Source: an uncultured virus (IMG/VR IMGVR_UViG_3300037493_001250)
Taxonomy: Duplodnaviria > Heunggongvirae > Uroviricota > Caudoviricetes
Virus record (IMG/VR): IMGVR_UViG_3300037493_001250
Reading direction: 5' to 3' (one strand)
Length of the DNA: 64,000 bases
The notes beneath the pieces are model-generated. The model was not told the origin of the DNA and searched no databases. It saw only the letters and a program-made list of their open reading frames with translations. Positions 1 through 64,000 of this stretch are shown here, one piece after another; positions within the stretch are counted from its first letter, which is position 1; each line of letters opens with the position of its first letter. The translations under genes and the position numbers were made by a program.

Positions 1-3000
1 GGACTAGGTGATGGTTTAAAGACTTTATCATCTTTTGCGGGTATTGAAGAAGGTGTTGTAATGGGAGACTATCTAAACTCTTTATTCACATTAAGTAGTC
101 CTAAGATAGATAACGTAAAAGACTTATTAGATATAACTAAGCTAAGTCGTTCTGCTGGTCAAATGATAGGCGGTATGACTCCTATGATTGCAGCACAAGC
201 TACAGTAGCAGCTTTAACAAGTGGTGCTTCTATACCAACTCAATTAATGCTTCAAGGAGGAATTGGTTTTACATTGGAGACAATGCAAAATGCGGGTGGT
301 GCTTATGAAGATAAGTTTGCAGAGACAGGTAACGTAGCAGCCTCAGAAAAAGCAGCTCAAATGCAAATAGAAGGTAATGCTTATTTGCTTCCTTTATATG
401 CTTTAGATGGATTACCATTCCTATCAGAGGTAACTTTAGGTATTAAAAATATTGCACTTAGAGGATTAGCCAAAGGTGCGATTGAGACAATAACGGAATT
501 ACCTCAAGAGTATTTTCAAGGTACATTTGAAGAATTAGCTCGTGAAAATAAAGGATTGAGTGATGTAGCAGAAAAAATGACTTTAGAAAGACTAGGGGAT
601 ACTGCTTTAAATATTATTCCATCTACCTTTACTATGGGTTCTGTACCAACATATGCAGGAGGAATAAGTCAATATGTTAAAAATGTAAACGCTTCTGCAT
701 TTGGTGCTAAACAAGATTTGGCTAGAATGTCTACAACTGCTTTACAGCAATATTTATATGGCATTACTTTACAAAGGGGAGAAGCTTTTGCAAAAGCATA
801 CCTAAGTGGGTTGCAACAGAACGGAAGTTTGAATAATGTAGATTTAGTGCAAGTAGCTAATGTTATTAATACAGCTAAGACTGTAGTAGAAAATGCTGCT
901 AAATTTAATTTAAACAGAGGAAAGAGCAGAGTGTATTCTTACTTCATGCTTAACCAAGAAATGGCTAAAGCTGAATTAGAAACTTCAGAAACTTTATCGG
1001 TACAAAAAGCCGCAGAAGCAAGAATGAAGATGTATGAAGAAGCTGCTGTTAATTTCTTAAGCACGGGTAAAGCTGATATTGCTGTTATTACATTAGCTAA
1101 TAATGAGCAGTATGTTGCCAATTTCCAAGAAATAAAAGCCATGCTAGAAGACCCTAAGTTCTCTGCAAGATTAGCAAACGGACAATTAGAGGTTACATTA
1201 GAAAAAGATAAAGATGCAACTGGATTTACTGCATTAACAGAACAAATAAATCAAATAAAAGAACAAGGTAGAATTAACAGGGAAACAACAACAAATGGAG
1301 AAGGAACAATTGAAGGAGCTAACAGTACAGGAACTAATGTGGCTGAAGAAGGACTTGGAGTGGCAAATGAACCAGGTAGTGAAGGTATTGCGGGAGAAGG
1401 TGTACAAGCCGAAACAATATCCCAAGCACCAGTAACTGTTGAAGATATAGAAGCAAGAAGAGAAGAAGCGTTAAGCCAATATGATGAAGAAGGCCTTAAC
1501 GAAGCTTATACAGTTGGTAGTAATCAAACAATAGGCGAAAGAATTAATGAACAATACGATGCAGAAATAGCCGCTTTAGAAGCAGCACAAACAGAAGCCA
1601 AGCCAATTGAAGAGCAGATAGAAGATTTAAGAGCGGAAGAACAAACAGTATTAGCTGATGCTATTCCTGATATAGCTGAGTATCTAAAAGATGGCACATA
1701 TGGTGAAAACCAAGGTAATATGCCAGACGAGTTGTATGCTATCTATAAACCTATCTATGATAAATACAATGAAGCAATTACTGCTTTATCAGAAGAACAG
1801 CAGGCAGCAGAGGAAGCAGACACAACCCAAGTATCACAATCAATAGGTACATCACCTAAAAATCTAAGAGACCTTTATAATGTTAATAGAGACATATTTG
1901 GATTAGGAAGGTTACAAGCTCTTGCAAGTGCAATAGCAATGGATAGAATGGTTGGTGCAATGGCTAAACGTGCAGGCATAACAAAGGCTGCAATGTATGG
2001 TAGAATAGACTTTAAAAAAGATACAGAACAAAATATACTTAAAGCAGATAACGCATTATTCCAAGGTGTTGTAAATGGCGAGAATGTTACTCTTAGAAAT
2101 TTAGATGTAGATGTTGTAAACGGATTCTATTCTCCACTTGAAAAGATAATTGCAGAGTCAAAACAAGATAAGATGCCTGCAAAGCAATGGATTGATAAAT
2201 TTGCAAAGGGAGAAGAAGCAAAATGGACAGGGCTTACAGACTGGTTATCACAACAAGAAGGAAGTGTATCTAAGAAGGATATACTTAATTACTTAAAAGA
2301 CAACAGGATTAATATTGTTGAAGTGGTTAAGGGTTCAGATAAAAAAATTAAAGAGTTATTAAACAGAAGAAATGATTTACTTATTATTGTAGGGGACTAT
2401 GAAAGAAAAATAGATGAAGAACTAAGTAAGGGAGTAGATAAAGCAGATGTTTCTATTTTAAATGATTTAGTAAAATCCAAAGTTCAAGCACAAAAAGATT
2501 TTGCCGTAGCAGATAGATTATATAATAACGCAGCCCAAAAAGATAATACCAAATTCTCTCAATACCAATTAGAAGGAGAAAAAGAAAACTACAAAGAAGT
2601 ATTGGTTACGTTGCCAAATCAAAAAGATAATTCTGTTAAAATAGTTAAAAGTGGAGATGGATATGTTATAGAAAAAGGAGGACAGGCGATTAGCCCTTTA
2701 TTCTATACCAAAGAACAGGCAGAAAATAATATAGGAAACTATATTAATAATGAAGGTACATTTAAATCTTCTCACTTTGACGAACCAAACATTCTTGTTC
2801 ATTTAAGAATGAATACCCGTACTGATGCCGATGGAAATAAAGTATTATTCCTTGAAGAAGTACAGAGCGATTGGGGACAGAAAGGGAAGAAGGAAGGGTT
2901 TAAAGGGGACAAATCAGAACAAGAATTAAAATCGGAACTTGAAAGACTAAAACAGAGCAGAGTTACTTTAGGGAATGACAATGCTTATCTTACTTATCAA

Positions 3001-6000
3001 AAAGAAATATTAAATCCTATTGCACAAAAACTTTATGGCAAAAATTATTCAGGAAACTTGGATTATAACCAAAGGCAAGAAGTGGAGTTCCAAGTTTATT
3101 CAAAGGATAAAGAGTTATGGCGAAAAATAGAAAATGCCGATAAAGATTTAAGGAAACAATTAAATGATATTGATGCAAAAGAAACTGAAATAGAAAATAA
3201 GATACAAGAAACCCCTTATGCAGTTCCTTCCGCCCCATTTGTAATGGACACAAACGATTGGGTTAAACTTGGATTAAAGGTTGCCCTTAAAGAAGCAATT
3301 GCTCAAGGTGCTGTTAAGATAGCCTGGACAACAGGAGAGCAACAGAATGATAGGTATGATTTGAGAAAGCAGGTTGATAAAATTGAAATAGAAAAACGAG
3401 AAGGCGCAGATAGCTACAGAGCAAAGACATATAAAGATGGTGAAATATTAGAAGACCAAGACTACATTGCTTTTAATGAATTAGAAGGAATGTTTGGTAA
3501 AGAGATAGCTAAAAAAGTACAAGATGGAGAAAGTGTTTTTGAGGGCGAAGGATTAGCAGTAGGTGGTAAAGGTATGAAAGGCTTTTACGGCTCACCAACA
3601 GAAGGTAGCTTAGGAATTGTAGGTAATGTAGCTAAGAACTTGTTTAAGCAAGAGCCGAAAGTAACAGACTTTGGTGGTGAAGTTGAGATTGTTGACAATA
3701 AGATATTAAAAAATGGTAACGAAGTTGGTAGTATAAAGAAGTCAAAATTTGAAGGTGATTTTATTGTTGAAAATGATGAAACAGGAGAAAGATTTGCAGT
3801 AAAAAGTGAGAAAGAAGCAACTGATATTTTTCAAAAAGGGTTATCCATCCAACACTCCATAGACGTAACACCTGCTTTGCGTGCAGAGGTAGAAAAAGGA
3901 TTAGCATTATTCCAAAAAGAACAAGGTGTTGCTAAAGGTGCAATGGTAGCGGCTGATGGTCGTTTTATAATTTACGCTATAACAGACCCTAACATATCAA
4001 CTCCATTACATGAGCTTGCACACGTATTTGAGCATTACCTTACAGAAAGTGAAAGCAAAGCTATTATTAAAAGTGCAGGTACAAAAGGATGGACAACTGA
4101 AACAAGCGAATATTTTGCAAGAGGATTTGAGAAGTATCTTGCAGAAGGTAAATCACCTATCCCTGGTTTAGAGAAACTATTTGCTAAGTTTAAGGAGTGG
4201 TTAACTGAAATATACAATGGCATAGTAGGTAGCGATATAGACATTAAGTTAAACAAGCCTATGCGTGATATCTACGCAGCAATGTTAGGTAAAGAGCCTG
4301 CTTCAAAAACAGCAGCTAAACCTGCAAAGTCAGAACGTAAGGCAATAGCAGAAGCTAAGATAGATGATTTAGCTGCCAAGGCAAAAGAGTTCTTGCGTAA
4401 TAAGAATTTACCTGAAGGTACACAAGTATCTGGTATAAGCCAAAACAAAGTAATTGATTTAATGGCAAGTACCGTAAAGGCACTTGTAAATAGTGGTATA
4501 GAAATAGCTGAAGCCATTAAGCAGGTGCGTGATTTCTTTGAGCAAGAGTACGATACAAGTGCTGTTAAAGATTACGAAATAGTTCAGTCAATTGCAAAAA
4601 GCGAATTAACGGATGTTGCAAAAGACAATGGTTTCTCATCATACCGTGAAGCAGTATTTGCAGTAAACAAGTATGTGCGTGCAGTAGGTAAAGAAGATAT
4701 AATAACAAAAGCAGAAATAGAAAAAGCAGCAGTCGAAGCAAAGAAAGCTAAGTCTTCAGAAAAAAAGGGATTCACTGGTAAAAAGAAAGTAAGTAAGTTC
4801 TACCAAACAGCACTAGCATACGTTCAGAATACCCCTGCAAGATTGCAAGACTTCTTAAAGGCTAATCCATTATCTTATGGTGTTGTATCTAATGAAGAAT
4901 CTATTAAGAAAGGTATTGAATATATTGAAAAGAATGGATTTGAAGAAACAATAAATGCCTTTTTAGCTAAACGATTGGATGTTAATGAAGACCCTGAACT
5001 GGTAATCTTTATTGCATATTTATTAAGAGGTGGTTTAAGTGATGCATTCACCGACATATCTAGAAGCATGAATAATGCTACGGATACCGATGAATTAGCT
5101 GCATTAAAGGAAGAATCAGACAAGATATTCAATTACATGAAAGATGTGACAGTTATGCTTGCTGACTTTTATTTTCCATCTTTTGGTAGGGCAATACAAG
5201 CAGGAGCATTATTTGCACGAGATTTAAGTACAGAAGATGGAGCTATATTCCACTTTACTAAGTTAACAGAAGAAGCAGCAAAAAATGCAAGAACAGCTAA
5301 CTTACAACAAGCAACTGAGCAAGTTGACACTGTAAATGAAGTAGTAGAGGAAGGTAAGGCTCAAGCGGCAAAAGAAGTAACTGAATATATTGTTAGTTCA
5401 AAAGATGTTCAAGCTAGAAATGCAACTAAGTTATCAAAAGCAAGAAAAGCAGCAGCTGATGCAAGAGAGAAGTTAAAGGCTGCATTAGCAAAGTATAAGA
5501 TTCTAGGGATTGCAAACGACCCATGGCAGCAAGCTAAAAATGATGTTGCTACTGTAAAGGCACTAACAAATTATGTTGCTGCACAATTAAAGTATAAATC
5601 AGTACAGGCATCACAAATAGTAAAAGAAATTGCTGACTTGCTAGGTATAAACGCAAGGTATATCCCGAAATCTGACATCCAAGATATAATGGATGCTGCA
5701 AAAGTGCAAGCTGAGAAGGATATGACATTTGATGAGATTACAAATGTTACAACACCTAAAGGAACTGCTTATGCAGAGCGTGTAGGTAAAGAGCTATCAA
5801 AAGACCCAAGTGCTATTAACAAAACAGTAGAGTCTATAATAGAAGATTACTATATGGGTAATCAAACATTAGACGAGATTGTTGCTATGGTAAAGCAAAG
5901 GTTTGATGTTACAGATGCACAAGCTATTACTATTGCTAAGAAAATCCAAGATTCAATAAATAATAACATTACAAAAAATCTTGAGAAGCAACTTAACAAA

Positions 6001-9000
6001 AAAATAAAACAATTAAATGATAAGCGTTTAAAAGAAGAAAGTAATAAACCTGCAAAAGAACGCAAGCCAGTTAAAAGTCTTTATGATATAATGGCTCAGG
6101 CACAAATAATGGGTGTGCTAGATACTAATTCAATTCAAGCTATACTAGAAGAACTTTACAATGTGCCTACAGTAACACCTGAAGATATACAATTTGTAAA
6201 AGACACTTATTCTAAAATAAATAGCACAGGTGACTTAACTCGTAAAGCACAATTGATAGCTGATTTGCACAAAAGATTTGCAAGTAAAAACCCTATTTCA
6301 TTTAGTGAGGTTTATGAAGGTTTTTGGTATTCTTCAGTATTGAGTGGGCCATCAACAACAGACGTAAATATAAAATTCGGAATAGCTGTTTTTAAATTTG
6401 CTCTTGCAGATGCTATTAGTGGAACTTTAATTAACACTGCAAAAATTATAGCAGATAAGTTTAAGGGAAAGCAAAGCCCTTCTTCAATAGCATTAGAGGC
6501 AAATATACTATTAGCATCTTTTTGGAGAGCAGTTTTCCAAGTAGGAGTAATAAATATAGATTCTATAAAACGTGGAATTTTAACAAAGAAAGAAAGTCTT
6601 CCATTTTATGAGTCTGCACAAAATCTTGCATCTACATTATTAAGAGGGCCTCAAGCAATTAATGAGGAGTTAAGAAATACGGATATAAAAACAACAGATG
6701 CATATTTTAAAAACTATGTTCCAACAAAAATGCTTGCTAAGATATTGCTAAATCCACTTGTTTGGATTGATAAGGCAACTAATCTGCTTACTATACTAAC
6801 AAAGGGTGTTCCACGTGTAATAAATGCTGTAGATATATTCTTTGGTACAGCTATTAAAAATATAAACCTGGCTCAAGTATTAAGGTCATATTATATTTCA
6901 CAGGGCTTGTCAGGCAAGGAACTAGCAACAGCCATTAAAAGTGATTTAAACAGAAGCATTGAACAATTACGAGTTGCTCGTGACCTAGCTGCTAATGATA
7001 GATTAAACATTGACTTAGAGATTAAGCAAGAGAATGGTGAGTTTGTAGTATATGATACAGGCAAAAAGAAAAAGTCATTCCCAACAAGGTCAGCTGCAAA
7101 AGCATACATGGCTAAACTTTCTTACGAGGGAGATAAGTTTCAAAAAGGTGTCGTTGATTATCTTAATGCATCATTGCCTTTAGATGTTATTGACGCATCA
7201 AGACGTGTTGCTGCTCAATATGTATGTACGGGAGCTGTAGAAGGAAGAGGCCCTAAGTTTGTATATGGCATGGTTTTGCAATTCTCAAAGAAAACAATGG
7301 AATGGAGTAGTAATAAACCTCAGGGATTTGGTGTAAGACTTGCAAAATTTGCTGCTAGTAAGCTTTTAGTGTTTACAAAGGTTCCACTTAATATTTATAA
7401 TCTTTCACTTGAGTACACCCCCGCTTTAGTTTTTTTAAGGGCTAAATATACGGGCAATGAAGCATCGTTTTTTGCACAAGTATATAAAGAAAAAGCACAA
7501 CAAAGATTTTTGACTGGGTTTGTTGCGTTTTTAGCTTTGACTACACCTAAATTATTGTCTATGTTAATATTAAAAGAAGATGATGATGATAAAGAAAAGA
7601 AAACAAAAGAAGAAATAAAACGTAGAGAAGAGTTGGCTAAGAAGATGTATGAGCAATCTGATGTTAAGAAGGCTTTAGCAGGCATTCGTGAAAATGAAAT
7701 GACTGGTACTCAATGGTCAGAAAAGTTATTAGCTAATGAATCTGCCAAGCAAGAGGTAGAATTTACGGGACTAAAAAGTTTCTTAATGAGTAAATCAAGA
7801 ACACTAGTTACTAAAGAAAACATACAAACTTATATGGAATTGGCTGATAAAAGCCAACAACTATTTGCTTTACCTAAAGATGGTGAGATTGTAGGGTCTT
7901 TATCATTCTTGCCTCCTGGAACTAAAAAGTTTTTAAAAGAAAACAACCTAGCCGTTCCATTTCATACATGGGATGCAAAAGCAGGAATGTGGAAAGATTG
8001 GTCTATTAGTCCAAATATGTTAAACACAAGCTTTGCTGCTGCTATTTCTGACTATGTAAAATATGTAATTAATGACAAGACTAAATTTAATAGTGCAGCT
8101 CAACGTGCAAAGGAATTACAAAATGTTGCGTTTTATGTTGCAGGTAATTTAGTCCAAACATCAATTAACACATCTGGTTTTAAGTCTCAGAATCAATTAT
8201 TATTAACTCTTAATTCAGGAAATTATGAAAGGGTATTAGATGCTGTTGTGGATTTAACTTTTTCTTCTGTACAAACTACACCTGCACTTATGAAACAAGC
8301 AGTAGCAGGATTAGAAATGAGACTTAGAGAAAGAGTTGAGTTCTCAGATAGGCCATTCGCATACGTTGCAAGTAAAACAATTCCATTAGGTGGGTTATTC
8401 TTTTTAGGTGACAAGAAGTATGATATGTTTGGAGATGAAATTGCATATCTTGCAGGAGCGGATAGAGGATTTGTTTTAGCACATTTATTCTCATATACTC
8501 AAAAAGATTATGAAGCTAATCGAGCAAAGATGAGTGAGTTTTTACTTACAAATGGATATTCAAAATATCGTGATTTTGTTACAGAGTATAAGAAAAAGAA
8601 CACAGAAATAATAGATGTTAAAAATCCAGTTACAGTAGTTAATGGTTTAAATCAAACAAATTATTTAGATGAAGGTTTTACTGATAAAGAGCTTGGTGAA
8701 ATTGGATTAGCAGCAGCTAGAAGAGCAAAGCAAGTATTAATAGACAACATGATAGTTTTGAAAGAAATAGGTAGCCAAACAAATTTAGAAGCTATACCTT
8801 TGATATCGGCAGATTATACTATTCCTTTTAATCAGGCTATTGATTTTATATATACTACTATTTTTAGAGAAGAATGGAAAAATGCTTTAATTAAAAAGAA
8901 TTATGTAAATAAATATGGTCCTATAATATATAAAGCTGAAGAAGTTGAATCAAAAAATATTCCAAATGAATTAAAAGCTATTAAGAGTAGTATTACAGTA

Positions 9001-9069
9001 GAAACAAAAATACCAGTTAAAGCTATAATACCTATAGAATCTCAAGACTTAAACGAAGGAGCCGATTAA
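1..9069 (+). CDS. Giant polyvalent virion/ejection (cargo) protein, 5'-truncated; contains an HExxH zincin-like motif
   Basis: Frame +1 is open from base 1, before the ATG at 61; >3000 aa. PLHELAHVF motif (~4009-4023), conserved-looking GFYSPLE...WTGL and SHFDEPNILVHLR...EEVQSDW blocks, long helical C-terminal half. Cargo-like genes at the other window end fit a permuted genome. Confidence 0.75.
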   Translation, partial: GLGDGLKTLSSFAGIEEGVVMGDYLNSLFTLSSPKIDNVKDLLDITKLSRSAGQMIGGMTPMIAAQATVAALTSGASIPTQLMLQGGIGFTLETMQNAGGAYEDKFAETGNVAASEKAAQMQIEGNAYLLPLYALDGLPFLSEVTLGIKNIALRGLAKGAIETITELPQEYFQGTFEELARENKGLSDVAEKMTLERLGDTALNIIPSTFTMGSVPTYAGGISQYVKNVNASAFGAKQDLARMSTTALQQYLYGITLQRGEAFAKAYLSGLQQNGSLNNVDLVQVANVINTAKTVVENAAKFNLNRGKSRVYSYFMLNQEMAKAELETSETLSVQKAAEARMKMYEEAAVNFLSTGKADIAVITLANNEQYVANFQEIKAMLEDPKFSARLANGQLEVTLEKDKDATGFTALTEQINQIKEQGRINRETTTNGEGTIEGANSTGTNVAEEGLGVANEPGSEGIAGEGVQAETISQAPVTVEDIEARREEALSQYDEEGLNEAYTVGSNQTIGERINEQYDAEIAALEAAQTEAKPIEEQIEDLRAEEQTVLADAIPDIAEYLKDGTYGENQGNMPDELYAIYKPIYDKYNEAITALSEEQQAAEEADTTQVSQSIGTSPKNLRDLYNVNRDIFGLGRLQALASAIAMDRMVGAMAKRAGITKAAMYGRIDFKKDTEQNILKADNALFQGVVNGENVTLRNLDVDVVNGFYSPLEKIIAESKQDKMPAKQWIDKFAKGEEAKWTGLTDWLSQQEGSVSKKDILNYLKDNRINIVEVVKGSDKKIKELLNRRNDLLIIVGDYERKIDEELSKGVDKADVSILNDLVKSKVQAQKDFAVADRLYNNAAQKDNTKFSQYQLEGEKENYKEVLVTLPNQKDNSVKIVKSGDGYVIEKGGQAISPLFYTKEQAENNIGNYINNEGTFKSSHFDEPNILVHLRMNTRTDADGNKVLFLEEVQSDWGQKGKKEGFKGDKSEQELKSELERLKQSRVTLGNDNAYLTYQKEILNPIAQKLYGKNYSGNLDYNQRQEVEFQVYSKDKELWRKIENADKDLRKQLNDIDAKETEIENKIQETPYAVPSAPFVMDTNDWVKLGLKVALKEAIAQGAVKIAWTTGEQQNDRYDLRKQVDKIEIEKREGADSYRAKTYKDGEILEDQDYIAFNELEGMFGKEIAKKVQDGESVFEGEGLAVGGKGMKGFYGSPTEGSLGIVGNVAKNLFKQEPKVTDFGGEVEIVDNKILKNGNEVGSIKKSKFEGDFIVENDETGERFAVKSEKEATDIFQKGLSIQHSIDVTPALRAEVEKGLALFQKEQGVAKGAMVAADGRFIIYAITDPNISTPLHELAHVFEHYLTESESKAIIKSAGTKGWTTETSEYFARGFEKYLAEGKSPIPGLEKLFAKFKEWLTEIYNGIVGSDIDIKLNKPMRDIYAAMLGKEPASKTAAKPAKSERKAIAEAKIDDLAAKAKEFLRNKNLPEGTQVSGISQNKVIDLMASTVKALVNSGIEIAEAIKQVRDFFEQEYDTSAVKDYEIVQSIAKSELTDVAKDNGFSSYREAVFAVNKYVRAVGKEDIITKAEIEKAAVEAKKAKSSEKKGFTGKKKVSKFYQTALAYVQNTPARLQDFLKANPLSYGVVSNEESIKKGIEYIEKNGFEETINAFLAKRLDVNEDPELVIFIAYLLRGGLSDAFTDISRSMNNATDTDELAALKEESDKIFNYMKDVTVMLADFYFPSFGRAIQAGALFARDLSTEDGAIFHFTKLTEEAAKNARTANLQQATEQVDTVNEVVEEGKAQAAKEVTEYIVSSKDVQARNATKLSKARKAAADAREKLKAALAKYKILGIANDPWQQAKNDVATVKALTNYVAAQLKYKSVQASQIVKEIADLLGINARYIPKSDIQDIMDAAKVQAEKDMTFDEITNVTTPKGTAYAERVGKELSKDPSAINKTVESIIEDYYMGNQTLDEIVAMVKQRFDVTDAQAITIAKKIQDSINNNITKNLEKQLNKKIKQLNDKRLKEESNKPAKERKPVKSLYDIMAQAQIMGVLDTNSIQAILEELYNVPTVTPEDIQFVKDTYSKINSTGDLTRKAQLIADLHKRFASKNPISFSEVYEGFWYSSVLSGPSTTDVNIKFGIAVFKFALADAISGTLINTAKIIADKFKGKQSPSSIALEANILLASFWRAVFQVGVINIDSIKRGILTKKESLPFYESAQNLASTLLRGPQAINEELRNTDIKTTDAYFKNYVPTKMLAKILLNPLVWIDKATNLLTILTKGVPRVINAVDIFFGTAIKNINLAQVLRSYYISQGLSGKELATAIKSDLNRSIEQLRVARDLAANDRLNIDLEIKQENGEFVVYDTGKKKKSFPTRSAAKAYMAKLSYEGDKFQKGVVDYLNASLPLDVIDASRRVAAQYVCTGAVEGRGPKFVYGMVLQFSKKTMEWSSNKPQGFGVRLAKFAASKLLVFTKVPLNIYNLSLEYTPALVFLRAKYTGNEASFFAQVYKEKAQQRFLTGFVAFLALTTPKLLSMLILKEDDDDKEKKTKEEIKRREELAKKMYEQSDVKKALAGIRENEMTGTQWSEKLLANESAKQEVEFTGLKSFLMSKSRTLVTKENIQTYMELADKSQQLFALPKDGEIVGSLSFLPPGTKKFLKENNLAVPFHTWDAKAGMWKDWSISPNMLNTSFAAAISDYVKYVINDKTKFNSAAQRAKELQNVAFYVAGNLVQTSINTSGFKSQNQLLLTLNSGNYERVLDAVVDLTFSSVQTTPALMKQAVAGLEMRLRERVEFSDRPFAYVASKTIPLGGLFFLGDKKYDMFGDEIAYLAGADRGFVLAHLFSYTQKDYEANRAKMSEFLLTNGYSKYRDFVTEYKKKNTEIIDVKNPVTVVNGLNQTNYLDEGFTDKELGEIGLAAARRAKQVLIDNMIVLKEIGSQTNLEAIPLISADYTIPFNQAIDFIYTTIFREEWKNALIKKNYVNKYGPIIYKAEEVESKNIPNELKAIKSSITVETKIPVKAIIPIESQDLNEGAD

Positions 9070-9079
9070 TAATAATAAT

Positions 9080-9577
9080 ATGATAACACCTAAAAAACTA
9101 AACAAAGGGGCGGTTCAGTCCCTTTCGCAAAGATTAAAAGATGAGCAGACCGCTTATCGTTTGTACAGATACTTTTCAAATTGCCTAAGAAACAGTGGAT
9201 ATCTAATAGCTGCTAAGTACTTTGAAGGCGAAGCAATCGAAGAGCTAGAACACGCACACCTGCTTGAGAAGTATGCAACAGACTGGAACGTAGAGCTAGA
9301 GTTTCTAACTTTGGAAACTCCTGTTGAAGCAGACGGCATGGTAGAGATATTCGAAGCATCATATCTTCTAGAGTATGCTTTATTGCAAGAGTATTCTAAG
9401 AACGCAGTAGAGTGTATGGAAGATGGTGACATGAGCACGTTTAACTTCTTACAACAGTTTATTGCCATACAAACAAAAGCAGTAGCTGAATATGCTGATA
9501 AGTTGAATATGCTTGCATTGTTTGACCAAACCGACATGGATTGGTTATTTAACTTTGAGAAGAAACTTGTTAAATAA
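9080..9577 (+). CDS. Ferritin-like protein (four-helix, ferroxidase-centre residues)
   Basis: 165 aa; DEQTAYRLY, FEGEAIEELEHA, LLEY and FLQQFIAIQ match non-haem ferritin helix motifs. Confidence 0.85.
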   Translation: MITPKKLNKGAVQSLSQRLKDEQTAYRLYRYFSNCLRNSGYLIAAKYFEGEAIEELEHAHLLEKYATDWNVELEFLTLETPVEADGMVEIFEASYLLEYALLQEYSKNAVECMEDGDMSTFNFLQQFIAIQTKAVAEYADKLNMLALFDQTDMDWLFNFEKKLVK

Positions 9578-9583
9578 TTTGCT

Positions 9584-9591
9584 TATATTTG
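9584..9591 (+). promoter_or_regulatory. Bacteroidetes -7 promoter element (TATATTTG), 4 nt before the ATG
   Basis: Matches TAnnTTTG; intergenic. Confidence 0.65.
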
Positions 9592-9595
9592 CAAT

Positions 9596-10507
9596 ATGGC
9601 ACTTGATGTAAACTATACGTATAGTATCTATAACTCTGAAGGGAATAAAATGGTATTCGTAGATACCACCCCTCCCTATTCTGCAAATGAAACAGGGGGT
9701 TATGGCTCACCTAATATTACAAGGGCACAAGTGTCAATGGTAAGAATCCAATTTGGTAACTTCCCTGATATAACTGCACAAACAACAAAGATAGCAGGAG
9801 AAACACTTGTTCAGTATCGTAAGTACATTAAGACTACTGGTGCTGCACAAACCTATGACAATAAGGTTGTTGAGTCTGGAGATGTTTATATCCCTTTCTT
9901 AACAAGCACAACAGTTATTGTAGGTGATGTATTCCAAGACTTAGGTTACTATGTACCTTACGTGCCTGTAGCATCATTCTTGCCTACAACAAATAGCACT
10001 CCTTATATCTTAAGTATCACACAGGTAGGACTTGCAGCCACTAACGAAACAATAACGGACTTAGTATGGGACTTACAATATGAAGTATATGGGATAGCAA
10101 CAGGCACTACCTTTACAAGTGTGCAAGGGCAACAATACATTGTAGTAAGCGGTGGTACTGCTATACAGAGTGGTAACATATATCGTGTAGGAGAAGTGTT
10201 TGTAGGTAACGTAACGGCTGTTACGTTCACAGGTGGTGCAACAGTAGCCCCATTAAGGAGTACAACTGAGAAGACGTTTGTAACTGATTATAACTTAAGG
10301 TTAGCCATTTACAATTTGCAGTCTGAGCGTTTAGCCAATCCGTGTGCGTGTCAAAGTGATAGTGACATACAAATAGCCAAGCTGTACAATTTATTAGACT
10401 TTTTAAGTTACCAACAATACACGAATGCAGTAAGCTTCCAACAAGCTACAGACTTGCTAGAGTTTGGTATGGTACAAGTTTCACAAATTAAAAATCTACC
10501 TTGCTAA
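9596..10507 (+). CDS. Virion structural protein (paralog of 23300-24154)
   Basis: Beta-rich, T/V/Y-rich; shares YGSPN and YRVG(E/D)V motifs and a helical C-terminus with 23300-24154. Confidence 0.6.
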   Translation: MALDVNYTYSIYNSEGNKMVFVDTTPPYSANETGGYGSPNITRAQVSMVRIQFGNFPDITAQTTKIAGETLVQYRKYIKTTGAAQTYDNKVVESGDVYIPFLTSTTVIVGDVFQDLGYYVPYVPVASFLPTTNSTPYILSITQVGLAATNETITDLVWDLQYEVYGIATGTTFTSVQGQQYIVVSGGTAIQSGNIYRVGEVFVGNVTAVTFTGGATVAPLRSTTEKTFVTDYNLRLAIYNLQSERLANPCACQSDSDIQIAKLYNLLDFLSYQQYTNAVSFQQATDLLEFGMVQVSQIKNLPC

Positions 10508-10743
10508 TGTATTCATTAAGAACAGAGACATATAGAAGAGCGACATTTGACAAAGTTTGTACGACATTTGTAAAGAACATGTTTAACTACGTATCAGATG
10601 CGAGTTATACAACTATTAAGCCGTTAGATGTAAATTTAACAACACTGATGATAGACTACTTAGACTTTGCAATACAAGCAGAAGATGGCAACACAGCACT
10701 ACAAGACAAAGCATTAGACACAATAATAATTAGCGTAAAATAA
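10507..10743 (+). CDS. Hypothetical protein
   Basis: ATG overlaps the upstream TAA; its stop overlaps the next ATG (translational coupling). Confidence 0.6.
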   Translation: MYSLRTETYRRATFDKVCTTFVKNMFNYVSDASYTTIKPLDVNLTTLMIDYLDFAIQAEDGNTALQDKALDTIIISVK

Positions 10744-11423
10744 TGATACCACAATTAAAGAGTATATTTAACCAAAACCAATTAACATCACTAGTTAACT
10801 TATTAACTCAAACGGTTAACACATTAATTGCAGGTAAAGAAGATGTAGCTAACAAGCAGAATAGTTTAGCCGCTGACGTAACAAACACAAAGTATCCAAC
10901 TGTAACAGCCGTGAACACGGGATTAGCTTTAAAGCTAAATTTAACTGGTGGAACAATGTCGGGTGCTATTGCAATGGGTACTTCTAAGATTACGGGATTA
11001 GGTAATCCTACACTTGCACAGGATGCCGCAACTAAAACATACGTTGATACAGCGGCATCAACAGCAGAAGCTAATGCTAACAATTATGCAGATATTACTA
11101 AACAACCCTTGTTTGATTATAGCCTCTCAGTATCAGGGGTTACTGCTGTAACTATGAATGGGGTTCAAGGTGGAACTGCTACTTTTACACAAGTAGTTGC
11201 TAAAGAATCAACACAATATTTTAGAATAAATTCTGACCAAATATCAGCTACATCTAAAATTATTGTTACTTTAGTCTATGATGGTAATGGTTATCCAATT
11301 ATTGCAAGCCAAAAAATAGCAGGAGGTAAGGTAGATATATTAGTAGTTAATCCTGATATCCTTGGTACAGGTGGAACTGATACAAGTGCAAATATTTTAA
11401 TCCAATACCAAATAGTAGGGTAA
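10743..11423 (+). CDS. Short fibre-like structural protein
   Basis: KEDVANK...KYPTVTAV and TGGTMSGAIAMGTSKITGLGNPT..QDAATKTYVD segments typical of phage fibre shafts. Confidence 0.65.
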   Translation: MIPQLKSIFNQNQLTSLVNLLTQTVNTLIAGKEDVANKQNSLAADVTNTKYPTVTAVNTGLALKLNLTGGTMSGAIAMGTSKITGLGNPTLAQDAATKTYVDTAASTAEANANNYADITKQPLFDYSLSVSGVTAVTMNGVQGGTATFTQVVAKESTQYFRINSDQISATSKIIVTLVYDGNGYPIIASQKIAGGKVDILVVNPDILGTGGTDTSANILIQYQIVG

Positions 11424-11719
11424 TGAGAAACACATTAGCGGGTACAAAGAAGGGTAACTCCCGTAGTGCTAATTTCTATCACGAAAACAGAGAGGCTGCA
11501 AAAAAGAAAGCAGACTACGATAAGAAGTACCATGCTACCGAGGAACGTAAGCAATACAGAGCTGAACTAAATAAGGCTAATAGAAGTGCAGGAACATATG
11601 GAAAGATGTCTGAAATGGGAAAGGACAGAAGCCATACTAAAGACGGAAAGCTAGTATTAGAAAGCAGTTCACGAAATCGAGCAAGAAACGGGTCAGGGAA
11701 AGGCTCAACAAGAAAATAG
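11423..11719 (+). CDS. Small basic protein with a degenerate HNH-like motif
   Basis: K/R-rich; KDRSHTKDGKLVLESSSRNRARNG; lies before the terminase genes. Confidence 0.55.
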   Translation: MRNTLAGTKKGNSRSANFYHENREAAKKKADYDKKYHATEERKQYRAELNKANRSAGTYGKMSEMGKDRSHTKDGKLVLESSSRNRARNGSGKGSTRK

Positions 11720-11724
11720 GTAAT

Positions 11725-12045
11725 ATGAAAGAAGATATAGAAGAGTTAAAGAAGAGGTTAGAAGTATACGAAGACAGTCCTTTAAAATACGGATATCTTG
11801 CAATACTAAAACAGATTAATACTTGGAATCAAGATTTAACAAATGAGCCTACGAGCCTGAAGTATGACCCAGATAGCGGTGATGCAGACATGAAGGCATT
11901 TGACAAGGCACACAAGTTCATCACAAGCATAGACACCTTGTACGACAAGCTAGAATATCTAAGGGGCAAGATGAACCCTGAGCAACAAAAGACAATAGAC
12001 ACAGCATCCAAACGTAGCGATAAGAGCGGTACAAAAGCAATATGA
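11725..12045 (+). CDS. Hypothetical protein, possible terminase small subunit
   Basis: 106-aa helical protein overlapping the terL start; call is by synteny only. Confidence 0.4.
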   Translation: MKEDIEELKKRLEVYEDSPLKYGYLAILKQINTWNQDLTNEPTSLKYDPDSGDADMKAFDKAHKFITSIDTLYDKLEYLRGKMNPEQQKTIDTASKRSDKSGTKAI

Positions 12046-13898
12046 GTTTAAGTATTATTGATAATACAAAACCCAGGTCACCTATCTTTACTTACGAACC
12101 AATACCAGCTACATTCAGAACAGAGCTAGATGAGCAGAAGTATTGGGTAGAAGAAAAGCGTAGATGGCTAGAAGGGTACGAGGACATGACAGGTGCTCTA
12201 TATTACTATGCTACACAAATAAAGCTAAAGGATAGGGTTACAGGCCGTATATTCAGGCCAACGGTACGTGATGCTGACTTGGAGATATTCAGGGCTATAC
12301 AAGACGCTAAAGCAGAAGGTTCAGCACTTTACTTTCTAAAGGCTAGGGGTGTTGGTTTCTCAAGTATAGGTATGGCATTGCCATTCTATTTCTCAAGGAT
12401 ATATCCTAATAGTAATTGCGTGGCAACAAGCAAGGACAAGAAAACACTTGCAACATTGTTTAAAGAAAAGACAATGGTGGCGTATGATAATCTAGACAGT
12501 CCATACGTACGACCTGATGTGCTTGCAAAGAATGAAACAGCAAATGAATCGTTCTTGTCAATAGGTATGAAGTACATTAATGACGATGGTAAGGAGAAGT
12601 ACGCCACAAGTAATCTATATTGTAGAGATACGCAAGAGAGCGAGAAGGCAGCAACAAACTTTTCAGGTGGTGGTGCGATATACGGATTTGCGGATGAGGC
12701 TAGTTTAATGCCAAGGCTAATGACTTTCTTTAACTCGGCTATTGAGATTTTCAAGGATACCGATGGTAAGATAGCAGGTACATTAGTGTTAGGAGGCACA
12801 GCCGAAGCAAACATGGGTGCAGAACATATTCAGAAGATACAGAACATTTGGCAAAATGCAGATGCTATGAATATTAAGCCATTGTTCTTGCCTGCTACTT
12901 ATGGCAAGTACATGACTAATGGATGGAGTGACCACAAGAAAGCAGAAGAAGAAATATTAAAAGAAAGAGAAAAGAAGTCAAAACTAAATGATGGTGGTGA
13001 AGCATTAAAGGCTTACACTAAGAATCATCCATTAAGGATAGAAGACATTTTTGATTTTGGTGGTAGCAGCAGGTGGGATGATTACGCTGTAGAGCGAATT
13101 AACCTACAAGCAAAACATCTTAACATCCCAAGTAACCAACCAAGTATTGGTAACTATTCAGTAGTTGAAAGAGATGATGATATGCTTGCAGTACCTAACG
13201 CTAAGAGCAATATTAAAATCTACCAGCACCCTGAACAAAATACGAACTACATACTAGGCATAGATGCTACAATGAGTACCGACAACACAAGTGGTGCAAG
13301 TGGTAACTCTAAGTTTGCACTTATAGTAATGAAGGGTATACATCCACAATCAGACTCAGAGTTTAGTCCTGTGTGTACATACCTAGAGCGGCCAAGAGAT
13401 TTTGAAGTAACCTTTGATACTGTAATACGTATTTTAAAATATTACAACAAGTACGGTAATGCAAAGATAGCAGGCGAGTTAAATGCAACAGGCGGTGTTC
13501 TAGTAGAAAAAATACAACGACTAGGCATGGCAAGTACTATTATTGCTCGTAAAGACTTAAACAAAAGCGGATGGGTAAATACAAAGAAACCATGGTTCTA
13601 TCGTGTAGATTCAATCGTTGATTGGCAGTATACGCAAATGAACAGGTACTTTAAGAAGTATGCTGAAAGGGTTAAGTTCCTAGAGCTGATACAAGATGCC
13701 CAAAAGGGTGACGATGCCAATACGGATATTTTAGATGCCTTTGCCGCAGCAATATGGGGTTTTGGTTCAGGAGACATATTAGAAGGCACGTCAAATGCAA
13801 AGAAGAAGCAAGAAGTAATAGGAGTAAGGTATGTCCAACTGAGAGATGGCATGATGGGTTGGGAGAGTTACGACATCAATACAGGTAAGGCAGTATAG
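12042..13898 (+). CDS. terL: Terminase large subunit
   Basis: Walker A-like LKARGVGFS, Walker B GFADEA, coupling motif LGGT, RNase H-like YILGID and C-terminal DILDA. Confidence 0.9.
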   Translation: MSLSIIDNTKPRSPIFTYEPIPATFRTELDEQKYWVEEKRRWLEGYEDMTGALYYYATQIKLKDRVTGRIFRPTVRDADLEIFRAIQDAKAEGSALYFLKARGVGFSSIGMALPFYFSRIYPNSNCVATSKDKKTLATLFKEKTMVAYDNLDSPYVRPDVLAKNETANESFLSIGMKYINDDGKEKYATSNLYCRDTQESEKAATNFSGGGAIYGFADEASLMPRLMTFFNSAIEIFKDTDGKIAGTLVLGGTAEANMGAEHIQKIQNIWQNADAMNIKPLFLPATYGKYMTNGWSDHKKAEEEILKEREKKSKLNDGGEALKAYTKNHPLRIEDIFDFGGSSRWDDYAVERINLQAKHLNIPSNQPSIGNYSVVERDDDMLAVPNAKSNIKIYQHPEQNTNYILGIDATMSTDNTSGASGNSKFALIVMKGIHPQSDSEFSPVCTYLERPRDFEVTFDTVIRILKYYNKYGNAKIAGELNATGGVLVEKIQRLGMASTIIARKDLNKSGWVNTKKPWFYRVDSIVDWQYTQMNRYFKKYAERVKFLELIQDAQKGDDANTDILDAFAAAIWGFGSGDILEGTSNAKKKQEVIGVRYVQLRDGMMGWESYDINTGKAV

Positions 13899-13929
13899 AG
13901 TGCAGTTTTTTTATTTATAGTAAATAAGC

Positions 13930-13937
13930 TATATTTG
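13930..13937 (+). promoter_or_regulatory. Bacteroidetes -7 promoter element for the portal gene
   Basis: TATATTTG, intergenic. Confidence 0.6.
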
Positions 13938-13955
13938 TAATATAATAATATTAAT

Positions 13956-16088
13956 ATGTATCAAGTACCTCCAGGTTCAATAATAAGGCAACCCTCACAA
14001 ACTCAGAAAGAGTTTACGGAGGAAGATTATATGAACAATGCCCGATTTGTTGCAAGTAATTGGAATAAAGTAGTTTACAATTTTACGCCTGAAGGTAGAG
14101 GTGCTACGGCTACTCCAAAGTTCTGGGTAATAGACTACTTACAAAATGCGAGTTATTGGTTTGGTAAGAATGTAGATACAGATTACGCATTCGCCACAAA
14201 AGACGAATTAAACAATGCCATCCCTGTACCAATGTTTAGGGGGCAAGATATTCAAGCACTAATAAAACATACGATAGGAGTAATATCTGAATTGATTGCA
14301 CAAGTGCCTGATATTATTAGTGTACGTACAATGAGTAGTGACTTAATTAGCAAAAAGAAATTATTGCGTGATTTAGCATTATTCAATATTAGAAACAAAA
14401 CATTTGCGGATTACGTAAAAGAAATTACGGGATTAGAAGTTCAGCCAATTAAGGACATGGACTTTAATAACGTAGCTGAAGTAGAAGCTTATTTTGCAGA
14501 TTACAAAGATGCATTAGAAACTTTATACATTACACTTGCAAGATATTCATTCCAATTTAACTATGGTAATGAGTTCTTTGAAAAGCAAGCAGCATATTTT
14601 GGTATAGGTGGTGTTATAGGATGTAGAGTTTACGCACAGAATGGTAAACCTAAGTGGAGATTAATCGAGCCACAGAACTTAATATGGGATAACTACCAAT
14701 CACAAGACCAGCATAGAACTGATAGATTTTCGGGTGAGTATTTCGAAAGAACAGTACCTGAAATATTAACTATGTTCAAATGGACTCCCGAAGAGCGTAA
14801 GGATGTAGAAGCTATGGCAGATGCGGGAAATACGATTTGGGCTACATATAATGTACCAATGGGTAACAACCTTATTTGGTGGAGAAGTACAGCAGTAGGT
14901 ATTCCTATGGTAGCAGTAGTTCATGCAGAATGGAGAAGTTTAAAGTACGAAGGTGTAGATAAGAATGGTGATGAGATTTGGTCTCCTTGCTTACGTCAAA
15001 CTTGGCTTATAGGAAATAAGTACGTTAAAGAATTTGGCGAAAGTCCAAATCAAATGTTTGATAAGACAGACGATTCAAGCCAACGCTCATGCTATATTGT
15101 AGCAAGTGCTGACACCGTAATGGGAGTTAGTATGGGTATAGCAGGTAGATTAAAAGAATACCAAAAGCTAAAGGATTACTTCCAAACAAAATTAAACCAG
15201 TTAGTATACAACTCAAAAGGTAAGCGTTATGTAATGTATGCAGATGCTATGCCTGAAGGAATGAGAAGTCCTGATATATTAGCGCAGTTAACTCAAGCGG
15301 GTATGGTGATACTACCAAGCCGTGATATAGATGACCCACAAGGTAACAGCAAGTTAATCGAAACGATAGACATGACGTTAGACCCGTCTATAGTTGGATT
15401 GTCTCAATTAATAGAAAGGTTAAGAGTTTATATGGATGATATTATATCAATGCCAGCTAACTCAAGAGGTATGGTATCAAGTTACCAAAGTAAGGATACC
15501 TTGAGAATGAACCTAGAAAGTGCAAGTAAGGGTATGGCAAGTTACTACTCTACATTCTATACATGGGCACTAAGACTACTTGAGTATAGTGCAGACCTTG
15601 CAAAAACAATTATGGCTGAGTCTGACGAAGATACTATGTCACTATTAGTAGGTGATGCAATGGTAGAATACGTAGAGACAAAAGACATCAAAGATATGCA
15701 GATGAAAGACTTTGCAATGTCACTAGGATTACAAGACTTCTTAAATGACCAAGAACGTGCTATGTTTGTCCAGTACTACATGCAACGTGCAAGTGCTACA
15801 AATGACCCTGAAGATGAATTGGTATTCGCAAATATTGCCCGTATCAAAACAAAGACAGAGATGTACAACTATATAGAGAGTGTAGTATCTAAGAAGATAG
15901 ACCGTAAGCAGCAAGAGATGATGGCCCAACAGCAACAGCAAATGGCCATGGCAGAGCAAGCAGCTAACGCACAAGTAGAATCAGCAGCTATAGGCCAAGA
16001 GACAGCATTAGAAGGTCAGGCAATGAAACAAGAAGGCGATGTAGATAAAATGATACTCCAAAAACAACTTGAGCAAGAAATGCAATAA
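13956..16088 (+). CDS. Portal protein
   Basis: 710 aa directly after terL; Q/M-rich coiled-coil C-terminus (QQEMMAQQQQQMAM) typical of podovirus/crAss-like portals. Confidence 0.8.
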   Translation: MYQVPPGSIIRQPSQTQKEFTEEDYMNNARFVASNWNKVVYNFTPEGRGATATPKFWVIDYLQNASYWFGKNVDTDYAFATKDELNNAIPVPMFRGQDIQALIKHTIGVISELIAQVPDIISVRTMSSDLISKKKLLRDLALFNIRNKTFADYVKEITGLEVQPIKDMDFNNVAEVEAYFADYKDALETLYITLARYSFQFNYGNEFFEKQAAYFGIGGVIGCRVYAQNGKPKWRLIEPQNLIWDNYQSQDQHRTDRFSGEYFERTVPEILTMFKWTPEERKDVEAMADAGNTIWATYNVPMGNNLIWWRSTAVGIPMVAVVHAEWRSLKYEGVDKNGDEIWSPCLRQTWLIGNKYVKEFGESPNQMFDKTDDSSQRSCYIVASADTVMGVSMGIAGRLKEYQKLKDYFQTKLNQLVYNSKGKRYVMYADAMPEGMRSPDILAQLTQAGMVILPSRDIDDPQGNSKLIETIDMTLDPSIVGLSQLIERLRVYMDDIISMPANSRGMVSSYQSKDTLRMNLESASKGMASYYSTFYTWALRLLEYSADLAKTIMAESDEDTMSLLVGDAMVEYVETKDIKDMQMKDFAMSLGLQDFLNDQERAMFVQYYMQRASATNDPEDELVFANIARIKTKTEMYNYIESVVSKKIDRKQQEMMAQQQQQMAMAEQAANAQVESAAIGQETALEGQAMKQEGDVDKMILQKQLEQEMQ

Positions 16089-16091
16089 AAG

Positions 16092-16119
16092 AAAAGCCAA
16101 CTTAATCGTTGGCTTTTTT
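16092..16119. terminator. Bidirectional rho-independent terminator
   Basis: AAAAGCCAAC-TTAATC-GTTGGCTTTTTT between convergent genes. Confidence 0.8.
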
Positions 16120-16323
16120 GTTTTGTAGTTTAATAATTTCTTTGGTTACATCCCCACGTAACTTATTTGGGTTTGTGGTTATCTCAAGCCAAAAGTTATA
16201 ACAATAAATTAGAAAGTCTGAATCAGACATACCCATTTCGGATGCGTATGTTTTCATGGTCTGTTTAAATGTAGGTATAGTATATACCCTAATCTCTGCT
16301 TTTCTCTTTACTTTTTCCTGCAT
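16102..16323 (-). CDS. Small ribbon-helix-helix-like regulator
   Basis: AEIRVYT strand then helices (FKQTMKTYASEMGMSDSDFLI); own -7 element at 16369-16376 on the minus strand; start revised to the ATG at 16323. Confidence 0.5.
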   Translation of the reverse strand: MQEKVKRKAEIRVYTIPTFKQTMKTYASEMGMSDSDFLIYCYNFWLEITTNPNKLRGDVTKEIIKLQNKKAND

Positions 16324-16378
16324 AATACTTTTTGCGTATAGGATATGCGCACAATACTGATTACATAACAAATATACA

Positions 16379-16408
16379 ATTTATATTGTTTCTAAACAAT
16401 TATTTTTG
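16379..16408 (+). promoter_or_regulatory. Promoter of the scaffold/capsid operon with an upstream Fur-box-like palindrome
   Basis: ATTTATATTGTTTCTAAAC (16379-16397), then TATTTTTG (16401-16408). Confidence 0.5.
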
Positions 16409-16428
16409 TATGCGAAAAATTAAGAAAA

Positions 16429-17505
16429 ATGGAAAATACAGGTTTAGAAGTTGAAAATGACGACTTAACGGCATTTTTATCTGAAAAATATCATTCAGAT
16501 GAAACCACAAGTCAGCCAACAACTGAAACTGCGCAAGCAGACCCAGTTGAAGCACTAATTACTAATGAAGTAGAAGCGGCCAAACCAGCAGCAGAAGCAA
16601 CAGAAGTAGAAACGGCTCAATCAAATGAGCCATCGTTCTTTGAAACACCCGATTTATTTAAGGATGTAACAGACAAGCCAAGTGAAACCGAACAGCCAAA
16701 AGCTAGTGAGGAGTTCATGCAAGAACTAGAGTCTTACAAAGCAGAATTACAAAGGTTAAAATCAAATCCCCTTGTAGATGCTTTAGAACAGTTTGGTATG
16801 CTTGAAGAATTTGACATTAAGAAGTACGCTTCTGAGTTGATGACTAAAGATTATGGTAAGATGTCGCTAACAGAGTTAGTAGCAGAAAACATAAGACTTG
16901 AGTATCCTGACTTAACTGCTGAAGAATTAACTTCAGAAGTAGAGCAGTACATGGCTTACAAGAATGTTGATGAATATTCAAGCCGTATTGTAAAGTCTGA
17001 GATGGAGAAAGCATTGCGTGCAGAATTAGCAGGCAAAGCCCCTAAGTCAGATTACATCCAAAAATTAGAAGAGGCCGCAAGGTCAATGAAGCCAGTTTCT
17101 CAGCAAGACCAAATCAATCAGATTATGGAAGGCTACAAAAAAGAGAAAGAAGTGTTAGTTGATTTTACAAGCCAAATCAAGGGACAAAACTTATATGGTA
17201 TCGAGCTAGCTGATGAGCATGTACAAGGAATACAGAAAGTGTATGAAGACTTGTTCAACCCACAGGCCGCACCATTTACAAAGCAAGACGGTTCATTTGA
17301 CGTAAAGAACTTTACATTGTTTGCACATAAAGTAGCTAACTATGAGAAGAACTTAAAAGCGGCATACGACCTAGGCAAGAGTGAAACATTAAAAGGGAGA
17401 GTGAATGTTGACCCATTAGGCTCAGTAGTATCAACCTCTCCAACAACAGATTCAAGAACAGCCAATCAAATTATTATGGAAGACTTGAATAATAGAACAT
17501 ACTAA
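16429..17505 (+). CDS. Capsid scaffolding protein (putative)
   Basis: Acidic, disordered N-terminus, helical; between portal and MCP. Confidence 0.65.
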   Translation: MENTGLEVENDDLTAFLSEKYHSDETTSQPTTETAQADPVEALITNEVEAAKPAAEATEVETAQSNEPSFFETPDLFKDVTDKPSETEQPKASEEFMQELESYKAELQRLKSNPLVDALEQFGMLEEFDIKKYASELMTKDYGKMSLTELVAENIRLEYPDLTAEELTSEVEQYMAYKNVDEYSSRIVKSEMEKALRAELAGKAPKSDYIQKLEEAARSMKPVSQQDQINQIMEGYKKEKEVLVDFTSQIKGQNLYGIELADEHVQGIQKVYEDLFNPQAAPFTKQDGSFDVKNFTLFAHKVANYEKNLKAAYDLGKSETLKGRVNVDPLGSVVSTSPTTDSRTANQIIMEDLNNRTY

Positions 17506-17532
17506 ACCAAAATTAAATTTAAAAAATAAAAT

Positions 17533-18876
17533 ATGGCATTTCCAAATTCAACATTTATCGACCCGAATTTACCGTTAGTATCGGTATTTACGGATTACGG
17601 TATCAACGAGCGTCAAGTAGAGCCTCTTGTACCGAAGTTAGCTCCTGCGTTTTCACGTAGTGTTATCTCAACTATTGCCGAGCAAATTGGTAAACCCCAA
17701 TTAGTAAGTGCAAAAACTCCTATCTTCCAAATCTATCGTCAACCAAATGATTGGGCTGCTGCAACAATTGCAAGCCGTACAGCTGTTGGAACTGACTTAG
17801 TATTAGGATGGTCTGACCCTACCTTCCAAGCTATTCGTGTTGGTAACATGACACAATCTAAAAGCGGTGCTTTAGGTATTGTTAAAAGTGCATCAGCAGG
17901 AACAGCAACTATCGGTTTCTTATCAAACCCTAATGGTGCAACTGCATTTGGTGCAAGTGATTTTGCAACTGGAGAATTAGCATCTGATAGAGGAGACGTT
18001 ACAGACCGTGACAATCGTTTAAGCAAGAGCACTTTCTTTACTATGCCTGTGCCTTACCAAAACATTGTAAGTTCTATCTCTGATACTACTACTGTTAACT
18101 TCTCAGAAGCTAATCAGTTCACGTACTTGAAGAACATCAATGGTACTCAATACTATGCTTTGAATAAAGTAACCCAAATGTTAGGTCGTTTGCAACAAAC
18201 TTATTCAATCCGTATGGTTGGTGACATCCCTGCAAATTTCAACACATCTACCCCAGTTGGTGGTTCATTGATTTGGCAGATTAAAAATCAAGGTGGAACG
18301 TCTCGTGCAATTAATACTGCTGTGACTGAAACTGAATTTAACGAAGCAATCCAACAATACATCAACAATGGTGGTTACTCTTCTAAAGAAGTTATCATCG
18401 TTGCTGGTTCTAGCTACATCCAAGATTTGCAAAAGAACGTATTTAAGCAATACGTAACTACTGCGGGTGATACTAACGTATTAGGTGGTAAAGAAGTTAA
18501 AGGTTTGAACATTATGTCTTACTACTACTCAGGATTTACATTCCATTTAGTAATGGATGAGTTCTTGAACAACCCGAACATTTGGCAACCATCTACTTTA
18601 TTTGCAGGCGAAACTGTACGTTCTAAATCAGCGATTTGGATGAATGCAGCTCCTTGTCCTACAGAGAATGGTGGAACTTTACCTTTCGTATCTGATTACT
18701 ACTACGGTGTACCTGACATGATTGTAACCGAAGTTAAAGGTATGACAGACATGATGGGCCGCCCAGTTAAAGAAGGTGTTAATGGTAAATTAGCAAGTAC
18801 AATAGAGGTTAACTGGAACAAGACTACCCAGTTTAACAATCCTGCACAGTGCATGTTCCATTACGCTTCAGCATAA
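17533..18876 (+). CDS. Major capsid protein
   Basis: 447 aa after the scaffold; strongly biased high-expression codons (CGT, ATC, AAC, TAC); size and position fit an HK97-fold MCP. Confidence 0.75.
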   Translation: MAFPNSTFIDPNLPLVSVFTDYGINERQVEPLVPKLAPAFSRSVISTIAEQIGKPQLVSAKTPIFQIYRQPNDWAAATIASRTAVGTDLVLGWSDPTFQAIRVGNMTQSKSGALGIVKSASAGTATIGFLSNPNGATAFGASDFATGELASDRGDVTDRDNRLSKSTFFTMPVPYQNIVSSISDTTTVNFSEANQFTYLKNINGTQYYALNKVTQMLGRLQQTYSIRMVGDIPANFNTSTPVGGSLIWQIKNQGGTSRAINTAVTETEFNEAIQQYINNGGYSSKEVIIVAGSSYIQDLQKNVFKQYVTTAGDTNVLGGKEVKGLNIMSYYYSGFTFHLVMDEFLNNPNIWQPSTLFAGETVRSKSAIWMNAAPCPTENGGTLPFVSDYYYGVPDMIVTEVKGMTDMMGRPVKEGVNGKLASTIEVNWNKTTQFNNPAQCMFHYASA

Positions 18877-18907
18877 TTAATTATTAACAAAATAATAAAA
18901 ATATAAA

Positions 18908-19849
18908 ATGAGCGTAACATTATTAAACGTATTAAATACAGTAACTACACTAGGCACAGATGCCCGTGTAGATGCAAACGGATTCCTAAGCTTGCAAGGT
19001 TCACCTGCATTCAAAGCTTCAACTATTACTGATGTAGTAATCACTCCTTACGTTGCTGAAGTAGCACAAGTTTCAACAGTAACAGTAAGTACAGTAAGTA
19101 ACAGTGCTCTTTACACAATGTCATTAATTTGCAATGATGTAAACAGCGGTATGATTACAAGTGTACCTTTGACTGTAACTTCTGATAGCACTGCTTTGGA
19201 CACTGAAATTGCTGCCGCATTTGCTGCTGCTATTAACAGTATGCCTGAGTTATCAGTAACTGCTACATCAGGTGCTACTTTAATTGTAACTGCAAAAGCT
19301 GGTTTCCCAATCTTTACTTTAACTACTTCTGATGGTAAGTTAAGCATTTCTAACGCTGCTGGTACAGTAGGTGTAGGAACAGGAACTTCTTTGATTAACC
19401 AATACCCAAGTACTGCTGGTTATTACAATGCAGGTGGCTTTTCAGCTGCTTCTAGCATTGTTGCAACTAACACTTACACTCAAGTATTAGTAACTTCAAC
19501 TACTGGTAGTTCTGCTGAAATCCTTGTAAAATCTGATGCAACTAACGTAGGTGACTTATTAGGTACTTATGGTACATTAACAGCATTAAAAGCGGGTTAT
19601 CGTGCAATTCTATCTGCTCCTGCAACTACAACTGCGGCCGTAACAGTAACAACTGGTGCTATTGCCTTAGCAGGTGGAGTAGTAACTTTTGCTACCTTAG
19701 GTTCTCAGTCAGGTGACTTTATCGTAATCGGTACGGACATCACTAAAATTACAGGTGTAACTGGTTTAACCGCAGGTTTTGGTACATTAACCGCTGCCGC
19801 AGCTGCTGCTACATTTAAGTATGCAGCTTGGAGAAACCTTCCTTTATAA
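18908..19849 (+). CDS. Auxiliary capsid / decoration protein
   Basis: A/T/G/V-rich, high-expression codon bias, follows the MCP and precedes a terminator. Confidence 0.55.
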   Translation: MSVTLLNVLNTVTTLGTDARVDANGFLSLQGSPAFKASTITDVVITPYVAEVAQVSTVTVSTVSNSALYTMSLICNDVNSGMITSVPLTVTSDSTALDTEIAAAFAAAINSMPELSVTATSGATLIVTAKAGFPIFTLTTSDGKLSISNAAGTVGVGTGTSLINQYPSTAGYYNAGGFSAASSIVATNTYTQVLVTSTTGSSAEILVKSDATNVGDLLGTYGTLTALKAGYRAILSAPATTTAAVTVTTGAIALAGGVVTFATLGSQSGDFIVIGTDITKITGVTGLTAGFGTLTAAAAAATFKYAAWRNLPL

Positions 19850-19880
19850 GACCTGTTTTCTCTTTTTTTTCTTTCATATT

Positions 19881-19929
19881 TTCCCGCTTAAAGCCCCTCT
19901 TCTTCAATGAAGGGGGGTTTTATTTTTTT
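19881..19929 (+). terminator. Rho-independent terminator
   Basis: AAGCCCCTCTTC-TTCAAT-GAAGGGGGGTTT followed by a T tract. Confidence 0.8.
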
Positions 19930-19979
19930 GTATTATATATAAATTATAGTATCTTTGTAATACTTATAACAGGAAAAAA

Positions 19980-21182
19980 ATGGCAAAAATTGAATTTAAA
20001 GTACTAAGCAGGTATGCTTCTAATGTAATTAAAGGTACTTCTTACAACTCTCGTGCAAGTGTTATTAACACATTGCTAAAAGACGGAACTATTCTTAATC
20101 GTGCTCCAATGGCAATTGAAGAAGAAGATAGTGTAGTCTACAACCACACGTTAAGAATGCGTGAACCACATCCAGACCCAACAAAGCAGGGTATGTTTAT
20201 CTACACTGAAACATTCAGTTACTTAACTGAAGAAGATGAGCATAACATCCAAGACAAATACGAGAAGCAAAAGAATGCATTAATAAGAGCATTCCATGAT
20301 TTCTTAAAGATACATGACCACGTAATTGTGCGTGACAGAAACGGTAACGATACCAACAGAAACAACTTGCACCATGCATTTGAGTTGATTGACATTACGC
20401 AAAATATCCAAGTGGAAGCACAAATGAACAAGCAGAAGATTGAGGCAGGTTCTGTATTAACTAACTTATTTAATTCAGACATCAAATCATTCAGAGACTT
20501 CTGTTACGCTTACGGATTACCAAGCATTGATTTGTTTGATGATTCTAAGTTGTTTAACTTAGCTATGATGAAGATGAATGACAACCCTGACTTCTTCTTC
20601 TCTATCTACAACAACAAGCAAAGAGATATTATGACGTTAATACAAATTGCGTTAAATAAGAATATCGGTACTCCTGAGTTGCCTAAAACAGCTCTAACAC
20701 AGAACGGAGAAACATTCTACTTAGATGGTGGAGATATTTTAGCAATAGGTATGCATGCAGTACAAGAGGCATTAATGACAGACGTTTACAAGCGTAGAAT
20801 ACTTGAAACCCTTGTTGGTTATAATGTAACTGTTGCAAAACCGATTGAGTCTATTGAGGTAGAGGCTATTGACTTTAAGCACTTAGAAAAGAAAGCAAGT
20901 CAGTCAGGTTTCAAAGGCAGTGAAACAGAAACTAAGTTGCAAAAGACTGTACGTGCAAAATGCGTTGGCTTGAGTTCTGTAAAGAGCAAAGAAAAGTTTG
21001 AAGATAAAGTATCAGAGCTAAAGACATTGTTTAACACAGACGAGTTTATGCCTGTATACACTTATGCAATTCAATACTTAGATGATTTTATTGCAAGAAA
21101 TTACAGGTTTGAAAGAAACAAAGACCGTGTAATACTTGAAGATGACCCTACAAACGTAGATAACGAAAGTTTTAATAACTAA
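19980..21182 (+). CDS. Hypothetical protein in the morphogenesis module
   Basis: 400-aa ORF with its own -7 element (TATCTTTG 19950-19957) and a terminator. Confidence 0.7.
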   Translation: MAKIEFKVLSRYASNVIKGTSYNSRASVINTLLKDGTILNRAPMAIEEEDSVVYNHTLRMREPHPDPTKQGMFIYTETFSYLTEEDEHNIQDKYEKQKNALIRAFHDFLKIHDHVIVRDRNGNDTNRNNLHHAFELIDITQNIQVEAQMNKQKIEAGSVLTNLFNSDIKSFRDFCYAYGLPSIDLFDDSKLFNLAMMKMNDNPDFFFSIYNNKQRDIMTLIQIALNKNIGTPELPKTALTQNGETFYLDGGDILAIGMHAVQEALMTDVYKRRILETLVGYNVTVAKPIESIEVEAIDFKHLEKKASQSGFKGSETETKLQKTVRAKCVGLSSVKSKEKFEDKVSELKTLFNTDEFMPVYTYAIQYLDDFIARNYRFERNKDRVILEDDPTNVDNESFNN

Positions 21183-21188
21183 GAAAAG

Positions 21189-21217
21189 AAAGGCCACTGT
21201 AAAAGGTGGCTTTTTTT
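21189..21217 (+). terminator. Rho-independent terminator
   Basis: AAGGCCAC-TGTAAAAG-GTGGCTTTTTTT. Confidence 0.8.
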
Positions 21218-21246
21218 ATTTCTATTAAAAGTTGTATATTTGTGAT

Positions 21247-21555
21247 ATGTTCAAGACACAAGTACAAATAGATGAAATTGTTGTGGATGCCAAGGCGTAT
21301 TTATACCAAAGCACACAAACAATAGCTGCTGAACTACAAATACAGGCAGCACAATCTTATTATAACGATGTTATGAACGCAAACGCACTACCGAACTACT
21401 ACATTAAGGCAATACAGTTTATAGGGTCAGATTTGGCACAAAACAACCTATTTGCGGAGGCTTTACAAGGTACTACAGAGAATGTTAATACAATGGAAAG
21501 ATATGTTGAAAATGGCTACGTAGAAACAGGATATACAAAGTCAAACCCGTCATAA
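21247..21555 (+). CDS. Hypothetical structural protein (probably leaderless)
   Basis: ATG 4 nt after TATATTTG (21235-21242); C-terminal YVENGYVETGY repeat. Confidence 0.6.
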   Translation: MFKTQVQIDEIVVDAKAYLYQSTQTIAAELQIQAAQSYYNDVMNANALPNYYIKAIQFIGSDLAQNNLFAEALQGTTENVNTMERYVENGYVETGYTKSNPS

Positions 21556-21556
21556 A

Positions 21557-23110
21557 ATGCAAGAATTAAATTTAAGATTAGGACAAGCAGTATCATTAAC
21601 CTACGCACAAGAAGATGAAAACTTCAAGCGTTTAAAAACGGCTATTGATGCTTTAGAGGTAGCTGTAGCTGGTGCAGGCTTAGGAACTGTAACAAGTGTA
21701 GGGTTAGCTTTGCCTAATATATTTACGGTAACAATCAGTCCTGTAACCACAACAGGTAGTTTAACAGCTACGTTAGCGTCACAGAGTGCTAACAGAGTAT
21801 TTGCAAGTCCTAATGGTTCAGCAGGCACTCCTACGTTTAGAAGTTTAGATAATGTAGATTTACCTGTAGTAAGCATTGCGAAGGGCGGTTTAAATTTAAC
21901 TACTATTGCTACAGCCAACCAAGTGCTTGCAAGTAATTTAGCAGGTACAGCCTACGAAGGAAGAACAATAACACCAAGTGGAGGATTAACAGTAGCATTT
22001 GCTGCAAATCTTATTACACTTGGATTAAATCCAGCTTTAATAAATATAACAGATTTTGCAGGAACATTAACATCGGCTAAAGGTGGTACAGGATTTTCAG
22101 GCCCTTTTGCAATTAATCAGATATTATTAGGAAATGGGTCAAGTTCTTGGACTAGTGCAGTTCTAACAGCAGGTTCAGGCATAAGTATTACTAGTGGTGC
22201 AGGATTAGTTACAATAGCAAACACAGCTGCGGTAGTATCACAGTTAAACACGTTAACAGGGAATGTGTATATCGGGTTTGGTTCATCTGGAACTGACTTG
22301 AATGTTACAACGCCTACTACAGGTGACATAACTCTTAACATACCAAGTGCAAGTGCTAGTAATAGGGGAGTATTAACAACTGCTGATTGGACAACATTTA
22401 ATAATAAAGTTGGTGGTAGTGGAACAGCGGGTAAGATACCAATATTTACAGGTACAAATAGTGTAGGTAATAGTTTATTGACATACGCATCAGCATTTAG
22501 TACAGGAACAGTAGATTTTGCAAGTGGTGAAAGTGGTTCTGTATTAAAATCAACAGGTACAACTAGTGGTGAAGTAAGAGCAGGTGCACCAACTTTTGTT
22601 ACATATATACAAGCTGATGCAACAGCTAGCAATTTAGGATGGACAAATGCAAAGCCATTAAATTTTATACAAGGTTCAACTACTAGAGCTAGTTTTGATG
22701 CAAGTGGTAATTTTGCAATGAATGGCGGTTTTAATGTATTAACATCAGGTAATGTTCGGGCTTCAAAAGGTTTTGCACTAAATGGTTGGGCATATCATAA
22801 CGTAGTTGGTACTTATACTTTTCCATCAAATGAATCATATGGTGTAGTACTAGGGACAGCTTCAGATAACACAATGACTATTGCTTTACCTACAGCACCA
22901 ATGGATGGCCAAGAAATTTGTATATTATGTGAAGAAGCAAAAACATTAACTCTTACATCTGCTAAGACAATATTTGGGCACAATGCAGGTGTTAATATTG
23001 ATATTCAAATTACAGGAGGTGCAAGCGCAGGAGCAGCAGCAGTCATGGTAAAATATGCGGCATCGGCTGGACCAACATCGGTAGGTGCTTGGTTTATAAC
23101 AGGATTATAA
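21557..23110 (+). CDS. Tail fibre protein
   Basis: G/T/S/A-rich; GTVTSVGL, AKGGTG and ASASNRGVLTTADWTTFNNK fibre-shaft motifs. Confidence 0.75.
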   Translation: MQELNLRLGQAVSLTYAQEDENFKRLKTAIDALEVAVAGAGLGTVTSVGLALPNIFTVTISPVTTTGSLTATLASQSANRVFASPNGSAGTPTFRSLDNVDLPVVSIAKGGLNLTTIATANQVLASNLAGTAYEGRTITPSGGLTVAFAANLITLGLNPALINITDFAGTLTSAKGGTGFSGPFAINQILLGNGSSSWTSAVLTAGSGISITSGAGLVTIANTAAVVSQLNTLTGNVYIGFGSSGTDLNVTTPTTGDITLNIPSASASNRGVLTTADWTTFNNKVGGSGTAGKIPIFTGTNSVGNSLLTYASAFSTGTVDFASGESGSVLKSTGTTSGEVRAGAPTFVTYIQADATASNLGWTNAKPLNFIQGSTTRASFDASGNFAMNGGFNVLTSGNVRASKGFALNGWAYHNVVGTYTFPSNESYGVVLGTASDNTMTIALPTAPMDGQEICILCEEAKTLTLTSAKTIFGHNAGVNIDIQITGGASAGAAAVMVKYAASAGPTSVGAWFITGL

Positions 23111-23120
23111 TTTTATAAAT

Positions 23121-23300
23121 ATGAAAAATAAAGAACAAGAATTACAGGAACTAAAGGCAAAAGCCTACGATTGTATTGCACACTACGAAACAGCTATTAA
23201 GGTAGCCGAACAGTACAAAGAATCGTTGAATGAGATTAACATGCAAATTGTAGAGATACAAACAGAATTGCAAGAAAAAGTAATATACGAAACTGAATAA
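23121..23300 (+). CDS. Small coiled-coil protein (59 aa), possible fibre chaperone
   Basis: Read by hand: MKNKEQELQELKAKAYDCIAHYE...; stop overlaps the next ATG. Confidence 0.65.
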   Translation: MKNKEQELQELKAKAYDCIAHYETAIKVAEQYKESLNEINMQIVEIQTELQEKVIYETE

Positions 23301-24154
23301 TGGATATAGACGCAATAGTTAGTTATAATTTAGACGACTTGTCAACACTAAGGGTGACTGACACTTCAAATTATGGCTCACCCAACCCTGAAATAACAGA
23401 TGTAAACGCTACTAGATTTGTATTTAGTAGTGTTAATGGACAAGCAAGTAGGCAAACTAATGTAACAGCATTACAAGCCAATTATGAGTATCAGCTTGTG
23501 GGTACAGGTAGCATGACTATTGACGGCAAATCATTTAGTGCAGGTGAGAAGTTTATATTGCGTGTAAGTGTAACAGTAACACCACCAAGCACATTGCAGA
23601 TAGATGAAACAGGATACTACAGCCCTGTAACAAGCTACGACCCTGCAACAGAACCTTACGAGCAGTTTGTACCAAGTCAAGTAGGCATACCTGATAATTT
23701 GTACTTCCCTGACAACATCTTTACTTGCGAGTATGATGTATTTACAACAAAATACGCAGCAGGAGATAGTATACCTAGCGTAAAAGTTATATTGATAGGT
23801 AGTCCTGGCGGAACAATTGTTACGGAATCATATACATATAGAGTAGGGGATGTTTGGGATTATAGCACTGACCCTTTTACAAATGTAACAGGTACAAACT
23901 ATGTGGTTGCACTAGAAGGTAGCACTACCTTTTATTTTATGACTTACAAGTACGCATACCAAGTGTATGAGAGTTATATCAATGCAATAGCAGAAGGTCA
24001 ATGTGGTACAAGCTTACAGTCAAACTTTGTGCAAGTGCATGCATTACTACATTCAAACATTATCAACTTCGAGAAAGGTATCAGTGTAGACTTAACAGCT
24101 ATGCAAAATACATTAGACATTATTAACACTAACTACTCAAACTTATATGTATAG
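23300..24154 (+). CDS. Virion structural protein (paralog of 9596-10507)
   Basis: Shared motifs with 9596-10507. Confidence 0.6.
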   Translation: MDIDAIVSYNLDDLSTLRVTDTSNYGSPNPEITDVNATRFVFSSVNGQASRQTNVTALQANYEYQLVGTGSMTIDGKSFSAGEKFILRVSVTVTPPSTLQIDETGYYSPVTSYDPATEPYEQFVPSQVGIPDNLYFPDNIFTCEYDVFTTKYAAGDSIPSVKVILIGSPGGTIVTESYTYRVGDVWDYSTDPFTNVTGTNYVVALEGSTTFYFMTYKYAYQVYESYINAIAEGQCGTSLQSNFVQVHALLHSNIINFEKGISVDLTAMQNTLDIINTNYSNLYV

Positions 24155-24767
24155 CGGACAAGAAATAAAGGATAGATTCTTCACCTTTTGGGACACCCTG
24201 CAATCAGGTACGTTCAGCAACACAAAGCTAAACTACATATTTGAGAAGGCACAAACTCAGTACCTTTATAATATTATGGATGGGTATGGGTTGAACTTAG
24301 CAGTAGAGAATGAGGCTACAACATACCTTATAAACTTTACGGCAGTACCAACAAGCAATGCGTTAGATATTTCAGAAACAAGTGTTGTGATGCCTACATT
24401 TGAAAGGCTAATTGCAATGGCCTGTAAGTTCGTAAAGGGTGGAGTAACATATTACGAGTATTCAAGAGAGTTAAAAGACGAAGAGAAGATAAGCCCACTA
24501 AAGGGTAATATTCGCTATCCTAAGTACGACTACACAAATACAACTATTAGGATATACCCTACAACAGAAGTGTGCTTAGAAACAAAGGGCTTGTACTTCA
24601 GAGAGGTATTTACAATAGACGTAGCAAGCGTTACAAAAAATTTACCATTGACCGATAAAAACGTGCAAGGTATAATTAATAACGCATTAAATCTTGCCGC
24701 ACAGATGACAAGAGAAGATGGTTACTACAACATGACTGAAGCAGAGTTAAGACAAAACGAAGTCTAA
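24147..24767 (+). CDS. Tail adaptor / ring protein (putative)
   Basis: ~200 aa helix-beta-helix layout in the tail module. Confidence 0.5.
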   Translation: MYSGQEIKDRFFTFWDTLQSGTFSNTKLNYIFEKAQTQYLYNIMDGYGLNLAVENEATTYLINFTAVPTSNALDISETSVVMPTFERLIAMACKFVKGGVTYYEYSRELKDEEKISPLKGNIRYPKYDYTNTTIRIYPTTEVCLETKGLYFREVFTIDVASVTKNLPLTDKNVQGIINNALNLAAQMTREDGYYNMTEAELRQNEV

Positions 24768-25063
24768 TACATCTTTTCGGCCAAGTCCTTAAAACCAATT
24801 TTTTCAGTTAAACTAATTATTTCAAGCGCAGCTTTTTCGTTAACACTATCATCAAGGTCTTGCTGCAACTTTTCTTTTGCATAGGCACATAACAAGTCCA
24901 TGTTATAATTGCTACTTGCTGTTTCTAGGATAGCCGCCTTAACTATTTTTAAGATAGCCGACTCCATATTTTCATGGCTATTCCCAATAACTTTGTCTAC
25001 ACAATACAATTCTTGTTTAATGCTTGTGGAGGCATGATTAATAATTTCATTTAAACTTTTCAT
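24764..25063 (-). CDS. Hypothetical protein in counter orientation
   Basis: 99-aa ORF with its own minus-strand promoter GTATTACATTTG (25088-25099). Confidence 0.6.
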   Translation of the reverse strand: MKSLNEIINHASTSIKQELYCVDKVIGNSHENMESAILKIVKAAILETASSNYNMDLLCAYAKEKLQQDLDDSVNEKAALEIISLTEKIGFKDLAEKMY

Positions 25064-25131
25064 AAAAATATTTTTTTATTTACAAAACAAATGTAATACG
25101 ATTAATTCGATATACGCAAGTAAAAAATGTA

Positions 25132-25161
25132 ATTTAAAATCGTTCTAAATAGTTATATTTG
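25132..25161 (+). promoter_or_regulatory. Late promoter with a Fur-box-like 9-1-9 palindrome
   Basis: ATTTAAAATCGTTCTAAAT (25132-25150), then TATATTTG (25154-25161). Confidence 0.6.
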
Positions 25162-25180
25162 TAGTAAAAGATATTGATGT

Positions 25181-26593
25181 ATGTCAAATTTTAATTTAGA
25201 AGCGCAAATTAGGACTTTAATGAAAACTGTTCAAATGAACTTAGGTTTTGAACAAGTGCCTGATATAATAACAAATACTACTCCAAAGACAGCCTCAATA
25301 GGGTCTGTATATTATTGTATAAAAGCCATGAACGGTGATGCAGTAATAGCATCTGCAACAGGTATAGAGGGTAACATAACATTAACAAGTCTTACGATTA
25401 AAGATGGTGATGAGTTCAAGTGTAATTTAAAAACAATTACATTAACAAGCGGAAACTTAATAGCATACAAGACAGTATCAGGATATGTAGAACCACCAGT
25501 TCCACCTGCCACAATTCCCGTAAACACGGCTGTACCTGTTATAAGTGGTGCGCCAATAATAGGACAAATACTTACATCAACCACGGGAACTTGGACAGGT
25601 ACTGCACCTATAACGTATAGCTATCAGTGGAAGCGTGGGGTAACGAACATAGGAACAAACGCAAGCACATACACGGTAGTGACTGCTGATGCTGGTCAAG
25701 CAATTACGTGTCAAGTAACAGCTACAAATATTGCAGGCTCTGCAAGTGCAACTAGTACTTCCATAACTGTAGTAAACACTCTGTTAGACGCTTATCCAAG
25801 TGCATCAGCTGCTTACTCTACACGTCTATTAAGGGGTGCTAGTTATAGCGGCTCTGCTATTCGTATACGTAGGTCAAGTGATGACGCAGAACAAAATATA
25901 GGATTCACGACAAGTGGTAATTTAGATGAAACTGCGATTACAACTTTTTGTGGTGCAGGAACTGGGTTTGTTACCACATGGTATGACCAATCAGGTAATG
26001 CTAGAAATGCGATACAAACAACGAAAGCAAATCAACCTATAATTTTTCTTTCTGGATTTATAGTAATTAATAACAGCAAGCCTGCCGTGCTATTTCAAGC
26101 ATCTACAATTAAAAGTTTAGAAGGTGTATGGAGTCAAACAATTACAAAAGAGTCAAACTTTGGTGTGTTCTCCGTAAATAATTCAACAGATAGTTTTGGT
26201 AGGGTGTTAAGTCAAGGCGGTAACGGAAACGACTATGATGCTGGTGCTTACATTCCAATGATTAGAAATGGAACTACAGCAGAAATGTGCTCATTCACAT
26301 CATCAGGTGTGTTATCAAGTGCAGCTATATCCTATTCAACACAAACATTATTCTCTTCAATACATTCAGGAAGTCAAGTAGCTAATAAAGTAAACAACGA
26401 CAGCGAGGTAGTTACAGGAGATTCATTAAACTTAAATGTTGAAAGGACAACGATAGGAGGCCCAACATCAACATCTCTAGCTACAGGCTCATTAGATGGT
26501 ATGGTTCAAGAAGTAGTAATATACTACACTGACGAAACATCTAACAGAACAGGAATTTCAACTAATATAAATACATACTATGCCATCTACTAA
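25181..26593 (+). CDS. Tail/head fibre: N-terminal adaptor domain, Ig-like domain, lectin/LamG-like C-terminal domain
   Basis: N-terminus paralogous to 32751-33071; Ig-like PVNTAVPVISG...YSYQWKRG...; AAYSTRLLR...IRIRRSSD...VTTWYDQSGN module. Confidence 0.7.
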   Translation: MSNFNLEAQIRTLMKTVQMNLGFEQVPDIITNTTPKTASIGSVYYCIKAMNGDAVIASATGIEGNITLTSLTIKDGDEFKCNLKTITLTSGNLIAYKTVSGYVEPPVPPATIPVNTAVPVISGAPIIGQILTSTTGTWTGTAPITYSYQWKRGVTNIGTNASTYTVVTADAGQAITCQVTATNIAGSASATSTSITVVNTLLDAYPSASAAYSTRLLRGASYSGSAIRIRRSSDDAEQNIGFTTSGNLDETAITTFCGAGTGFVTTWYDQSGNARNAIQTTKANQPIIFLSGFIVINNSKPAVLFQASTIKSLEGVWSQTITKESNFGVFSVNNSTDSFGRVLSQGGNGNDYDAGAYIPMIRNGTTAEMCSFTSSGVLSSAAISYSTQTLFSSIHSGSQVANKVNNDSEVVTGDSLNLNVERTTIGGPTSTSLATGSLDGMVQEVVIYYTDETSNRTGISTNINTYYAIY

Positions 26594-26825
26594 CGGATAT
26601 AAATTCACGACAGAGCAAGCTGCAATAAATGCAAGAGAAAGTGTAGACACTTATTACGGCATTCCAGTATCTCCTGATAACGTAACTCAAAATTGTGTTA
26701 AATATCAGTTAGCGGGATTGAACACGCCACAGTTTTGGTATATTACTTATGATGACTCATTGGAGGAAGTGCTAGGAGAGCCAACCGAATTTGAAGTTGT
26801 ACAACCAATAATAAACGGATTATAA
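26580..26825 (+). CDS. Small acidic fibre-associated protein
   Basis: Follows the fibre; resembles 35003-35212 (GYK(F/L)T start). Confidence 0.55.
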   Translation: MPSTNGYKFTTEQAAINARESVDTYYGIPVSPDNVTQNCVKYQLAGLNTPQFWYITYDDSLEEVLGEPTEFEVVQPIINGL

Positions 26826-26826
26826 A

Positions 26827-27495
26827 ATGATAACATCTTACATTATAGATGAACTTATACGAAGCGTAAACGCAGCCACCAATACCGCAAATGGTAAGTG
26901 GGATAGCGAGTACGTAGAAGCTTTGCTCCCACAGTTAAGGGCAGAAGCTATCATACTTTCGTATAACGGTAGCAGAACACAGGCTGCCAACAAAACAATA
27001 AGTGGACAATGGTTACAGACACTTGAGTTTACGATTGTCCCAAGCGAGCAAGATAAAGAAGCGGAGTACCTTGTAATAGATGTCCCAAGCACAGTCAGGA
27101 TAAACGACAAGACTGATGGGCTAGTATACGTTGGTAATGCACAGGAGGCAATAACCTTTAAAAGAGCATTTACTAAAACAGAAGTAGCTTACTTAAAGCA
27201 GCGTGGATTCTTGAGAGGCAAAGAAATTGTTTACATATACACGGGCGACAAGCTAGAGATATACGGCAATAAGATATTAAAAGGATTTCAGATTCAAGGG
27301 ATATTTACGAACCCAACAGAGATAGCAGGGTTCAATTGGTATAACAGCGAATACCCAGTAGATGAATCTACGATTGCAATAATGAAAGATTTGTTTATAC
27401 AAAGAGCAAGAATGGAAATGGGATTAGCACAAGATACTGTGGCTGACGGTGCTGATACATTAAGCGTTAACCCTATTAAGGCAAATACTAAATGA
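26827..27495 (+). CDS. Tail ring / tubular protein (putative)
   Basis: 222 aa; QGIFTNP...YPVD motif; synteny before the stabilisation protein. Confidence 0.55.
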   Translation: MITSYIIDELIRSVNAATNTANGKWDSEYVEALLPQLRAEAIILSYNGSRTQAANKTISGQWLQTLEFTIVPSEQDKEAEYLVIDVPSTVRINDKTDGLVYVGNAQEAITFKRAFTKTEVAYLKQRGFLRGKEIVYIYTGDKLEIYGNKILKGFQIQGIFTNPTEIAGFNWYNSEYPVDESTIAIMKDLFIQRARMEMGLAQDTVADGADTLSVNPIKANTK

Positions 27496-28166
27496 TAGAC
27501 TCAGGCATAGGAAGTTTTGAAACAACCACATTAGATGCAATATTAGCGGGAGCTAAAATGCGTTTAAGGTTGCGAGATACAACAAGCGAGGACTTGTTAC
27601 TAAAAGATGTAATTGTAGAAGGCTTAAAGAAAAGCCGTGTACCTTCTTTGTTTATAAGAAAAGAAACGTACATTGAACTAGACAACTTGGTAGCACTACT
27701 ACCATGTGACTTCGTAAAGTTTGACAAGGTAAACCCAATACGTTTAATTGATAACAACAACCAAGGCAATTGGATTATACCTCAGTTTATTGATAATACA
27801 TTCTTTAGCTACGACCCTGATGTAACTACATACGGGCCATTCGTAAGATACGGAACGGTAACACAAGTTGGAAAGTACTTGTACTTCTCAAGCGATATAT
27901 CATCACTAAGGGCAGTAATAAGCTATTTAGGAACGAATGTAGATGAAGATGGAGAGATAGTTATCCCTGAGTTAATGGATAGCGTATTGGTTGCTTATGC
28001 GTGTTGGAAGTATGGCCAGGTATATCCTGAGAGAATGCCATCAGACATTAGAAGTGCATGGGAGATGGAATACAAATTTAATAAGAAAGCCGTTAAGGGT
28101 ATTCAGAACTTGCCAAGTAGCCTTGAAACAAGGTTAAACACATGGAGAATGAACGCAATAATTTAA
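27492..28166 (+). CDS. Tail ring / tubular protein (putative)
   Basis: 224 aa; LLPCDF and ISYLGTNVDEDGEIVIPE motifs seen in crAss-like ring proteins. Confidence 0.55.
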   Translation: MIDSGIGSFETTTLDAILAGAKMRLRLRDTTSEDLLLKDVIVEGLKKSRVPSLFIRKETYIELDNLVALLPCDFVKFDKVNPIRLIDNNNQGNWIIPQFIDNTFFSYDPDVTTYGPFVRYGTVTQVGKYLYFSSDISSLRAVISYLGTNVDEDGEIVIPELMDSVLVAYACWKYGQVYPERMPSDIRSAWEMEYKFNKKAVKGIQNLPSSLETRLNTWRMNAII

Positions 28167-28170
28167 TAGT

Positions 28171-31100
28171 ATGCAAGACAACCAAAACTTTGTATTTAGA
28201 GGACTAGATAGTGACAATGATTTACGTTCAGTTAAATCAGAAAGATATATTGATGGTAACGACATAGAGCACTTTGTTGATGAAACAAATACGCTAGGTG
28301 GTATACGCAGGATGAAAGGTACAAAGTTAGGTTACACTATTCCTAATATCGTACCACAATATAGCAACTACAGATTCCCGTTTATAACAACAGGCAATAC
28401 TGATTATCGAGTAACTATAATAGCACCTTATTATCTTCAGTTTACAATAGTTAATGTACCTCCAACTACAACAGGGGTAAGTAATTTGGGTACTGCTTTG
28501 GAGGGTAACATTGTATTTACAAGTACTTTTACAGACACTTTAGGTGAACAATCAGCAGCACTTTCAAATGGTGCTTTTAGATTAGATATCAATATAACTG
28601 GAAGCCTTACTATTACTGTTGAAACATCACCAACAGGCGCAGATGATTGGGTTATACAGCCATTTATACTTTTACAAGAGCCAATAAGCTACACAGCAGA
28701 GATGCAACCGCTTTCAACCGCTTTAGTAGGTGACAAGCAATTTGTATTAAGCAAGGCAATTGGTCAAGGATATTGCGAGATAGGCTGTGCTGTAAGAAAT
28801 ATAAGCGGAAATTGGACATACACAAGACTACTAGGTAGCACAAAGTTGAACTTTACTACTACAGAAGTAATTGATATGCGTGCTGAAGTATTAGGTAATG
28901 ATACAATAGGCGTGTATTGGGTAGACAATACCAATAAGCCAAAAGTATTTTATTGCAATAACAATTTAAGTGTATCCGTATTCAGGTATTTTTGGGGGGA
29001 GGTTATTAGCGGACTTCAAGGTGTTTATCTTAACAAGTTTGGTACGTATAATCTTAACAACGTAGACGTACAAACTAACTTGCAGATATTTAACAACAAA
29101 GCACTTGTAGTAATTGACAGACAAATAGCTACAGGCGGCTCGTTAAAGAGTGGAGGTAAAAGATACTATGTAAGGTTCGGTGTAAATGGTACAGAGAACA
29201 CAACACCATTCAACGACATAGGCGAGTACACCATTGTTTACAAGGCAGATAACCAAGCACCAAGGAATGCGGTTAAGATAAAAGGAGATATAACTCCTGA
29301 GACAACTACCAAGCAAATAGTATTGAAGGTAAGCAACTGCATGGCAGATGTGTTTAACTTTTTAGAATTAGTTTGCGTAGAATATGAGGGAGGCGGTACA
29401 AGTGCAATACTTGTAGACAGATACGATATTACAGCAGAGACGACTGAAATAGTACACAGTGGTAACGAGTTAGGCTCAACCCCATTTGACCCTGCTGCAA
29501 TCGTAAATGTTAAGCCCGTAATATTAACAGGCAAAACAAATGAAATCAAAAAAAACAGATACAACATAGCTAACGTAGAGATAGACGGAGACGTTGACTC
29601 TTACGCAACCATTGCAAGCAATATTACAATATCAAGCGGAAGAAAAACAATACCAAGAGTAGGAGAAATTTACACGGGGACTACTAGTACAACAGAAGCT
29701 TTTAAAGCCTATAATTTTGATATATCAACAAGTAATATAAATAGTGGAGCTTTAATCATAAGCGGAGTTTTGTTTAGTGGAGACCCTGATGTTATTGTTA
29801 ATAATCCGTTTGGAGTTTTTTCAACTACCCCACCAAATGCTGGTGTTTATACGGCTAATTCATCAACTTTTGGAGTAAACCAAATACTTCTTAATTTATA
29901 CATATATGGCAATATTGCACCAGATGATAGCAATTTTGCAAGAGTAATAGTATATCAATTAAATGCTGATAATACTCAAAAAGCAGTAATAGCTGATATA
30001 CAAAATAATCAGAACCTTCAGGCTGTACAAATAATAGGGAACTATTCATACAATGTAAATATAGGTGTAGGTGAAAAAATAAGAGTAGATTATTTTATAC
30101 AAGGTAGAGCTAATTGGATTATAAAATCTAGTGGATTCTCAGCATTAATTGGTCAAGTTGATAGCTTTAACTTTGGAAAGCAATTAGCTGAAAATGAATA
30201 TCAAAAAGCAGAAAACGTAGCTAACAACATGGGGTATATGCTTTACGAAGAGTACCCATACTATATTAAGTTCCATAAGAAAAGTGGATACACAACATCC
30301 CCTTACTACATAGGTACGCATACGATTAAGCCAAGTGATTTTAGCACATTTGTTGCAGGGTATGGAATAGACGTAGAGCTAACAAACTCTAGTGGAAATC
30401 CATGGGTTTACCATCCCGTATTTACTAATATAGATGTTACAAGTATAAGAAATGAAATCGTAGGTTTCAGTTTTTGGAGAGGTGATATAACTAACCCCAA
30501 AGTAATTGCCTGTGGTATTAACTTAATGGCAAACGAAATAGCAGCTGAGGGTTACTACACAGGTTTTTACGCTTCAAATCCAATAGGTACTTTATACGGT
30601 ACTGCTTTTCCTACATCATTTGACCCCGTAAGAAGATACTCAGGATTTATAGCACCTGATAATCTTGTAAGAGATGGCGAGTTAGTACGATTCCAAACAG
30701 GAGATAAGATGTACATTGCAGGACAGCCAACAATATTCGCAGCATCTGCTAATAACAATATTGCATCAGCAATAGGCCAAAGGTTGGGTAGTTTTGTAGA
30801 ATTTACAGGATATTGTCCACGAGCAACACAAGCCGCAAATAATTCTCCTACTGTGCTTGAAGATGCCGTATTTACACCGTTTAGAGAGACAAGTGATAGG
30901 TTCATTTATAATACTCTTTCAGGAATTTCAAACCCTACTAAGTTAGTCTTAAATAAGGCCGACACATTTAGGCCATCAATGGATACAGCTGCTTTAGCGG
31001 TATCTTTTTTTGACCCACAAGCCACAGTAACTGCAAGAACATCTGAAGATTATGGCGTTTATTTAGGATACTATTACAGAGCAAGCAACACCTTAGATAT

Positions 31101-32697
31101 TGAGAATATTAATGTAGTTGATACTAACTCATACTATAACCTAACAGATTCAGATGGTGGAATTATTAATAATATTTCCGTATTTGGTGGAGACACTTAT
31201 ATACAGAAAAGTTATTTAAGACTATTGTATTCAGCAGCCGCACCAGGCACAACAAACGTAACAACTGCAACTAAATATGAAAGTTTTATTTCTTTCTACA
31301 CTCAGAACAGGTTTAATACACAGATGCGTAGGACTTCTGATGAAGGTTGCGTATTATTTACTGCTGATGCCGAAAGTATAGCACAGTATTTAGATGATGC
31401 GAACGAGGAGTTCTATTTAATTGACGAAGGGTACAGCCAACAAACAAATAAATTAACACGCAGTAAGCCTTATAACGATAAGTTAAAGGTGCAAGTAAAG
31501 TTCCCAACAAGGATATACTATACAGCACAACGCCCAACAGGTAGTAGCTATGATAGTTTTAGGGATATTGCACCATTAGACTTTAAAGATTTAGATGGTA
31601 AGAACGGAATGATAAGTGCATTGTACGATATTAACGATACAATGATAGCTATGCAGAAGTTTGCGGTATCTGTATTGCCATATCAAACTGACGTATTGTT
31701 AAGGTCAGATGCAGGTGCAGAGATATACGTAGGTAACGGAGGGGTGTATGCTCAAAGAGAAAGTATTATTGGTACTTATGGCTCTAACATACAAACTAAT
31801 TCGTTCAGAGGATTTAATAAGAATGGTAATGCTAGCTTGTATTGGTTCAGTGAGGTAACTAAGAAAGTATTTAGATACGGTAGGGATGGTATACAAGGTG
31901 TATCAGACAATGCCTTTATGCGTAACTTCTTTTTGACACGCACAAAACTTGTTGACACTGAGTTTGATATAGTAATGGGTTTTGATACCAAGAGGGATAA
32001 CCTGTGGATAACATCATATAAGTTTAAGCAAGGTGTGAGTGCATGGAATCAAGATACAGCTTATGTTGTTGGTAATGTAGTTTTATTAGGCACGGCATCA
32101 TTCTATGGTTATCCTGTATTTTACAGGTCAATACAAAATGGTACAGGTAATAATCCTGCAACAAGTCCTACATATTGGGAGCTAGTACCATTATCAGATG
32201 GTGACTACTACTCAATATTTACGATACTATTTAACGAGAAACTAAATACGTTCACAAGTCTATGCGGAGCGTTGCCAAGGAGATACTTCCAATACAACAA
32301 TGAATTGCTAGTACCTAATGTAAAGAGTGCATGGGGTAAAGTGTATGAGCTAAACAATGGTACAACCACATACTTTGATGGAGTAAACCTAGACTTCTAC
32401 GTGCAGCCTGTTGTAAACAAAATACAGAATACGACTAAGAGATTCTTAAGCATAGGTTTGAACACGGGAGAAAACCAATTAACATTCCCTACTGTAAACC
32501 TTGCAACAAAAACACAGACGAGCACATCAATTTTATTTGAGCAAAAGAATGGTAACATATTCACAGCGGTAGAACCAACTAGTACTGGAGAACCAATCAC
32601 TGGTGAGTACATGACATTTAAGATAATTTCTGCAAACGATATTACGATACTAGATGCAGTAGCTAAGATGTATTACAGACCAAGAATGCCTAGGTAA
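28171..32697 (+). CDS. Tail stabilisation / muzzle protein
   Basis: 1508 aa, beta-rich; N-terminal RGLDSDND...YIDGNDI; position after the ring proteins. Confidence 0.7.
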   Translation: MQDNQNFVFRGLDSDNDLRSVKSERYIDGNDIEHFVDETNTLGGIRRMKGTKLGYTIPNIVPQYSNYRFPFITTGNTDYRVTIIAPYYLQFTIVNVPPTTTGVSNLGTALEGNIVFTSTFTDTLGEQSAALSNGAFRLDINITGSLTITVETSPTGADDWVIQPFILLQEPISYTAEMQPLSTALVGDKQFVLSKAIGQGYCEIGCAVRNISGNWTYTRLLGSTKLNFTTTEVIDMRAEVLGNDTIGVYWVDNTNKPKVFYCNNNLSVSVFRYFWGEVISGLQGVYLNKFGTYNLNNVDVQTNLQIFNNKALVVIDRQIATGGSLKSGGKRYYVRFGVNGTENTTPFNDIGEYTIVYKADNQAPRNAVKIKGDITPETTTKQIVLKVSNCMADVFNFLELVCVEYEGGGTSAILVDRYDITAETTEIVHSGNELGSTPFDPAAIVNVKPVILTGKTNEIKKNRYNIANVEIDGDVDSYATIASNITISSGRKTIPRVGEIYTGTTSTTEAFKAYNFDISTSNINSGALIISGVLFSGDPDVIVNNPFGVFSTTPPNAGVYTANSSTFGVNQILLNLYIYGNIAPDDSNFARVIVYQLNADNTQKAVIADIQNNQNLQAVQIIGNYSYNVNIGVGEKIRVDYFIQGRANWIIKSSGFSALIGQVDSFNFGKQLAENEYQKAENVANNMGYMLYEEYPYYIKFHKKSGYTTSPYYIGTHTIKPSDFSTFVAGYGIDVELTNSSGNPWVYHPVFTNIDVTSIRNEIVGFSFWRGDITNPKVIACGINLMANEIAAEGYYTGFYASNPIGTLYGTAFPTSFDPVRRYSGFIAPDNLVRDGELVRFQTGDKMYIAGQPTIFAASANNNIASAIGQRLGSFVEFTGYCPRATQAANNSPTVLEDAVFTPFRETSDRFIYNTLSGISNPTKLVLNKADTFRPSMDTAALAVSFFDPQATVTARTSEDYGVYLGYYYRASNTLDIENINVVDTNSYYNLTDSDGGIINNISVFGGDTYIQKSYLRLLYSAAAPGTTNVTTATKYESFISFYTQNRFNTQMRRTSDEGCVLFTADAESIAQYLDDANEEFYLIDEGYSQQTNKLTRSKPYNDKLKVQVKFPTRIYYTAQRPTGSSYDSFRDIAPLDFKDLDGKNGMISALYDINDTMIAMQKFAVSVLPYQTDVLLRSDAGAEIYVGNGGVYAQRESIIGTYGSNIQTNSFRGFNKNGNASLYWFSEVTKKVFRYGRDGIQGVSDNAFMRNFFLTRTKLVDTEFDIVMGFDTKRDNLWITSYKFKQGVSAWNQDTAYVVGNVVLLGTASFYGYPVFYRSIQNGTGNNPATSPTYWELVPLSDGDYYSIFTILFNEKLNTFTSLCGALPRRYFQYNNELLVPNVKSAWGKVYELNNGTTTYFDGVNLDFYVQPVVNKIQNTTKRFLSIGLNTGENQLTFPTVNLATKTQTSTSILFEQKNGNIFTAVEPTSTGEPITGEYMTFKIISANDITILDAVAKMYYRPRMPR

Positions 32698-32704
32698 AAT
32701 TTAT

Positions 32705-32735
32705 GTTTAAAATTATTTTAAATTACTTATATTTG
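32705..32735 (+). promoter_or_regulatory. Late promoter with a Fur-box-like palindrome
   Basis: GTTTAAAATTATTTTAAAT (32705-32723), then TATATTTG (32728-32735). Confidence 0.55.
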
Positions 32736-32750
32736 TAGAAATAAGATATT

Positions 32751-33071
32751 ATGCAAGTTTTCAGTTTAGAGCAACAAATAAGACTATTAATTAAAACCCT
32801 TCAAATGGGGTTGGGATATGAGCAAGTACCCTTAGTAATAGCGGATACGGCAACATACACAGCTCCATCAGGTAGTTTTTTCTATGCTGTTAAGGCAATG
32901 AATGGCGATGCTGTAATAAACACAGCTACTGACATCAATGGCACTACAGTGCTTGCGTCTTTTACTGTTAAAGATGGTGACGAATTAAAGTTCCCTCTTG
33001 CTACAATAAAACTTACAAGTGGTAAGTTAATCATTTACAAAGGTGTTACTATTAGTGCTTTCTTGAACTAA
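32751..33071 (+). CDS. Fibre adaptor protein (paralog of the N-terminus of 25181-26593)
   Basis: LEQQIRLLIKTLQMGLGYEQVP versus LEAQIRTLMKTVQMNLGFEQVP; KAMNGDAVI is identical. Confidence 0.7.
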   Translation: MQVFSLEQQIRLLIKTLQMGLGYEQVPLVIADTATYTAPSGSFFYAVKAMNGDAVINTATDINGTTVLASFTVKDGDELKFPLATIKLTSGKLIIYKGVTISAFLN

Positions 33072-33077
33072 TAAGCC

Positions 33078-35000
33078 ATGAAAATAGGATTAGGGATAGG
33101 TCTTGGTAATAGCAAAGAGTCAGGCAGTAATGTACCAGCTGCACCTGTCAATATTGGTCTGCCTTCATTGTCAGGAAATGGTGCTGTTGGAACTATTGTA
33201 ACTTGTAGCTCTGGCTCTTGGACAGGCTCTCCTTCGCCAACATTTACTTTTAATTTTAAAACTAACGGAGTAAGCGTACAGAATAGTGCAAGCAATAGCT
33301 ATACAGTTTTAATTGGTGACGATACTAAAACATTAACGTGTACGGTAACTGCTACTAACTCACAAGGTAGTGCGAATGCAAATTCAAGCAATTCAATTGT
33401 AGTCGGAACTGTGCCTGTTAATACGGTAGCACCTGTTATAAGTGGCACTAATACTTTCGGTAGCACATTAACTACCACAAACGGAACATTCACAGGTACT
33501 GCACCTTTGACTTATACTTACCAATGGCAGCGTAACGGTTCGCCAATATCAAGTCAAACCGCAAACACTTATGTAATAGGGTCAAGCGATAGTTTGGCTG
33601 AAATTACTTGTTTGGTTACGGCTACTAATACTTACGGGTTTGATTCTGAAGTTTCAAACACAATAACTGTTGTAAATTTTGCACCTGTAAACTCAGTAGC
33701 ACCTACTGTAAGCCCAAGCGGAACTCAATCAACAGGTACTTTAATTACTGCTAATGATGGCACATGGTCGGGAGTTGCGCCAATAACTTACGAATACAAA
33801 TGGACACGAGATGGTATTGCGATAAGTGGAGCAACTGCATCTACATATACAATCCAATTGGCTGACGATGGCACAACTATTCGTGTAGAAGTTAAAGGAA
33901 CTAATGCTTATGGTGTAAGTGCGTTTATAGCCTCAAGTAATAGCGTAAGTGCGGTTAATACCGTAGCACCAACAATATCATCAGCTACAATAAGTGGTAC
34001 GGCAGTTGTTGGGCAAACATTAACGGCAAGTGCAAGTGGTGTTACAGGTATACCTACACCAACTTTATCTTATCAATGGAAGCGTGGTGCTACTAATATT
34101 GGAACTAACGCAACTACATATACATTAGTGGCAGCAGATGCAGGTAACACTTCAAATATTACATGCGTAGTAACGGCTACTAATGCAGGTGGTTCGGCAA
34201 ATGCAACAAGCAATCAAATTGCACAAATATTAACAGTTCGTACTAACTCATTCTTAACTGCATCTGCAATTACTGATGCAACAATTAGAGGTGGTTTAAA
34301 TACTTTTGACATTGGATTAATATCTAATTCTTTAGATACCAAAATGAAAGCATTGTATCCTTTTGTTGGCGGTACTGCAAGTACACATAAATGGAATTTC
34401 ATGAATGCGGCAGATACAGATGCAGCATTTAGACTTGCATTTAGCGGAACTGTTACACATTCAACAAATGGCGCACAAGGTAATGGAGTAAATGGCTATG
34501 CGGATTCATTCTTTATTCCTAATAGTAATGGTTTAACGAATAACAATAATCACTTGTCATTGTATTCAAGGACAACAACAACAGGAGCATTGTATGATAT
34601 GGGTTCGGGTAGTGCTGATGGTAACTCAAGTTTAACATCAATATTCACTCGAAGAGCATCAAACTTATCGGGATTTGATAGTGGATTTTTCTCTCTTAAT
34701 AGAGCATCATATACAATTGCTAATAGTGGAGGTTTTTATTTAGGTAAAGTCAATAGCGATTTGACATCAAAGTATTATAGAAATGGTACACAAGTTGCGA
34801 CAAGAACAATTACTATACAAGCTAATTTAAGCATTTATAAAAACTATTTGCTTGGATTTAATGAAAATCCAATAACAGTATTTTATTCCCCAATTCAATA
34901 TGCATTTGCGTCAATGGGTACAGGATTAACTGATGCTGATGCATCTAATTACTACACATTAGTTCAAGCATTACAAACAACATTAGGTCGTAACGTATAA
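33078..35000 (+). CDS. Fibre protein with four Ig-like repeats and a C-terminal lectin-like domain
   Basis: Four repeats of about 90 aa (PVN..P.ISG...Y.YQW.R.G...); MKIGLGIGLG N-terminus; ALYPFVGGTASTHKWN...ALQTTLGRNV domain. Confidence 0.75.
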   Translation: MKIGLGIGLGNSKESGSNVPAAPVNIGLPSLSGNGAVGTIVTCSSGSWTGSPSPTFTFNFKTNGVSVQNSASNSYTVLIGDDTKTLTCTVTATNSQGSANANSSNSIVVGTVPVNTVAPVISGTNTFGSTLTTTNGTFTGTAPLTYTYQWQRNGSPISSQTANTYVIGSSDSLAEITCLVTATNTYGFDSEVSNTITVVNFAPVNSVAPTVSPSGTQSTGTLITANDGTWSGVAPITYEYKWTRDGIAISGATASTYTIQLADDGTTIRVEVKGTNAYGVSAFIASSNSVSAVNTVAPTISSATISGTAVVGQTLTASASGVTGIPTPTLSYQWKRGATNIGTNATTYTLVAADAGNTSNITCVVTATNAGGSANATSNQIAQILTVRTNSFLTASAITDATIRGGLNTFDIGLISNSLDTKMKALYPFVGGTASTHKWNFMNAADTDAAFRLAFSGTVTHSTNGAQGNGVNGYADSFFIPNSNGLTNNNNHLSLYSRTTTTGALYDMGSGSADGNSSLTSIFTRRASNLSGFDSGFFSLNRASYTIANSGGFYLGKVNSDLTSKYYRNGTQVATRTITIQANLSIYKNYLLGFNENPITVFYSPIQYAFASMGTGLTDADASNYYTLVQALQTTLGRNV

Positions 35001-35002
35001 TT

Positions 35003-35212
35003 ATGATAGGATATAAATTAACAAGCTCAGAAAAAGACTTATTGGTAGGGCAACAATTTGCACCTGACCAATACTTTAATCCAGTACCCGATATTGAAGG
35101 CGTGTATTTTATTTTTGAAGGCGAGGTAAACGGATGCACAAACGAAGAGTTTATGTGGGTAAAAGAATTACCAACCGCAGAGTATGTGCCACCAACAGTT
35201 GAACCAATTTAA
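35003..35212 (+). CDS. Small acidic fibre-associated protein
   Basis: Follows the fibre; acidic, 69 aa. Confidence 0.55.
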   Translation: MIGYKLTSSEKDLLVGQQFAPDQYFNPVPDIEGVYFIFEGEVNGCTNEEFMWVKELPTAEYVPPTVEPI

Positions 35213-35236
35213 CACGAGATTTAAAGTATAATTATT

Positions 35237-35395
35237 ATGAAACAAGTTGCAATTGATTTTTTAAAGAAACACGGATGGAAGATAGCCGCATTCGTATTGT
35301 TAATGATAGCTGTTAAGTTTACGAACTTAGAGCCTAAGATGGTGATGGAATTTTTAAACGACAAACCTGTTATTCAAAATGACTCTACCAATTAG
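35237..35395 (+). CDS. Small membrane protein (52 aa)
   Basis: Read by hand: MKQVAIDFLKKHGWKIAAFVLLMIAVKF...; one TM segment. Confidence 0.55.
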   Translation: MKQVAIDFLKKHGWKIAAFVLLMIAVKFTNLEPKMVMEFLNDKPVIQNDSTN

Positions 35396-35639
35396 TTTTA
35401 AAACATTCAGTAAAGACCCGTTCAAGGCTACCATGTTTATGGTGCTTTGTGCTATTGCATACTTGTACATTGACAATAAGATTAATTACACAGGACAAAT
35501 ATCTAAGCACGAGCAAAAGATTATTGTGCTTGAACAAAAGGTTGACTTGCTAAGTTACGCATTGAAGCGTTCAGACAGTGCATTAGTAGCTGTCACGACA
35601 AGATTAGAAGTATTAACACAAATGGGGGCTATCAAATAA
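35379..35639 (+). CDS. Membrane protein with a coiled coil (holin/antiholin-like)
   Basis: TM (ATMFMVLCAIAYLYI) plus coiled coil; in the lysis cassette. Confidence 0.5.
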   Translation: MTLPISFKTFSKDPFKATMFMVLCAIAYLYIDNKINYTGQISKHEQKIIVLEQKVDLLSYALKRSDSALVAVTTRLEVLTQMGAIK

Positions 35640-35971
35640 TGAAATACTTATTACTCTCAATCATTACAGTAATAGCAGTGGCATTGTCAGGCCCGACCAA
35701 AGAATTGGAGTATGACTCATCAGTAGATTCATTGCTTGCAAGAACTAACAACACTTTTAAACAGGCTTCAACGGTGTGTGTTAAGGCTGAAAAACAACAG
35801 ACAAAAATGATAACAGAAGTGAAGGCGAAAGTAGTTACGTTAGAAAAAGAAAAAGAAGAATTACAGGTTATACTAACAGAAACTAAACACGAACTTCAAG
35901 ATGCTAAAGAAATTATTAATATTAACGCTGTTGACACTGGTGAGCGTTTCGACATATTCCCAAAGGATTAG
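35639..35971 (+). CDS. i-spanin-like protein
   Basis: N-terminal hydrophobic anchor plus periplasmic coiled coil; overlaps the next gene by 71 nt. Confidence 0.45.
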   Translation: MKYLLLSIITVIAVALSGPTKELEYDSSVDSLLARTNNTFKQASTVCVKAEKQQTKMITEVKAKVVTLEKEKEELQVILTETKHELQDAKEIININAVDTGERFDIFPKD

Positions 35972-36692
35972 GATAATAGGCTCAGACACATTTGTAACAT
36001 TTACACGTAAACAAGCAAACGCTATAAACGATACGTTTGTATCGCAAAAGAACAGCATTGCACGTTTAAAAAACCAAGACAGTTTAAATTTATTAACTAA
36101 CAAGCAGTTAGTGGCTCAAGATAGCATCCGTAAGTTTAAGGATAGCTTAACGTATTTCCATCAGATACTGCCTGAATTATCTGAGATAAAAAAGTTATTA
36201 GTTGCACAGATTGAAACACCATTTAAAGGTAATATAGAACTAGGTGCAGGAGCAGGAGCATCAACATACTTCGGTGCATACAGACCATTTAGTGCTGTTA
36301 TTGATGGCAAGTATTATATGCCATCAGGAGTAGGGATAGTAAAGTACAACTTACATAAACATTTAACGGCACGATTTGAAGCAACAGGTACACAGGTATC
36401 AGCAGGCCCAATAAGCAAACAACTTATAATAGGTACAGTACTTGTAGATTACAACATAGCCCCAAACATGTACAGCATCAGAGTAGGCATGATACCTACT
36501 GTAAGTGTAGGCTTAAACGTATTTGGGTTAGCAGATAAGTCATTGGTAGTAGGTGCAGGTATTAAATCATACTTTACGGCATCAACTGCATTGGAAGTTA
36601 ATGTAAGGTATGGCTTAACAGACATAGACAACATAGGGTCAGCAGATACTTTTATTTACGGGCATTTAATTTTAACGAAGAAGATATTATGA
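35901..36692 (+). CDS. Secreted protein: coiled coil fused to an outer-membrane beta-barrel
   Basis: Signal peptide ending VSTYS|Q; coiled coil; alternating amphipathic strands from NIELGAGAGASTYFG to TFIYGHLILTKK. Confidence 0.6.
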   Translation: MLKKLLILTLLTLVSVSTYSQRIRIIGSDTFVTFTRKQANAINDTFVSQKNSIARLKNQDSLNLLTNKQLVAQDSIRKFKDSLTYFHQILPELSEIKKLLVAQIETPFKGNIELGAGAGASTYFGAYRPFSAVIDGKYYMPSGVGIVKYNLHKHLTARFEATGTQVSAGPISKQLIIGTVLVDYNIAPNMYSIRVGMIPTVSVGLNVFGLADKSLVVGAGIKSYFTASTALEVNVRYGLTDIDNIGSADTFIYGHLILTKKIL

Positions 36693-36937
36693 AATTTCTA
36701 AGGGAATTGTTTGATGATGGGAACACCATAAACGAGAAAGCCGTGGTTGGTTTTATTGCTTTCTTTATGCTTGTAATAGCATTGGGAGTGGACTTAGTTA
36801 CTGGGTATTTTGGAAACCCATTAGTAATTAACGAATTTATATTCGATGGTTTTATGGTGATAATATTGGGCTGTTTTGGAATAGCCTCAGTAGATAAATG
36901 GATGAACAAAAAAGATAATAACACGACAAATGAGTAA
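36689..36937 (+). CDS. Holin (two TM segments)
   Basis: Two TM helices and a charged C-terminus, directly before the endolysin. Confidence 0.6.
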   Translation: MKFLRELFDDGNTINEKAVVGFIAFFMLVIALGVDLVTGYFGNPLVINEFIFDGFMVIILGCFGIASVDKWMNKKDNNTTNE

Positions 36938-37385
36938 CATATCAAAACATATCAGTTTAAAAGAGGCTACGTATTCATCAACAGGTGAAGCCAAGAAGAT
37001 AGATAACAGCCCTACAGAGGAGCATTTAGCAAGCATGAAGTTGTTAGCTGAGAAGATATTTGAGCCTGTAAGAGAATGGTACGGCAAACCCATCAAGATT
37101 AACTCGTTCTACAGAAGTAAGGCATTGAACATGGCAATCCCAGGGAGTAGCTTAACAAGCCAACATTCTAAGGGTGAAGCTATGGATATGGATACGGCTA
37201 CTGATAACAAGAAGATATTTGACTATATTCGTGAAAATTTAGATTGGGATCAAATGATTTGGGAGTTTGGAACGGCTGAAAACCCTGATTGGGTACACGT
37301 TAGTTACAAGGCAAAAGGCAACAGAAAGCAAATACTGAGAGCCAAGAAAGTTAACGGTAAATCAACATATGAACCATACAAATAA
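36930..37385 (+). CDS. Endolysin, peptidase M15A family
   Basis: INSFYRS, SQHSKGEAMD (H-x6-D) and WVHVSY zinc-peptidase motifs. Confidence 0.85.
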   Translation: MSNISKHISLKEATYSSTGEAKKIDNSPTEEHLASMKLLAEKIFEPVREWYGKPIKINSFYRSKALNMAIPGSSLTSQHSKGEAMDMDTATDNKKIFDYIRENLDWDQMIWEFGTAENPDWVHVSYKAKGNRKQILRAKKVNGKSTYEPYK

Positions 37386-37386
37386 G

Positions 37387-37941
37387 ATGAATAATAATAC
37401 GGTTTTAGCCATAGCTTTCTTAGTAATTGCAATGTTATCTGTCAAGCTACATTGCACTAATGAGGAATTAAATAAGCAAAATGCTGATGTTAACGCATTA
37501 GATAACAAGGTAGCAGAACTACAAGCAGACAGAGTGTTTATGCTAGATAGCGTAGATATGCTGAATGAGTCGTTACAAGTAGAACGTGACGCATTGCCTA
37601 AAAGACTGAGCGAGTACTCTGAAAAGCCCGTTAAAGAGCGTATAAAGTTAATAACATTGATTGATACGTTTGCTATACAAACTGATACGGGTGCAATATT
37701 ATCTATGCATGGTGTTGATAGCATCAATAAGTTGACAATACATTACCAATCTTGCGTGGTACAATCTGCCATCAAGGACACTATGATAACACAATACGTA
37801 AACATTGTACAAGCCGATAGTGTAATCATTGCCACACAGCAACAGAGCATGAAGGTGCACAAAAAAGCAGCTAAGATTAAATTAATCAAAGCTGCCGTAG
37901 TAAGTGGATTAATAGGAATAATAATTGGGTTGGTGATTTAG
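37387..37941 (+). CDS. Spanin-like protein with N- and C-terminal hydrophobic segments
   Basis: N-terminal hydrophobic segment ending ..KLHC, coiled coil, C-terminal TM (AAVVSGLIGIIIGLVI); follows the endolysin. Confidence 0.55.
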   Translation: MNNNTVLAIAFLVIAMLSVKLHCTNEELNKQNADVNALDNKVAELQADRVFMLDSVDMLNESLQVERDALPKRLSEYSEKPVKERIKLITLIDTFAIQTDTGAILSMHGVDSINKLTIHYQSCVVQSAIKDTMITQYVNIVQADSVIIATQQQSMKVHKKAAKIKLIKAAVVSGLIGIIIGLVI

Positions 37942-38588
37942 AATATACCGCCCCACTGTTTTGCAAAAGCATCTGCCATTCCTGGGAATGTCTTGCTTCG
38001 TAATGTTCTTCTTTCTTCTTTATTTAATCCGTGTTTCATAAAAGCATCGGCATACCATTGTGGTTGTCTTTTTTCTTTACCTGTTTTTTTATCTATCCAA
38101 GTAAAAAATTCTCCTTTAGATACTATGTTAGTTGGCATAAGTTTAGGTAAATTTTTAAGCCACAAACAAGTTGATTTACTTGCAGAATCTCCAAACATAT
38201 ATGGTTGTATTATTTGGTCAGGTTTTCTTATTGCTGAAGATATAACACTTATTGGATTTTCAATGGCAATTTTTTCAATGTTTGCATTCATTAATAATTC
38301 AACAAAATCAAGTGCTTTACGTTGATTATTAAACCTTTCTTCGTTAATACTACCATCTTTATTGTATAGCCATCTTGCTCCACTTACTGATAAAAATGTA
38401 CAAGGGGGATGCGCAACCATTAAATCCCATCCTTGATTAATTACCTCAAAAATATCACATTGAAAGTGCCATTCAGGATGTCCACCACTACAAGGTAATA
38501 AATCGCACGAAAACGCTTCGTGTCCTAATTCTCTAAATGCTTTAGTAGTTGCCTGGCTTTCTTCGCAGGCTATTAATATTCTTGCCAT
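37938..38588 (-). CDS. DNA cytosine-5 methyltransferase-like protein (phage type)
   Basis: ILIACEES, AHPPCT catalytic motif, IAIENP, RSKTFPGMADAFAKQWG. Confidence 0.8.
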   Translation of the reverse strand: MARILIACEESQATTKAFRELGHEAFSCDLLPCSGGHPEWHFQCDIFEVINQGWDLMVAHPPCTFLSVSGARWLYNKDGSINEERFNNQRKALDFVELLMNANIEKIAIENPISVISSAIRKPDQIIQPYMFGDSASKSTCLWLKNLPKLMPTNIVSKGEFFTWIDKKTGKEKRQPQWYADAFMKHGLNKEERRTLRSKTFPGMADAFAKQWGGIF

Positions 38589-38604
38589 GATTATGTTTTT
38601 TAAA

Positions 38605-38847
38605 TTAAGCGTCTATGTTTCTTTTCACTATCATCAAATCTGTCTCTTTCGTTTTGATACACGCCCTTGCAAGGCTGTTAAATTCACGAGCATTTGTAAT
38701 GTTATGGTATCGCATACGTTTCCATAGCTCAGATGATTGGTTAAAGAAAGGACTTTTCTCTTGCGTGTTTAAATCTAATATGTAATGGTTACTGCCGAGC
38801 TCGCACTGAATCAATGCGAACTCGGTTGTCTTGCGTTTAAGTTTCAT
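38605..38847 (-). CDS. Hypothetical protein
   Basis: ORF in the minus-strand early cluster, coupled by ATGA. Confidence 0.55.
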   Translation of the reverse strand: MKLKRKTTEFALIQCELGSNHYILDLNTQEKSPFFNQSSELWKRMRYHNITNAREFNSLARACIKTKETDLMIVKRNIDA

Positions 38848-38996
38848 CTTTCTTTTATCTGCTCTTTAATATTTTTACCTATCTCCTCTGCTGTGTATAC
38901 CTTATCAGGCATAACAGTCTTTACCTTAAGTTTTAATTCAGATGCGATGCTTTCTTTAGCACGTCTTATCTGTTCCATGGTTGCGTTTCCGTACAT
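38844..38996 (-). CDS. Hypothetical protein (50 aa)
   Basis: Read by hand: MYGNATMEQIRRAKE...; TGA overlaps the next ATG. Confidence 0.5.
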   Translation of the reverse strand: MYGNATMEQIRRAKESIASELKLKVKTVMPDKVYTAEEIGKNIKEQIKER

Positions 38997-39139
38997 AGTT
39001 GTTTAATTAACGGTGAATATGAAATAGTAAAATAAAAAAAAGCATATTGCCCAACATACCATAACGGTAAGGTTAAAGACAGAAGCTACAATCTTGCGTA
39101 GCCTCTGCCTAAAAGTTGGAGGATGTTGTATTCTGGTCC

Positions 39140-39349
39140 TCATATCTGACTGAATTGTGCTAGTGCATTGTAATCTTCTAGCAGATGGTTGATAAAATCA
39201 AAGCCAAGGTGTAACTGCTTTGCAAAGTTAATAACGTCATACTTAGCGTATAGCATTACCTCCTTATCAAACTCTTCCCTTACATAGCCTTGTAAGGCTG
39301 TTACTCTTAGAATGTTTAATTCTGTGTTGATTGTCTCGAAGTCTGTCAT
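39140..39349 (-). CDS. Hypothetical protein
   Basis: A-rich leader; early cluster. Confidence 0.55.
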   Translation of the reverse strand: MTDFETINTELNILRVTALQGYVREEFDKEVMLYAKYDVINFAKQLHLGFDFINHLLEDYNALAQFSQI

Positions 39350-39440
39350 AATTGTTTTGTTTTAATCGTTTGTTAATTTATTGAACACCCACACTATTAT
39401 TCTGAATAAGTGGGCAAGTGCTAATAGATAGAACATGGTG

Positions 39441-39653
39441 TTATGGTGTTATAGTTCTATACCCGTTCTTGTCCGTTACCTTGTCAAGCACCTTGATTGT
39501 TAACTCTTGCTGATGCTGTATCTCCTTTTGCAAATAAATAACGGTCTCTAAATGTACTTTACATTGCACGTATTGCACGATATTACCCAAGATGAGTAAA
39601 ACTACCACTAAGGCACATAAGTGCGTTAGAATTGATTTAATTGATTCTTTCAT
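39441..39653 (-). CDS. Small membrane-anchored protein
   Basis: TM LCALVVVLLILGNIV; start revised to MKESIK. Confidence 0.55.
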   Translation of the reverse strand: MKESIKSILTHLCALVVVLLILGNIVQYVQCKVHLETVIYLQKEIQHQQELTIKVLDKVTDKNGYRTITP

Positions 39654-39657
39654 AGTA

Positions 39658-40083
39658 TTAATAGATTTTAGATATAACTTCATCGTAAACGAATTGGTTA
39701 TCGTTGTTTAATAATTCAAGCTCGTACTCTGTCATCTCACGCCCAAAATATGTGGCTCGTGAAATATACGCATCGCAGTAGTCTGGTGCATCTCTATGGT
39801 CTATGTCATCTACTTCGGTGTGTGATATTTGCGAGTAGTCAAGTTCTACTTTGTCTTCTTGTGGTACAAAGCATTCAGATAAACGAAGCGTAAGAAATGA
39901 ATCGGTTGATGATTCATTGATGACACCTAAAAAGTCTATAGCTTCAAGTAATGTTAAGTCAACCCAATGGTGTTTGTTACCAAGCACTTGAATCGACTTT
40001 TCACAAAGTGTAGGATAGGTTGGGGTGTTTGCAAGCATAAGATATGCCTTGTCATGTTTTAATCTTTCTAATAATGTTTTCAT
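39658..40083 (-). CDS. Hypothetical protein (apparently two domains)
   Basis: Start revised to MKTLLER after an AACAACAAC leader; acidic C-terminal domain IDHRDAPDYCDAYIS. Confidence 0.65.
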   Translation of the reverse strand: MKTLLERLKHDKAYLMLANTPTYPTLCEKSIQVLGNKHHWVDLTLLEAIDFLGVINESSTDSFLTLRLSECFVPQEDKVELDYSQISHTEVDDIDHRDAPDYCDAYISRATYFGREMTEYELELLNNDNQFVYDEVISKIY

Positions 40084-40094
40084 GTTGTTGTTGT

Positions 40095-40229
40095 TTAGTT
40101 TTCTGTGAATGAGTCCTCGCAACAAGGTGATGCGGGTTCTTTGTGTGGTTGATTACTGTACTCGCCACCCGTTTCAATAAATACTGGGACATCAAACTCG
40201 TGTCCGCAATTGTCACACGTAAATTCCAT
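40095..40229 (-). CDS. Small zinc-ribbon protein (44 aa)
   Basis: Read by hand: MEFTCDNCGHEFD...SPCCED. Confidence 0.55.
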   Translation of the reverse strand: MEFTCDNCGHEFDVPVFIETGGEYSNQPHKEPASPCCEDSFTEN

Positions 40230-40234
40230 AGGTA

Positions 40235-40435
40235 TTAGTTTTGGGTTATGTACTCTATGCTATACACCGTTTCAGATGTTTCATGTTGTACGGTTAAAAA
40301 TGTTTCTGTTTGCTCTGTTTTAAGCGTGAACCTTTTGAATAGGTCATTCATAGTTGTAAGGTAGTTAACGCATTCTGCGTAAACATCAGATGTGTACATA
40401 CTATAATTGTCGGGGTACTTTACTACTGCGTACAT
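40235..40435 (-). CDS. Hypothetical protein
   Basis: Tightly packed early cluster. Confidence 0.55.
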   Translation of the reverse strand: MYAVVKYPDNYSMYTSDVYAECVNYLTTMNDLFKRFTLKTEQTETFLTVQHETSETVYSIEYITQN

Positions 40436-40439
40436 AATT

Positions 40440-41234
40440 TTATGATAGGTCTTTAAGTGTAATATTATTATCTCTGCACCACTCTATAGCTGTGCGTTCT
40501 GCCTCTTCATGGCATAAGGCTGCCTCACCTAATCCCATATCATCGGATGATATAAGCGTTTCATAAATACGATGGATTAAGTCTTCGAATTGTAACTCTG
40601 TAATTTGTGTCATAATTATTGATTGTAAAATTTCTAAACAAAGTTGTTCGGGTATTTTTGATCTTTCATAACTACCCTTTTTACCTTGTGTACCAGTTTG
40701 ACTACCCCTTGGAGCAGGTTGGTGATGGCAATTTTTATTACCATTGTGACAGATTGGTCTTGGTATCCATTCTTGGCTATTAGTCCAAATATCTGTAGGC
40801 TTTGCTCTGTTGTCACCATATTGGCAATACCATACTGTGTGCCTTTTAAACTCTTGCATGAAAGGCATTTTACGAAGCATACCCCTTGGATTTTCAATAA
40901 AGTATACCATATTAGGATTAATCAACAGCCAATCATTAATAACACTTATAAAGTGTTGGTTTACGTTGTCGCATTTTTTAGCGTAATCACTTTTTGGCTC
41001 AGTGCCATTGCGGTGCGTGCTTATGGCTGCAACGGTGTATGTGGTACAATCAGGAGATGCCCAAACAAAGTCAGGCACGAATGGCACATCACTTGTTTTT
41101 AATTCGCCAATATCAATAGCTAAATCAATGCCTTCAAAGTTTTGCCAATCAACTGAAAACACATTGTATTTGAGTTGTTCTGCTAATTTACCAATGGATC
41201 TGCTACCTGCAAATAGTTCTAATACGTTTTTCAT
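40440..41234 (-). CDS. DNA cytosine-5 methyltransferase with an in-frame C-terminal appendage
   Basis: VLELFAGS (motif I), WASPDCT (catalytic), FIENP, KPTDIW; internal AATAATT-ATG at 40613. Confidence 0.8.
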   Translation of the reverse strand: MKNVLELFAGSRSIGKLAEQLKYNVFSVDWQNFEGIDLAIDIGELKTSDVPFVPDFVWASPDCTTYTVAAISTHRNGTEPKSDYAKKCDNVNQHFISVINDWLLINPNMVYFIENPRGMLRKMPFMQEFKRHTVWYCQYGDNRAKPTDIWTNSQEWIPRPICHNGNKNCHHQPAPRGSQTGTQGKKGSYERSKIPEQLCLEILQSIIMTQITELQFEDLIHRIYETLISSDDMGLGEAALCHEEAERTAIEWCRDNNITLKDLS

Positions 41235-41243
41235 TTGTATTAA

Positions 41244-41447
41244 TTATTTAATGCGTGTGTATCTTTCTGATGAGGTATCCCATTCGTCACCTACATCGCA
41301 GTTCTCTGCCCAGGATAGTAACGTGTCACCATCATCGTTTATCTCTACATCATCAGAGTCATCTTGCGGTAAGCCCGCAAATTCAAATACGGCTTTGTAG
41401 CCACGACCTGATTTGTCAATCCAAAAATATTGTCTTTCGTCTTGCAT
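41244..41447 (-). CDS. Hypothetical acidic protein
   Basis: Early cluster ORF. Confidence 0.55.
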   Translation of the reverse strand: MQDERQYFWIDKSGRGYKAVFEFAGLPQDDSDDVEINDDGDTLLSWAENCDVGDEWDTSSERYTRIK

Positions 41448-41451
41448 AGTT

Positions 41452-41652
41452 TTATAATTTATTAATGTTACATTCTTCTATTTTAGTAAGGTAGTAGTCA
41501 TACCATTGGTTGAATCTTTCTTGTATTTCATCGGTGTAATTCTCACCATCATACATTTCATCTTCATTGTTGCATATGTCACCTGAGTCATAAAGTGTTC
41601 TATCATGTGCAAGTTCAGATGCTAATTCGATTGCGTTGATTGTAATATTCAT
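41452..41652 (-). CDS. Hypothetical acidic protein
   Basis: INAIELASELAH...FNQWYDYY. Confidence 0.6.
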   Translation of the reverse strand: MNITINAIELASELAHDRTLYDSGDICNNEDEMYDGENYTDEIQERFNQWYDYYLTKIEECNINKL

Positions 41653-41656
41653 AATG

Positions 41657-41878
41657 TTATTTATTAGTTGTTGTGTGCTTTAATCTATTTACTCCCGCTA
41701 ACCTTGCATTTACCTTTTCTATTACTTCTTCGTAGCTTTCTTGTACTTCAAAGTATCCATTGTTATTCCACCCGACTACGCAAGTTTGGTCTTTATCGTC
41801 AACAAATACTCTTTTTAATTCGTTGATGTTGCCAATAAATCTTTTACCTTTTAGGTCTGTTAATTCAATAAAGTTCAT
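41657..41878 (-). CDS. Hypothetical protein (FlbD-like small beta fold)
   Basis: MNFIELT...INE...EVQESYEEVIEKV pattern; start revised. Confidence 0.5.
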   Translation of the reverse strand: MNFIELTDLKGKRFIGNINELKRVFVDDKDQTCVVGWNNNGYFEVQESYEEVIEKVNARLAGVNRLKHTTTNK

Positions 41879-41900
41879 AATGTTGTTTGTTAAGGGTTGT

Positions 41901-42428
41901 TTATTTTTTATATCTTTTAAAGGTATTAATAATTTGTTCTGATATAACATCAAAAAGATTGCTATCAGTTACATCTATATGATGATATTTTAATTCGTAA
42001 GCAAACCCAGGCTTGCTTAAGCCTTGAATTCTTTTAATATTTGCGTGTATAGATTTAACATAAAAATCAATTGATACTTCACCATCTGAAACCGTGTTAT
42101 CTTTAAATTGAGGAAAGATAATTTTGAAATCACGAGTGCTTGTGTATGCTCCATTTGTTAAACTACCATTACTATACTTGAAGTTTAAGCCAAGGCTATC
42201 CGTTAATTCTTTAACTTGACTGCATAAGTCAGCAAATAAAGCATTGTTGGCAATCTCGTAGGCTTCGGTCATCGTCTTGAACTCGGAAACCTCATCGTCA
42301 AATGCTTTTAACTCACCCATAATTTTGCGAGCTAATGCATTTGGGGATGTGTCTGTAAACTTAGAATTAAATGATTCAAAGTTTGATGTAATTGAATTAA
42401 TTACTGATTGTTGAGTGCTTGTAATCAT
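41901..42428 (-). CDS. Hypothetical protein
   Basis: Start revised to MITSTQQ after an AATAACAAC leader. Confidence 0.6.
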   Translation of the reverse strand: MITSTQQSVINSITSNFESFNSKFTDTSPNALARKIMGELKAFDDEVSEFKTMTEAYEIANNALFADLCSQVKELTDSLGLNFKYSNGSLTNGAYTSTRDFKIIFPQFKDNTVSDGEVSIDFYVKSIHANIKRIQGLSKPGFAYELKYHHIDVTDSNLFDVISEQIINTFKRYKK

Positions 42429-42459
42429 GTTGTTATTTATTAATTGTTGTTTAAATTGA

Positions 42460-42633
42460 TTAATATATGAAGTCGGGGAAATCACATGGCTCGCTTGTAA
42501 AAGAGCAATGTGGGCAAGTTATTTCTTCTTGTTTAAGCTTGTGTAGTAATACATCACCGCATACCCCACAATTTACTATGTTTACTCCGCTATCTAGCAC
42601 GAGTTTCATTAGTTCTTTTTGATTTGTGTCCAT
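42460..42633 (-). CDS. Small zinc-finger protein
   Basis: CGVCG...CPHC; start revised to MDTNQKE. Confidence 0.6.
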   Translation of the reverse strand: MDTNQKELMKLVLDSGVNIVNCGVCGDVLLHKLKQEEITCPHCSFTSEPCDFPDFIY

Positions 42634-42634
42634 G

Positions 42635-42925
42635 TTATAATTGGTTGTAAGTTGTTGTTTTACCATCAAATGTAATCTCGGTTACTTGTGCAAGGTTAAT
42701 CATACGATAACCTTCTGCATCGGTTGACCATACTACTTTAAGTCCTTTCTCTTTAGGCTCAAAAGCCAAACCTTTACCATTTACACCTTTGCTTACGCCA
42801 GTTCTGCACGTCATTTTGCGTAGTGTGCCATCCTTTTTGATAAATTTAATCGTAAAAAATTTACCATTTGTGCGGTCAATATCTTGTGATAGTGAACGAA
42901 TGAATAATTCTTGAGTTGCTTCCAT
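42635..42925 (-). CDS. SH3-like beta-barrel phage protein
   Basis: GKFFTIKFIKKDGTLRKM...GYRMINL motif. Confidence 0.6.
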   Translation of the reverse strand: MEATQELFIRSLSQDIDRTNGKFFTIKFIKKDGTLRKMTCRTGVSKGVNGKGLAFEPKEKGLKVVWSTDAEGYRMINLAQVTEITFDGKTTTYNQL

Positions 42926-42929
42926 TGTT

Positions 42930-43190
42930 TTAAATATTACAATTATTAATTATTGATTTTAAGTTATTTGTTGGTGACCCTTCTATTAAAATCTTTAAAT
43001 GTTCTAAATTACTTTCACCTCCATCAAATACTCCATTGTAAGTTAGCCAATAAGATAACAAGTCGAAATCATTCCATTGTATTAATTCATGGTAATGCTT
43101 ATCGTATGATTTATCAGATAATTGCATTGAATCTATTTCAGCCATTTCAGATGCTAAAAATTGTTTAAATTTTATTGAGTTTGTTTTCAT
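42930..43190 (-). CDS. Hypothetical protein
   Basis: Early cluster ORF with an AACAAC leader. Confidence 0.55.
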   Translation of the reverse strand: MKTNSIKFKQFLASEMAEIDSMQLSDKSYDKHYHELIQWNDFDLLSYWLTYNGVFDGGESNLEHLKILIEGSPTNNLKSIINNCNI

Positions 43191-43194
43191 GTTG

Positions 43195-43401
43195 TTAATA
43201 TTCGATTTGATTTATTAATATTTCTTGCCAATGAATTGGTAGGTCGGTGCAAGGTAATACTTCCTCATTACCTCTGCAATCTTCTTCAGCCTCTTCTTTA
43301 ATTCCAAAGATTATAATTCTACCATAAGAATCTTGTAACACGTTGTCATTGGCTCTATCGTATATAACGTAGTCCGTGTTAAATAATTTTTTAGTTTTCA
43401 T
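43195..43401 (-). CDS. Hypothetical protein
   Basis: Early cluster ORF with an AACAAC leader. Confidence 0.55.
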   Translation of the reverse strand: MKTKKLFNTDYVIYDRANDNVLQDSYGRIIIFGIKEEAEEDCRGNEEVLPCTDLPIHWQEILINQIEY

Positions 43402-43405
43402 GTTG

Positions 43406-44119
43406 TTAATTATTAATTTGTATTACGAAATTTGTATCATCTTTCTTGCCTCTACCTTTAGCAGTCAAGCCTACAATAACGTTGGTAGGGTCAAGGTAGC
43501 GTAGGTCATTGATGTCACCATTGATAACTGGATAACCTAAGTATGTATCAGGCAATTGATTGAATACTACGGCAACATTACCGCCTAACTCTAAGAACTT
43601 GCGACACTCAGCGTCATTGGTCTCGGATCGTGAGAATGTAAGACTATACTTGCTGTCAAGGTAAACAATGGCACGCTTGTAATTCTTAGTGTAATCGTAG
43701 AACGTAAGGTGCGTGAACTCTGTGAGTATATCTTTGTCAATCTTAAGTTTGAATAGCATGATAAAGTCAAGGTCAGATGTACCATTGAGGCGAATAGCTA
43801 TGCTACGATTGTCAAGCATACCTTCTGCATTGATAAGGTATAACTCACGATACAATTGTGTAAGAAAGCCTACGGTATCTGAGAAAAACCAGTCTGTCTT
43901 ACGTTGACGAGCAGCCTGCACATTACTAAACTTGCCCATACCTGCGGTATTGAGACAAGCAGCTGCACATCCTGCGGATGCATGACCGCATACATTCTTA
44001 CCGAATGAATTAAGTTTGTGTGGTGATAGATGCAAGATATACGACTCTGCGATATCTTGGCTTTTAGCAGTCTTAACATTGTTACTGCCATGTGTGAGTA
44101 GTTGCTTTTTAAACTTCAT
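43406..44119 (-). CDS. GP88-like protein (radical-SAM-related, Cys cluster)
   Basis: VCGHASAGCAAACL, IRLNGTSD, FYDYTK, LTFSRSE and INGDINDLRYLD motifs. Confidence 0.75.
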   Translation of the reverse strand: MKFKKQLLTHGSNNVKTAKSQDIAESYILHLSPHKLNSFGKNVCGHASAGCAAACLNTAGMGKFSNVQAARQRKTDWFFSDTVGFLTQLYRELYLINAEGMLDNRSIAIRLNGTSDLDFIMLFKLKIDKDILTEFTHLTFYDYTKNYKRAIVYLDSKYSLTFSRSETNDAECRKFLELGGNVAVVFNQLPDTYLGYPVINGDINDLRYLDPTNVIVGLTAKGRGKKDDTNFVIQINN

Positions 44120-44129
44120 GATATTATTA

Positions 44130-44975
44130 TTAATATGGTACTTGATTGTATTGGTAGTATTCTTTCTCTGCTAACCATTGCTCGTTAATCTCATCTTCGA
44201 TAGCCTCTGTTATCTTTATGAAATCAATCGATCCTATCGTATAGCTTGTGTTGTCTATTAAGTCTAAGAAATCACTGCTATTCTTGTTAATGCCTGTCAT
44301 GTCTTGTATGTAATCTATGTTATCTTTGCTTACATTAGAAAAGTATGCTAAGTATTGCTTGAGTTCTGTATTGGATATCTTATTCTCAAAAGGCTCATAC
44401 TCATACGCAGTCTTGCTTACTTTCTCGTTACCATAGTAATAGAAATCTAAGTCATACTTGTAACTATCGTTACTATACCAATCACCATTATCCCATAGAC
44501 CTAAACTCTCGTTAACAATAACGTGGTCATCATTGCTATCTAAGAATAACAACTTGCTACTACCAATAGTCTTTGTAATAAACTCAAGAGTCGTAGCACA
44601 TTGCAAGAACTCATGCTTGAACTTTTTAAGCATCTCGTTGAATTGGTATGTGTCGCTATGTTGTTGGTTACCTAAGCCGCTAATTATACCATTGTGTACG
44701 AAGCCCAGGCTATCGCTTGTAAAGAACGGATGCAAGTTAGTATACTTTTCGTGTCCGCTTGTGGCTATTCTAAAGTGTAGAACTATTTTGCCGTCAATCA
44801 TTGCACGTACTTTGTAGTACTCGTCAATGAATAGTTGCTTATCATATGTTTTAAAGGCAGTCAGTACACCATTAAGATTGTACAATAAGCCTGCACCTTG
44901 GTTGTTGTTCTCCCATGAATTGTTTAGTACTTCTAAAGATAATGGGTTTGTTGTGTTTAGTATTGCAATACACAT
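44130..44975 (-). CDS. Class II glutamine amidotransferase domain protein
   Basis: N-terminal MCIAI (catalytic Cys), LHFRIATSG, LHPF, VHNGII, SDT. Confidence 0.85.
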   Translation of the reverse strand: MCIAILNTTNPLSLEVLNNSWENNNQGAGLLYNLNGVLTAFKTYDKQLFIDEYYKVRAMIDGKIVLHFRIATSGHEKYTNLHPFFTSDSLGFVHNGIISGLGNQQHSDTYQFNEMLKKFKHEFLQCATTLEFITKTIGSSKLLFLDSNDDHVIVNESLGLWDNGDWYSNDSYKYDLDFYYYGNEKVSKTAYEYEPFENKISNTELKQYLAYFSNVSKDNIDYIQDMTGINKNSSDFLDLIDNTSYTIGSIDFIKITEAIEDEINEQWLAEKEYYQYNQVPY

Positions 44976-44986
44976 AATTGTTTTTA

Positions 44987-46267
44987 TTAATTGTTATTTT
45001 CGTTTACGTTTATATTCTCGAACTTAAGGCTGAATTTAATTAATCTATCCATAAGTACGTTATACTTATCTTTAGGATACATTTCCATAAGTAACTCACG
45101 CAATGGGCTTGTATTGGCATTAAAGAAAGCCTCTTTTACACATGATGTCTTGTGAGTAACAATAAATTCTATCAACCTTGCACGCCAGTGTAGTGTAGTA
45201 ACATTGGGTACGGCTGATACAATTCTGTACTCTATACGATTGCTATGTATCTTGATAGCCTGATACTTCTCGTTAGATTCTTTGAGGTCATTATTATTCT
45301 TACCCTTGCAGTATGTTTTATCAACACGCTTGTAGTATAGTGCATAGAATAGTGGTGTATAACCTTTGAGTTCGTCAAACAATTCATCGCCTGTCTTACC
45401 TGCCTCGCTTAGGTTGATATGTCCGCCACATGACTTGCTAATACTCGCATTGATATGAGCAACAATAGTTTTGTTAGACATAATATGCTCGTGTATCTTG
45501 TCGGGTATCAGCTCGAACTTAGGACTTATGAGTTCGTAACCGCTTTGATCATCAAGGCTACCGTCACGCTCTTTTTTCCAAGATGGGCAAACATCCTCGA
45601 ACTCGTCAATGAATATACTTTCTTTTACGTTTGAATCTTCTTTCTCTATCTCAAAGCCAACATAGAATTTAGGGTCATCCGTAAAATTAACCTCGTGTAA
45701 TCGTCCGCTATGGTAATCTCGTGTGTATTCAATAACTTCTTCTTCTTCTTCGTAATGGTATTCTCCGTCATTCTCCCAATAGTAAGCATTATCAATATGT
45801 TCAATACAACCATCACACATTATAACAAGGTCAAAGTCTTCAAGGTTTACGTACCAATCACCATCATATTTGTAAGCGTTATACCTTGCTGCATCAACAG
45901 ACCATCTCTCGGATACTCTGCGAGTAACCCATACTTCAACCGTTTCTTGCTCTATCCAAACATCATTACGCTCACAATAATAAGCATCATTAGTGTGCAA
46001 AACAATATCTGTATCGTCTGAAATCACATAGGTTTCTACATCATAATAGAAACCATCACGCTCAAGCACATCAACATCATTGATGATATCACATAAATCA
46101 ACATTGTGATCTTGCGTTGATATACGTATTTTGTCAACACTTGTGTTGTCATGTTCTTTTAAGAACTCTAAAAATACTTTTGGCTCGACATCATTACTGC
46201 GAGCAAGAGAGATAATCTCACGTAGTACGGGAATGCTATAGGTTAGCATTGTTGTTGTTGATTCCAT
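44987..46267 (-). CDS. Putative amidoligase (COOH-NH2 ligase superfamily) with an acidic N-terminal region
   Basis: GFEIEKE, ERDGSL, YELISP, SCGGHIN, KYQAI and RIEYR motifs; next to the GATase-II. Confidence 0.75.
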   Translation of the reverse strand: MESTTTMLTYSIPVLREIISLARSNDVEPKVFLEFLKEHDNTSVDKIRISTQDHNVDLCDIINDVDVLERDGFYYDVETYVISDDTDIVLHTNDAYYCERNDVWIEQETVEVWVTRRVSERWSVDAARYNAYKYDGDWYVNLEDFDLVIMCDGCIEHIDNAYYWENDGEYHYEEEEEVIEYTRDYHSGRLHEVNFTDDPKFYVGFEIEKEDSNVKESIFIDEFEDVCPSWKKERDGSLDDQSGYELISPKFELIPDKIHEHIMSNKTIVAHINASISKSCGGHINLSEAGKTGDELFDELKGYTPLFYALYYKRVDKTYCKGKNNNDLKESNEKYQAIKIHSNRIEYRIVSAVPNVTTLHWRARLIEFIVTHKTSCVKEAFFNANTSPLRELLMEMYPKDKYNVLMDRLIKFSLKFENINVNENNN

Positions 46268-46271
46268 AATT

Positions 46272-46412
46272 TTAGTTGTTTAATTTTTTAGTTAATACTT
46301 TAGTTTTGTTGTATTGACTAGCAATACCTTTAGCCTGTTGTTGGCTAGTTGTTGTGTAAATTAATGCCCAAAGATTGAATCGCCCTTGTGCATAGACATA
46401 GTACGTTTTCAT
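46272..46412 (-). CDS. Hypothetical protein (46 aa)
   Basis: Read by hand: MKTYYVYAQGRFNLW... Confidence 0.5.
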   Translation of the reverse strand: MKTYYVYAQGRFNLWALIYTTTSQQQAKGIASQYNKTKVLTKKLNN

Positions 46413-46431
46413 TTTTTTAAGTTGTTAATAA

Positions 46432-46515
46432 TTATTTTACGATATGTTCAGCGAAATAAGCCAGCGCATACACAATGATGGCAGCACATAGCAGTTCTTT
46501 TTTAGTTAGTTTCAT
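46432..46515 (-). CDS. Small membrane peptide (27 aa)
   Basis: Read by hand: MKLTKKELLCAAIIVYALAYFAEHIVK; A/C-rich leader. Confidence 0.45.
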   Translation of the reverse strand: MKLTKKELLCAAIIVYALAYFAEHIVK

Positions 46516-46524
46516 AATTGTATT

Positions 46525-47205
46525 GGTTGTTTAGTGGATGTGGATATTGTCGGTTAATCCATTGCACGCATTTAACGACATTGCGCACCCATTACCCTTC
46601 GTATTTCAACTTGCACACTAGATTGGGTCACTTAAGCAAGTTATAACATATATACACACGCTCACATTTAAGCGTGTATAGTTGAATAGATAAAAGTTGT
46701 ATTGATTTTTAAACGCATAATTGCGTTAGCATTATTAGTCCATCCCGTTAATCGTACCGATACTCTCGCATTGCGCCTATTAACCCTGCTTTATGGACAC
46801 ACTACATAACTAATAGCAGTGGGGAAACCGTAAGTTTGCCAAATTGCGAAAATAACAAGACACATATTGCTTGTATTAATACGGCTTATTGTGTTTCACG
46901 TATATGAATACTACACACACAATATTTTTAGTAATATACATAAATTGCATATTACATAGCATTGCTATAAAAATAGATATAATTGCATAGCATAGCTACA
47001 TACAAAAATACTAATTTATAAACTTGTCAAAGTACGAAACAAAATAATAAGCACGGCTTAATTATATTTTGCCCTAAAATACATACAGTTTGCACGGCAT
47101 TGACTGTATATAAGTTTGAAAACTGCAAATATTCGATATTTGCGCACCTCTATTTGCAAGGCACTAAGCAGTTTTATATGTGTCTAATAAATTGGACACA
47201 TTCCT
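46525..47205 (-). ncRNA. Candidate large structured non-coding RNA (~680 nt), family not recognised
   Basis: No ORF of 60 aa or more; more than ten nested helices seen by eye; strand assigned from the flanking genes. Confidence 0.55.
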
Positions 47206-47210
47206 GGTTT

Positions 47211-47588
47211 TTACTTGCTTATGCTATAAAGATATTGCAAAAGGTAAAAAGGTGAGTAATTACCTTTTTTAGACTTACGGCAGTTATTAACGGCAAGTTT
47301 GTATGCTTCGCTATCTTTGTTGATAGCTTGCAAGTTTTTAACCATAAGAGGCGAAAGTTTAAGTATGTTGGTATTGTTTATTAATACCTTAATACAATAA
47401 CCCAAAGTTTTACTCTCTTGCTTTAAAATTGCGTTACTATCTAATACTTGTAACTTGTAGTTACTTTCTTTCTTAGTAACTTCAATTTTACTGCTTACTT
47501 GCTTTAAGTTGTTAGCAGTTGCTTTGGTTGGTTTGTTGTTTGCAATGTTAGCACCTTGTGCCTTAGTTGCTTTCTTGTTGTTTTTCAT
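47211..47588 (-). CDS. Basic protein, first gene of the early-type operon
   Basis: K/N-rich, 125 aa, directly downstream of the promoter at 47629-47658. Confidence 0.7.
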   Translation of the reverse strand: MKNNKKATKAQGANIANNKPTKATANNLKQVSSKIEVTKKESNYKLQVLDSNAILKQESKTLGYCIKVLINNTNILKLSPLMVKNLQAINKDSEAYKLAVNNCRKSKKGNYSPFYLLQYLYSISK

Positions 47589-47628
47589 GTTATGTATATA
47601 TGTATGTGTTGTGTCTTATTGACGGGGA

Positions 47629-47658
47629 CAAAATTAGTATATAATGTATTGCAGTCAA
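47629..47658 (-). promoter_or_regulatory. Early promoter (-33 TTG, -7 TAATTTTG)
   Basis: Minus strand TTGACTGCAATACATTATATACTAATTTTG. Confidence 0.65.
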
Positions 47659-47762
47659 GAAATATTTTTATGATTAAAATCATGTTTTTTTATGATGTAG
47701 ATCAGCTTTTTAAATACTATTAAGAAACAAACTAAATAAGCGGAAATTGCAAAGTGCATGTA

Positions 47763-47843
47763 ATTTAGAATCATTCTGGATAAGGTATGTACTATCAAAG
47801 CTTTAAACTTTACTTATTCTTATTTAGACTAAATACAGATAAG
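47763..47843. promoter_or_regulatory. Two Fur-box-like palindromes
   Basis: ATTTAGAATCATTCTGGAT (47763-47781) and CTTATTTAGACTAAATACAGATAAG (47819-47843). Confidence 0.5.
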
Positions 47844-47862
47844 AGTATGTTATTCCCTCCTC

Positions 47863-47878
47863 TGTTCCACGTGAAACA
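47863..47878. other. parS: parS-like centromere site
   Basis: TGTTCCACGTGAAACA matches the chromosomal parS consensus TGTTNCACGTGAAACA; half-sites at 48164, 48234 and 46892. Confidence 0.75.
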
Positions 47879-48392
47879 ATACCAAAAATATAGCAAGTTT
47901 TATTTTTAAACTTTTGATATATAGCAAGATACAAAACTAACTAACGTTTGTTAGGTTAAGGTAGTGGGTGGGAGTAGAAGGCGGGGTGTCTATTTTATTG
48001 GACAGTTTTAGTGCTGATCGGTAGGGGTTACCACTAACTTAGACACTAAATAAGATAAATTTTGGTTTAGGTATTACCCCAGGGAGGGGGTTAAAAGGGG
48101 GTATATTCTGTGTAATACGCATATAATACCGTAAATATGGGTATATATGGTAAATATATGAAATGTTCCACGGTTGATAATGAGGTAGTTAGTAAAAATA
48201 GCCCCGACAAAACACTTTTGGGGTGTGGTAATATGTTCCACGGTAATATATATTAGATACAGGCACTACTGCGGGCGGAATGCCGACTGAGGTTGTAAAG
48301 CTATAGGTTTACTAATAGAAAACTTTTGTAAAGCTATGTCTTTACGTTTGTACCTTATAGGGTGTAGCAGGCACTTTGTGGGGTGTGGGCAT

Positions 48393-48416
48393 AAAAAAAC
48401 CACCCGTAGGTGGCTT
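48393..48416 (-). terminator. Rho-independent terminator
   Basis: Minus strand AAGCCACC-TACG-GGTGGTTTTTTT after the stop at 48420. Confidence 0.75.
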
Positions 48417-48419
48417 GAT

Positions 48420-48632
48420 TTAATCTTTTTCTCCGTATACCTCTTCGTAGTACTCCTCTGCTGTCATGTCTTGTCCATCATCAAGGTAGTCACTTACGAA
48501 CTGGCATACTTCTTCTTTGTGCATTGCTTTGGCTTGTTCAATAGTTTCTTTGAATATCTCATTAATGTAACTATATGATTCTTCAAATTGCTCTGCTAAC
48601 CATTCTACGCTACTTTGATTTTTGTTGCTCAT
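48420..48632 (-). CDS. Hypothetical protein
   Basis: QSSVEWL...AKAMHKE...AEEYYEE pattern; start revised to 48632. Confidence 0.65.
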   Translation of the reverse strand: MSNKNQSSVEWLAEQFEESYSYINEIFKETIEQAKAMHKEEVCQFVSDYLDDGQDMTAEEYYEEVYGEKD

Positions 48633-48937
48633 ATTGTTTTTGTTGTTTCGTATTGGTGTAAGAATCCTCCTATTATTTCTATTAGTGGCTCGTTTAGCCA
48701 TTCTGGGTTGCCGCCATGGTAAAGTATGCAATGCCCTAACTCATGGTAGAATGTAGCCTCTATTATTGTTTGCTTGTACTTTCTCCAACCCTTCTCTGTC
48801 TTGTACCTTGTTGCTAGTATAATCGTATTATCCCAAGATATAAACCTGCCAAAACATTCGTTCTCATTGCAGTACTTGTTATCGTACTTTACGGTTATCG
48901 TCTGCCCTAGCATTTTGAAAGATGATGGTATAATCAT
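48629..48937 (-). CDS. Small HExxH metallopeptidase-like protein
   Basis: TFYHELGHCIL...NE motif. Confidence 0.65.
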   Translation of the reverse strand: MIIPSSFKMLGQTITVKYDNKYCNENECFGRFISWDNTIILATRYKTEKGWRKYKQTIIEATFYHELGHCILYHGGNPEWLNEPLIEIIGGFLHQYETTKTI

Positions 48938-49024
48938 ATTACTGCATTTTATTTAAAAAATAATACCATAATGATACAACTTTTGGTCTAATAAGCTCGT
49001 AAATTAACCAAATTAATACGTATT

Positions 49025-49351
49025 TCATAACTTTATTCTGTAGTCTAAATGTATGTTGTCCTCATCCATCATGTTGTTACAGGCATTTATATTGAGCTTG
49101 TAAAATGATTCCCTTGGAATATCCATTAATGAAAACATCTTCTCCACATTGCAGATCGTTGGCCTGTCCTCGTAAACCAAACACTTGTTATCCCTATCTA
49201 GCATCTCACACTTGCCAAGATCATTATAACCATACGGAAAGTGCATCTCATCATCTTCAGGAAGATCATTCAATCCCCATGATTCAACAATGTTACCTAT
49301 CCTATGACAACACGCTCCACATCCTGTGCATGGGTAACTTGTTTCTTCCAT
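49025..49351 (-). CDS. YkgJ / CxxCxxCC cysteine-cluster (putative Fe-S or Zn) protein
   Basis: CTGCGACC...KCEML...CLVYEDRPTIC. Confidence 0.8.
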   Translation of the reverse strand: MEETSYPCTGCGACCHRIGNIVESWGLNDLPEDDEMHFPYGYNDLGKCEMLDRDNKCLVYEDRPTICNVEKMFSLMDIPRESFYKLNINACNNMMDEDNIHLDYRIKL

Positions 49352-49366
49352 ATCTTTAATTCTTTG

Positions 49367-49493
49367 CAGTCAGAATCCGATTCGAACGGATACCTATTAT
49401 TGGATTTCTCCTAAGTATGAGGTGTGCTTACGATTATAGTTTCAAATCTTTATCACTCCATCCTATAGCGTCTACCATTTCCGCCACCTGACT
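49367..49493 (-). ncRNA. tRNA-like RNA with an expanded centre (no canonical anticodon loop)
   Basis: Acceptor AGTCAGG/TCTGACT, D-arm GGCGGAAATGGTAGACGC, T-arm ATCCG-TTCGAAT-CGGAT; 127 nt. Confidence 0.7.
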
Positions 49494-49586
49494 GTATTTA
49501 ATTAATAGGCATTAATGTACTATGTTGGGACTTAACCTCACTTCTTCCATATATTTACTACTTTATCTCCTATTAATTAAAATGTT

Positions 49587-49757
49587 TTATTCTCTTGAAA
49601 AAATTGATTTTATTGTATCATGATGCCATCCTGCCGCATATAACATACTTTCTATCATTTCAGTCATGTCATTTATATTTACATCTGATGTCTCGCAAGA
49701 TATTGTTATCGTCTTGCCGTGCTGTGTTAGCGATAATATTGTTGGTTGTGGATTCAT
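49587..49757 (-). CDS. Hypothetical protein (56 aa)
   Basis: Read by hand; ATG 5 nt after the minus-strand TACATTTG. Confidence 0.55.
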   Translation of the reverse strand: MNPQPTILSLTQHGKTITISCETSDVNINDMTEMIESMLYAAGWHHDTIKSIFSRE

Positions 49758-49827
49758 AGATGCAAATGTATTACAATTTATTTATTATACAAGTCTTTTT
49801 ATTAATTTATTTTTTTTATATTTGAAT

Positions 49828-49941
49828 ATGACTGATGAACAAATTAAAGAAATCGAAGATAGACTAGAACAGCTTGAGAAAGAACAAGCTAACTTGGAAC
49901 TAGATATCGACACAATTCTTAAAAGATTATCTTGCAATTAA
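49828..49941 (+). CDS. Small coiled-coil protein (37 aa)
   Basis: ATG 3 nt after TATATTTG; MTDEQIKEIEDRLEQLE. Confidence 0.5.
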   Translation: MTDEQIKEIEDRLEQLEKEQANLELDIDTILKRLSCN

Positions 49942-49966
49942 TATTATTACGTATTACATTTGAATT

Positions 49967-50155
49967 ATGAAACTACCAAACTATACAACAATGTCTATCG
50001 TCAACCTAAAAGACGTTAAAATATCACTTATTCATTTCCTAGACAGTGATGACTACGGTGTTCTTTCCCAATATAGCTGGGGTGAGCAACTTGCAGTACG
50101 CCAAGAGTTTAAAGCAGCAGAAACATTGTACAATAAATTAATTAAAGAAGCATGA
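49967..50155 (+). CDS. Hypothetical protein (probably leaderless)
   Basis: ATG 4 nt after TACATTTG. Confidence 0.6.
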   Translation: MKLPNYTTMSIVNLKDVKISLIHFLDSDDYGVLSQYSWGEQLAVRQEFKAAETLYNKLIKEA

Positions 50156-50355
50156 TAATAAATGATGTAATATCAGAACTTCGTGATATGGATGGTGATG
50201 CAGAACTATATGTTATGCTCCCTAATAATACTGGTATATTCCACTTTACGAGTGTCGAGATGACTGATGTGCTTGAAACTGATGAAGGGAAAACAATCTA
50301 TTGTATTATTCCTTTTGAGCCTGAACAGAAACCGTTCATAGTTAACTACAACTAG
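50152..50355 (+). CDS. Hypothetical protein
   Basis: ATGA-coupled to the upstream gene. Confidence 0.55.
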   Translation: MIINDVISELRDMDGDAELYVMLPNNTGIFHFTSVEMTDVLETDEGKTIYCIIPFEPEQKPFIVNYN

Positions 50356-50699
50356 TAGTCTTCTTTAAACAAGCACACCTCTAGTATCGGATTGCCTACT
50401 AAATGGTCATCTAGTTCACTGATGTCTGTTATGTCTATACACCTGTACTCTATTCCACAAACTCTTACGTACTCACCTATCTTTGGTGCATGAAACTTAT
50501 CTGTCTTAAATATGATCGTGTACTTGCTCAGTGCAATGTCTCCTAATAACGGAAACCTGCGTTCTATTGCCTCAGTAAAACAAGCCTTCTTCTTTGCCTT
50601 AATAGAAAATACAAATTCGTAATAGTCTATCGCATAGTTTAGACCCTTTACCATAAAATAAGCCGCAAAAAATAGCAGCAGTAATAATAATAAATTCAT
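50352..50699 (-). CDS. Membrane-anchored hypothetical protein
   Basis: N-terminal poly-Leu TM. Confidence 0.55.
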   Translation of the reverse strand: MNLLLLLLLFFAAYFMVKGLNYAIDYYEFVFSIKAKKKACFTEAIERRFPLLGDIALSKYTIIFKTDKFHAPKIGEYVRVCGIEYRCIDITDISELDDHLVGNPILEVCLFKEDY

Positions 50700-50713
50700 G
50701 TAACCTGTTTTTA

Positions 50714-50786
50714 GTCGGGGGCAGGAAGTCGAATCCCATCTTTACCACCTAATGCGGTATGTGCTGCCGTTAACACTACTACCCGA
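50714..50786 (-). tRNA. Degenerate tRNA / pseudo-tRNA; anticodon-position triplet TTA
   Basis: D-arm GTGT-TAACGGCA-GCAC, stem TACCG/TGGTA with loop CATTAGG, T-arm TGGGA-TTCGACT-TCCTG; imperfect acceptor stem; own promoter at 50796-50807. Confidence 0.55.
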
Positions 50787-50815
50787 TATTTTATGCAAAT
50801 GTAATACTTGTAATA

Positions 50816-51019
50816 CTATTTTACAAGTTTATTAATGCCAAATGTTTTATTTTCACAAATATTTATTTGGTCAGTCAAGAAGTGTCTAACTATACCACCC
50901 TCGCATAGTATTACCGTAAACACATCATTCTCTAATGTGCCTGAACTTTCCACATACCATACGTATCCATCCCCTAAAGGAGTTACACAAGGTACTGGCT
51001 TATTAAATTCGTGTATCAA
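50816..51019 (-). CDS. Hypothetical protein
   Basis: TTG start overlapping the upstream stop; VTPLGDG...END.FTV motif. Confidence 0.6.
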   Translation of the reverse strand: MIHEFNKPVPCVTPLGDGYVWYVESSGTLENDVFTVILCEGGIVRHFLTDQINICENKTFGINKLVK

Positions 51020-51282
51020 CTACACCCCCATCGCTTCAAGGCTGCACCTTTTCTAGTTAACTCACCATTCTTACTAGTTGGCCCTTGCATACCTCCCATT
51101 CGGGCACAAAAAGATTTCTTTCTGCCTTTGTCAGCTGCTGTCTTAGGATTAGGTGCTGGAGCTTTTAAATTAGAGCCAGTTTCACGGTTGTACTTTGCAC
51201 GACCCTTAGCTGTCAAGCCTGCTCCCTTACTTATAGGTAGCTTTTCTCCTCGACCAACACTTAGGTTTACACTTTTTGCCAT
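51016..51282 (-). CDS. Small basic phage protein (DUF6321-like)
   Basis: GAGLTAKGRAKYNRETGSNLKAP...RKKSFCARM...ALKRWGC. Confidence 0.7.
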   Translation of the reverse strand: MAKSVNLSVGRGEKLPISKGAGLTAKGRAKYNRETGSNLKAPAPNPKTAADKGRKKSFCARMGGMQGPTSKNGELTRKGAALKRWGCS

Positions 51283-51449
51283 TACTTCTTAGACTTAGCT
51301 TGAATCTTCTTGTCTTGCATTAACATAGCCTTTGTAGGCTTCTTAGGAGTAGCTCCTGTCTTTTTGTTCTTTGCAGCCTTCTCCCTGATATTGTCGTAAA
51401 GTCCTTTAGGTGAGGTAGAACCGTCTTTGCGTTTCATCATTTGTGCCAT
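51282..51449 (-). CDS. Small basic protein (55 aa)
   Basis: Read by hand: MAQMMKRKDGSTSPKGLYDNIREKAAKNKK... Confidence 0.65.
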   Translation of the reverse strand: MAQMMKRKDGSTSPKGLYDNIREKAAKNKKTGATPKKPTKAMLMQDKKIQAKSKK

Positions 51450-51454
51450 AATAT

Positions 51455-51937
51455 TTATCTTCTTTTAATTGGTATTTTTTTGCTTATTGCTTCTTGGACT
51501 TGAGAATCAGAATAGTATCCTGGCCTTAACCCCGTTTCCTTCATAAACTCTCTGCCTTGTTTAAGCTTTGTTTCACCAGATGGTTTTTTTGCTTCAGTTT
51601 TTTGAGGCACAGGCTTAACTTGTTCTTTTTTTACAGGTCTATAAATTGGTGTTTCAACTGGTTTTGGAAAATTACCAAAATATTCGAAAGTACCCTTATA
51701 TTGTACAGTAGTTGGAGCAATTCCTGTTTTTTCATCTTTCCATTCTTTTTTTTCTTTCTTTGTAGTTAGCCTTGTTTTAGAATTAGGGATTTTTGTATCC
51801 CATTTATTATGTAAACTTAAGCTATCACCATACGATTTTTTTGCCTGCGAATATTCAGCGGAGTCAGTATATTCACGAGTTTTAACTTTATCTACAGGAG
51901 TATTACTAGGTTTATTATTTTTGATTACTTTTTTCAT
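51455..51937 (-). CDS. Basic K/P-rich hypothetical protein
   Basis: 160 aa, coupled to neighbouring genes. Confidence 0.6.
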   Translation of the reverse strand: MKKVIKNNKPSNTPVDKVKTREYTDSAEYSQAKKSYGDSLSLHNKWDTKIPNSKTRLTTKKEKKEWKDEKTGIAPTTVQYKGTFEYFGNFPKPVETPIYRPVKKEQVKPVPQKTEAKKPSGETKLKQGREFMKETGLRPGYYSDSQVQEAISKKIPIKRR

Positions 51938-52122
51938 TTCTTTTTTGCTTTTGAATAACTGATTGCTACTGCCTGCTTTACTTTTGCTTGCTTAGGAGTA
52001 ATTCCCTCCTTCTTTGCAATAGTCTTTATTGCCTTTGCACGGGCAGCACTTGGCTTTGACATAGATAATTCACGCACATTAGCGGATATTACTTTCGAAC
52101 TTGAACCTTTCTTTAGTGGCAT
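51934..52122 (-). CDS. Small basic phage protein
   Basis: MPLKKGSSSKVISANVREL...KQAVAISYSKA. Confidence 0.7.
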   Translation of the reverse strand: MPLKKGSSSKVISANVRELSMSKPSAARAKAIKTIAKKEGITPKQAKVKQAVAISYSKAKKK

Positions 52123-52136
52123 AAAATACTGTTTAT

Positions 52137-52475
52137 TTACAAATTTAACGATTTTTTTCTATTTTCTTTAGCCCATTCTGCACAAAATGCGTATATGTCA
52201 AATATATCTTCTCCGAAAGACATTGCAAACATATTAAAATGCCCTAGGTTAACAGTCCTATGGTGCAGGCTTACCTCTAAGTTCCGTACAAAACATCTGC
52301 TAAACCTTACATCATACTCATCGTTTATCTTTTTTATCCACCCTGATATAGACATACCATTAGTGTGTATCCTGTCTCTAAGGTACGCAGCAAGGGCAGG
52401 ATAGGCATAGTCTTCACCAAGAATAAAGCTTTTACGGGCCTCAATAGTCTTCTTATTAAATTGTAACCTACTCAT
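52137..52475 (-). CDS. Possible HTH DNA-binding protein
   Basis: LAAYLRDRI..GMSISGW....FSRCFVRNLE pattern resembles an Xre-type HTH. Confidence 0.4.
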   Translation of the reverse strand: MSRLQFNKKTIEARKSFILGEDYAYPALAAYLRDRIHTNGMSISGWIKKINDEYDVRFSRCFVRNLEVSLHHRTVNLGHFNMFAMSFGEDIFDIYAFCAEWAKENRKKSLNL

Positions 52476-52968
52476 ACATAACGCTAAATTCTGTCTTTAT
52501 AGCTTCATAAAGTATATGGTAAGTATCCTTCATGTTCTTATCAACATCAATTAAGTCGTTAATCTTGTTGATTCCAGAGATAACTGTTGAATGGTCTCTA
52601 CTAAAATATTTGCCTATCCTAAGCTTTGTATGCTTGAACTCCTTGTTTGCTATCTTGTAAATTAATGCACGCTTCTCAGGCAATCTGTTAGCCCTTGATT
52701 TTGACATTAATAACTCCTTAGAGGTTTGTAAAACTTCACAAGCCTTGTTTGTTACATCATCTATTGATACAAGATAGTCATTAGTAATTAATTGTTGCTT
52801 ATATTTTAAGCTAGTGCCTGAAATGTCAATAACCATCTTACCATGAACTCCCTTAACGTAGCTCTTCAATAGCATGATGTCACTCTCAGAAAGATTAAAA
52901 AATACTTCTATGTTCTTAATGTGGTAGTTTAATGGCTTCGTCTGCGATATTATCTCCGTTTGATTCAT
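52468..52968 (-). CDS. Protein with a DnaA C-terminal (domain IV) HTH
   Basis: LMSKSR...RALIY...IGKYFSRDHSTVISGINKI; start revised to MNQTE. Confidence 0.8.
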   Translation of the reverse strand: MNQTEIISQTKPLNYHIKNIEVFFNLSESDIMLLKSYVKGVHGKMVIDISGTSLKYKQQLITNDYLVSIDDVTNKACEVLQTSKELLMSKSRANRLPEKRALIYKIANKEFKHTKLRIGKYFSRDHSTVISGINKINDLIDVDKNMKDTYHILYEAIKTEFSVMYE

Positions 52969-53179
52969 CTGTTGTTGTCTCCTCTGTTTTAAATTTAATA
53001 GCATCCTGCAATGCTAACTTATCTGTGTTACTGAACTTTTCGTTCTTCATAGCCTCTAAATCTTCAAGAGGTAGTTGCTTGAACTCTTCTAGCCTAGTGG
53101 TATACCTAAGTCTTATTTTTGGGTTAACCTGGCCCTTGATAAACATCTTAGCCATGTTTCTTCTTTGTGTTCTGTTCAT
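52916..53179 (-). CDS. Hypothetical protein
   Basis: MNRTQRR N-terminus common in phage proteins. Confidence 0.6.
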   Translation of the reverse strand: MNRTQRRNMAKMFIKGQVNPKIRLRYTTRLEEFKQLPLEDLEAMKNEKFSNTDKLALQDAIKFKTEETTTDESNGDNIADEAIKLPH

Positions 53180-53484
53180 ATTACTAATTCGTTCATTTTT
53201 TCTTCTGTCAATTCCATTATCTGATAAATAAGTTCTTGTTGTTCTTCAAGGGTCATCTTGTTTACTCTTGCATCTAAGAACGCCTTGTCTATTATATTGA
53301 TAAAGTGGTTAGCTTTGGGAGCTACCTCTTTGATAGCCCCCACTATTTCGTCATTGTCTATTTCTTGCAATGCACCTGACTTCTTTAGCCATAGCACATT
53401 CTCAGATATAACCTTTGCATGCCAGTATGTAGCAAGTAAAGTTTTAGAAATTGTATCTTGATTAGGTTTACCTAAGTTGTTCAT
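53176..53484 (-). CDS. Hypothetical protein
   Basis: Operon packing. Confidence 0.6.
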   Translation of the reverse strand: MNNLGKPNQDTISKTLLATYWHAKVISENVLWLKKSGALQEIDNDEIVGAIKEVAPKANHFINIIDKAFLDARVNKMTLEEQQELIYQIMELTEEKMNELVI

Positions 53485-53497
53485 TATCAGCTATTTA

Positions 53498-53776
53498 CTA
53501 GAAGGGTAAATCTCCATAGTCCTCTTGCACATCATTGTACTTGGCTTCTATTTTTTTCTTTAACGGGTCTTGAATCTGTGGCTTTTCTTGCTTTACAAAA
53601 GGCTCAGATATTTTGCCAGAGAAGAATGTTTTACCATTGTTTTCTTTAGGCCATACCGCAAACTCTTTGTCTACTCCGTTAATAGTTAATTTACCTTTGT
53701 ACTTTGGTGACTTGCCACCTTCTGTGTAATATTCATTCTCGAACATTACAATTACATTGTCGAATTTGTTTTCCAT
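53498..53776 (-). CDS. Small ssDNA-binding-like protein
   Basis: SPKYKGKLTING...AVW...FFSGKISEP and an acidic C-terminal DLPF tail. Confidence 0.6.
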   Translation of the reverse strand: MENKFDNVIVMFENEYYTEGGKSPKYKGKLTINGVDKEFAVWPKENNGKTFFSGKISEPFVKQEKPQIQDPLKKKIEAKYNDVQEDYGDLPF

Positions 53777-53783
53777 TGTTTTT

Positions 53784-53990
53784 TTATTTTAAGTGTTCTT
53801 CTTTTTGTATTAATACTTCTAGATAATTTGCTAAGTCCATGGCTTCTTCTTGTGCGTGTCTTAGAAAATCTAATTGTGATTGTTTGCTATCTTGCAAGGT
53901 AGTGTTGTACTTTGTGATGCCCATTTCACTTCTAGTCTTTAGCTTCCACATTACTGCTTCTACTATCTTGTCTGTTGTGTTAATATCCAT
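53784..53990 (-). CDS. Small helical protein (MazG / nucleotide pyrophosphatase-like)
   Basis: RSEMGITKYNTTL...HAQEEAMDLANYL. Confidence 0.5.
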   Translation of the reverse strand: MDINTTDKIVEAVMWKLKTRSEMGITKYNTTLQDSKQSQLDFLRHAQEEAMDLANYLEVLIQKEEHLK

Positions 53991-54159
53991 ATACGTTTAT
54001 ATCTAGTTTCTCTTTGTAATTAATATCCGCTATTTTCTTGTATATTGAAACGTCTTCTTTGGTATTAATTGCAAGTCTTTTCCCGTACATCATTGCCTCT
54101 TCCTCTGTGTGGAACTCCATTATCGTATGTCCCTGATTGTCTATTAGTGCGTAATTCAT
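53980..54159 (-). CDS. Hypothetical protein (probably leaderless)
   Basis: ATG 4 nt after the minus-strand TACATTTG; start revised. Confidence 0.55.
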   Translation of the reverse strand: MNYALIDNQGHTIMEFHTEEEAMMYGKRLAINTKEDVSIYKKIADINYKEKLDINVYGY

Positions 54160-54196
54160 AGTACAAATGTAATACAATTATTTATAAACACAAGTT

Positions 54197-54391
54197 TTAT
54201 CTGTAAATTAATTTTAATTTCTCTTCTTCTACCGCTAATTCAAATGCATCGGCCTCATACTCAAATATCTTTCCTGTGTCCATATTCTTTAGTTCTACCC
54301 TCTTTGCTTTTGTGCCACGCCACCAGATGCCATCAATTATGAACTTAAACTTCCCGTTTGTGTACATATCTCCTTTTCTGTATACTCTCAT
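54197..54391 (-). CDS. Hypothetical protein
   Basis: Follows the primase-helicase. Confidence 0.55.
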   Translation of the reverse strand: MRVYRKGDMYTNGKFKFIIDGIWWRGTKAKRVELKNMDTGKIFEYEADAFELAVEEEKLKLIYR

Positions 54392-54393
54392 AA

Positions 54394-56271
54394 CTAGAAT
54401 GGTGCATCTCCATCATCATCCTTGTGAACCTCGTAAAAGCTTTGGTATGGTTTCTTGTCTGTATGAGTTTCAGTTGGCATGAACCTGTTGTTCTCTAATG
54501 GGTCTATCCCGTTAAAGATAAAACGTCTTTTCCAATAATCAAAGGTTGCATCTATCTTACCCTTTTTAAATAACCGCTGCTTCTTTACTTTTTTAGTTTC
54601 TATTTCACAGGCATTACTTGTTGGGTCTGTCAAGTTTAATGGCCTGTGGTAAACCATAATGTTATCCATCTTGTTGGCCCACATTGCTCCACCTGCTAAA
54701 TCAAAAACATCAGGCATAGGGTAGTTACCATCTGCGTTCTTCTGCATCTTTGTTGGATGTGCAATAACATTAAAGAACACGCTATTCTCTTTTGCGAAGC
54801 GTGAGAAGTCTCCAAGGGCAGACTCAAGGTATTTGTCATCCCTACCATTAAACTTACCGTAGTCATTCGTTAACTGATTGAACGGATCTAATATTACACC
54901 AGTAACTTTTTTAGTTATAATAAGCTCCAAAAACTTAGCTTTGATTGTCTGTGGTGTTGGACTAAGTGTTTCAGGGTACACATAAAAGAAATGTTCTGTA
55001 ACAAAATCGTATGCCTTCTTAAATACTTCCTTACTTACTCTCGTTTTATTTTCAGGAGTAAGATGCGCCCCTATTAATCTTTCCGCAAATGTAAAGTACC
55101 ACTCATCTGCTGGGTAGTTCTCAGGAGAGTATACGGCCCACTTATCACCATTGTAATAACTTTTAACAAGTGCTAGAAACTCAATATACTCTGACTTACC
55201 ACTATTCGCAAGACCTGATGTTAATGTAATCTGTCCTCTTTTCCATTTGAAGATTTGGTCTACAGCAGGTATGTGTGTTGTTTCTGCACTCTCGTAACCA
55301 TTATCGTACAATGCTTCTGCGGCATCCCAAACTTGCTCACCATAAATAACATCTTGCAACTTGTACCCTTCTTCTAATATCTTAGGGTTTATCTCAACAA
55401 GTGTTTCTCTATTTAGTATCTTATTGTTTTCAAAGTACTCAGTTCCTTGCTTGTGTACGTTAGCTTTGTATGCACTCTCAATTGCTTTGATTGCTTCGTT
55501 ACGTGAGAAGTCGCTATCTCTTCCTAAAAAGTCCGTAGCAATAAATCCTTCTGCAACATACATATCAATACCAAACCTGCAACAAGCTGCTGCTAACTTA
55601 AAGATAAAAAGATTTCTTTGTCCACTAACAAATGCATCGTTTCTGTTTTCAAGCCATGTTAATATACGCTTGTACTTCTCGTAGTCATCCCTTACGGCTT
55701 CTGTTATTTCAATCTTCTCACGCACTAACTCGTACTGCTTCTCTTCAATAAAATCATCCCATACCTTGCAGTGCTCGTTAATGTAGATGTTCTCATCAAC
55801 ACTCTCGTAACACACCCTGCTAATATTAATGCCTGTAGGGTCTACGTGTGGGAAACGTACTTGAATAGATTTAAAATGTTCTCTGTGTTTTTCAAGGTTC
55901 TTAATTTTGAATAGTGCTTTTACACCTTTGCCGCTTGGACTAATCCAACACGCATAAGTGTGCTCACTCATTTTAAGTTCCGTCTTCGTCATTTGAGCTG
56001 TGACATCGCTGTCCATATCAAAGTCAAGGCAGATAAATCCACTATGCCTTACAAGGCCAGTGTCGATTCTAGATGTGAACTCTCCACTAAATAGTACACA
56101 AGGTAATTGCTTCTTTAACTCAGCTATTTCATTTGAGTCTTCACTAGCACGAATCTTGTCTACCAAGTCTTTAGTAGTCTTCTTAGGCTTCTTGATGCGT
56201 TCTAATGCAAACGATAGAGCCTTGTGATGATAGTTCTTGGTGTCGGTTATTTGTTTGAAAAATGTAATCAT
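54394..56271 (-). CDS. Primase-helicase (BT4734/VirE-N-like primase, PriCT, SF4 helicase)
   Basis: LKKQLPCVLFSG, CLDFD, ISPSGKGVK; GQRNLFIFKLA; Walker A GLANSGKS, ILDPFNQL, AHPTK; acidic tail. Confidence 0.85.
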   Translation of the reverse strand: MITFFKQITDTKNYHHKALSFALERIKKPKKTTKDLVDKIRASEDSNEIAELKKQLPCVLFSGEFTSRIDTGLVRHSGFICLDFDMDSDVTAQMTKTELKMSEHTYACWISPSGKGVKALFKIKNLEKHREHFKSIQVRFPHVDPTGINISRVCYESVDENIYINEHCKVWDDFIEEKQYELVREKIEITEAVRDDYEKYKRILTWLENRNDAFVSGQRNLFIFKLAAACCRFGIDMYVAEGFIATDFLGRDSDFSRNEAIKAIESAYKANVHKQGTEYFENNKILNRETLVEINPKILEEGYKLQDVIYGEQVWDAAEALYDNGYESAETTHIPAVDQIFKWKRGQITLTSGLANSGKSEYIEFLALVKSYYNGDKWAVYSPENYPADEWYFTFAERLIGAHLTPENKTRVSKEVFKKAYDFVTEHFFYVYPETLSPTPQTIKAKFLELIITKKVTGVILDPFNQLTNDYGKFNGRDDKYLESALGDFSRFAKENSVFFNVIAHPTKMQKNADGNYPMPDVFDLAGGAMWANKMDNIMVYHRPLNLTDPTSNACEIETKKVKKQRLFKKGKIDATFDYWKRRFIFNGIDPLENNRFMPTETHTDKKPYQSFYEVHKDDDGDAPF

Positions 56272-56398
56272 GGTATCAGCAAAGATATTTATTGTAATAC
56301 ATATTTCAAAATTTATTTTTTAATTTAAATTTTAGTATTACATTTGCCTTATCAATGAACAAGTTAGATAAAAAAAATAACTTAAACCAATAAACAAC

Positions 56399-57601
56399 AT
56401 GTTAAAAAACCCCATTCACAACCATTGGGATGAAGTATTAGAAATCCTAAAAGAAAACGGAAATGATTATTCTTCTACTGCAAGACAAATTTACGCCAAG
56501 TACAATTACGATTTCACAGTTGATGCAGGAAGAAAAGCTATCCGTGCAAGGCTTGTTACTAAGTCACACACAGGATTAGAAGCAGAGTGTGATGCAGTTG
56601 GTATCCCATTGGAGGATGTAAAGTACTACTGGCACAAAGGAGAGCATTACTCTATCAACGTAAATGCAAAGAAAGAAACTGACTATGCACAAGCATTGCA
56701 GGATATACTTTCTGTATATACTTTTGAAAAGAAAAAACCCACTCCTGCTAAATCAACTACTCACAATCCAAAAGCAATTAAGGCAACATTGTCTGATATG
56801 CACGTTGGATTAAATCCTAACCCAAACAATAAATCTTTATTTGGATACGAGTACAATGAAGAAATATTTAACGAGCACATTGACAGAGTAATTGAAGCTG
56901 TGCTTAAAGAATACACTAGCAATGGTGCATTTGACTTACTACTTATTGATGACTTAGGTGATAGCCTTGATGGTTACAACGGTCTAACAACAAGGGGTGG
57001 ACATGGCTTAGAGCAGAACATGACTAACGAGCAAGCATTTTCAACATACATTAAAGGCAAGCTAAGGTTAATCGAAACACTAATTGATGCAGGTGTAGCT
57101 AATAGTTACGAAGTAAGAAACATAACAGACTGCAATCACTCTGGTTCTTTTGGTGCTATTGCTAACATCTCAATTAAGATGATACTTGAGCGTGTATATG
57201 AAAAGGATGTTGTTAAGTTTACGATACTTGAAAGGTTCATGGAGCACTTTGAATATGGCGTACACACCTTTATTCTTACCCACGGCAAGGATAGCAAGTA
57301 TATGTTTAAAGGATTACCTTACACTTTAAATGATAAGACTACAGCTTTTGTTAACGAGTATATTGACCATTACAATATTAATACTAAGTACATCCATCTT
57401 GAGAAGGGTGACTTGCACAGAATAGGTTACGACAGAACAAAGAAGTTTGATTACCGTAACTTCATGGCATTCTCTCCTCCATCAGCCTGGGTGCAAGGAA
57501 ACTTCGGTGATGGCTACAGTGGTTTCTCATTGCAAGTTATACCTAAGTATAATGGTGAGATACAACACACGGATTTTTATTTTGACCTAAAAAAGAGATA
57601 A
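56399..57601 (+). CDS. Calcineurin-like metallophosphoesterase
   Basis: SDMHVG, DLGD, CNH, THG and GDLH motifs. Confidence 0.8.
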   Translation: MLKNPIHNHWDEVLEILKENGNDYSSTARQIYAKYNYDFTVDAGRKAIRARLVTKSHTGLEAECDAVGIPLEDVKYYWHKGEHYSINVNAKKETDYAQALQDILSVYTFEKKKPTPAKSTTHNPKAIKATLSDMHVGLNPNPNNKSLFGYEYNEEIFNEHIDRVIEAVLKEYTSNGAFDLLLIDDLGDSLDGYNGLTTRGGHGLEQNMTNEQAFSTYIKGKLRLIETLIDAGVANSYEVRNITDCNHSGSFGAIANISIKMILERVYEKDVVKFTILERFMEHFEYGVHTFILTHGKDSKYMFKGLPYTLNDKTTAFVNEYIDHYNINTKYIHLEKGDLHRIGYDRTKKFDYRNFMAFSPPSAWVQGNFGDGYSGFSLQVIPKYNGEIQHTDFYFDLKKR

Positions 57602-57603
57602 CT

Positions 57604-57981
57604 TTGACCGAAAAAATAGATAACATGGTTTGGAAGAAAAGTAAAGGCAGGTACAACATCAAGCCTAAGTGCGAAAGAATTTACAAGGGGATTGTTTACG
57701 ATAGTGGATTTGAAATGGCATACGCACAAAACCTTGATTTGAAATTGAAGGCTGGTGTTGTACTTAAATGGGACAGGCAAGTTAGATACGATATTGTTGT
57801 TAACTCTTGCAAGATTGGCTTTTACAAGTTAGACTTCCTTGTCACTTACAATGACGGAACAGTTGAACATATAGATTGCAAGTCCACTCCTAAGATGGTG
57901 GACTCAACCTATAAACTTAAAAAGAAGCTGATTAAAGCACTTTACGATATTGATATTAAAGAGGTGTATCAAAAGCCCTGA
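57604..57981 (+). CDS. DUF1064-like PD-(D/E)XK endonuclease
   Basis: YDSGFE, RQVRY, YKLDF, IDCK, YKLKKKL. Confidence 0.75.
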   Translation: MTEKIDNMVWKKSKGRYNIKPKCERIYKGIVYDSGFEMAYAQNLDLKLKAGVVLKWDRQVRYDIVVNSCKIGFYKLDFLVTYNDGTVEHIDCKSTPKMVDSTYKLKKKLIKALYDIDIKEVYQKP

Positions 57982-58403
57982 TAATATTTCAGGGTTAACT
58001 TCTCTTTTCTTTCCATAGCTTCTGGGTAGATATTCATTGCTTGCCTATCCTCAAACTCCCACCTATGATGGCAAGGTACGCACAATATAAAGTTATTAAG
58101 TGGTTCAAGGTATAATGCCTTGTTTGCCCCTGCACTTATAATGTGGGATACGTTCATGCCTTTGGGTTCTTTAATTTCTTTGTTGCACTCCTCACAAATA
58201 CACTTACCCTTATTCTTTACCTTGTTAGAATCCAATTGTACCTGGTAGTATATCTTGCTTGCTTTGATACTTTCTTTCGTCTTGCTGCTTACCTTTGACA
58301 CTTTTTGGTACGAGTTTTTGGCACATCTCCCACATTTTCCTTGGGAAAAAATGTAATCTTCCTTTTCACACGACTTGCATATCTTCTTTTTACGAGGTAT
58401 CAT
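57969..58403 (-). CDS. HNH / NinG-like nuclease
   Basis: CxxC pairs, SHII...NNFILCVPCHHRWE. Confidence 0.7.
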   Translation of the reverse strand: MIPRKKKICKSCEKEDYIFSQGKCGRCAKNSYQKVSKVSSKTKESIKASKIYYQVQLDSNKVKNKGKCICEECNKEIKEPKGMNVSHIISAGANKALYLEPLNNFILCVPCHHRWEFEDRQAMNIYPEAMERKEKLTLKYYQGF

Positions 58404-58572
58404 TATCTTATAATAAGATAGACAAACAAATACGCAAGGGCAAAAAATAGGTAAAGATACATCTTGTTTGAGTTGTATTCTTTTTTATTTGCTAAGTCGT
58501 AACACAGGCAAATAAATGCCATGCAGAAACAAAGAATAACTAATACAAATAAAAATGCGGTGTATATGTTCA

Positions 58573-58809
58573 TCATGACCCTAATCCATTTGCGATTTGA
58601 TGTTCAAGACAGGCAACAGTTAGTATGACACCATCTTCCTTTTCTAAGCCGTCTAAGGCCCAACTAGCTTCAACCTGCTCAATATATTCATCTACGAACA
58701 TTTGAGAGTTAATAGCGTGCAATAAATGGTCTAATCTTGATTCCTTGTAAGTTGCTACCATACCAACTCTTGTGCGGTATCTAGGTCTTTCAAAATCTTT
58801 TATCATCAT
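58573..58809 (-). CDS. Hypothetical protein
   Basis: Operon packing. Confidence 0.5.
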   Translation of the reverse strand: MMIKDFERPRYRTRVGMVATYKESRLDHLLHAINSQMFVDEYIEQVEASWALDGLEKEDGVILTVACLEHQIANGLGS

Positions 58810-59030
58810 AGTATTTTTTTAAAGTGTTCTGTAATATCTTTAGATGTGTAATTTAATCCTGATGTAATTGGGTCTAATTGATTGTTTTTTAGTTTCGCAA
58901 TCAACTTTGCAAGTAGCTCTACATCTTCGCAGTCATCTATCCAGTATTCAATCCTTTCTTGAAGTTCATGGTCTAATGTGCTAGAATATAATAGCTTCCT
59001 TGCAAACTCTTGTTGATTGTAGTTATCCAA
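58806..59030 (-). CDS. Hypothetical protein
   Basis: TTG start; operon packing. Confidence 0.55.
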   Translation of the reverse strand: MDNYNQQEFARKLLYSSTLDHELQERIEYWIDDCEDVELLAKLIAKLKNNQLDPITSGLNYTSKDITEHFKKIL

Positions 59031-59031
59031 T

Positions 59032-59502
59032 TTATTTTAGTGTTACCTTAATACCTTCACTTGCTGTCTTAGTTGGTGGAAACAACTTCACACCATTCTC
59101 ATCCATTATTGTAGCGTTTTCAGGTATAGCCTTTAAGAATGTCTCACGCAACTTTATTTTCTCTTGCAACTCTTTTAACTCTAATTGCATCTCATCCCAT
59201 TCTATATCCCCACACACAGTATAGTCATACTTAGGGCTAATGTTCTCTGAGTACTCAATCTTTACACCATGCAAGTCAAATGTCTTACCATACTTCTTTG
59301 CTTCAGTAGATACCATCTCACGCACCTCTTTGTTTGCCAGTAAATCTTTAATTGTAGTTTCTACTGCTTTAAGTTGTATATAATAAGAAAGAGGATTAGA
59401 GTATCCATCCTTTAATTCAGTTACCGTTTTGTTAACGAATAATTTGATTTGGTCTTTTGTGCTTGGCATAAGAGCCATTACACCAGTTGTGTTTTCTATC
59501 AT
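59032..59502 (-). CDS. Conserved-looking phage protein (recombination module)
   Basis: YDYTVCGD..W...KLRETFLKA motif; own promoter at 59525-59536. Confidence 0.6.
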   Translation of the reverse strand: MIENTTGVMALMPSTKDQIKLFVNKTVTELKDGYSNPLSYYIQLKAVETTIKDLLANKEVREMVSTEAKKYGKTFDLHGVKIEYSENISPKYDYTVCGDIEWDEMQLELKELQEKIKLRETFLKAIPENATIMDENGVKLFPPTKTASEGIKVTLK

Positions 59503-59604
59503 AGTTTTGTTGTTATTTCAATTACAAATGTAATACAAAAATAAATAAATACAAATATTATTTTTTTTACTTGCTATTTATAAAAAAGGTATTACTTTTG
59601 TCAT

Positions 59605-59680
59605 CGTGAATTAGTTGTTGATTCAGTTAAGTTGTTTTCATGGTTTAATACCCCTGCCTAGTGTGGGGGTATTATTTTTT
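59605..59680 (+). ncRNA. Candidate small regulatory RNA (5' hairpin, single-stranded seed, terminator)
   Basis: Promoter GTATTACTTTTG (59589-59600), no ORF, hairpin TGAATTAG/TTGATTCA, terminator TAATACCCC...GGGGTATTA-TTTTTT. Confidence 0.6.
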
Positions 59681-59721
59681 AAAAATAAATTTGCATAATT
59701 AAAAATCCATATTATATTTGC

Positions 59722-59827
59722 CTCGTTGATACGGTCAAGTGTACAACGGGTATCTAAAGACATTGCTTCTTTACAGAGGCAAAAACCATAAAACAACCCG
59801 CAAGCCCTTGACCCTTGTGGGTTTTTT
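59722..59827 (+). ncRNA. Three-hairpin leader / attenuator with complementary loops
   Basis: Promoter TATATTTG at 59713-59720; loop GGTCAAG (59733-59739) is complementary to terminator loop CTTGACC (59807-59813). Confidence 0.6.
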
Positions 59828-59829
59828 AT

Positions 59830-60245
59830 GACCTATTAACATAAGGATAGCAACCATCGAGTGTATGTTCCGAGCGGGGACGCATCTTGACAAAAACAAG
59901 TAAAAATATTTCTTTTAAATAAAATGCAAGGCTGTATGACACCTTCCTGCTTTTAGCCATTCGACTGACGAACTCATTGACGAGTACTAGTGGTAAGAGG
60001 TAGTCAAACTTCCTTTAGGGGGTAGGGGGTTTGACACCTTTTTCTTACCTTCTCCTTTCGGAATCTTTTTCGGAGTACTAATCGCTGGCGAAGAGTACAT
60101 ATGCTTGAAGTCCTTACCATGTAAACAATCGAGGAAGCCGCAGATTGTTGGATTAGAATAAACGTAGGCGTAAGCAATCTCATGGCGAAAGCAAAAAAAA
60201 AAAGAAAAAGTAAGAGGATACCCACTAGCAATGTTTGTTGCCTGA
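59830..60245 (+). other. Structured non-coding region (ncRNA or replication origin)
   Basis: Long hairpin GGTAAGA..GTCAAACTTCCT/AGGGGGTTTGAC..TCTTACC, several other helices, long-range CTAGTGG/CCACTAG. Confidence 0.5.
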
Positions 60246-60252
60246 AAATAAA

Positions 60253-60284
60253 TTTGCATATTACAATATAACGTATTACATTTG
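60253..60284 (+). promoter_or_regulatory. Full Bacteroidetes promoter (-33 TTTG, -7 TACATTTG)
   Basis: TTTG-N20-TACATTTG. Confidence 0.75.
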
Positions 60285-60301
60285 TATAAATAATAAATAA
60301 C

Positions 60302-60709
60302 ATGAAGACAGCAAAAGTAGATGTAGTTACATTTAAGAAAGAGTTCACAAGCCAATACGGTACATTGTTCTCGTTTGAAGTTAAGTTTAACAATGGTGAT
60401 ACTGGCCTTTACAACTCAAAAACAAAAGAGCAATCTAAGTTCATTGTAGGTGTAGAAGTAGAGTATGAGCTTGAAACTAAAACAAACGACAGAGGAAGTT
60501 GGAACGTGATTAAGCCTGTTATGGCACAGAAGCCATTTGGTGGAGGAGGATTCAAGCCAACACCTAAGAACGAGAATAGTATAATAGCTCAAAGTAGTAT
60601 CAAAGCATCAGTAGAATTGATTTGTGCAGGCAAGATTGACATTAAAGACTTGTTGACTACTGCTGAGAAGATAATGATTTGGGTAAAAGAAAAAGGTAAA
60701 CAAGAATAA
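60302..60709 (+). CDS. OB-fold ssDNA-binding-like protein
   Basis: Beta-rich N-terminal half, G-rich linker, SIIAQSSIKAS C-terminal helix. Confidence 0.55.
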   Translation: MKTAKVDVVTFKKEFTSQYGTLFSFEVKFNNGDTGLYNSKTKEQSKFIVGVEVEYELETKTNDRGSWNVIKPVMAQKPFGGGGFKPTPKNENSIIAQSSIKASVELICAGKIDIKDLLTTAEKIMIWVKEKGKQE

Positions 60710-60711
60710 CC

Positions 60712-60987
60712 GTGTCAAGACAAAGAAGCACTCAGCAGAATAGATACTACCATGGGGTAATAGTTCCCGTGTATAGAAAAGTATTTATTGGCTTGGGGCA
60801 TACGGTAAGCAATAAGGAAGTGCATAGTTGGATAAAGCAAAGGTTTCAAATTGAAAGCACAACCAAGCTAACCACAATAGAGTGGGAAGAGTTTATCATC
60901 AAGCTACAAGCATATGCTAGTAATATACTTGGAGTACAGATACCTGACCCTAATGAAGTGATACTTGAACAATACTTAAACGATTAA
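60712..60987 (+). CDS. NinB-like recombination protein
   Basis: RSTQQNRYYHG...STTKLTT.E..EFI...IPDP. Confidence 0.7.
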   Translation: MSRQRSTQQNRYYHGVIVPVYRKVFIGLGHTVSNKEVHSWIKQRFQIESTTKLTTIEWEEFIIKLQAYASNILGVQIPDPNEVILEQYLND

Positions 60988-60991
60988 TAAT

Positions 60992-61210
60992 ATGTTAAAT
61001 AAACCTATTTATTGGAAACAACTTAATGGTAAGTTAATATCTGTGGATGACATGGATGAAAATCATCTCCGTAATGTACTTAAAATGATTATTAGAAATA
61101 ATCAAAAAAATAAATTACAGCCTAAATTTACTTTAAATGGTGATATGGCTAATGAATTTCATGAATCTTATTTATCTGATGAAGATGATGATAGATTTGA
61201 AACATTTTAA
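60992..61210 (+). CDS. Hypothetical protein
   Basis: YW...G..I.VDDMDENHLRN motif. Confidence 0.6.
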   Translation: MLNKPIYWKQLNGKLISVDDMDENHLRNVLKMIIRNNQKNKLQPKFTLNGDMANEFHESYLSDEDDDRFETF

Positions 61211-61316
61211 AAATAAATAACATGGAACAAGCACTAACAACAACAGACTATTTAATAGCAGCACAGATTATCCAAGGAATACAACAAGACATTCAATTAG
61301 TTTCACATATACTAAG

Positions 61317-61619
61317 ATGAAAGCAGGAGACATTGTACTTTGCGTAAACGATACTAAGAGTCAAACACTTAAGGAATGGATAGATGAGTGTAACTTTCCC
61401 GTGATATGGGTAAAGAAAGACAAGAAGTACACCATACGGGAAGTACTAGAGAACGAAGGCATAGCAACAGGATTATTGCTTGAGGAGATAATTAACTTCC
61501 CTTTCTTTATCCCATTACTGAATAGAAGCCAGGAGTTAGGATATGCAGTATGGAGGTTTCGCAAAGTGCAAGAAGTAACTGACAAAGTAGAAGTAGAAAA
61601 AGAAGAAAACGTAATATGA
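61317..61619 (+). CDS. Hypothetical protein
   Basis: MKAGDIVLCVND...YTIRE...LLEEI pattern. Confidence 0.6.
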   Translation: MKAGDIVLCVNDTKSQTLKEWIDECNFPVIWVKKDKKYTIREVLENEGIATGLLLEEIINFPFFIPLLNRSQELGYAVWRFRKVQEVTDKVEVEKEENVI

Positions 61620-61849
61620 AGACAATAACAAAGTACACAGGCGACCTGAAAGAAGGAGACATGTACGAGTGTAAGACAGATGGCAATAGAGTAAGAGTTG
61701 CTAAAGTACATCAAGAGCCTAAGAACAAGGTATGGACTTGTGATTTGATTTACTCAGATAGCCAAACGAAACTAGGTAGTGAATTAAATATGCCGTGTTA
61801 CGACTTTGAGATGTTACTTCGGAAAGGACAATTTAGAAAAGTAAATTAA
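61616..61849 (+). CDS. Hypothetical protein
   Basis: Coupled; ends at a terminator. Confidence 0.55.
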   Translation: MKTITKYTGDLKEGDMYECKTDGNRVRVAKVHQEPKNKVWTCDLIYSDSQTKLGSELNMPCYDFEMLLRKGQFRKVN

Positions 61850-61889
61850 AAAAGAAAGCCCCTACATAATCAAACGTAAGGGCTTTTTT
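61848..61889. terminator. Bidirectional terminator
   Basis: AAAGCCC-CTAC...GTAA-GGGCTTTTTT between convergent genes. Confidence 0.7.
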
Positions 61890-61890
61890 G

Positions 61891-62058
61891 TTAAGAGAAC
61901 CTGTTTACCAAGATTTCATTCAAGAAATCGTTTCTTTTCAATCCCGCTTCTTTTGCATCAGTAGCTATTTTTTCTATAAGCCACATGTTGTCTTTATGTA
62001 TCCTGATGGGTATGATATCACCCTTGTATTCTTTTTTAACTTTTAATTTCTTCTCCAT
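61891..62058 (-). CDS. Ribbon-helix-helix-like regulator
   Basis: IIPIRI strand plus helices LIEKIATDAKEAGLKRNDFLNEIL; start revised. Confidence 0.6.
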   Translation of the reverse strand: MEKKLKVKKEYKGDIIPIRIHKDNMWLIEKIATDAKEAGLKRNDFLNEILVNRFS

Positions 62059-62203
62059 TTTCTTTTTTATTTTGATATGCAACATGTAACTCCTTAATAC
62101 TAGAAAGAACAAACTCAGCTTCTTTCAAAGATGCTGCTTCAATCGTAATAACGACTTTCCTTCCTGCGTATCTGTAGTGAAAAGTATACTTCTGAACTTC
62201 CAT
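62036..62203 (-). CDS. Hypothetical protein (55 aa, probably leaderless)
   Basis: Read by hand: MEVQKYTFHYRYAG...; ATG 4 nt after TACCTTTG. Confidence 0.55.
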   Translation of the reverse strand: MEVQKYTFHYRYAGRKVVITIEAASLKEAEFVLSSIKELHVAYQNKKENGEEIKS

Positions 62204-62243
62204 GCAACAAAGGTAATACTTTTAGTAATACAATCCAAATACA

Positions 62244-62276
62244 ATTTAGATTTATTATAAATTAGTTGTATATTTG
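62244..62276 (+). promoter_or_regulatory. Late promoter with a Fur-box-like palindrome
   Basis: ATTTAGATTTATTATAAAT (62244-62262), then TATATTTG (62269-62276). Confidence 0.6.
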
Positions 62277-62301
62277 TAAAACTAATATTTAATATAAAGA
62301 T

Positions 62302-63039
62302 ATGGCTTTACCAGTAGCAGCTGTCATGGCGGGAGCAGGACTCCTTACAAAAGGATACGGTATTTATGAAGCAAATAAGCGTGAGAAGGAGGCTAACAAG
62401 CAGTTAGCAGAACTCGCAAAAAAACCATACGACCAATTCAAAGTTAACCCACTTGTGCAAAGATATACACAAATGGGATTGCGTGATATACAAAAACCAC
62501 AAGGTTTTACAGGTGCAGAAGCAGCACAATTCCAACAAAGGATTGCAGCAGGCCAAGAAGCAGCGAGAAGAAACGCAATTAGTTTAGGTGGTAGCAGTGT
62601 AGCAAGAGCAGTAGGTGGTGCATTAAATAGTGCTAACTTAGCGGCAGAGAATCAATTTGCGGCACAAGGTGCAGGACTTGCAAGGTCAAATAGAACATTA
62701 GGATATAGCAGATTCATGCAAGGTGCAGGTGTAGCTCAAGGTGTAGACCAAGCAAACACTCAGCAATCACTACAAAGAAGAATGCAGCTAGAACAAGCAT
62801 ACGGAGCAGCTTCAAGACAAGCAGCTGACCAACAAAGACAATTTGTACAAGGAATAGGTAGTGACTTATTTGGTGCGGGTGTAGGATTAGCAGCAAACGA
62901 ATTGGCTTATAGCAAAGACCCATTTGGTATGAATGCAAGCAAAGCAGCAAGAGCAAAAAACCGTTTAAATAGAAGAATATACAATGTAGATGTTACAGCA
63001 CCATTGAATACATTAGACTATAATCAAGCAAGCGTATAA
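62302..63039 (+). CDS. Ejection / pilot (internal virion) protein
   Basis: A/G/Q-rich; hydrophobic G/A-rich N-terminus (MALPVAAVMAGAGLL) typical of podovirus ejected proteins. Confidence 0.7.
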   Translation: MALPVAAVMAGAGLLTKGYGIYEANKREKEANKQLAELAKKPYDQFKVNPLVQRYTQMGLRDIQKPQGFTGAEAAQFQQRIAAGQEAARRNAISLGGSSVARAVGGALNSANLAAENQFAAQGAGLARSNRTLGYSRFMQGAGVAQGVDQANTQQSLQRRMQLEQAYGAASRQAADQQRQFVQGIGSDLFGAGVGLAANELAYSKDPFGMNASKAARAKNRLNRRIYNVDVTAPLNTLDYNQASV

Positions 63040-63041
63040 TA

Positions 63042-64000
63042 ATGGCAGAACCAATATTAGGACAAGCACTAGCACTCCAAAGTGAGTTTAGGCCCGATAC
63101 AACACAAGTATTAACAAAGGCCGTAAATAAGTTAGGTGATGTAACTTTAAAAAAACAGATAGCAGCAACTAAAGCGGCAGAGGCAAAAGCCAAGCGTGAG
63201 CAAGATACTATGGCTGCGATAAAATTAAAATCTGGCAAGCTAGGTGTACATTATGTAGGTGATGCTCAACAACTTCTTACCCAGGGGATAGGTGAAATAA
63301 CTGAAGCCACACAAAAAGGCGACTTGGCTAAAAAGGTTTTATTAGAAGGTCAATACCAAACAGCACTAGACAATCTTGTGTTTGAGAACGACCGAATGGA
63401 TAATTTTAGAAAAACAAAACAACAAGGAGGATTAATACCTGCTCCAGTAGAACTTGGCCTTGATATGCCAAGAGCTCAGGCTAACGAGTATTTTAAAAAA
63501 TTACTTGTAGAGAATCCTGAGTATAGATTAATTTTTGACCAAACACCAGAGGGTTATTATACATATAACCCTGTTAAAAAAATTGACGAGGCATCAGAAT
63601 ATGGTAAACTTATAAGCGAAAATTCAGACCAATACAAAGTAAAAACTGTAACAAGACAAGATGGTAAAGATATTGTTTCTTTTAGTATAGCAGATACAAG
63701 AATAAATGATTTAGCAAACCTATTGGCTAGTGATGACACTTATAGAGCAAATGCTCTTATAAATAACAAGGTAGCTGTTAACAATGAAGTACAAGCTGCA
63801 TTAAAAGCCAATCCTGCTTTAAAACAAGAAGAAGCTCAAGAAATAGGACTTAAATCTTACTTCCTAAAGAATTTACAATCCGCTAACCAAAAGTATTCAG
63901 TTTCAAATACCCCTCAAGATTCATCTCCAAGTGGAGACAGGAAAGTAAAAATAATAGCAAAAGACTTTTCTCCAACTACATTGAAGCCTGAACAAATAAA
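63042..64000 (+). CDS. Second ejection/cargo protein, 3'-truncated
   Basis: ATG at 63042 (MAEPILGQALALQSEFRPD...), apparently open to the window end. Confidence 0.65.
   Translation, partial: MAEPILGQALALQSEFRPDTTQVLTKAVNKLGDVTLKKQIAATKAAEAKAKREQDTMAAIKLKSGKLGVHYVGDAQQLLTQGIGEITEATQKGDLAKKVLLEGQYQTALDNLVFENDRMDNFRKTKQQGGLIPAPVELGLDMPRAQANEYFKKLLVENPEYRLIFDQTPEGYYTYNPVKKIDEASEYGKLISENSDQYKVKTVTRQDGKDIVSFSIADTRINDLANLLASDDTYRANALINNKVAVNNEVQAALKANPALKQEEAQEIGLKSYFLKNLQSANQKYSVSNTPQDSSPSGDRKVKIIAKDFSPTTLKPEQI

Follow-up and report, generated by a model that had tools for sequence, protein, structure and literature searches.

The promoters of its virion genes suggest that particle building in an uncultured tailed phage is probably restrained by the iron regulator of its host. 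Within the 64,000-nucleotide stretch of viral DNA analysed (hereafter the window), 19-bp palindromes of the 9-1-9 type occupy four late promoters. We consider it likely that these are operators of host Fur, acting as a brake on four late operons that would be lifted by low Fe(II) or by titration of the regulator.

Table 1. Coordinates of the promoter elements and genes discussed (-7 elements assigned by consensus)
Feature	Position	Strand	Remarks
Giant putative ejection protein	1..9069	+	~540 N-terminal residues lie beyond the window
Non-haem ferritin (Ftn type)	9080..9577	+	four-helix bundle and C-terminal E helix
Small ribbon-helix-helix-like protein	16102..16323	-	divergent from capsid operon
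Candidate Fur box	16379..16397		14/18; spacer of the capsid-operon promoter and of the opposite-strand promoter of the small RHH gene
-7 element, capsid operon	16401..16408	+
Major capsid protein	17533..18876	+	crAss001-like fold
Candidate Fur box	25132..25150		16/18; promoter of the 25181-ring-ring-muzzle unit
-7 element, tail ring/muzzle unit	25154..25161	+
Two crAss-type tail ring genes and muzzle gene	26827..32697	+	Pfam PF25702, PF24228 (just below cut-off), PF25731
Candidate Fur box	32705..32723		15/18; promoter of the tail-fibre unit
-7 element, fibre/lysis unit	32728..32735	+
Endolysin (peptidase M15)	36930..37385	+	probably part of the 32728 unit
Fifth candidate box	47763..47781		16/18; intergenic, early non-coding region
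Candidate Fur box	62244..62262		16/18; promoter of the ejection-protein unit
-7 element, ejection-protein unit	62269..62276	+
Small ejection (cargo) protein	62302..63039	+	first gene of the 62244-boxed unit; homologues in G003, G004
Second putative ejection protein	63042..63998	+	cut by the window end; G004 homologue lies immediately 5' of the giant gene

Palindromes in the late promoters

Promoters and start sites were inferred from consensus; a sigma-70 promoter scan is unsuited to this phylum. At the sequence level, the phage promoters are host-type throughout. The four palindromes listed in the initial annotation were re-derived with the same coordinates and scores (Table 1), and the gap to the -7 element (TAnnTTTG) is 3, 3, 4 and 6 nt for 16379, 25132, 32705 and 62244, respectively. 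Their assignment to virion-gene promoters holds for these four, but four further virion or packaging promoters carry no box (best scores 10/18 at 9584, 12/18 at 13930, 11/18 at 19950 and 10/18 at 21235), i.e. 4/8 are boxed; neither the terminase nor the portal promoter is among them. A fifth box, at 47763, had not been listed; together with two lower-scoring sites (47822 and 47719), it lies ~80-190 nt upstream of an early-operon -7 element at 47636 (minus strand) and is conserved in the close relative G001 (15/18). A 15/18 match at 14371 falls inside the portal gene.

These scores were compared with several null expectations. Shuffling, which had been proposed as a check, gave at least three sites at 14/18 in the eight upstream regions in 0/20000 mononucleotide and 0/5000 dinucleotide shuffles. 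Scores of at least 14/18 were found at 4/8 virion promoters vs 1/119 host promoter-like sites (Fisher p 3e-5), and none of these 119 reached at least 15/18 (Fisher p 2e-4). Among 630 palindromes of equal half-site composition, the real motif included, only the real motif matches the observed counts. A matrix built from 16 host sites retrieved, at 14 bits or more, four sites in the window vs four in 800 kb of host DNA. By a host-derived matrix 25132 is the best box; the 16379 and 32705 boxes score below most host sites. The 16379 box is weak and wedged between two divergent -7 elements. The different motif attributed earlier to replication and middle promoters was also recovered, the fusion of GTAWTAC with a -7 element occurring 10 times in the window vs 9 times in 800 kb of host DNA.

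The capsid operon comprises the 16429 gene, the major capsid gene and the 18908 gene, with a terminator-like hairpin near 19918. The tail-fibre unit starting at 32728 seems to continue into the lysis genes, and no terminator-like hairpin was found between 32751 and 37941. In the ejection-protein unit, language-model look-alikes of the first product include T7 gp14 in 11 % of members and P22 gp7 in 12 %, which we treat as a lead. Residue 1 of the giant protein aligns with residue 544 of its G003 homologue, and the protein has no Pfam or PHROG match. Pfam confirms the ferritin, GP88 and CxxCxxCC genes previously proposed; no connection was found between the two Cys-cluster proteins and the boxes. 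An Rfam search of the window returned nothing, standard ARAGORN detected no tRNA, and the 40 hits of a relaxed run were at noise level.

Identity and recurrence of the motif

The resemblance to the Flavobacteriales Fur box, proposed in the initial annotation, was borne out by the same 19-bp 9-1-9 consensus published for Riemerella anatipestifer (PMC5609570, PMC7976709, PMC10986502, PMC11967795). According to these papers, Fur with Mn2+ binds boxed promoters and box deletion derepresses like fur deletion, and in one data set a strong iron response persists in the fur mutant. The 25132 box differs from the listed hmuR site at 2/19 letters, and its 19-mer is identical to one at a TonB-receptor promoter in a host locus (L447). 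Iron, haem, Fe-S or Fur-family genes adjoin exact motif matches in 28/47 Bacteroidota loci. Seventy-five host genes show the phage geometry, 37 of them named by Pfam and 38 without a Pfam name; among the 37, 14 encode TonB receptors, FeoA, ABC solute-binding proteins, siderophore-interacting protein or haem oxygenase; the 37 include no respiratory gene. The position of the box in the phage promoters is the one that hosts use at iron-uptake genes. No FUR domain was detected among the 99 window proteins, and the 2.1 kb outside the window are accounted for by ejection genes.

Conservation was counted for 16379, 25132 and 32705; no relative spanning 62244 was found. All close relatives covering any of these three keep the boxes. 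The 16379 box is identical in G001, L127 and L129. The 25132 box scores 16/18 in G001, L127, L128 and L129, and its sole change across five close relatives is at the free central base, with diverging flanks. The 32705 box and its G001 counterpart differ at five letters, but both score at least 15/18 (16/18 in G001). Looking for the box at the same position in relatives, another check suggested at the outset, revealed the same promoters boxed in G002 and L137, i.e. 2/9 distant relatives, with scores of up to 18/18: 16/18 in both at the place of 16379, 17/18 (G002) and 18/18 (L137) at 25132, and 17/18 (G002) at 32705. These boxes are stronger than those of the window. The other 7/9 (two of them only 5 and 9 kb) have no box at late promoters, and the boxes of G003 are at non-virion promoters.

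In the tree the boxed lineages do not form one clade, G003 and L135 grouping with the window and apart from L137 with support. Coverage of the L131 and L139 promoters is poor; this test scored both as unboxed, and the G003/L135 grouping is independent of them. In distant relatives, the corresponding promoters have retained or reacquired their boxes, and box gain or loss appears to have happened repeatedly, an indication that this wiring was selected for several times.

The same layout precedes virion genes in unrelated siphoviruses (39/46 downstream genes, from few lineages), and a reversed-motif control gave 0 viral sites vs 50 for the real motif. None of the five siphovirus records G010-G014 has a Fur gene. 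Among cultured phages, 0/3 checked have a box at the promoter of a capsid, portal or tail gene; phage phi10:1 shows three intergenic 16/18 sites, one of them at the promoter preceding the endolysin. No cultured relative was retrieved from the phage collection by terminase or ferritin tblastn, and ferritin scans of viral and genome contigs gave no confirmed match, nor did a capsid scan of genome contigs.

A probable Fur brake and its alternatives

The host layout suggests that iron-loaded host Fur would sit on the spacer of the four late promoters and block RNA polymerase. The operons for capsid, tail ring/muzzle, fibre/lysis and ejection proteins would thereby stay restrained soon after infection, or in carrier cells replete with iron. 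Release would follow a drop in free Fe(II), or titration of the Fur pool by replicated genomes with at least five sites each. Box scores are intermediate (14-16/18), and terminase and portal are served by unboxed promoters, so the brake would be partial and not a master switch. Host Fur very likely binds at least 25132 and 62244; we lean towards its repressing these two promoters in vivo as well, and give about even chances to a measurable effect of iron on virion output.

An addition to this brake would be a full loop, in which the ferritin, as a product of the boxed 62269 operon, would deplete free Fe(II) and inactivate Fur, so that the late genes stay locked on. The phage ferritin looks active: its ferroxidase residues E22, Y29, E55, H58, E98 and Q131 are kept in at least 90 % of 72 homologues, and its predicted fold is that of a maxi-ferritin subunit (TM ~0.9 to bacterial non-haem ferritins). 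The 72-sequence alignment is too divergent for locus scans. The genome permutation assumed in the initial annotation, by which ferritin falls within the 62269 operon, gives a near-exact fit to the 2114 missing bases, and the junction between the giant gene and ferritin holds no convincing terminator or promoter; ferritin probably belongs to the boxed ejection operon, as its last gene. One host ferritin has a box well upstream, a layout read as activation, so the phage ferritin would be wired the opposite way. Against the loop, ferritin would come last in a transcript of ~13 kb, and glutamates of bacterial ferritins at what we take to be the third site are replaced in the alignment. Ferritin also lies 3' of a large ejection-protein gene in G003 and G013, in a unit that is unboxed in both, and it is absent from G010, G011, G012 and G014, with 4-10 boxes each (two rated complete). 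Because two relatives have ferritin in a unit without a box and heavily boxed phages lack it, the positive feedback envisaged at first is unsupported, and we regard the loop as unlikely. The ferritin gene seems to be linked to the DNA-injection genes and not to the boxes, and may be carried along with the ejection-gene cluster. No ferritin is mentioned in PMC5512222.

An iron-gated carrier state is improbable. Here an unintegrated phage would be maintained by host-type parS partition, Fur would shut the late operons, starvation would open them, and ferritin would make the switch one-way. Fur bound at the upstream 47763 box might activate the early operon; neighbours would display TonB iron receptors at the time of iron starvation; and ferritin, made and perhaps injected with the ejection proteins, would drain Fe(II). 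One parS-like site is present in the window, and neither integrase nor ParB was found.

Binding by a phage late regulator had been named as an alternative. The candidate, the RHH-like protein of Table 1, would bind the palindrome, repress its own promoter and time the late genes, the likeness to a Fur box being incidental or inherited. RHH-like genes are oriented away from the boxes at 16379 and 62244, in G002 and L137 the RHH promoter and a 16/18 box overlap, and the same RHH subgroup is present in all three boxed podovirus lineages; the half-site spacing presumably recalls the P22 Arc operator. However, the complete G004 has this subgroup and no boxed late promoter, G010-G014 are boxed and match neither RHH profile, the box persists although the window and G002/L137 differ in the presumed recognition strand, and the L137 box fits the host consensus at 18/18 positions, which makes this reading very unlikely to us. 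A small gene occupies the same place in 12/12 related loci read. Its nearest named clusters, RHH_1 (38 % of members), RHH_9 (100 %) and ParG (17 %), are a lead, and profile comparison revealed no similarity between the two RHH-like proteins.

We likewise give little credence to binding by another host regulator (PerR-, Mur- or Irr-like paralogue) with peroxide, manganese or haem as the cue. Hosts carry 1-6 Fur-family genes, boxed host genes include a glutathione peroxidase and a superoxide dismutase, and the exact motif is also present in records of rhizobia, Streptococcus and Paenibacillus, where Irr or PerR would bind it. The iron response left in the Riemerella fur mutant fits as well, but the equivalence of box and fur deletions in Riemerella opposes this reading, as do the single Fur-family member in F. 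psychrophilum and in host G006, which has boxes, and the named same-geometry host genes, mostly for iron uptake. An Irr-like reversal, i.e. repression at low iron, was rejected given these uptake genes and the holo-Fur repression described for Riemerella.

Chance, the general make-up of promoters (an AT-rich spacer next to a -33 element) or a functionless decayed relic is the least probable explanation: the spacers are 76-92 % AT, G002 and L137 have stronger boxes than the window and the 16379 symmetry may stem from two back-to-back promoters, but the shuffle, host-promoter and permuted-palindrome nulls, the reversed-motif control and the pattern of changes at 25132 and 32705 all speak against it.

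Implications and comparison with known systems

If a Fur brake does operate, Bacteroidota phages let a host nutrient sensor time particle building, without a phage late activator, and lysis and carbon release would be tied to iron supply in a phylum of major degraders in lakes and seas. It would also suggest how iron limitation comes to have mixed effects on burst size (PMC12557496). The window adds a crAss-like podovirus family to the boxed phages. Our literature search found no paper on Fur boxes at phage virion promoters.

Fur operators on mobile or tail-like machinery have parallels: Shiga toxin 1 is a phage-borne gene under Fur control, and the sci1 type VI secretion cluster is reported as phage-derived machinery under Fur (PMC3145626). 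These are cargo genes or domesticated machines, whereas here core virus morphogenesis genes are boxed. The phage ferritin shares the fold, E helix and main ferroxidase residues of bacterial non-haem ferritins (FtnA/Pfr), but differs by its ~25% identity, its replaced third-site glutamates and its location among ejection-protein genes in three phage genomes. With Crassvirales phicrAss001 the phage has in common the capsid fold, the ring and muzzle proteins and Bacteroidota-type promoters; unlike it, the genome is ~66 kb and no virion RNA polymerase or DNA polymerase was detected. The part of the giant protein inside the window (3022 residues, with ~540 more outside) contains no DxDxD motif of a virion RNA polymerase and gave no family match; the phage is therefore described as crAss-like (a freshwater podovirus) and not filed as a Crassvirales member.

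The Riemerella Fur regulon resembles the proposed phage system in its 19-bp consensus, its -33/-7 promoter location and its iron-uptake promoter geometry. Here the candidate boxes front phage capsid, tail, lysis and ejection operons and score 14-16/18. The closest precedent is host LexA on late promoter P3 of the Bacillus thuringiensis phage GIL01, where LexA acts as the repressor together with phage gp7, and gp6 is the activator (PMC6182141). Both cases would combine a host global repressor on a virion/lysis promoter, no evident dedicated phage repressor or integrase, and small phage DNA-binding proteins nearby; no GIL01-type helper proteins were identified in our phage. GIL01 relies on LexA and thus on DNA damage, whereas the present system would rely on Fur and metal status, at four separate late promoters of a tailed crAss-like phage.

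Boxed virion promoters of the window

The window covers almost all of the genome of a short-tailed, uncultured Bacteroidota phage. It encodes a terminase and a portal together with crAss-type ring and muzzle proteins, the predicted fold of its major capsid protein matches that of phicrAss001, and the full source sequence comprises 66114 bases, 2114 of them outside the window. Apart from the possible source, a share of 50 % or more of the words sampled from it was recovered in four DNA runs (three studies), all of freshwater or sediment. Twenty promoter-like sites of the host TAnnTTTG type were found, and no gene for an RNA polymerase, integrase, ParB or Fur was detected among the 99 window proteins.

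The initial annotation had reported four 19-bp 9-1-9 palindromes (boxes, scored out of 18) in virion promoters. All four were recovered, ending 3, 3, 4 and 6 nt upstream of the -7 element (see table), and a fifth site (16/18), previously overlooked, was found at 47763. The other four virion or packaging promoters of the window score just 10-12/18. No terminator-like hairpin was found between the fibre genes of the 32728 unit and the lysis genes.

Coordinates of boxes, promoter motifs and genes in the window
Feature	Position	Strand	-7 element	Context
Box	16379		16401	Fronts capsid unit
Box	25132		25154	Fronts ring/muzzle unit
Box	32705		32728	Fronts fibre unit, which seems to run into lysis genes
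Box	62244		62269	Fronts ejection-protein unit
GTAWTAC with -7 element	25095, 49770, 49955, 50803, 54171, 56339, 59532, 60277, 62215 and others
Ferritin gene	9080-9577	+		Follows giant putative ejection gene
First small ribbon-helix-helix (RHH)-like gene	16102-16323	-
Two DNA methyltransferases, one family	37938-38588 and 40440-41234	-		Early/middle region
Cys-rich GP88 gene	43406-44119	-		Early/middle region
Cys-rich CxxCxxCC gene	49025-49351	-		Early/middle region
DnaA C-terminal helix-turn-helix protein	52468-53004	-		Early/middle region
Second small RHH-like gene	61891-62058	-		Identified by eye

The boxes are a real feature, and their chance origin was rejected by three tests. Three boxed promoters were never reached in shuffles (0/20000 and 0/5000); among 119 host promoter-like sites (about 1 Mb of four genomes, 118 of the sites stemming from two), 14/18 was reached once and 15/18 never; and of 630 palindromes of the same composition, the box itself included, a single one attained the observed counts. 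Sites of at least 15/18 numbered 12-38 per host genome (five genomes of 2.7-6.3 Mb; reversed-motif controls, 1-19) versus five in the 64-kb window.

Two other elements were observed. A 16-bp palindrome at 47863-47878, which we take to be of parS type, is kept at 15/16 positions in the related phage G001 although its flanks diverge, and its pattern occurs in one or two clustered copies in four of five host genomes; as the phage lacks ParB, it may borrow host partitioning. A tRNA-like element (49366-49494, minus strand) was not called by standard ARAGORN or Rfam; its acceptor stem measures 7 bp, its ends resemble D- and T-arms, and a long insert occupies its centre. In several runs, contig depth increases around this element and indels cluster there.

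Identity of the motif and its use in Bacteroidota

The likeness to a Flavobacteriales Fur box, initially proposed, turned out to be an identity of consensus with the Riemerella box printed in PMC5609570. In Riemerella, Fur binds boxed promoters in a Mn2+-dependent manner and a fur mutant is derepressed (PMC7976709, PMC10986502), and box deletion derepresses rhuH as fur deletion does (PMC11967795); caution comes from a Riemerella data table in which the fur mutant is still strongly iron-responsive (PMC5609570). For F. psychrophilum, the passages covered from PMC9723704 and PMC9331221 give no box.

An exact-match scan of species genomes returned at least 120 stretches, of which 80 were examined; 28 of the 47 loci among these assigned to Bacteroidota by record title adjoin genes for TonB receptors, imelysin, HmuY, SufB, IscA, Fur-family proteins, superoxide dismutase, cytochromes, NqrA, CcmE or HemA. 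In a second host set (20 further sites, 15-17/18), the box of a TonB receptor and of Fe-S assembly genes lies on or just past the promoter, whereas that of HemA, fumarase, hydrogenase and ferritin genes lies far upstream. The former position would correspond to repression and the latter to activation.

Host DNA was also scanned for the phage geometry, and 80 of at least 120 loci were examined (75 genes, 37 with Pfam names). The named genes included 14 of iron-acquisition type, i.e. eight TonB receptors, FeoA, three ABC binding proteins (substrate not named by Pfam), a siderophore-interacting protein and a haem oxygenase, and none of respiratory type (0/37), which argues that the phage layout is that of repression by iron-loaded Fur. 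The commonest targets of a promoter-spacer box were proteins of 114-120 residues without Pfam match, from one or more unnamed families of Aquimarina, Flavobacterium and Tenacibaculum (L418, L420, L428, L430, L436, L437 and some 20 other loci in hosts).

Distribution of the boxes among phages

The boxes at 16379, 25132 and 32705 are kept in the close relatives (capsid identity at least 93 %) that cover them, where at 25132 the free central base alone changes while the flanks drift; the 32705 site of G001 differs by five letters and scores 16/18. Late promoters are boxed in two of nine distant relatives: G002 (capsid 61 %) has 17, 17 and 16/18 at promoters matching 25132, 32705 and 16379, and in L137 (39 %) the ring promoter is a full match (18/18), the portal and small-gene promoters each score 16/18, and one more promoter scores 15/18. 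The other seven, two of them short fragments, lack boxed late promoters; one, G003, carries boxes instead at non-virion promoters (6, 990, 1591, 9005, 62968), some 11-35 nt upstream of the -7 element. Since unboxed lineages separate L137 from the window on the capsid tree, boxes appear to have been gained or lost more than once. Promoter sequence in L131 (about 185-205) and G004 (about 7085-7135) is nearer to the Fur box of E. coli type than to that of Bacteroidota, which may reflect a different host or a different regulator of the Fur family.

Outside the family, viral contigs were scanned for a box combined with a -7 element irrespective of gene content, which gave 50 stretches (reversed motif, 0). 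Six duplicates and four sites lacking a gene close by were removed; of the 46 downstream genes, 39 encode a portal, ring, tail tube, head protease or small terminase, these rows being non-independent (portals form five groups at 50 % identity, one giving most rows). G010 has ten sites of at least 15/18 in 34 kb and G012 eight in 41.5 kb; no Fur gene is encoded in G010-G014. Without the -7 constraint, perfect boxes occurred in at least 124 viral stretches; among 80 examined, 79 were intergenic, and the genes behind them are a mixed set whose function is mostly unknown, so the motif also occurs away from late promoters. Some viral contigs bearing perfect boxes have sigma-70-like promoters or a GC content of up to 58 % (L221, L238, L256, L261, L274, L280), so this operator may also serve phages of other phyla. 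Of three cultured phages checked, 11b and phi18:1 lack any site reaching 15/18; Cellulophaga phage phi10:1 has three intergenic 16/18 boxes (24571, 25450, 47391), one of which lies directly past the -7 element of the gene preceding endolysin, while its capsid, portal and tail promoters are free of them, and is a possible test system.

Candidate regulators, ferritin and precedent

The palindromes could instead be operators of a phage RHH repressor (16102-16323) timing late genes, their Fur-box likeness being incidental or inherited. This gene is transcribed away from box 16379, the second RHH-like gene lies beyond the 62244 box, and one subgroup of the first is common to all boxed podoviruses; however, the complete G004 has this subgroup and no boxes, and boxed G010-G014 lack the gene, making such a role improbable. 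The two RHH-like proteins share no profile likeness. GTAWTAC fused to the -7 element marks early/middle promoters; copies number 10 in the window, 14 in G003, 6 in G001 and 0 in G004, and 9 across 800 kb of host sequence. The second RHH-like gene would be the better candidate for this motif, since G003, which has a weak homologue of that gene (E 2e-4, small search), shares the motif and G004 does not. We favour host Fur at the boxes: it would bind and repress the virion promoters, and low iron or titration would release them.

Sequence and fold both identify the window ferritin as non-haem, and it retains the main ferroxidase residues. About 540 residues are missing from the giant gene and about 160-170 from the 63042 gene, together about 2.1 kb versus 2114 unseen bases, and G003 has the gene order of the permuted window. 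The presumed permutation thus holds, and ferritin is probably the last gene of the boxed 62269 unit. Against the proposed ferritin feedback, the ferritin units of G003 and the more distant crAss-like G013 are unboxed and four boxed phages lack ferritin. Ferritin also follows a giant ejection gene in both (in G013, at 41428-41931, it is wedged between two) and appears to belong to the ejection cluster. It seems just as plausible that ferritin, possibly injected as cargo, buffers iron or Fenton damage as that it provides feedback.

The literature searched, largely open-access, yielded no paper that describes Fur boxes in virion promoters of phages. The nearest worked-out case is GIL01, whose late promoter carries host LexA (PMC6182141); new here are the crAss-like lineage, the evidence for repeated gain or loss and the probable placement of ferritin within a boxed unit.

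What the first reader, a model, noticed from the sequence alone, without database searches (positions are those of the whole stretch)
46525..47588. ~680-nt densely structured non-coding RNA directly behind the first, highly basic early gene
Seen: in an otherwise gap-free genome, 46525-47205 lacks ORFs and is tiled with nested helices. On the minus strand these include TGTGTC/GACACA, AAAACTGC/GCAGTTTT, GCAAATAT/ATATTTGC, ATACAGT/ACTGTAT, GCTTATT..GTTTCGTA/TACGTGAAAC..AATAAGC enclosing TAGTATTTTT/AAAAATATTG, GTCCAT/ATGGAC enclosing GTTAAT/ATTAAC, AACGCA/TGCGTT, TATACACGCT/AGCGTGTGTA, AACTTGC/GCAAGTT, TTCAAC/GTTGAA and TGTCGTTAA/TTAACCGACA. G-U pairs occur on both strands, so orientation is uncertain. 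It follows a K-rich 125-aa ORF with no intervening terminator. Knowledge: the size is in the range of large phage ncRNAs (ROOL, GOLLD), but I cannot match either. Inference: a new large RNA, perhaps forming an RNP with the basic protein, or an antitermination element for the ~10 kb early operon.
Basis: partly seen in the sequence, partly recalled or inferred. Interest (0 to 1): 0.8.

Follow-up and report, generated by a model that had tools for sequence, protein, structure and literature searches.

The report
Structured RNA spacers in phage operon
The gap behind the first gene of this crAss-like phage operon holds two conserved folded RNA elements with an exchangeable middle piece between them, a new example of the unexplained intergenic RNAs seen in the early regions of such phages.

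Summary
The ORF-poor stretch 46516-47210 is real. It lies in a ~64-kb crAss-like phage, between a 125-aa gene and a run of minus-strand genes.

Evidence for RNA structure:
- Three sequences were available: the window and two metagenome relatives whose neighbouring protein is 81-82% identical.
- They keep a set of hairpins through 11 compensatory base-pair changes and 9 G-U-type changes.
- In the 3' part, all 17 changed stem positions stay paired.
- Wobble pairs and consensus energy favour the minus (gene-sense) strand.

Evidence against one giant RNA:
- Folding energy is only mildly better than shuffles, and no better for the best-conserved 3' part.
- Relatives swap the parts independently.
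- The middle part carries a promoter-like site and two short hydrophobic ORFs.

There is no match to Rfam, including ROOL, GOLLD and tmRNA.

My reading is two structured RNA elements (about 175 and 280 nt) flanking a small cassette. They resemble in position the abundant, stable early intergenic RNAs of phage phi14:2, one of which I find to be a tmRNA. Function is inferred, not shown.

The parts
47211..47588 (-). 125-aa ORF: variable K/N/T-rich N-terminal ~40 residues plus a conserved helical C-terminal domain.
   Evidence: ORF list. No Pfam or PHROG family. 46 homologs with E<=0.01 among 61 candidates, all unnamed. AF2 mean pLDDT 78, residues 1-30 under 50. No fold match: Foldseek best E 3.9, VIA best Z 4.4.
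47629..47658 (-). Promoter-like site TTG-N19-TAATTTTG (Bacteroidota -33/-7 type) about 40 nt before the 125-aa ORF.
   Evidence: Pattern scan. That this is the Bacteroidota consensus is recalled knowledge, not tested.
47035..47210 (-). 5' structured element. P1: 47200-47179. Three-way unit P2 (47175-47170 / 47124-47119) enclosing P3 (47164-47144) and P4 (47143-47125). P5: 47112-47080, with inner triloop hairpin P5a. P6: 47074-47037, with inner triloop hairpin 47060-47048.
   Evidence: Window and L079 fold independently into the same architecture. In this part 4 pairs are compensatory and 4 change on one side only; P1's ends and one P5a pair are not kept. P2 and P5 also keep pairing across indels on both arms (read). 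Replaced by 101 other letters in one DNA contig.
46806..47034 (-). Exchangeable middle piece: promoter-like TTGACA...TATTTTTG (47030-47003), hairpin M1 (46955-46931), short ATG frames 46962-46876 and 46865-46791.
   Evidence: Promoter pattern; its -7 box is not kept in L079. The piece is a different sequence in L080 and is replaced by 158 other letters in a DNA contig. sORFs. MFE z -1.45. A 136-nt run (46794-46929) is identical in L079.
46520..46806 (-). 3' structured element. H7: 46798-46793 / 46743-46738. H8: 46784-46779 / 46752-46747. H9, with GAGA/GUGA loop: 46776-46756. H10: 46727-46712. H11: 46680-46653. H12: 46642-46636 / 46614-46608. Candidate pseudoknot H13: 46628-46625 / 46597-46594. 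H14: 46588-46564. H15: 46561-46541.
   Evidence: Kept in the window, L079 and L080. Window vs L079: 32 variable columns, 17 of them in pairs, all still paired (7 compensatory pairs plus 3 one-sided). RNAalifold without my input finds 6 compensatory pairs. Covariance models R1 and R2 hit only these three sequences among 83 sources. Contigs of an RNA library cover 46495-46719 of a relative.
46432..46515 (-). 27-codon hydrophobic ORF that follows the element. In L079 another ORF is inserted between the element and this ORF.
   Evidence: Sequence; alignment.

Best explanation
The gap is a transcribed spacer in a minus-strand phage operon. It carries two conserved RNA elements that act through their fold: a ~175-nt 5' element (one hairpin, a three-way unit, two long hairpins with triloop tips) and a ~280-nt 3' element (nine helices, one a candidate pseudoknot). 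Between them lies an exchangeable ~230-nt piece that probably holds its own promoter and one or two tiny membrane-peptide genes.

Shown:
- the hairpins are maintained by compensatory evolution
- the gene-sense strand fits better than the opposite strand
- the parts are swapped as separate modules
- the same genome slot in sister phages holds other, unrelated structured RNAs

Inferred: the elements are cut out of, or outlast, the operon transcript and accumulate as stable non-coding RNAs that act in trans on the host during takeover. This would match the abundant early intergenic RNAs of crAss-like phage phi14:2 and the tmRNA and tRNA-like RNAs that fill this slot in relatives.
For: Covariation:
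- On my curated 120 pairs, 98.7% of cells are paired and 11 pairs are compensatory. 0 of 500 shuffles reach this, and slid controls give 0-2.
- In the 3' element, 17 of 17 changed stem columns stay paired.
- RNAalifold alone finds 6 compensatory pairs there.
- The 5' element folds alike in the window and in L079 despite 34 changed columns.

Strand:
- The 9 one-sided changes all pass through G-U on the minus sense.
- Consensus energy is -61.8 sense against -53.4 antisense.
- MFE is -171.5 against -153.6.

Selection on loops: unpaired columns of the 3' element differ at 15 of 166. Fourfold sites of the neighbouring gene differ at 19 of 107.

Slot and precedent:
- L001, L003 and L004 have 600-900-nt gaps at the matching place.
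- A sister family of gaps has 14 of 45 predicted pairs compensatory, and its tRNA-like end has 6 of 16.
- The phi14:2 preprint reports two long early intergenic regions transcribed above most genes and stable (passages read).
- One of those regions is a tmRNA by ARAGORN and Rfam.

Independence from the downstream ORF: L079 has a different ORF right behind the 3' element.
Against: - Only three sequences were available, and I chose the helix set while looking at them.
- When the window's single-sequence MFE pairs (span 60) are projected on L079, 19 changed pairs are kept and 20 are broken. Much of any MFE drawing is therefore not conserved.
- The 3' element's MFE is no better than shuffles (z +0.05), and the middle piece reaches only z -1.45.
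- Overall identity to L079 is 87.5%, little above the neutral proxy of 82%.
- No transcript ends, strand or abundance are known. The RNA-library contigs may be DNA carry-over, come from a relative, and cover only 46495-46719.
- No own terminator or conserved promoter marks discrete RNA genes.
- No tRNA-like end is present here, unlike in sister loci.
- No homology to the phi14:2 region was found.
Confidence: 0.45

Rival explanations
1. A cis-acting leader or spacer. The folded elements control the operon they sit in. They could make the polymerase terminator-resistant (as HK022 put or lambda nut do), attenuate or terminate behind the 125-aa gene, gate translation of the next ORF, or serve as RNase processing and stability hairpins between cistrons (as at the T7 early RNase III sites).
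For: - The position is behind the first gene and before ~8-9 kb of co-oriented genes.
- The 3' element always ends about 20-25 nt before a start codon, whichever ORF follows.
- P5 and P6 are followed by or contain U-rich runs, and H11 is scored terminator-like.
- H9 carries a GNRA-type loop that stays GNRA in L079.
- The put, nut and T7 comparisons are recalled knowledge.
Against: - The ORF behind the element differs between the window and L079, so it is not a dedicated riboregulator of one gene.
- The elements are exchanged as modules.
- The complexity and loop conservation of H7-H15 exceed simple processing hairpins.
- No terminator downstream has been shown that would need antitermination.
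Confidence: 0.27
2. One reading: one ~680-nt globally folded RNA in the class of ROOL or GOLLD, possibly forming a particle with the basic 125-aa protein.
For: - Size, density of hairpins and a phage setting.
- Whole-region z of -3.12 (20 shuffles).
- The 125-aa gene and the gap are adjacent in the window and L079.
- The protein has a basic disordered N-terminus.
Against: - No Rfam match even at E<=10.
- The parts are replaced independently in L080 and in two DNA contigs.
- The middle piece has a promoter-like site and sORFs.
- L001's 123-aa ORF before its gap is not detectably similar to the 125-aa protein.
Confidence: 0.1
3. A DNA-level element. The hairpins would form in DNA, for example as extruded hairpin promoters for an injected virion RNA polymerase (N4 style), or as an origin of replication with an AT-rich centre.
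For: - There are three hairpins with 3-nt loops: P4, P5a and inner P6.
- The phi14:2 virion polymerase prefers single-stranded templates and its early promoters have no known motif (passages).
- The centre is AT-rich.
- P1's three mismatches are A-C type, which would be G-T on the plus strand, and P1 is scored terminator-like on the plus strand.
- The phage encodes a DnaA-C-like protein and a primase-helicase.
- N4 promoter anatomy is recalled knowledge.
Against: - There are 13 G-U against 1-2 A-C cells per full-length sequence (7 against 0 in the partial L080) in the helices, and 9 one-sided changes through G-U. These would be A-C mismatches on the other DNA strand.
- The near-DnaA box ATATCCACA is the 3' arm of H15 and changes with its partner in L079.
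- No iterons were found in the gap.
- GCCGTGC is not a shared motif of related gaps.
Confidence: 0.08
4. Mostly small-protein coding or decaying sequence. The gap would be a string of tiny genes or remnants, and the hairpins incidental.
For: - Two ATG frames of 28 and 24 codons are kept in L079.
- L080's different middle piece has a 31-codon frame ending at the same stop.
- The AAUACA...AUG context resembles that of the 27-codon ORF downstream.
- Sequence conservation is near the neutral level.
Against: - Outside 46791-46962, no frame is shared by the window and L079.
- Indels of 1, 4 and 8 nt occur.
- Changes in the 5' and 3' elements come as paired compensations, not as third-codon positions.
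Confidence: 0.1

Closest known systems
Abundant early intergenic long non-coding RNAs of Cellulophaga crAss-like phage phi14:2 (Drobysheva et al., preprint 10.1101/2020.03.07.982082; passages read)
   Same: A crAss-like phage. The ORF-free stretches of about 690 nt sit between the first genes of a co-oriented operon and are transcribed in the gene sense (phi14:2: 2905-3589 and 3911-4601). Function is unknown.
   Different: No sequence or covariance-model similarity, and no similarity of the neighbouring proteins. Expression here is not measured. One phi14:2 RNA is a tmRNA, which this one is not.
Phage tmRNA and tRNA-like modules in the same slot of sister phages
   Same: The same slot, upstream of the 426-aa gene homolog. 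They are structured, sense-strand and supported by covariation.
   Different: The window's gap has no T-arm, no acceptor stem and no ARAGORN or Rfam tmRNA/tRNA hit.
ROOL and GOLLD large phage-associated RNAs (Rfam families)
   Same: Several hundred nucleotides, many helices, phage-borne, function unknown.
   Different: No model match at gathering score or at E<=10. There is no evidence of one global fold, and the parts are exchanged separately.
HK022 put and lambda nut antitermination RNA sites (recalled)
   Same: Structured RNA in the early transcript near its start. nutR lies behind the first gene, cro. The sites use hairpins with GNRA-like loops.
   Different: Those sites are about 15-70 nt. 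This region is 175 + 280 nt with nine or more helices. No N-like partner or downstream terminator is identified, and nothing was tested.
T7 early-region RNase III processing hairpins (recalled)
   Same: Conserved hairpins between cistrons of a phage early operon that shape mRNA stability.
   Different: T7 sites are single interrupted hairpins. Here the multi-helix elements have conserved loops and a candidate pseudoknot. Cleavage was not tested.

Membership tests
ROOL / GOLLD (Rfam) | Match to the family covariance model | tested here: not met
   cmscan of the whole window at gathering score gave 0 matches. At E<=10, 46000-48500 gave 7 weak matches to unrelated families, best E 1.3.
ROOL / GOLLD (Rfam) | One large multi-domain fold held together by long-range helices | tested here: inconclusive
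The modules are swapped separately. Tertiary contacts cannot be seen with these tools.
tmRNA | tRNA-like domain: acceptor stem plus a T-arm with a 7-nt T-loop | tested here: not met
   ARAGORN found 0 genes in the window. The T-arm pattern is absent from 46516-47210. No tmRNA hit at E<=10.
phi14:2-type early intergenic lncRNA | A long ORF-free stretch between early genes, on the gene-sense strand | tested here: met
   ORF lists. Strand support from G-U pairs and consensus energy. phi14:2 layout. That the window's operon is 'early' is inferred, not shown.
phi14:2-type early intergenic lncRNA | High and lasting transcript abundance from the earliest time point | not testable with these tools
   Only contigs of one RNA library could be laid. 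They come from a ~90% relative and cover 46495-46719. Contigs give no level or strand, and DNA carry-over is possible.
phi14:2-type early intergenic lncRNA | Homology to the phi14:2 RNAs | tested here: not met
   R1 and R2 find nothing in L085. The models come from three near-identical sequences, so their reach is short.
N4-type hairpin promoter for a virion RNA polymerase (recalled definition) | A 5-7 bp stem with a 3-nt loop and shared sequence, upstream of early transcription starts | tested here: inconclusive
   Triloop hairpins P4, P5a and inner P6 exist, and two share GC-CGU-GC. No start sites are known. No DFDxD motif and no Pfam family were found in the 3002-aa ORF.
lambda nut / HK022 put | RNA site that binds N or the polymerase and suppresses downstream terminators | not testable with these tools
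   Only the position (behind the first gene) and hairpins with a GNRA-type loop in H9 can be seen.

The most novel reading that the evidence does not exclude
The first intergenic slot of the early operon in crAss-like phages is a hot-spot for interchangeable host-takeover RNAs. Depending on lineage it holds a tmRNA (phi14:2), RNAs with a tRNA-like end (about 20 sister loci), or, as here, a pseudoknotted ~280-nt RNA of a new class (H7-H15) plus a ~175-nt companion. On this reading the new class acts in trans on the host translation or RNA-decay machinery rather than on the phage's own operon.
Probability: 0.25. Interest if true: 0.8.

Novelty: new variant of a known kind. Interest (0 to 1): 0.55.

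Why it matters
crAss-like phages are among the most abundant viruses known. Their earliest transcripts include very abundant RNAs whose role nobody has explained. This window adds a covariation-supported, Rfam-absent RNA family to that class.

It also shows that the slot is modular and filled by unrelated RNAs in different lineages, and links it to translation-related RNAs (tmRNA, tRNA-like ends) in relatives. If these RNAs are takeover or anti-defence effectors, they would be a new layer of phage-host conflict carried out by RNA. The H7-H15 element is small enough for direct structural and genetic study.

Tried and rejected
- **DnaA-box or origin idea.** The near-consensus ATATCCACA at about 46548 is the 3' arm of H15 and covaries in L079, so I dropped it.
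- **GCGCAA and GCAA(T) motifs.**
  - GCGCAA: 3 of the 4 minus-strand copies in 64 kb lie in the gap, and L001 has 5 sense copies in its gap region.
  - GCAA: 15 sense against 3 antisense. GCAAT: 9 against 0.
  - I read this as the recurrent stem design ...GCA/UGC... rather than a proven binding site. 13 of 1267 sliding windows elsewhere also reach 14 or more GCAA.
- **GCCGTGC as a shared motif of related gaps.** Not enriched.
- **Internal promoter at 47030-47003.** The -7 box is not kept in L079.
- **Looking for more sequences.**
  - Phage database, blastn: no match.
  - IMG/VR with the 125-aa protein or its alignment: none.
  - Genome contigs: none.
  - Exact-pattern scans: none, or one unrelated GC-rich hit, L084.
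  - blastn of 46400-48100 against 77 loci: two weak hits only.
- **Covariance models R1 and R2 over 83 sources (877,083 bases).** Only the three building sequences scored. R2's next best hit has E 1.1.
- **Sequencing runs.** 23 of 24 listed runs hold only small shares of the 4-kb stretch. I draw no habitat or expression claim from them. Parts without cover in the RNA-library run (46778-47447) are no evidence of absence.
- **Fold of the 125-aa protein.** No match worth naming.
- **Whole-genome search.** No genome is held for this window.
- **Literature.** Searches for crAss-like plus structured or non-coding RNA, and for tmRNA plus Cellulophaga phage or crAss-like, gave no paper naming these RNAs (listings only). 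The phi14:2 preprint mentions tmRNA only as an ARAGORN method step.

Full report
**Setting.**
- The window is most of a ~64-kb phage related to crAss-like viruses. It has a Crassvirus muzzle-protein match (PF25731, E 5.8e-33), terminase, portal, primase-helicase, two methyltransferases and a 3002-aa ORF with no family.
- Related IMG/VR contigs are 60-69 kb long.
- Genes run on the plus strand up to about 37.9 kb. From there to about 56.3 kb they run on the minus strand.
- On the minus strand there is a strong terminator-like hairpin at 48416-48397.
- After it comes an ~800-nt ORF-poor stretch (48396-47589) with C-rich tracts and three copies of CGTGGAACA.
- Next is a promoter-like TTG-N19-TAATTTTG at 47658-47629.
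- Then come the 125-aa ORF (47588-47211), the gap under study (47210-46516), and ORFs of 27, 46, 426, 281 and 237 aa and more.
It fits the layout but is not shown.

- No ATG ORF of 30 aa or more lies in the gap.
- No Rfam family matches at gathering score in the whole window or at E<=10 around the gap.
- ARAGORN finds nothing.
- Folding energy is only moderately unusual: the whole region gives z -3.12 on the minus sense and -2.48 on the plus sense, from 20 shuffles each.
- With 200 shuffles, the 5' 146 nt gives -2.92, the middle -1.45 and the 3' 286 nt +0.05.

**Relatives.**
- The 125-aa protein has no relative in IMG/VR.
- The neighbouring 426-aa protein brought 76 loci at 28-52% identity. 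From metagenomes it brought three close ones, L078-L080, at 81-82% identity.
- L079 covers the whole gap. L080 covers its 3' 420 nt.
- None of the 77 distant loci shares detectable DNA similarity with the gap. Neither do they match covariance models of its 3' element.
- Many of them, however, have a 600-900-nt ORF-free stretch in the matching place.

**Covariation.**
- On the three-sequence alignment I set out 18 helices (120 pairs) and counted them with the tool.
- 98.7% of 297 cells are standard pairs. 11 pairs changed on both sides and stayed paired. 9 changed on one side through G-U. 4 cells are unpaired: three at the ends of P1 and one in P5a.
- No shuffle of 500 reaches the observed compensatory count. 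Sliding the partners by 1-3 columns gives 0-2.
- Because I chose the helices while seeing the sequences, these controls overstate the case. Three checks are less circular:
  1. RNAalifold alone on the 3' element finds 6 compensatory pairs (H7, H8, two in H10, two in H15).
  3. In the 3' element, all 17 variable columns that fall in stems keep pairing, out of 32 variable columns.
- Against this, when the window's own MFE structure is projected on L079, 19 changed pairs are kept and 20 are broken. Many pairs of any single-sequence drawing are therefore not real.
In the first of these, the changed base is instead compensated inside the local hairpin P6.

**Strand.**
- Compensatory Watson-Crick changes are blind to strand, but wobble pairs are not.
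- The helices hold 13 G-U against 1-2 A-C cells per full-length sequence, and 7 against 0 in the partial L080.
- All 9 one-sided changes run through G-U on the minus sense.
- Consensus energy of the 3' element is -61.8 kcal/mol on the sense strand and -53.4 on the antisense strand.
- P1 is the exception. Its mismatches are A-C type, and it scores as a plus-strand terminator-like site.
- I conclude that the structure acts in RNA of the gene sense, with moderate confidence.

**One RNA or several parts?**
- No helix joining the parts survives comparison.
- L080 carries a different, shorter sequence in place of 46806-46994.
- One DNA contig of a relative replaces 46806-47034 by 158 other letters. 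Another replaces 47080-47205 by 101 letters.
- The RNA-library contig of a relative keeps 46595-46719 and then runs on unlike sequence.
- The parts are therefore:
  - a 5' element, 47210-47035
  - a middle piece, 47034-46806
  - a 3' element, 46806-46520, whose H11-H15 half seems the most widely shared
- The middle piece begins at a promoter-like TTGACA...TATTTTTG, which is not kept in L079.
- It holds two short ATG frames, 46962-46876 and 46865-46791. The second is hydrophobic and has an AAUACA...AUG context like that of the 27-codon ORF downstream. Both are intact in L079.
- L080's unrelated piece has a 31-codon frame ending at the same stop.
- A 136-nt run (46794-46929) is identical between the window and L079, although fourfold sites next door are only 82% identical. 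This fits recent exchange of a cassette.
- I could not test coding further, because the protein search refuses queries under 40 aa.

**What fills this slot elsewhere?**
- A family of gaps in sister phages (L001, L011, L012, L013, L015, L025, with L026 in part) shares a ~230-nt core. In it, 14 of 45 predicted pairs are compensatory.
- That family ends in a small tRNA-like module (acceptor stem, short hairpin, T-arm with TTCGATT loop). 6 of its 16 pairs are compensatory. ARAGORN and Rfam do not call it.
- A T-arm pattern lies upstream of the 426-aa homolog in about 20 loci.
- In cultured crAss-like phage phi14:2, the preprint by Drobysheva et al. reports that the g004-g005 and g005-g006 junctions are transcribed above most genes. 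They are present from the earliest time point, do not decline, and are of unknown function (passages read).
- In the RefSeq record these junctions are 2905-3589 and 3911-4601.
- The second contains a tmRNA by ARAGORN (4031-4500, with a tag peptide) and by Rfam RF00023 (46 bits against a gathering score of 47, E 2.6e-16). In the passages I read, the preprint does not say so.
It is not independent evidence.

**Mechanism.**
- Shown: conserved sense-strand RNA hairpins, modular exchange, and positional analogy to RNA genes in relatives.
- Inferred: the two elements persist as stable RNAs and act in trans. I give this about 45%.
- The main rival, at about 27%, is a cis role for the operon: antitermination, attenuation behind the 125-aa gene, translational gating or processing.
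- For the rival: the 3' element always sits about 20-25 nt before a start codon.
- Against the rival: that ORF differs between the window and L079.
- A DNA-level role (hairpin promoters or an origin) is disfavoured by the G-U pattern and by the loss of the DnaA-like box through covariation.
- The 125-aa protein has a variable, basic, disordered N-terminus and a conserved helical domain with no fold match. Whether it binds the RNA is open.

**Novelty and score.**
- The kind is in print: unexplained structured RNAs between the early genes of crAss-like phages.
- This family is new to Rfam and unrelated to the phi14:2 RNAs. The modular architecture, and the link of the slot to tmRNA and tRNA-like RNAs, are additions.
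- With three sequences and no expression data, I score interest at 0.55.

Noticed in passing
L085:4031-4500 (Cellulophaga phage phi14:2, NC_021806): The g005-g006 'long non-coding RNA' region of phi14:2 contains a tmRNA. ARAGORN calls it with a tag peptide, and Rfam RF00023 gives 46 bits (gathering score 47), E 2.6e-16. The RefSeq record annotates no RNA gene there. A second T-arm-like motif lies at 1826.
   Followed up: partly
L001:2190-2261; L012:3560-3623; L015:3535-3597; L011:5420-5486; L013:4475-4542; L004:5555-5612: The gaps of sister phages end in a small tRNA-like module: acceptor stem, short hairpin and a T-arm with a TTCGATT-type loop. 6 of 16 pairs are compensatory. ARAGORN and Rfam tRNA do not call it. 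A T-arm pattern lies upstream of the 426-aa homolog in about 20 loci.
   Followed up: partly
window 49365-49500 (minus strand): A tRNA-like stretch with T-arm ATCCG-TTCGAAT-CGGAT at 49391, a GTCAG/CTGAC acceptor-like pairing and a D-arm-like GGTAGA, but about 130 nt long. ARAGORN does not call it, and Rfam gives nothing at E<=1.
   Followed up: partly
window 47589-48396 (minus strand): A second ORF-poor stretch of ~800 nt lies upstream of the 125-aa gene. It has CGTGGAACA three times (48242, 48172, 47871), C-rich tracts, and a copy of the P1 hairpin at 48004-47986. A strong terminator-like hairpin at 48416-48397 precedes it. It is possibly the control region or genome end. Similar C-rich tracts stand in L001 and L003.
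   Followed up: no
window, e.g. 49792-49763, 50826-50796, 54193-54164, 59554-59525 (minus); 49932-49962, 59571-59600, 60254-60284 (plus): A recurrent promoter-like consensus TTG-N17-21-(G)TATTACATTTG occurs at about ten intergenic sites. It is of the Bacteroidota -33/-7 type (recalled), which suggests a Bacteroidota host and host-polymerase transcription of these units.
   Followed up: no
L004:4720-5000: The gap of this 50% relative holds two near-identical promoter-like sites (TTCTTGCAAA...TAnnTTTG). Each is followed by ORF-free, GC-richer sequence, as if they were separate RNA genes.
   Followed up: no
window 46794-46929 vs L079: A 136-nt run has no difference between two phages whose neighbouring gene is only 82% identical at fourfold sites. 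It covers the short ORFs of the middle piece, which suggests recent cassette exchange.
   Followed up: partly

Follow-up and report, generated by a model that had tools for sequence, protein, structure and literature searches.

A predicted small RNA of an uncultured Bacteroidota-type phage, with a conserved seed antisense to start codons and a candidate role in damping early genes

The stretch of DNA analysed here (64 kb, the window from now on) represents most of a phage genome, and within its replication region lies a short unit that is very probably a real, conserved phage sRNA gene. The RNA likely acts by pairing over start codons, and its best reading, held with moderate confidence, is a middle-phase phage sRNA that would damp the phage's own early genes. 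In the proposed mechanism, a trans-acting RNA of ~75 nt would start from a host sigma-A promoter belonging to the class found with phage replication-region genes, and its U/G-rich open middle would bind many mRNAs simultaneously, each over the AUG and codons 2–4 (target consensus about C-AUG-RAA-RCA-AC). Pairing would block ribosome loading, in the manner of GibS and FopS in Bacteroides, and the handle for repression would be, as in Bacteroides, the start-codon region and not the Shine-Dalgarno site. The targets would be mainly genes of the phage's own early operon, with early protein synthesis damped once the middle phase begins. Blocking of start codons is itself already known from GibS/FopS; in the literature searched, no sRNA of a Bacteroidota phage had been characterised, and 'Bacteroid', 'Flavobacter', 'start codon', and 'early genes' appear nowhere in the text of a 2025 review of phage sRNAs.

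Genome setting and anatomy of the unit

The genes of the window include terminase, portal, a crAss-type muzzle protein, primase/helicase, resolvase, and DNA methyltransferase, and the TAnnTTTG promoters together with the A-rich leaders point to a Bacteroidota host. The terminase had no match among isolate phages. Other features of the replication region are a minus-strand gene (52468–53004) whose product (178 aa) carries the C-terminal helix-turn-helix domain of DnaA (PF08299, E 1e-10), and two minus-strand stretches that look tRNA-like by eye (~49370–49495 and 50720–50790, one of them with a long insertion), with neither an ARAGORN call nor an Rfam match. All the features considered are given in Table 1.

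Table 1. Gene blocks of the window and elements of the predicted sRNA unit and its neighbour.
Feature	Position	Strand	Remarks
Structural genes	61–37941 and 62302 on	+	Block label from layout
Presumed early operon	38605..47588	-	Label from layout: numerous small ORFs, all hypothetical, that follow a long non-coding stretch
Replication region	48.6–62.2 kb		Block label from layout
Promoter, Bacteroidota sigma-A-type	59570..59600	+	-33 CTTG, -7 TACTTTTG within GTATTACNTTTG; kept in alignment of relatives
Predicted sRNA, ~75 nt, ORF-free	59606..59680	+	Homologs at 69.9–94.4 bits in 9/9 close relatives
5' hairpin, weak	59607..59625	+	Per-sequence folds; differs between relatives
Seed, single-stranded	59630..59645	+	Antisense to start codon and codons 2–4; core 59632–59645
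Intrinsic terminator	59646..59680	+	12 pairs 59646–59674, T-run to 59680
Downstream promoter and structured leader with terminator	59713..59830	+	Fold z -5.0; other leader types in relatives

The earlier note on this DNA had described a promoter-terminator-bounded unit of ~75 nt without an ORF, and this was borne out when box, hairpins, terminator, and frames were checked. Its start at 59589 has to be moved, this coordinate belonging to the promoter box. As read from the sequence, the TAnnTTTG box lies at 59593–59600, 19 nt behind the CTTG at 59570–59573, and since the Bacteroidota box sits at -12 to -5 according to the text of PMC9723704, we infer transcription from 59605–59606. No contig spans 59604–59667 in four RNA runs (word shares 0.07–0.10, contigs only). 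The GTATTACNTTTG promoter class is present in 10 copies in the window, nine of them within 49.7–62.3 kb, that of the sRNA unit included, and is absent from the window before the early operon and before the structural genes. Such a distribution fits the middle-phase expression suggested in the earlier note, the promoter class being common to the replication region, while the term 'early' for the targets comes from gene layout.

The only frames within the unit are M-V-stop on the plus strand and M-K-T-T-stop on the minus strand. The stretch 59606–59680 folds with a z of -3.05 (2/200 shuffles were equally good), and this signal stems mostly from the terminator. RNAalifold did not recover the 5' hairpin as a consensus helix. 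The single-stranded middle covers 59626–59645, and the seed core within it has an unpaired probability of 0.67–0.95 in seven folded variants. With an accessible, conserved seed in an ORF-free promoter-terminator unit, the predicted RNA has the anatomy of the general class of trans-acting base-pairing sRNAs. A second copy was absent from the 64-kb window, where the next best match (19.5 bits) covers the terminator only.

Conservation among relatives and the neighbouring leader

Relatives were sought through the neighbouring 156-aa gene, so that the RNA itself did not select them. Eleven of 80 metagenome loci are close relatives (59–96% identity); two begin inside the neighbour gene, without upstream DNA, leaving nine for counting. 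The unit was found by model search in all nine, at the syntenic position, and although six of them had trained the model, L073, L074, and L077 had not. The core TTG(T)TTTTCATGGTT is identical in the window and in every one of the nine, save one extra T in 4/9, while the four-fold sites of the neighbour gene are identical at only 8/31 (L082), 20/37 (L080), and 22/39 (L079) positions. Conservation of the seed had been named in the earlier note as a check, and an invariant core amid such diverged neighbouring sites is the pattern of a putative seed under purifying selection. Other parts of the unit are more variable: the 5' hairpin and the terminator loop differ among relatives, and no reading frame is kept on the plus or the minus strand, on which ground we rejected both a minus-strand mini-ORF and a plus-strand peptide. 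The terminator is paired in 98.6% of cells over eight sequences, with one-sided changes only in this alignment and no two-sided covariation in the MAFFT alignment.

These data also bear on the idea that the unit does no more than insulate two divergent promoters by its terminator, or is what remains of a minus-strand gene start, with a functionless seed. The dominance of the terminator in the folding signal and the resemblance of the minus strand to a gene start would agree with it, but the seed is invariant at saturated neutral divergence, the minus-strand frames range from 4 to 14+ codons and are shifted by the T indel, and a dedicated conserved promoter aims into the unit, which makes this explanation quite improbable.

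Near the distant homologs of the neighbour gene (89, with 27–42% identity) there was no unit above 19 bits in the 100/160 loci searched. The exact 20-nt seed was absent from the viral contigs searched, blastn against isolate phages yielded nothing better than E ~0.8 for this region, and phage phi38:1, which carries a distant homolog of gene 47588, has no such unit. The model search in five Bacteroidota genomes reached 35.8 bits at best, and promoter, seed, and terminator occurred together in none of the 20 matches inspected (of 24). In 121 Bacteroidota genomes a narrow pattern gave two matches against none for the scrambled control, numbers too small to carry weight.

The sRNA is followed by a second promoter with a structured leader (59713..59830), which adjoins it but is probably not part of its function. 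The seed could nevertheless be an antisense regulator of this leader and of the replication-type cassette, opening or blocking 59725–59830. The leader holds a 15/16 complement of the seed at ~59783–59798 (duplex -14.8), and unit and leader remain together on the inverted cassette of L074. Yet, set against the fold of the leader itself, the net gain is only about -2.3 kcal/mol, this leader type is limited to the window and 1/9 relatives, three other leaders pair at -9 to -10.6 though the seed is unchanged, and no large ORF follows the leader in the window. We consider such a regulator highly improbable, and pairing with the adjacent leader was rejected as the main role for its small net gain and the weaker fits to the other leaders.

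The loop of the leader's 5' hairpin is complementary to the loop of the terminator hairpin (GGTCAAG/CTTGACC in the window), and the equivalents in L072, L073, L075, L076, L079, and L080 have AATGCAG/CTGCATT or GGGTACA/TGTACC. In most of the relatives an HTH replication-type gene follows the leader, which is exchangeable; in the window it has no Rfam match above threshold, and it has the appearance of an attenuator or pseudoknot family not yet described. Behind it, where relatives have a replication-type gene, the window has ~430 nt (59832–60260) without a convincing gene, closely similar in L077 and partly in L076, possibly an origin or a further non-coding RNA. The sRNA and the leader are flanked by two 14-nt promoter copies, identical and inverted relative to each other (59523–59536 and 60273–60286). 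The cassette of L074 (660–2990) that is inverted between the flanking genes, and on which the unit lies in that relative, also bears a His-tRNA-synthetase-like gene (Pfam PF13393).

Complementarity to gene starts of the phage and of the host

The four matches quoted in the earlier note are all exact: the unit contains complements of 11 nt at 43191 (gene 43190), 10 nt at 40084 (gene 40083), 9 nt at 43402 (gene 43401), and 8 nt at 47589 (gene 47588). Match length alone is no evidence, because there are well over 100 matches of at least 8 nt to the whole unit in the window, and the longest one for the seed region (12 nt, minus strand, 16260) lies inside a small ORF. This ORF (16102–16371, minus strand) lies between the portal gene and the structural gene after it and is served by a promoter of its own, and the match falls at an internal ATG. 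What goes beyond chance is the concentration of matches at the starts of one operon, CATGAAAA being found at the start of 4/19 early, 0/30 middle, 1/34 late, and 10/649 stand-in host genes (Fisher p 4e-4).

For the pairing energies we used the 22-nt open middle as query against these same 19 early, 30 middle, 34 late, and 649 host starts, the last from Flavobacterium and Chitinophagaceae segments with crude first-ATG gene calls that stand in for the actual host; the duplex energies leave out mRNA structure. Mean energies were -10.8 kcal/mol for early, -9.0 for middle, -7.8 for late, and -8.0 for stand-in host starts, early starts pairing better than late (p 5e-4) and stand-in host starts (p 7e-5) in a test run on the same genome that suggested the idea. 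Four other seeds of the family, variants from the relatives, show early preference in the same direction. The gap of -3.0 was reached by none of 200 shuffles keeping the CAU, and the starts of the window were fitted best by its own seed (11.8%, against 0–8.6%) among 12 phage seeds. The best host match (-23.6) was a site picked by our own pattern scan, and its locus was dropped from later tests.

The claim that the single-stranded middle is antisense to start sites stood up, given the open seed in the folds and the preferential pairing with early-operon starts. The best predicted targets in the early operon are the starts at 42925, 43190, 41447, 46267, 47588, 40083, 44119, and 46515, and the best duplexes reach -13 to -17 kcal/mol. 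Thirteen of the 19 early starts score -10.9 or better, because their codons 2–4 are of the RAA-RCA-AC type, which the U/G-rich seed reads with wobble pairs; the other six are no better than background. The predicted targets are not confined to AUGAAAA, as had been supposed, G-U pairs admitting starts such as AUG GAA GCA ACU (42925). The two strongest starts in the window are not early (middle gene 60302, -16.9; late gene 33078, -16.8), and this, together with duplexes of -13 to -17, makes a 'shut-off' of early mRNAs probably too strong a term, although the preference for early starts agrees with the direction of the proposal. Pairing in vivo and repression, like transcription and its timing, are inferences. 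No dedicated site seems conserved at the first early gene, because the 46 homologs of gene 47588 do not agree in their N-termini (MNTT in 12, MKNN in 11, MNTK in 5, MKKT in 4, MKTT in 2, and others in 12). An escape of leaderless genes, also put forward earlier, would be marginal: about 5/83 starts look leaderless, and one of these (49967) begins ATGAAAC.

The main rival is a FopS-like sRNA directed chiefly against host mRNAs that encode secreted and outer-membrane proteins, with M-K-K/T/N signal peptides or SusC-type transporters (possible phage receptors) as targets and superinfection exclusion or the freeing of ribosomes as outcome; the matches to early genes would come from a strong start context that these genes have in common with the host mRNAs. 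The text of PMC11697453 gives SusC homologs and glycoside hydrolases as FopS targets. ATGAAAA starts are found in 59/321 and 46/338 stand-in host genes (14–18%), and these genes are enriched for signal-like N-termini (odds ratio 6–7). Among 120 listed matches with perfect 16-nt complements in GTDB there are 55 start-like ORFs, 33 with hydrophobic N-termini, but no host family recurs by eye among the perfect matches listed. Moreover, the mean pairing of host starts does not exceed that of late genes, the advantage of signal-like host genes over the others is just 0.3–0.8 kcal/mol (p 0.03–0.24), and none of 138 pseudo-seeds taken from host ATGAAA starts reached the -3.0 gap, that is, they lack the early-gene preference of this seed. 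A mainly host-directed role appears rather unlikely on balance, and damping of the phage's own early genes remains our preferred reading.

Known start-codon-blocking RNAs and similar units in other phages

The nearest parallels are GibS and FopS. GibS and the 14 FopS RNAs of B. thetaiotaomicron, described in PMC7366714 and PMC11697453, bear an anti-AUGAAAA core in their 5' consensus, and FopS-10 blocks translation at SusC start regions, as shown with compensatory mutations (PMC11697453). Our unit shares with FopS (RF04319) and GibS (RF04182) the sigma-A promoter, the short ORF-free RNA, the intrinsic terminator, the predicted pairing over start codons of several mRNAs, and the seed core TTTTCATGGT, of which 10 nt are identical in the window and 13 nt in L074 and L075, the relatives with five Ts. 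R1 of FopS, a 5' stretch in the wording of that paper, is an anti-AUGAAAA seed core, and the unit has one as well. On the other hand, the FopS/GibS seed is placed at the single-stranded 5' end, whereas here it is mid-molecule, ~25 nt in, behind a hairpin; FopS has a conserved 3'-extended R1' after the seed, which in our unit runs straight into the terminator; and GibS is ~145 nt long with two seeds (R1 and R2), against ~75 nt. FopS has 12–15 copies per genome, the unit a single one in the window. Known FopS/GibS targets belong to the Bacteroides host, while the targets predicted here are the phage's own early genes.

Rfam models of FopS and GibS gave no match for the window (E<=10) or for L074, L082, and L028 (E<=0.5), the FopS threshold being 56 bits, while 4/4 Bacteroides FopS controls scored 71.7–78.8 bits. 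The unit would therefore work like FopS without being a member, sharing the core but lacking a match to the family model, and the sequences would agree with shared ancestry as well as with convergence on a start context in common use. The only Rfam match over the unit, to the Aggregatibacter sRNA JA04 (RF02732, 31.8 bits), is far below the gathering score of 81 and reflects a generic U-rich-plus-terminator shape. The genuine FopS seed also prefers the early starts, more weakly (p 6e-3 against host), so that part of the early-start signal is probably generic. FopS is not foreign to phages: a FopS sequence is present in a tailed phage according to the text of PMC11697453, and the Rfam model finds a copy in the record of Bacteroides phage BX-TP2 (78.9 bits).

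The likeness to FopS leads to a further explanation, a decoy that titrates an RbpB-like host RNA-binding protein, or mimics FopS-type RNAs, instead of pairing with phage mRNAs. FopS was the top RbpB CLIP motif, in single-stranded regions. However, this motif has 41 nt and the unit only its 10–13 nt core, and a decoy leaves the early-start preference unexplained; we consider it improbable.

Early mRNAs are lowered in T4 through a shared feature of their initiation regions, by the translational repressor RegA and the endonuclease RegB. These are proteins acting in a Shine-Dalgarno-using host, while damping by the unit would be exerted by an RNA reading the start codon and codons 2–4. Another trans-acting sRNA of a mobile element, conserved across its group, is SviR of the PLE satellite, which lowers the translation of phage mRNAs (text of bioRxiv 10.1101/2022.04.08.487710); differently from our unit, it is satellite-encoded and aimed at the helper phage in Vibrio.

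Units of comparable design seem to occur in other phages. Thirty-two viral contigs matched a pattern that joins the seed to a G/C-rich terminator, against one for a permuted seed, a contrast that overstates the class because the matches collapse to 16 clusters, gene starts are included (at least two, L484 and L493, are minus-strand gene starts), and the background 9-mer ratio is 51:7. In five clusters a TAnnTTTG box precedes the seed by 7–47 nt, several clusters follow immediately on the stop codon of a gene, and none of 15 pattern units tested matches the FopS model. When 12 seeds were crossed with whole records, own-gene excess was found in the window, G128/G137, and G129, with little or none elsewhere. 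The seeds of G128/G137 and G129 fit 13.5–16% of their own starts against a host level of 5%, and G128/G137 starts fit several foreign seeds too. The remaining 8/12 seeds (G130–G136 and G001), with little or no own-gene excess, would rather favour host targets, though five of these records are fragments of 10–12 kb.

More speculatively, and with doubts outweighing our confidence, Bacteroidota phages may repeatedly have evolved or captured anti-AUG sRNAs as a timing device, a middle-phase RNA reading the AUG RAA RCA AC code that early genes would share and lowering the whole early program. If true, this would be an RNA counterpart of the protein repressors of early genes, suited to hosts without Shine-Dalgarno initiation, and the units of the phage groups G128/G137 and G129 would add more independent cases. 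Confirmation of the damping role would carry the start-codon seed of GibS/FopS beyond the metabolism of gut Bacteroides into the developmental program of the phage itself, would indicate that N-terminal codons can serve as a regulatory address, and would provide a compact repressor for Bacteroidota genetics.

Some peculiarities of the other phages can be added. A C at position -1 is found in none of 52, 48, and 50 starts of G128, G129, and G137 (seed CATAG) and in 21/93 starts of the window (seed CATGG); its lack in those three may reflect low GC. An unrelated phage group (L028/L473 and L465) has a promoter, a hairpin, two tandem anti-ATG seeds, and a terminator beside divergent genes. Finally, in a 251-kb phage record (G133:C1) three to four units of seed and terminator, nearly identical to one another, fall within 3 kb (~157,290–160,350), multicopy like FopS.
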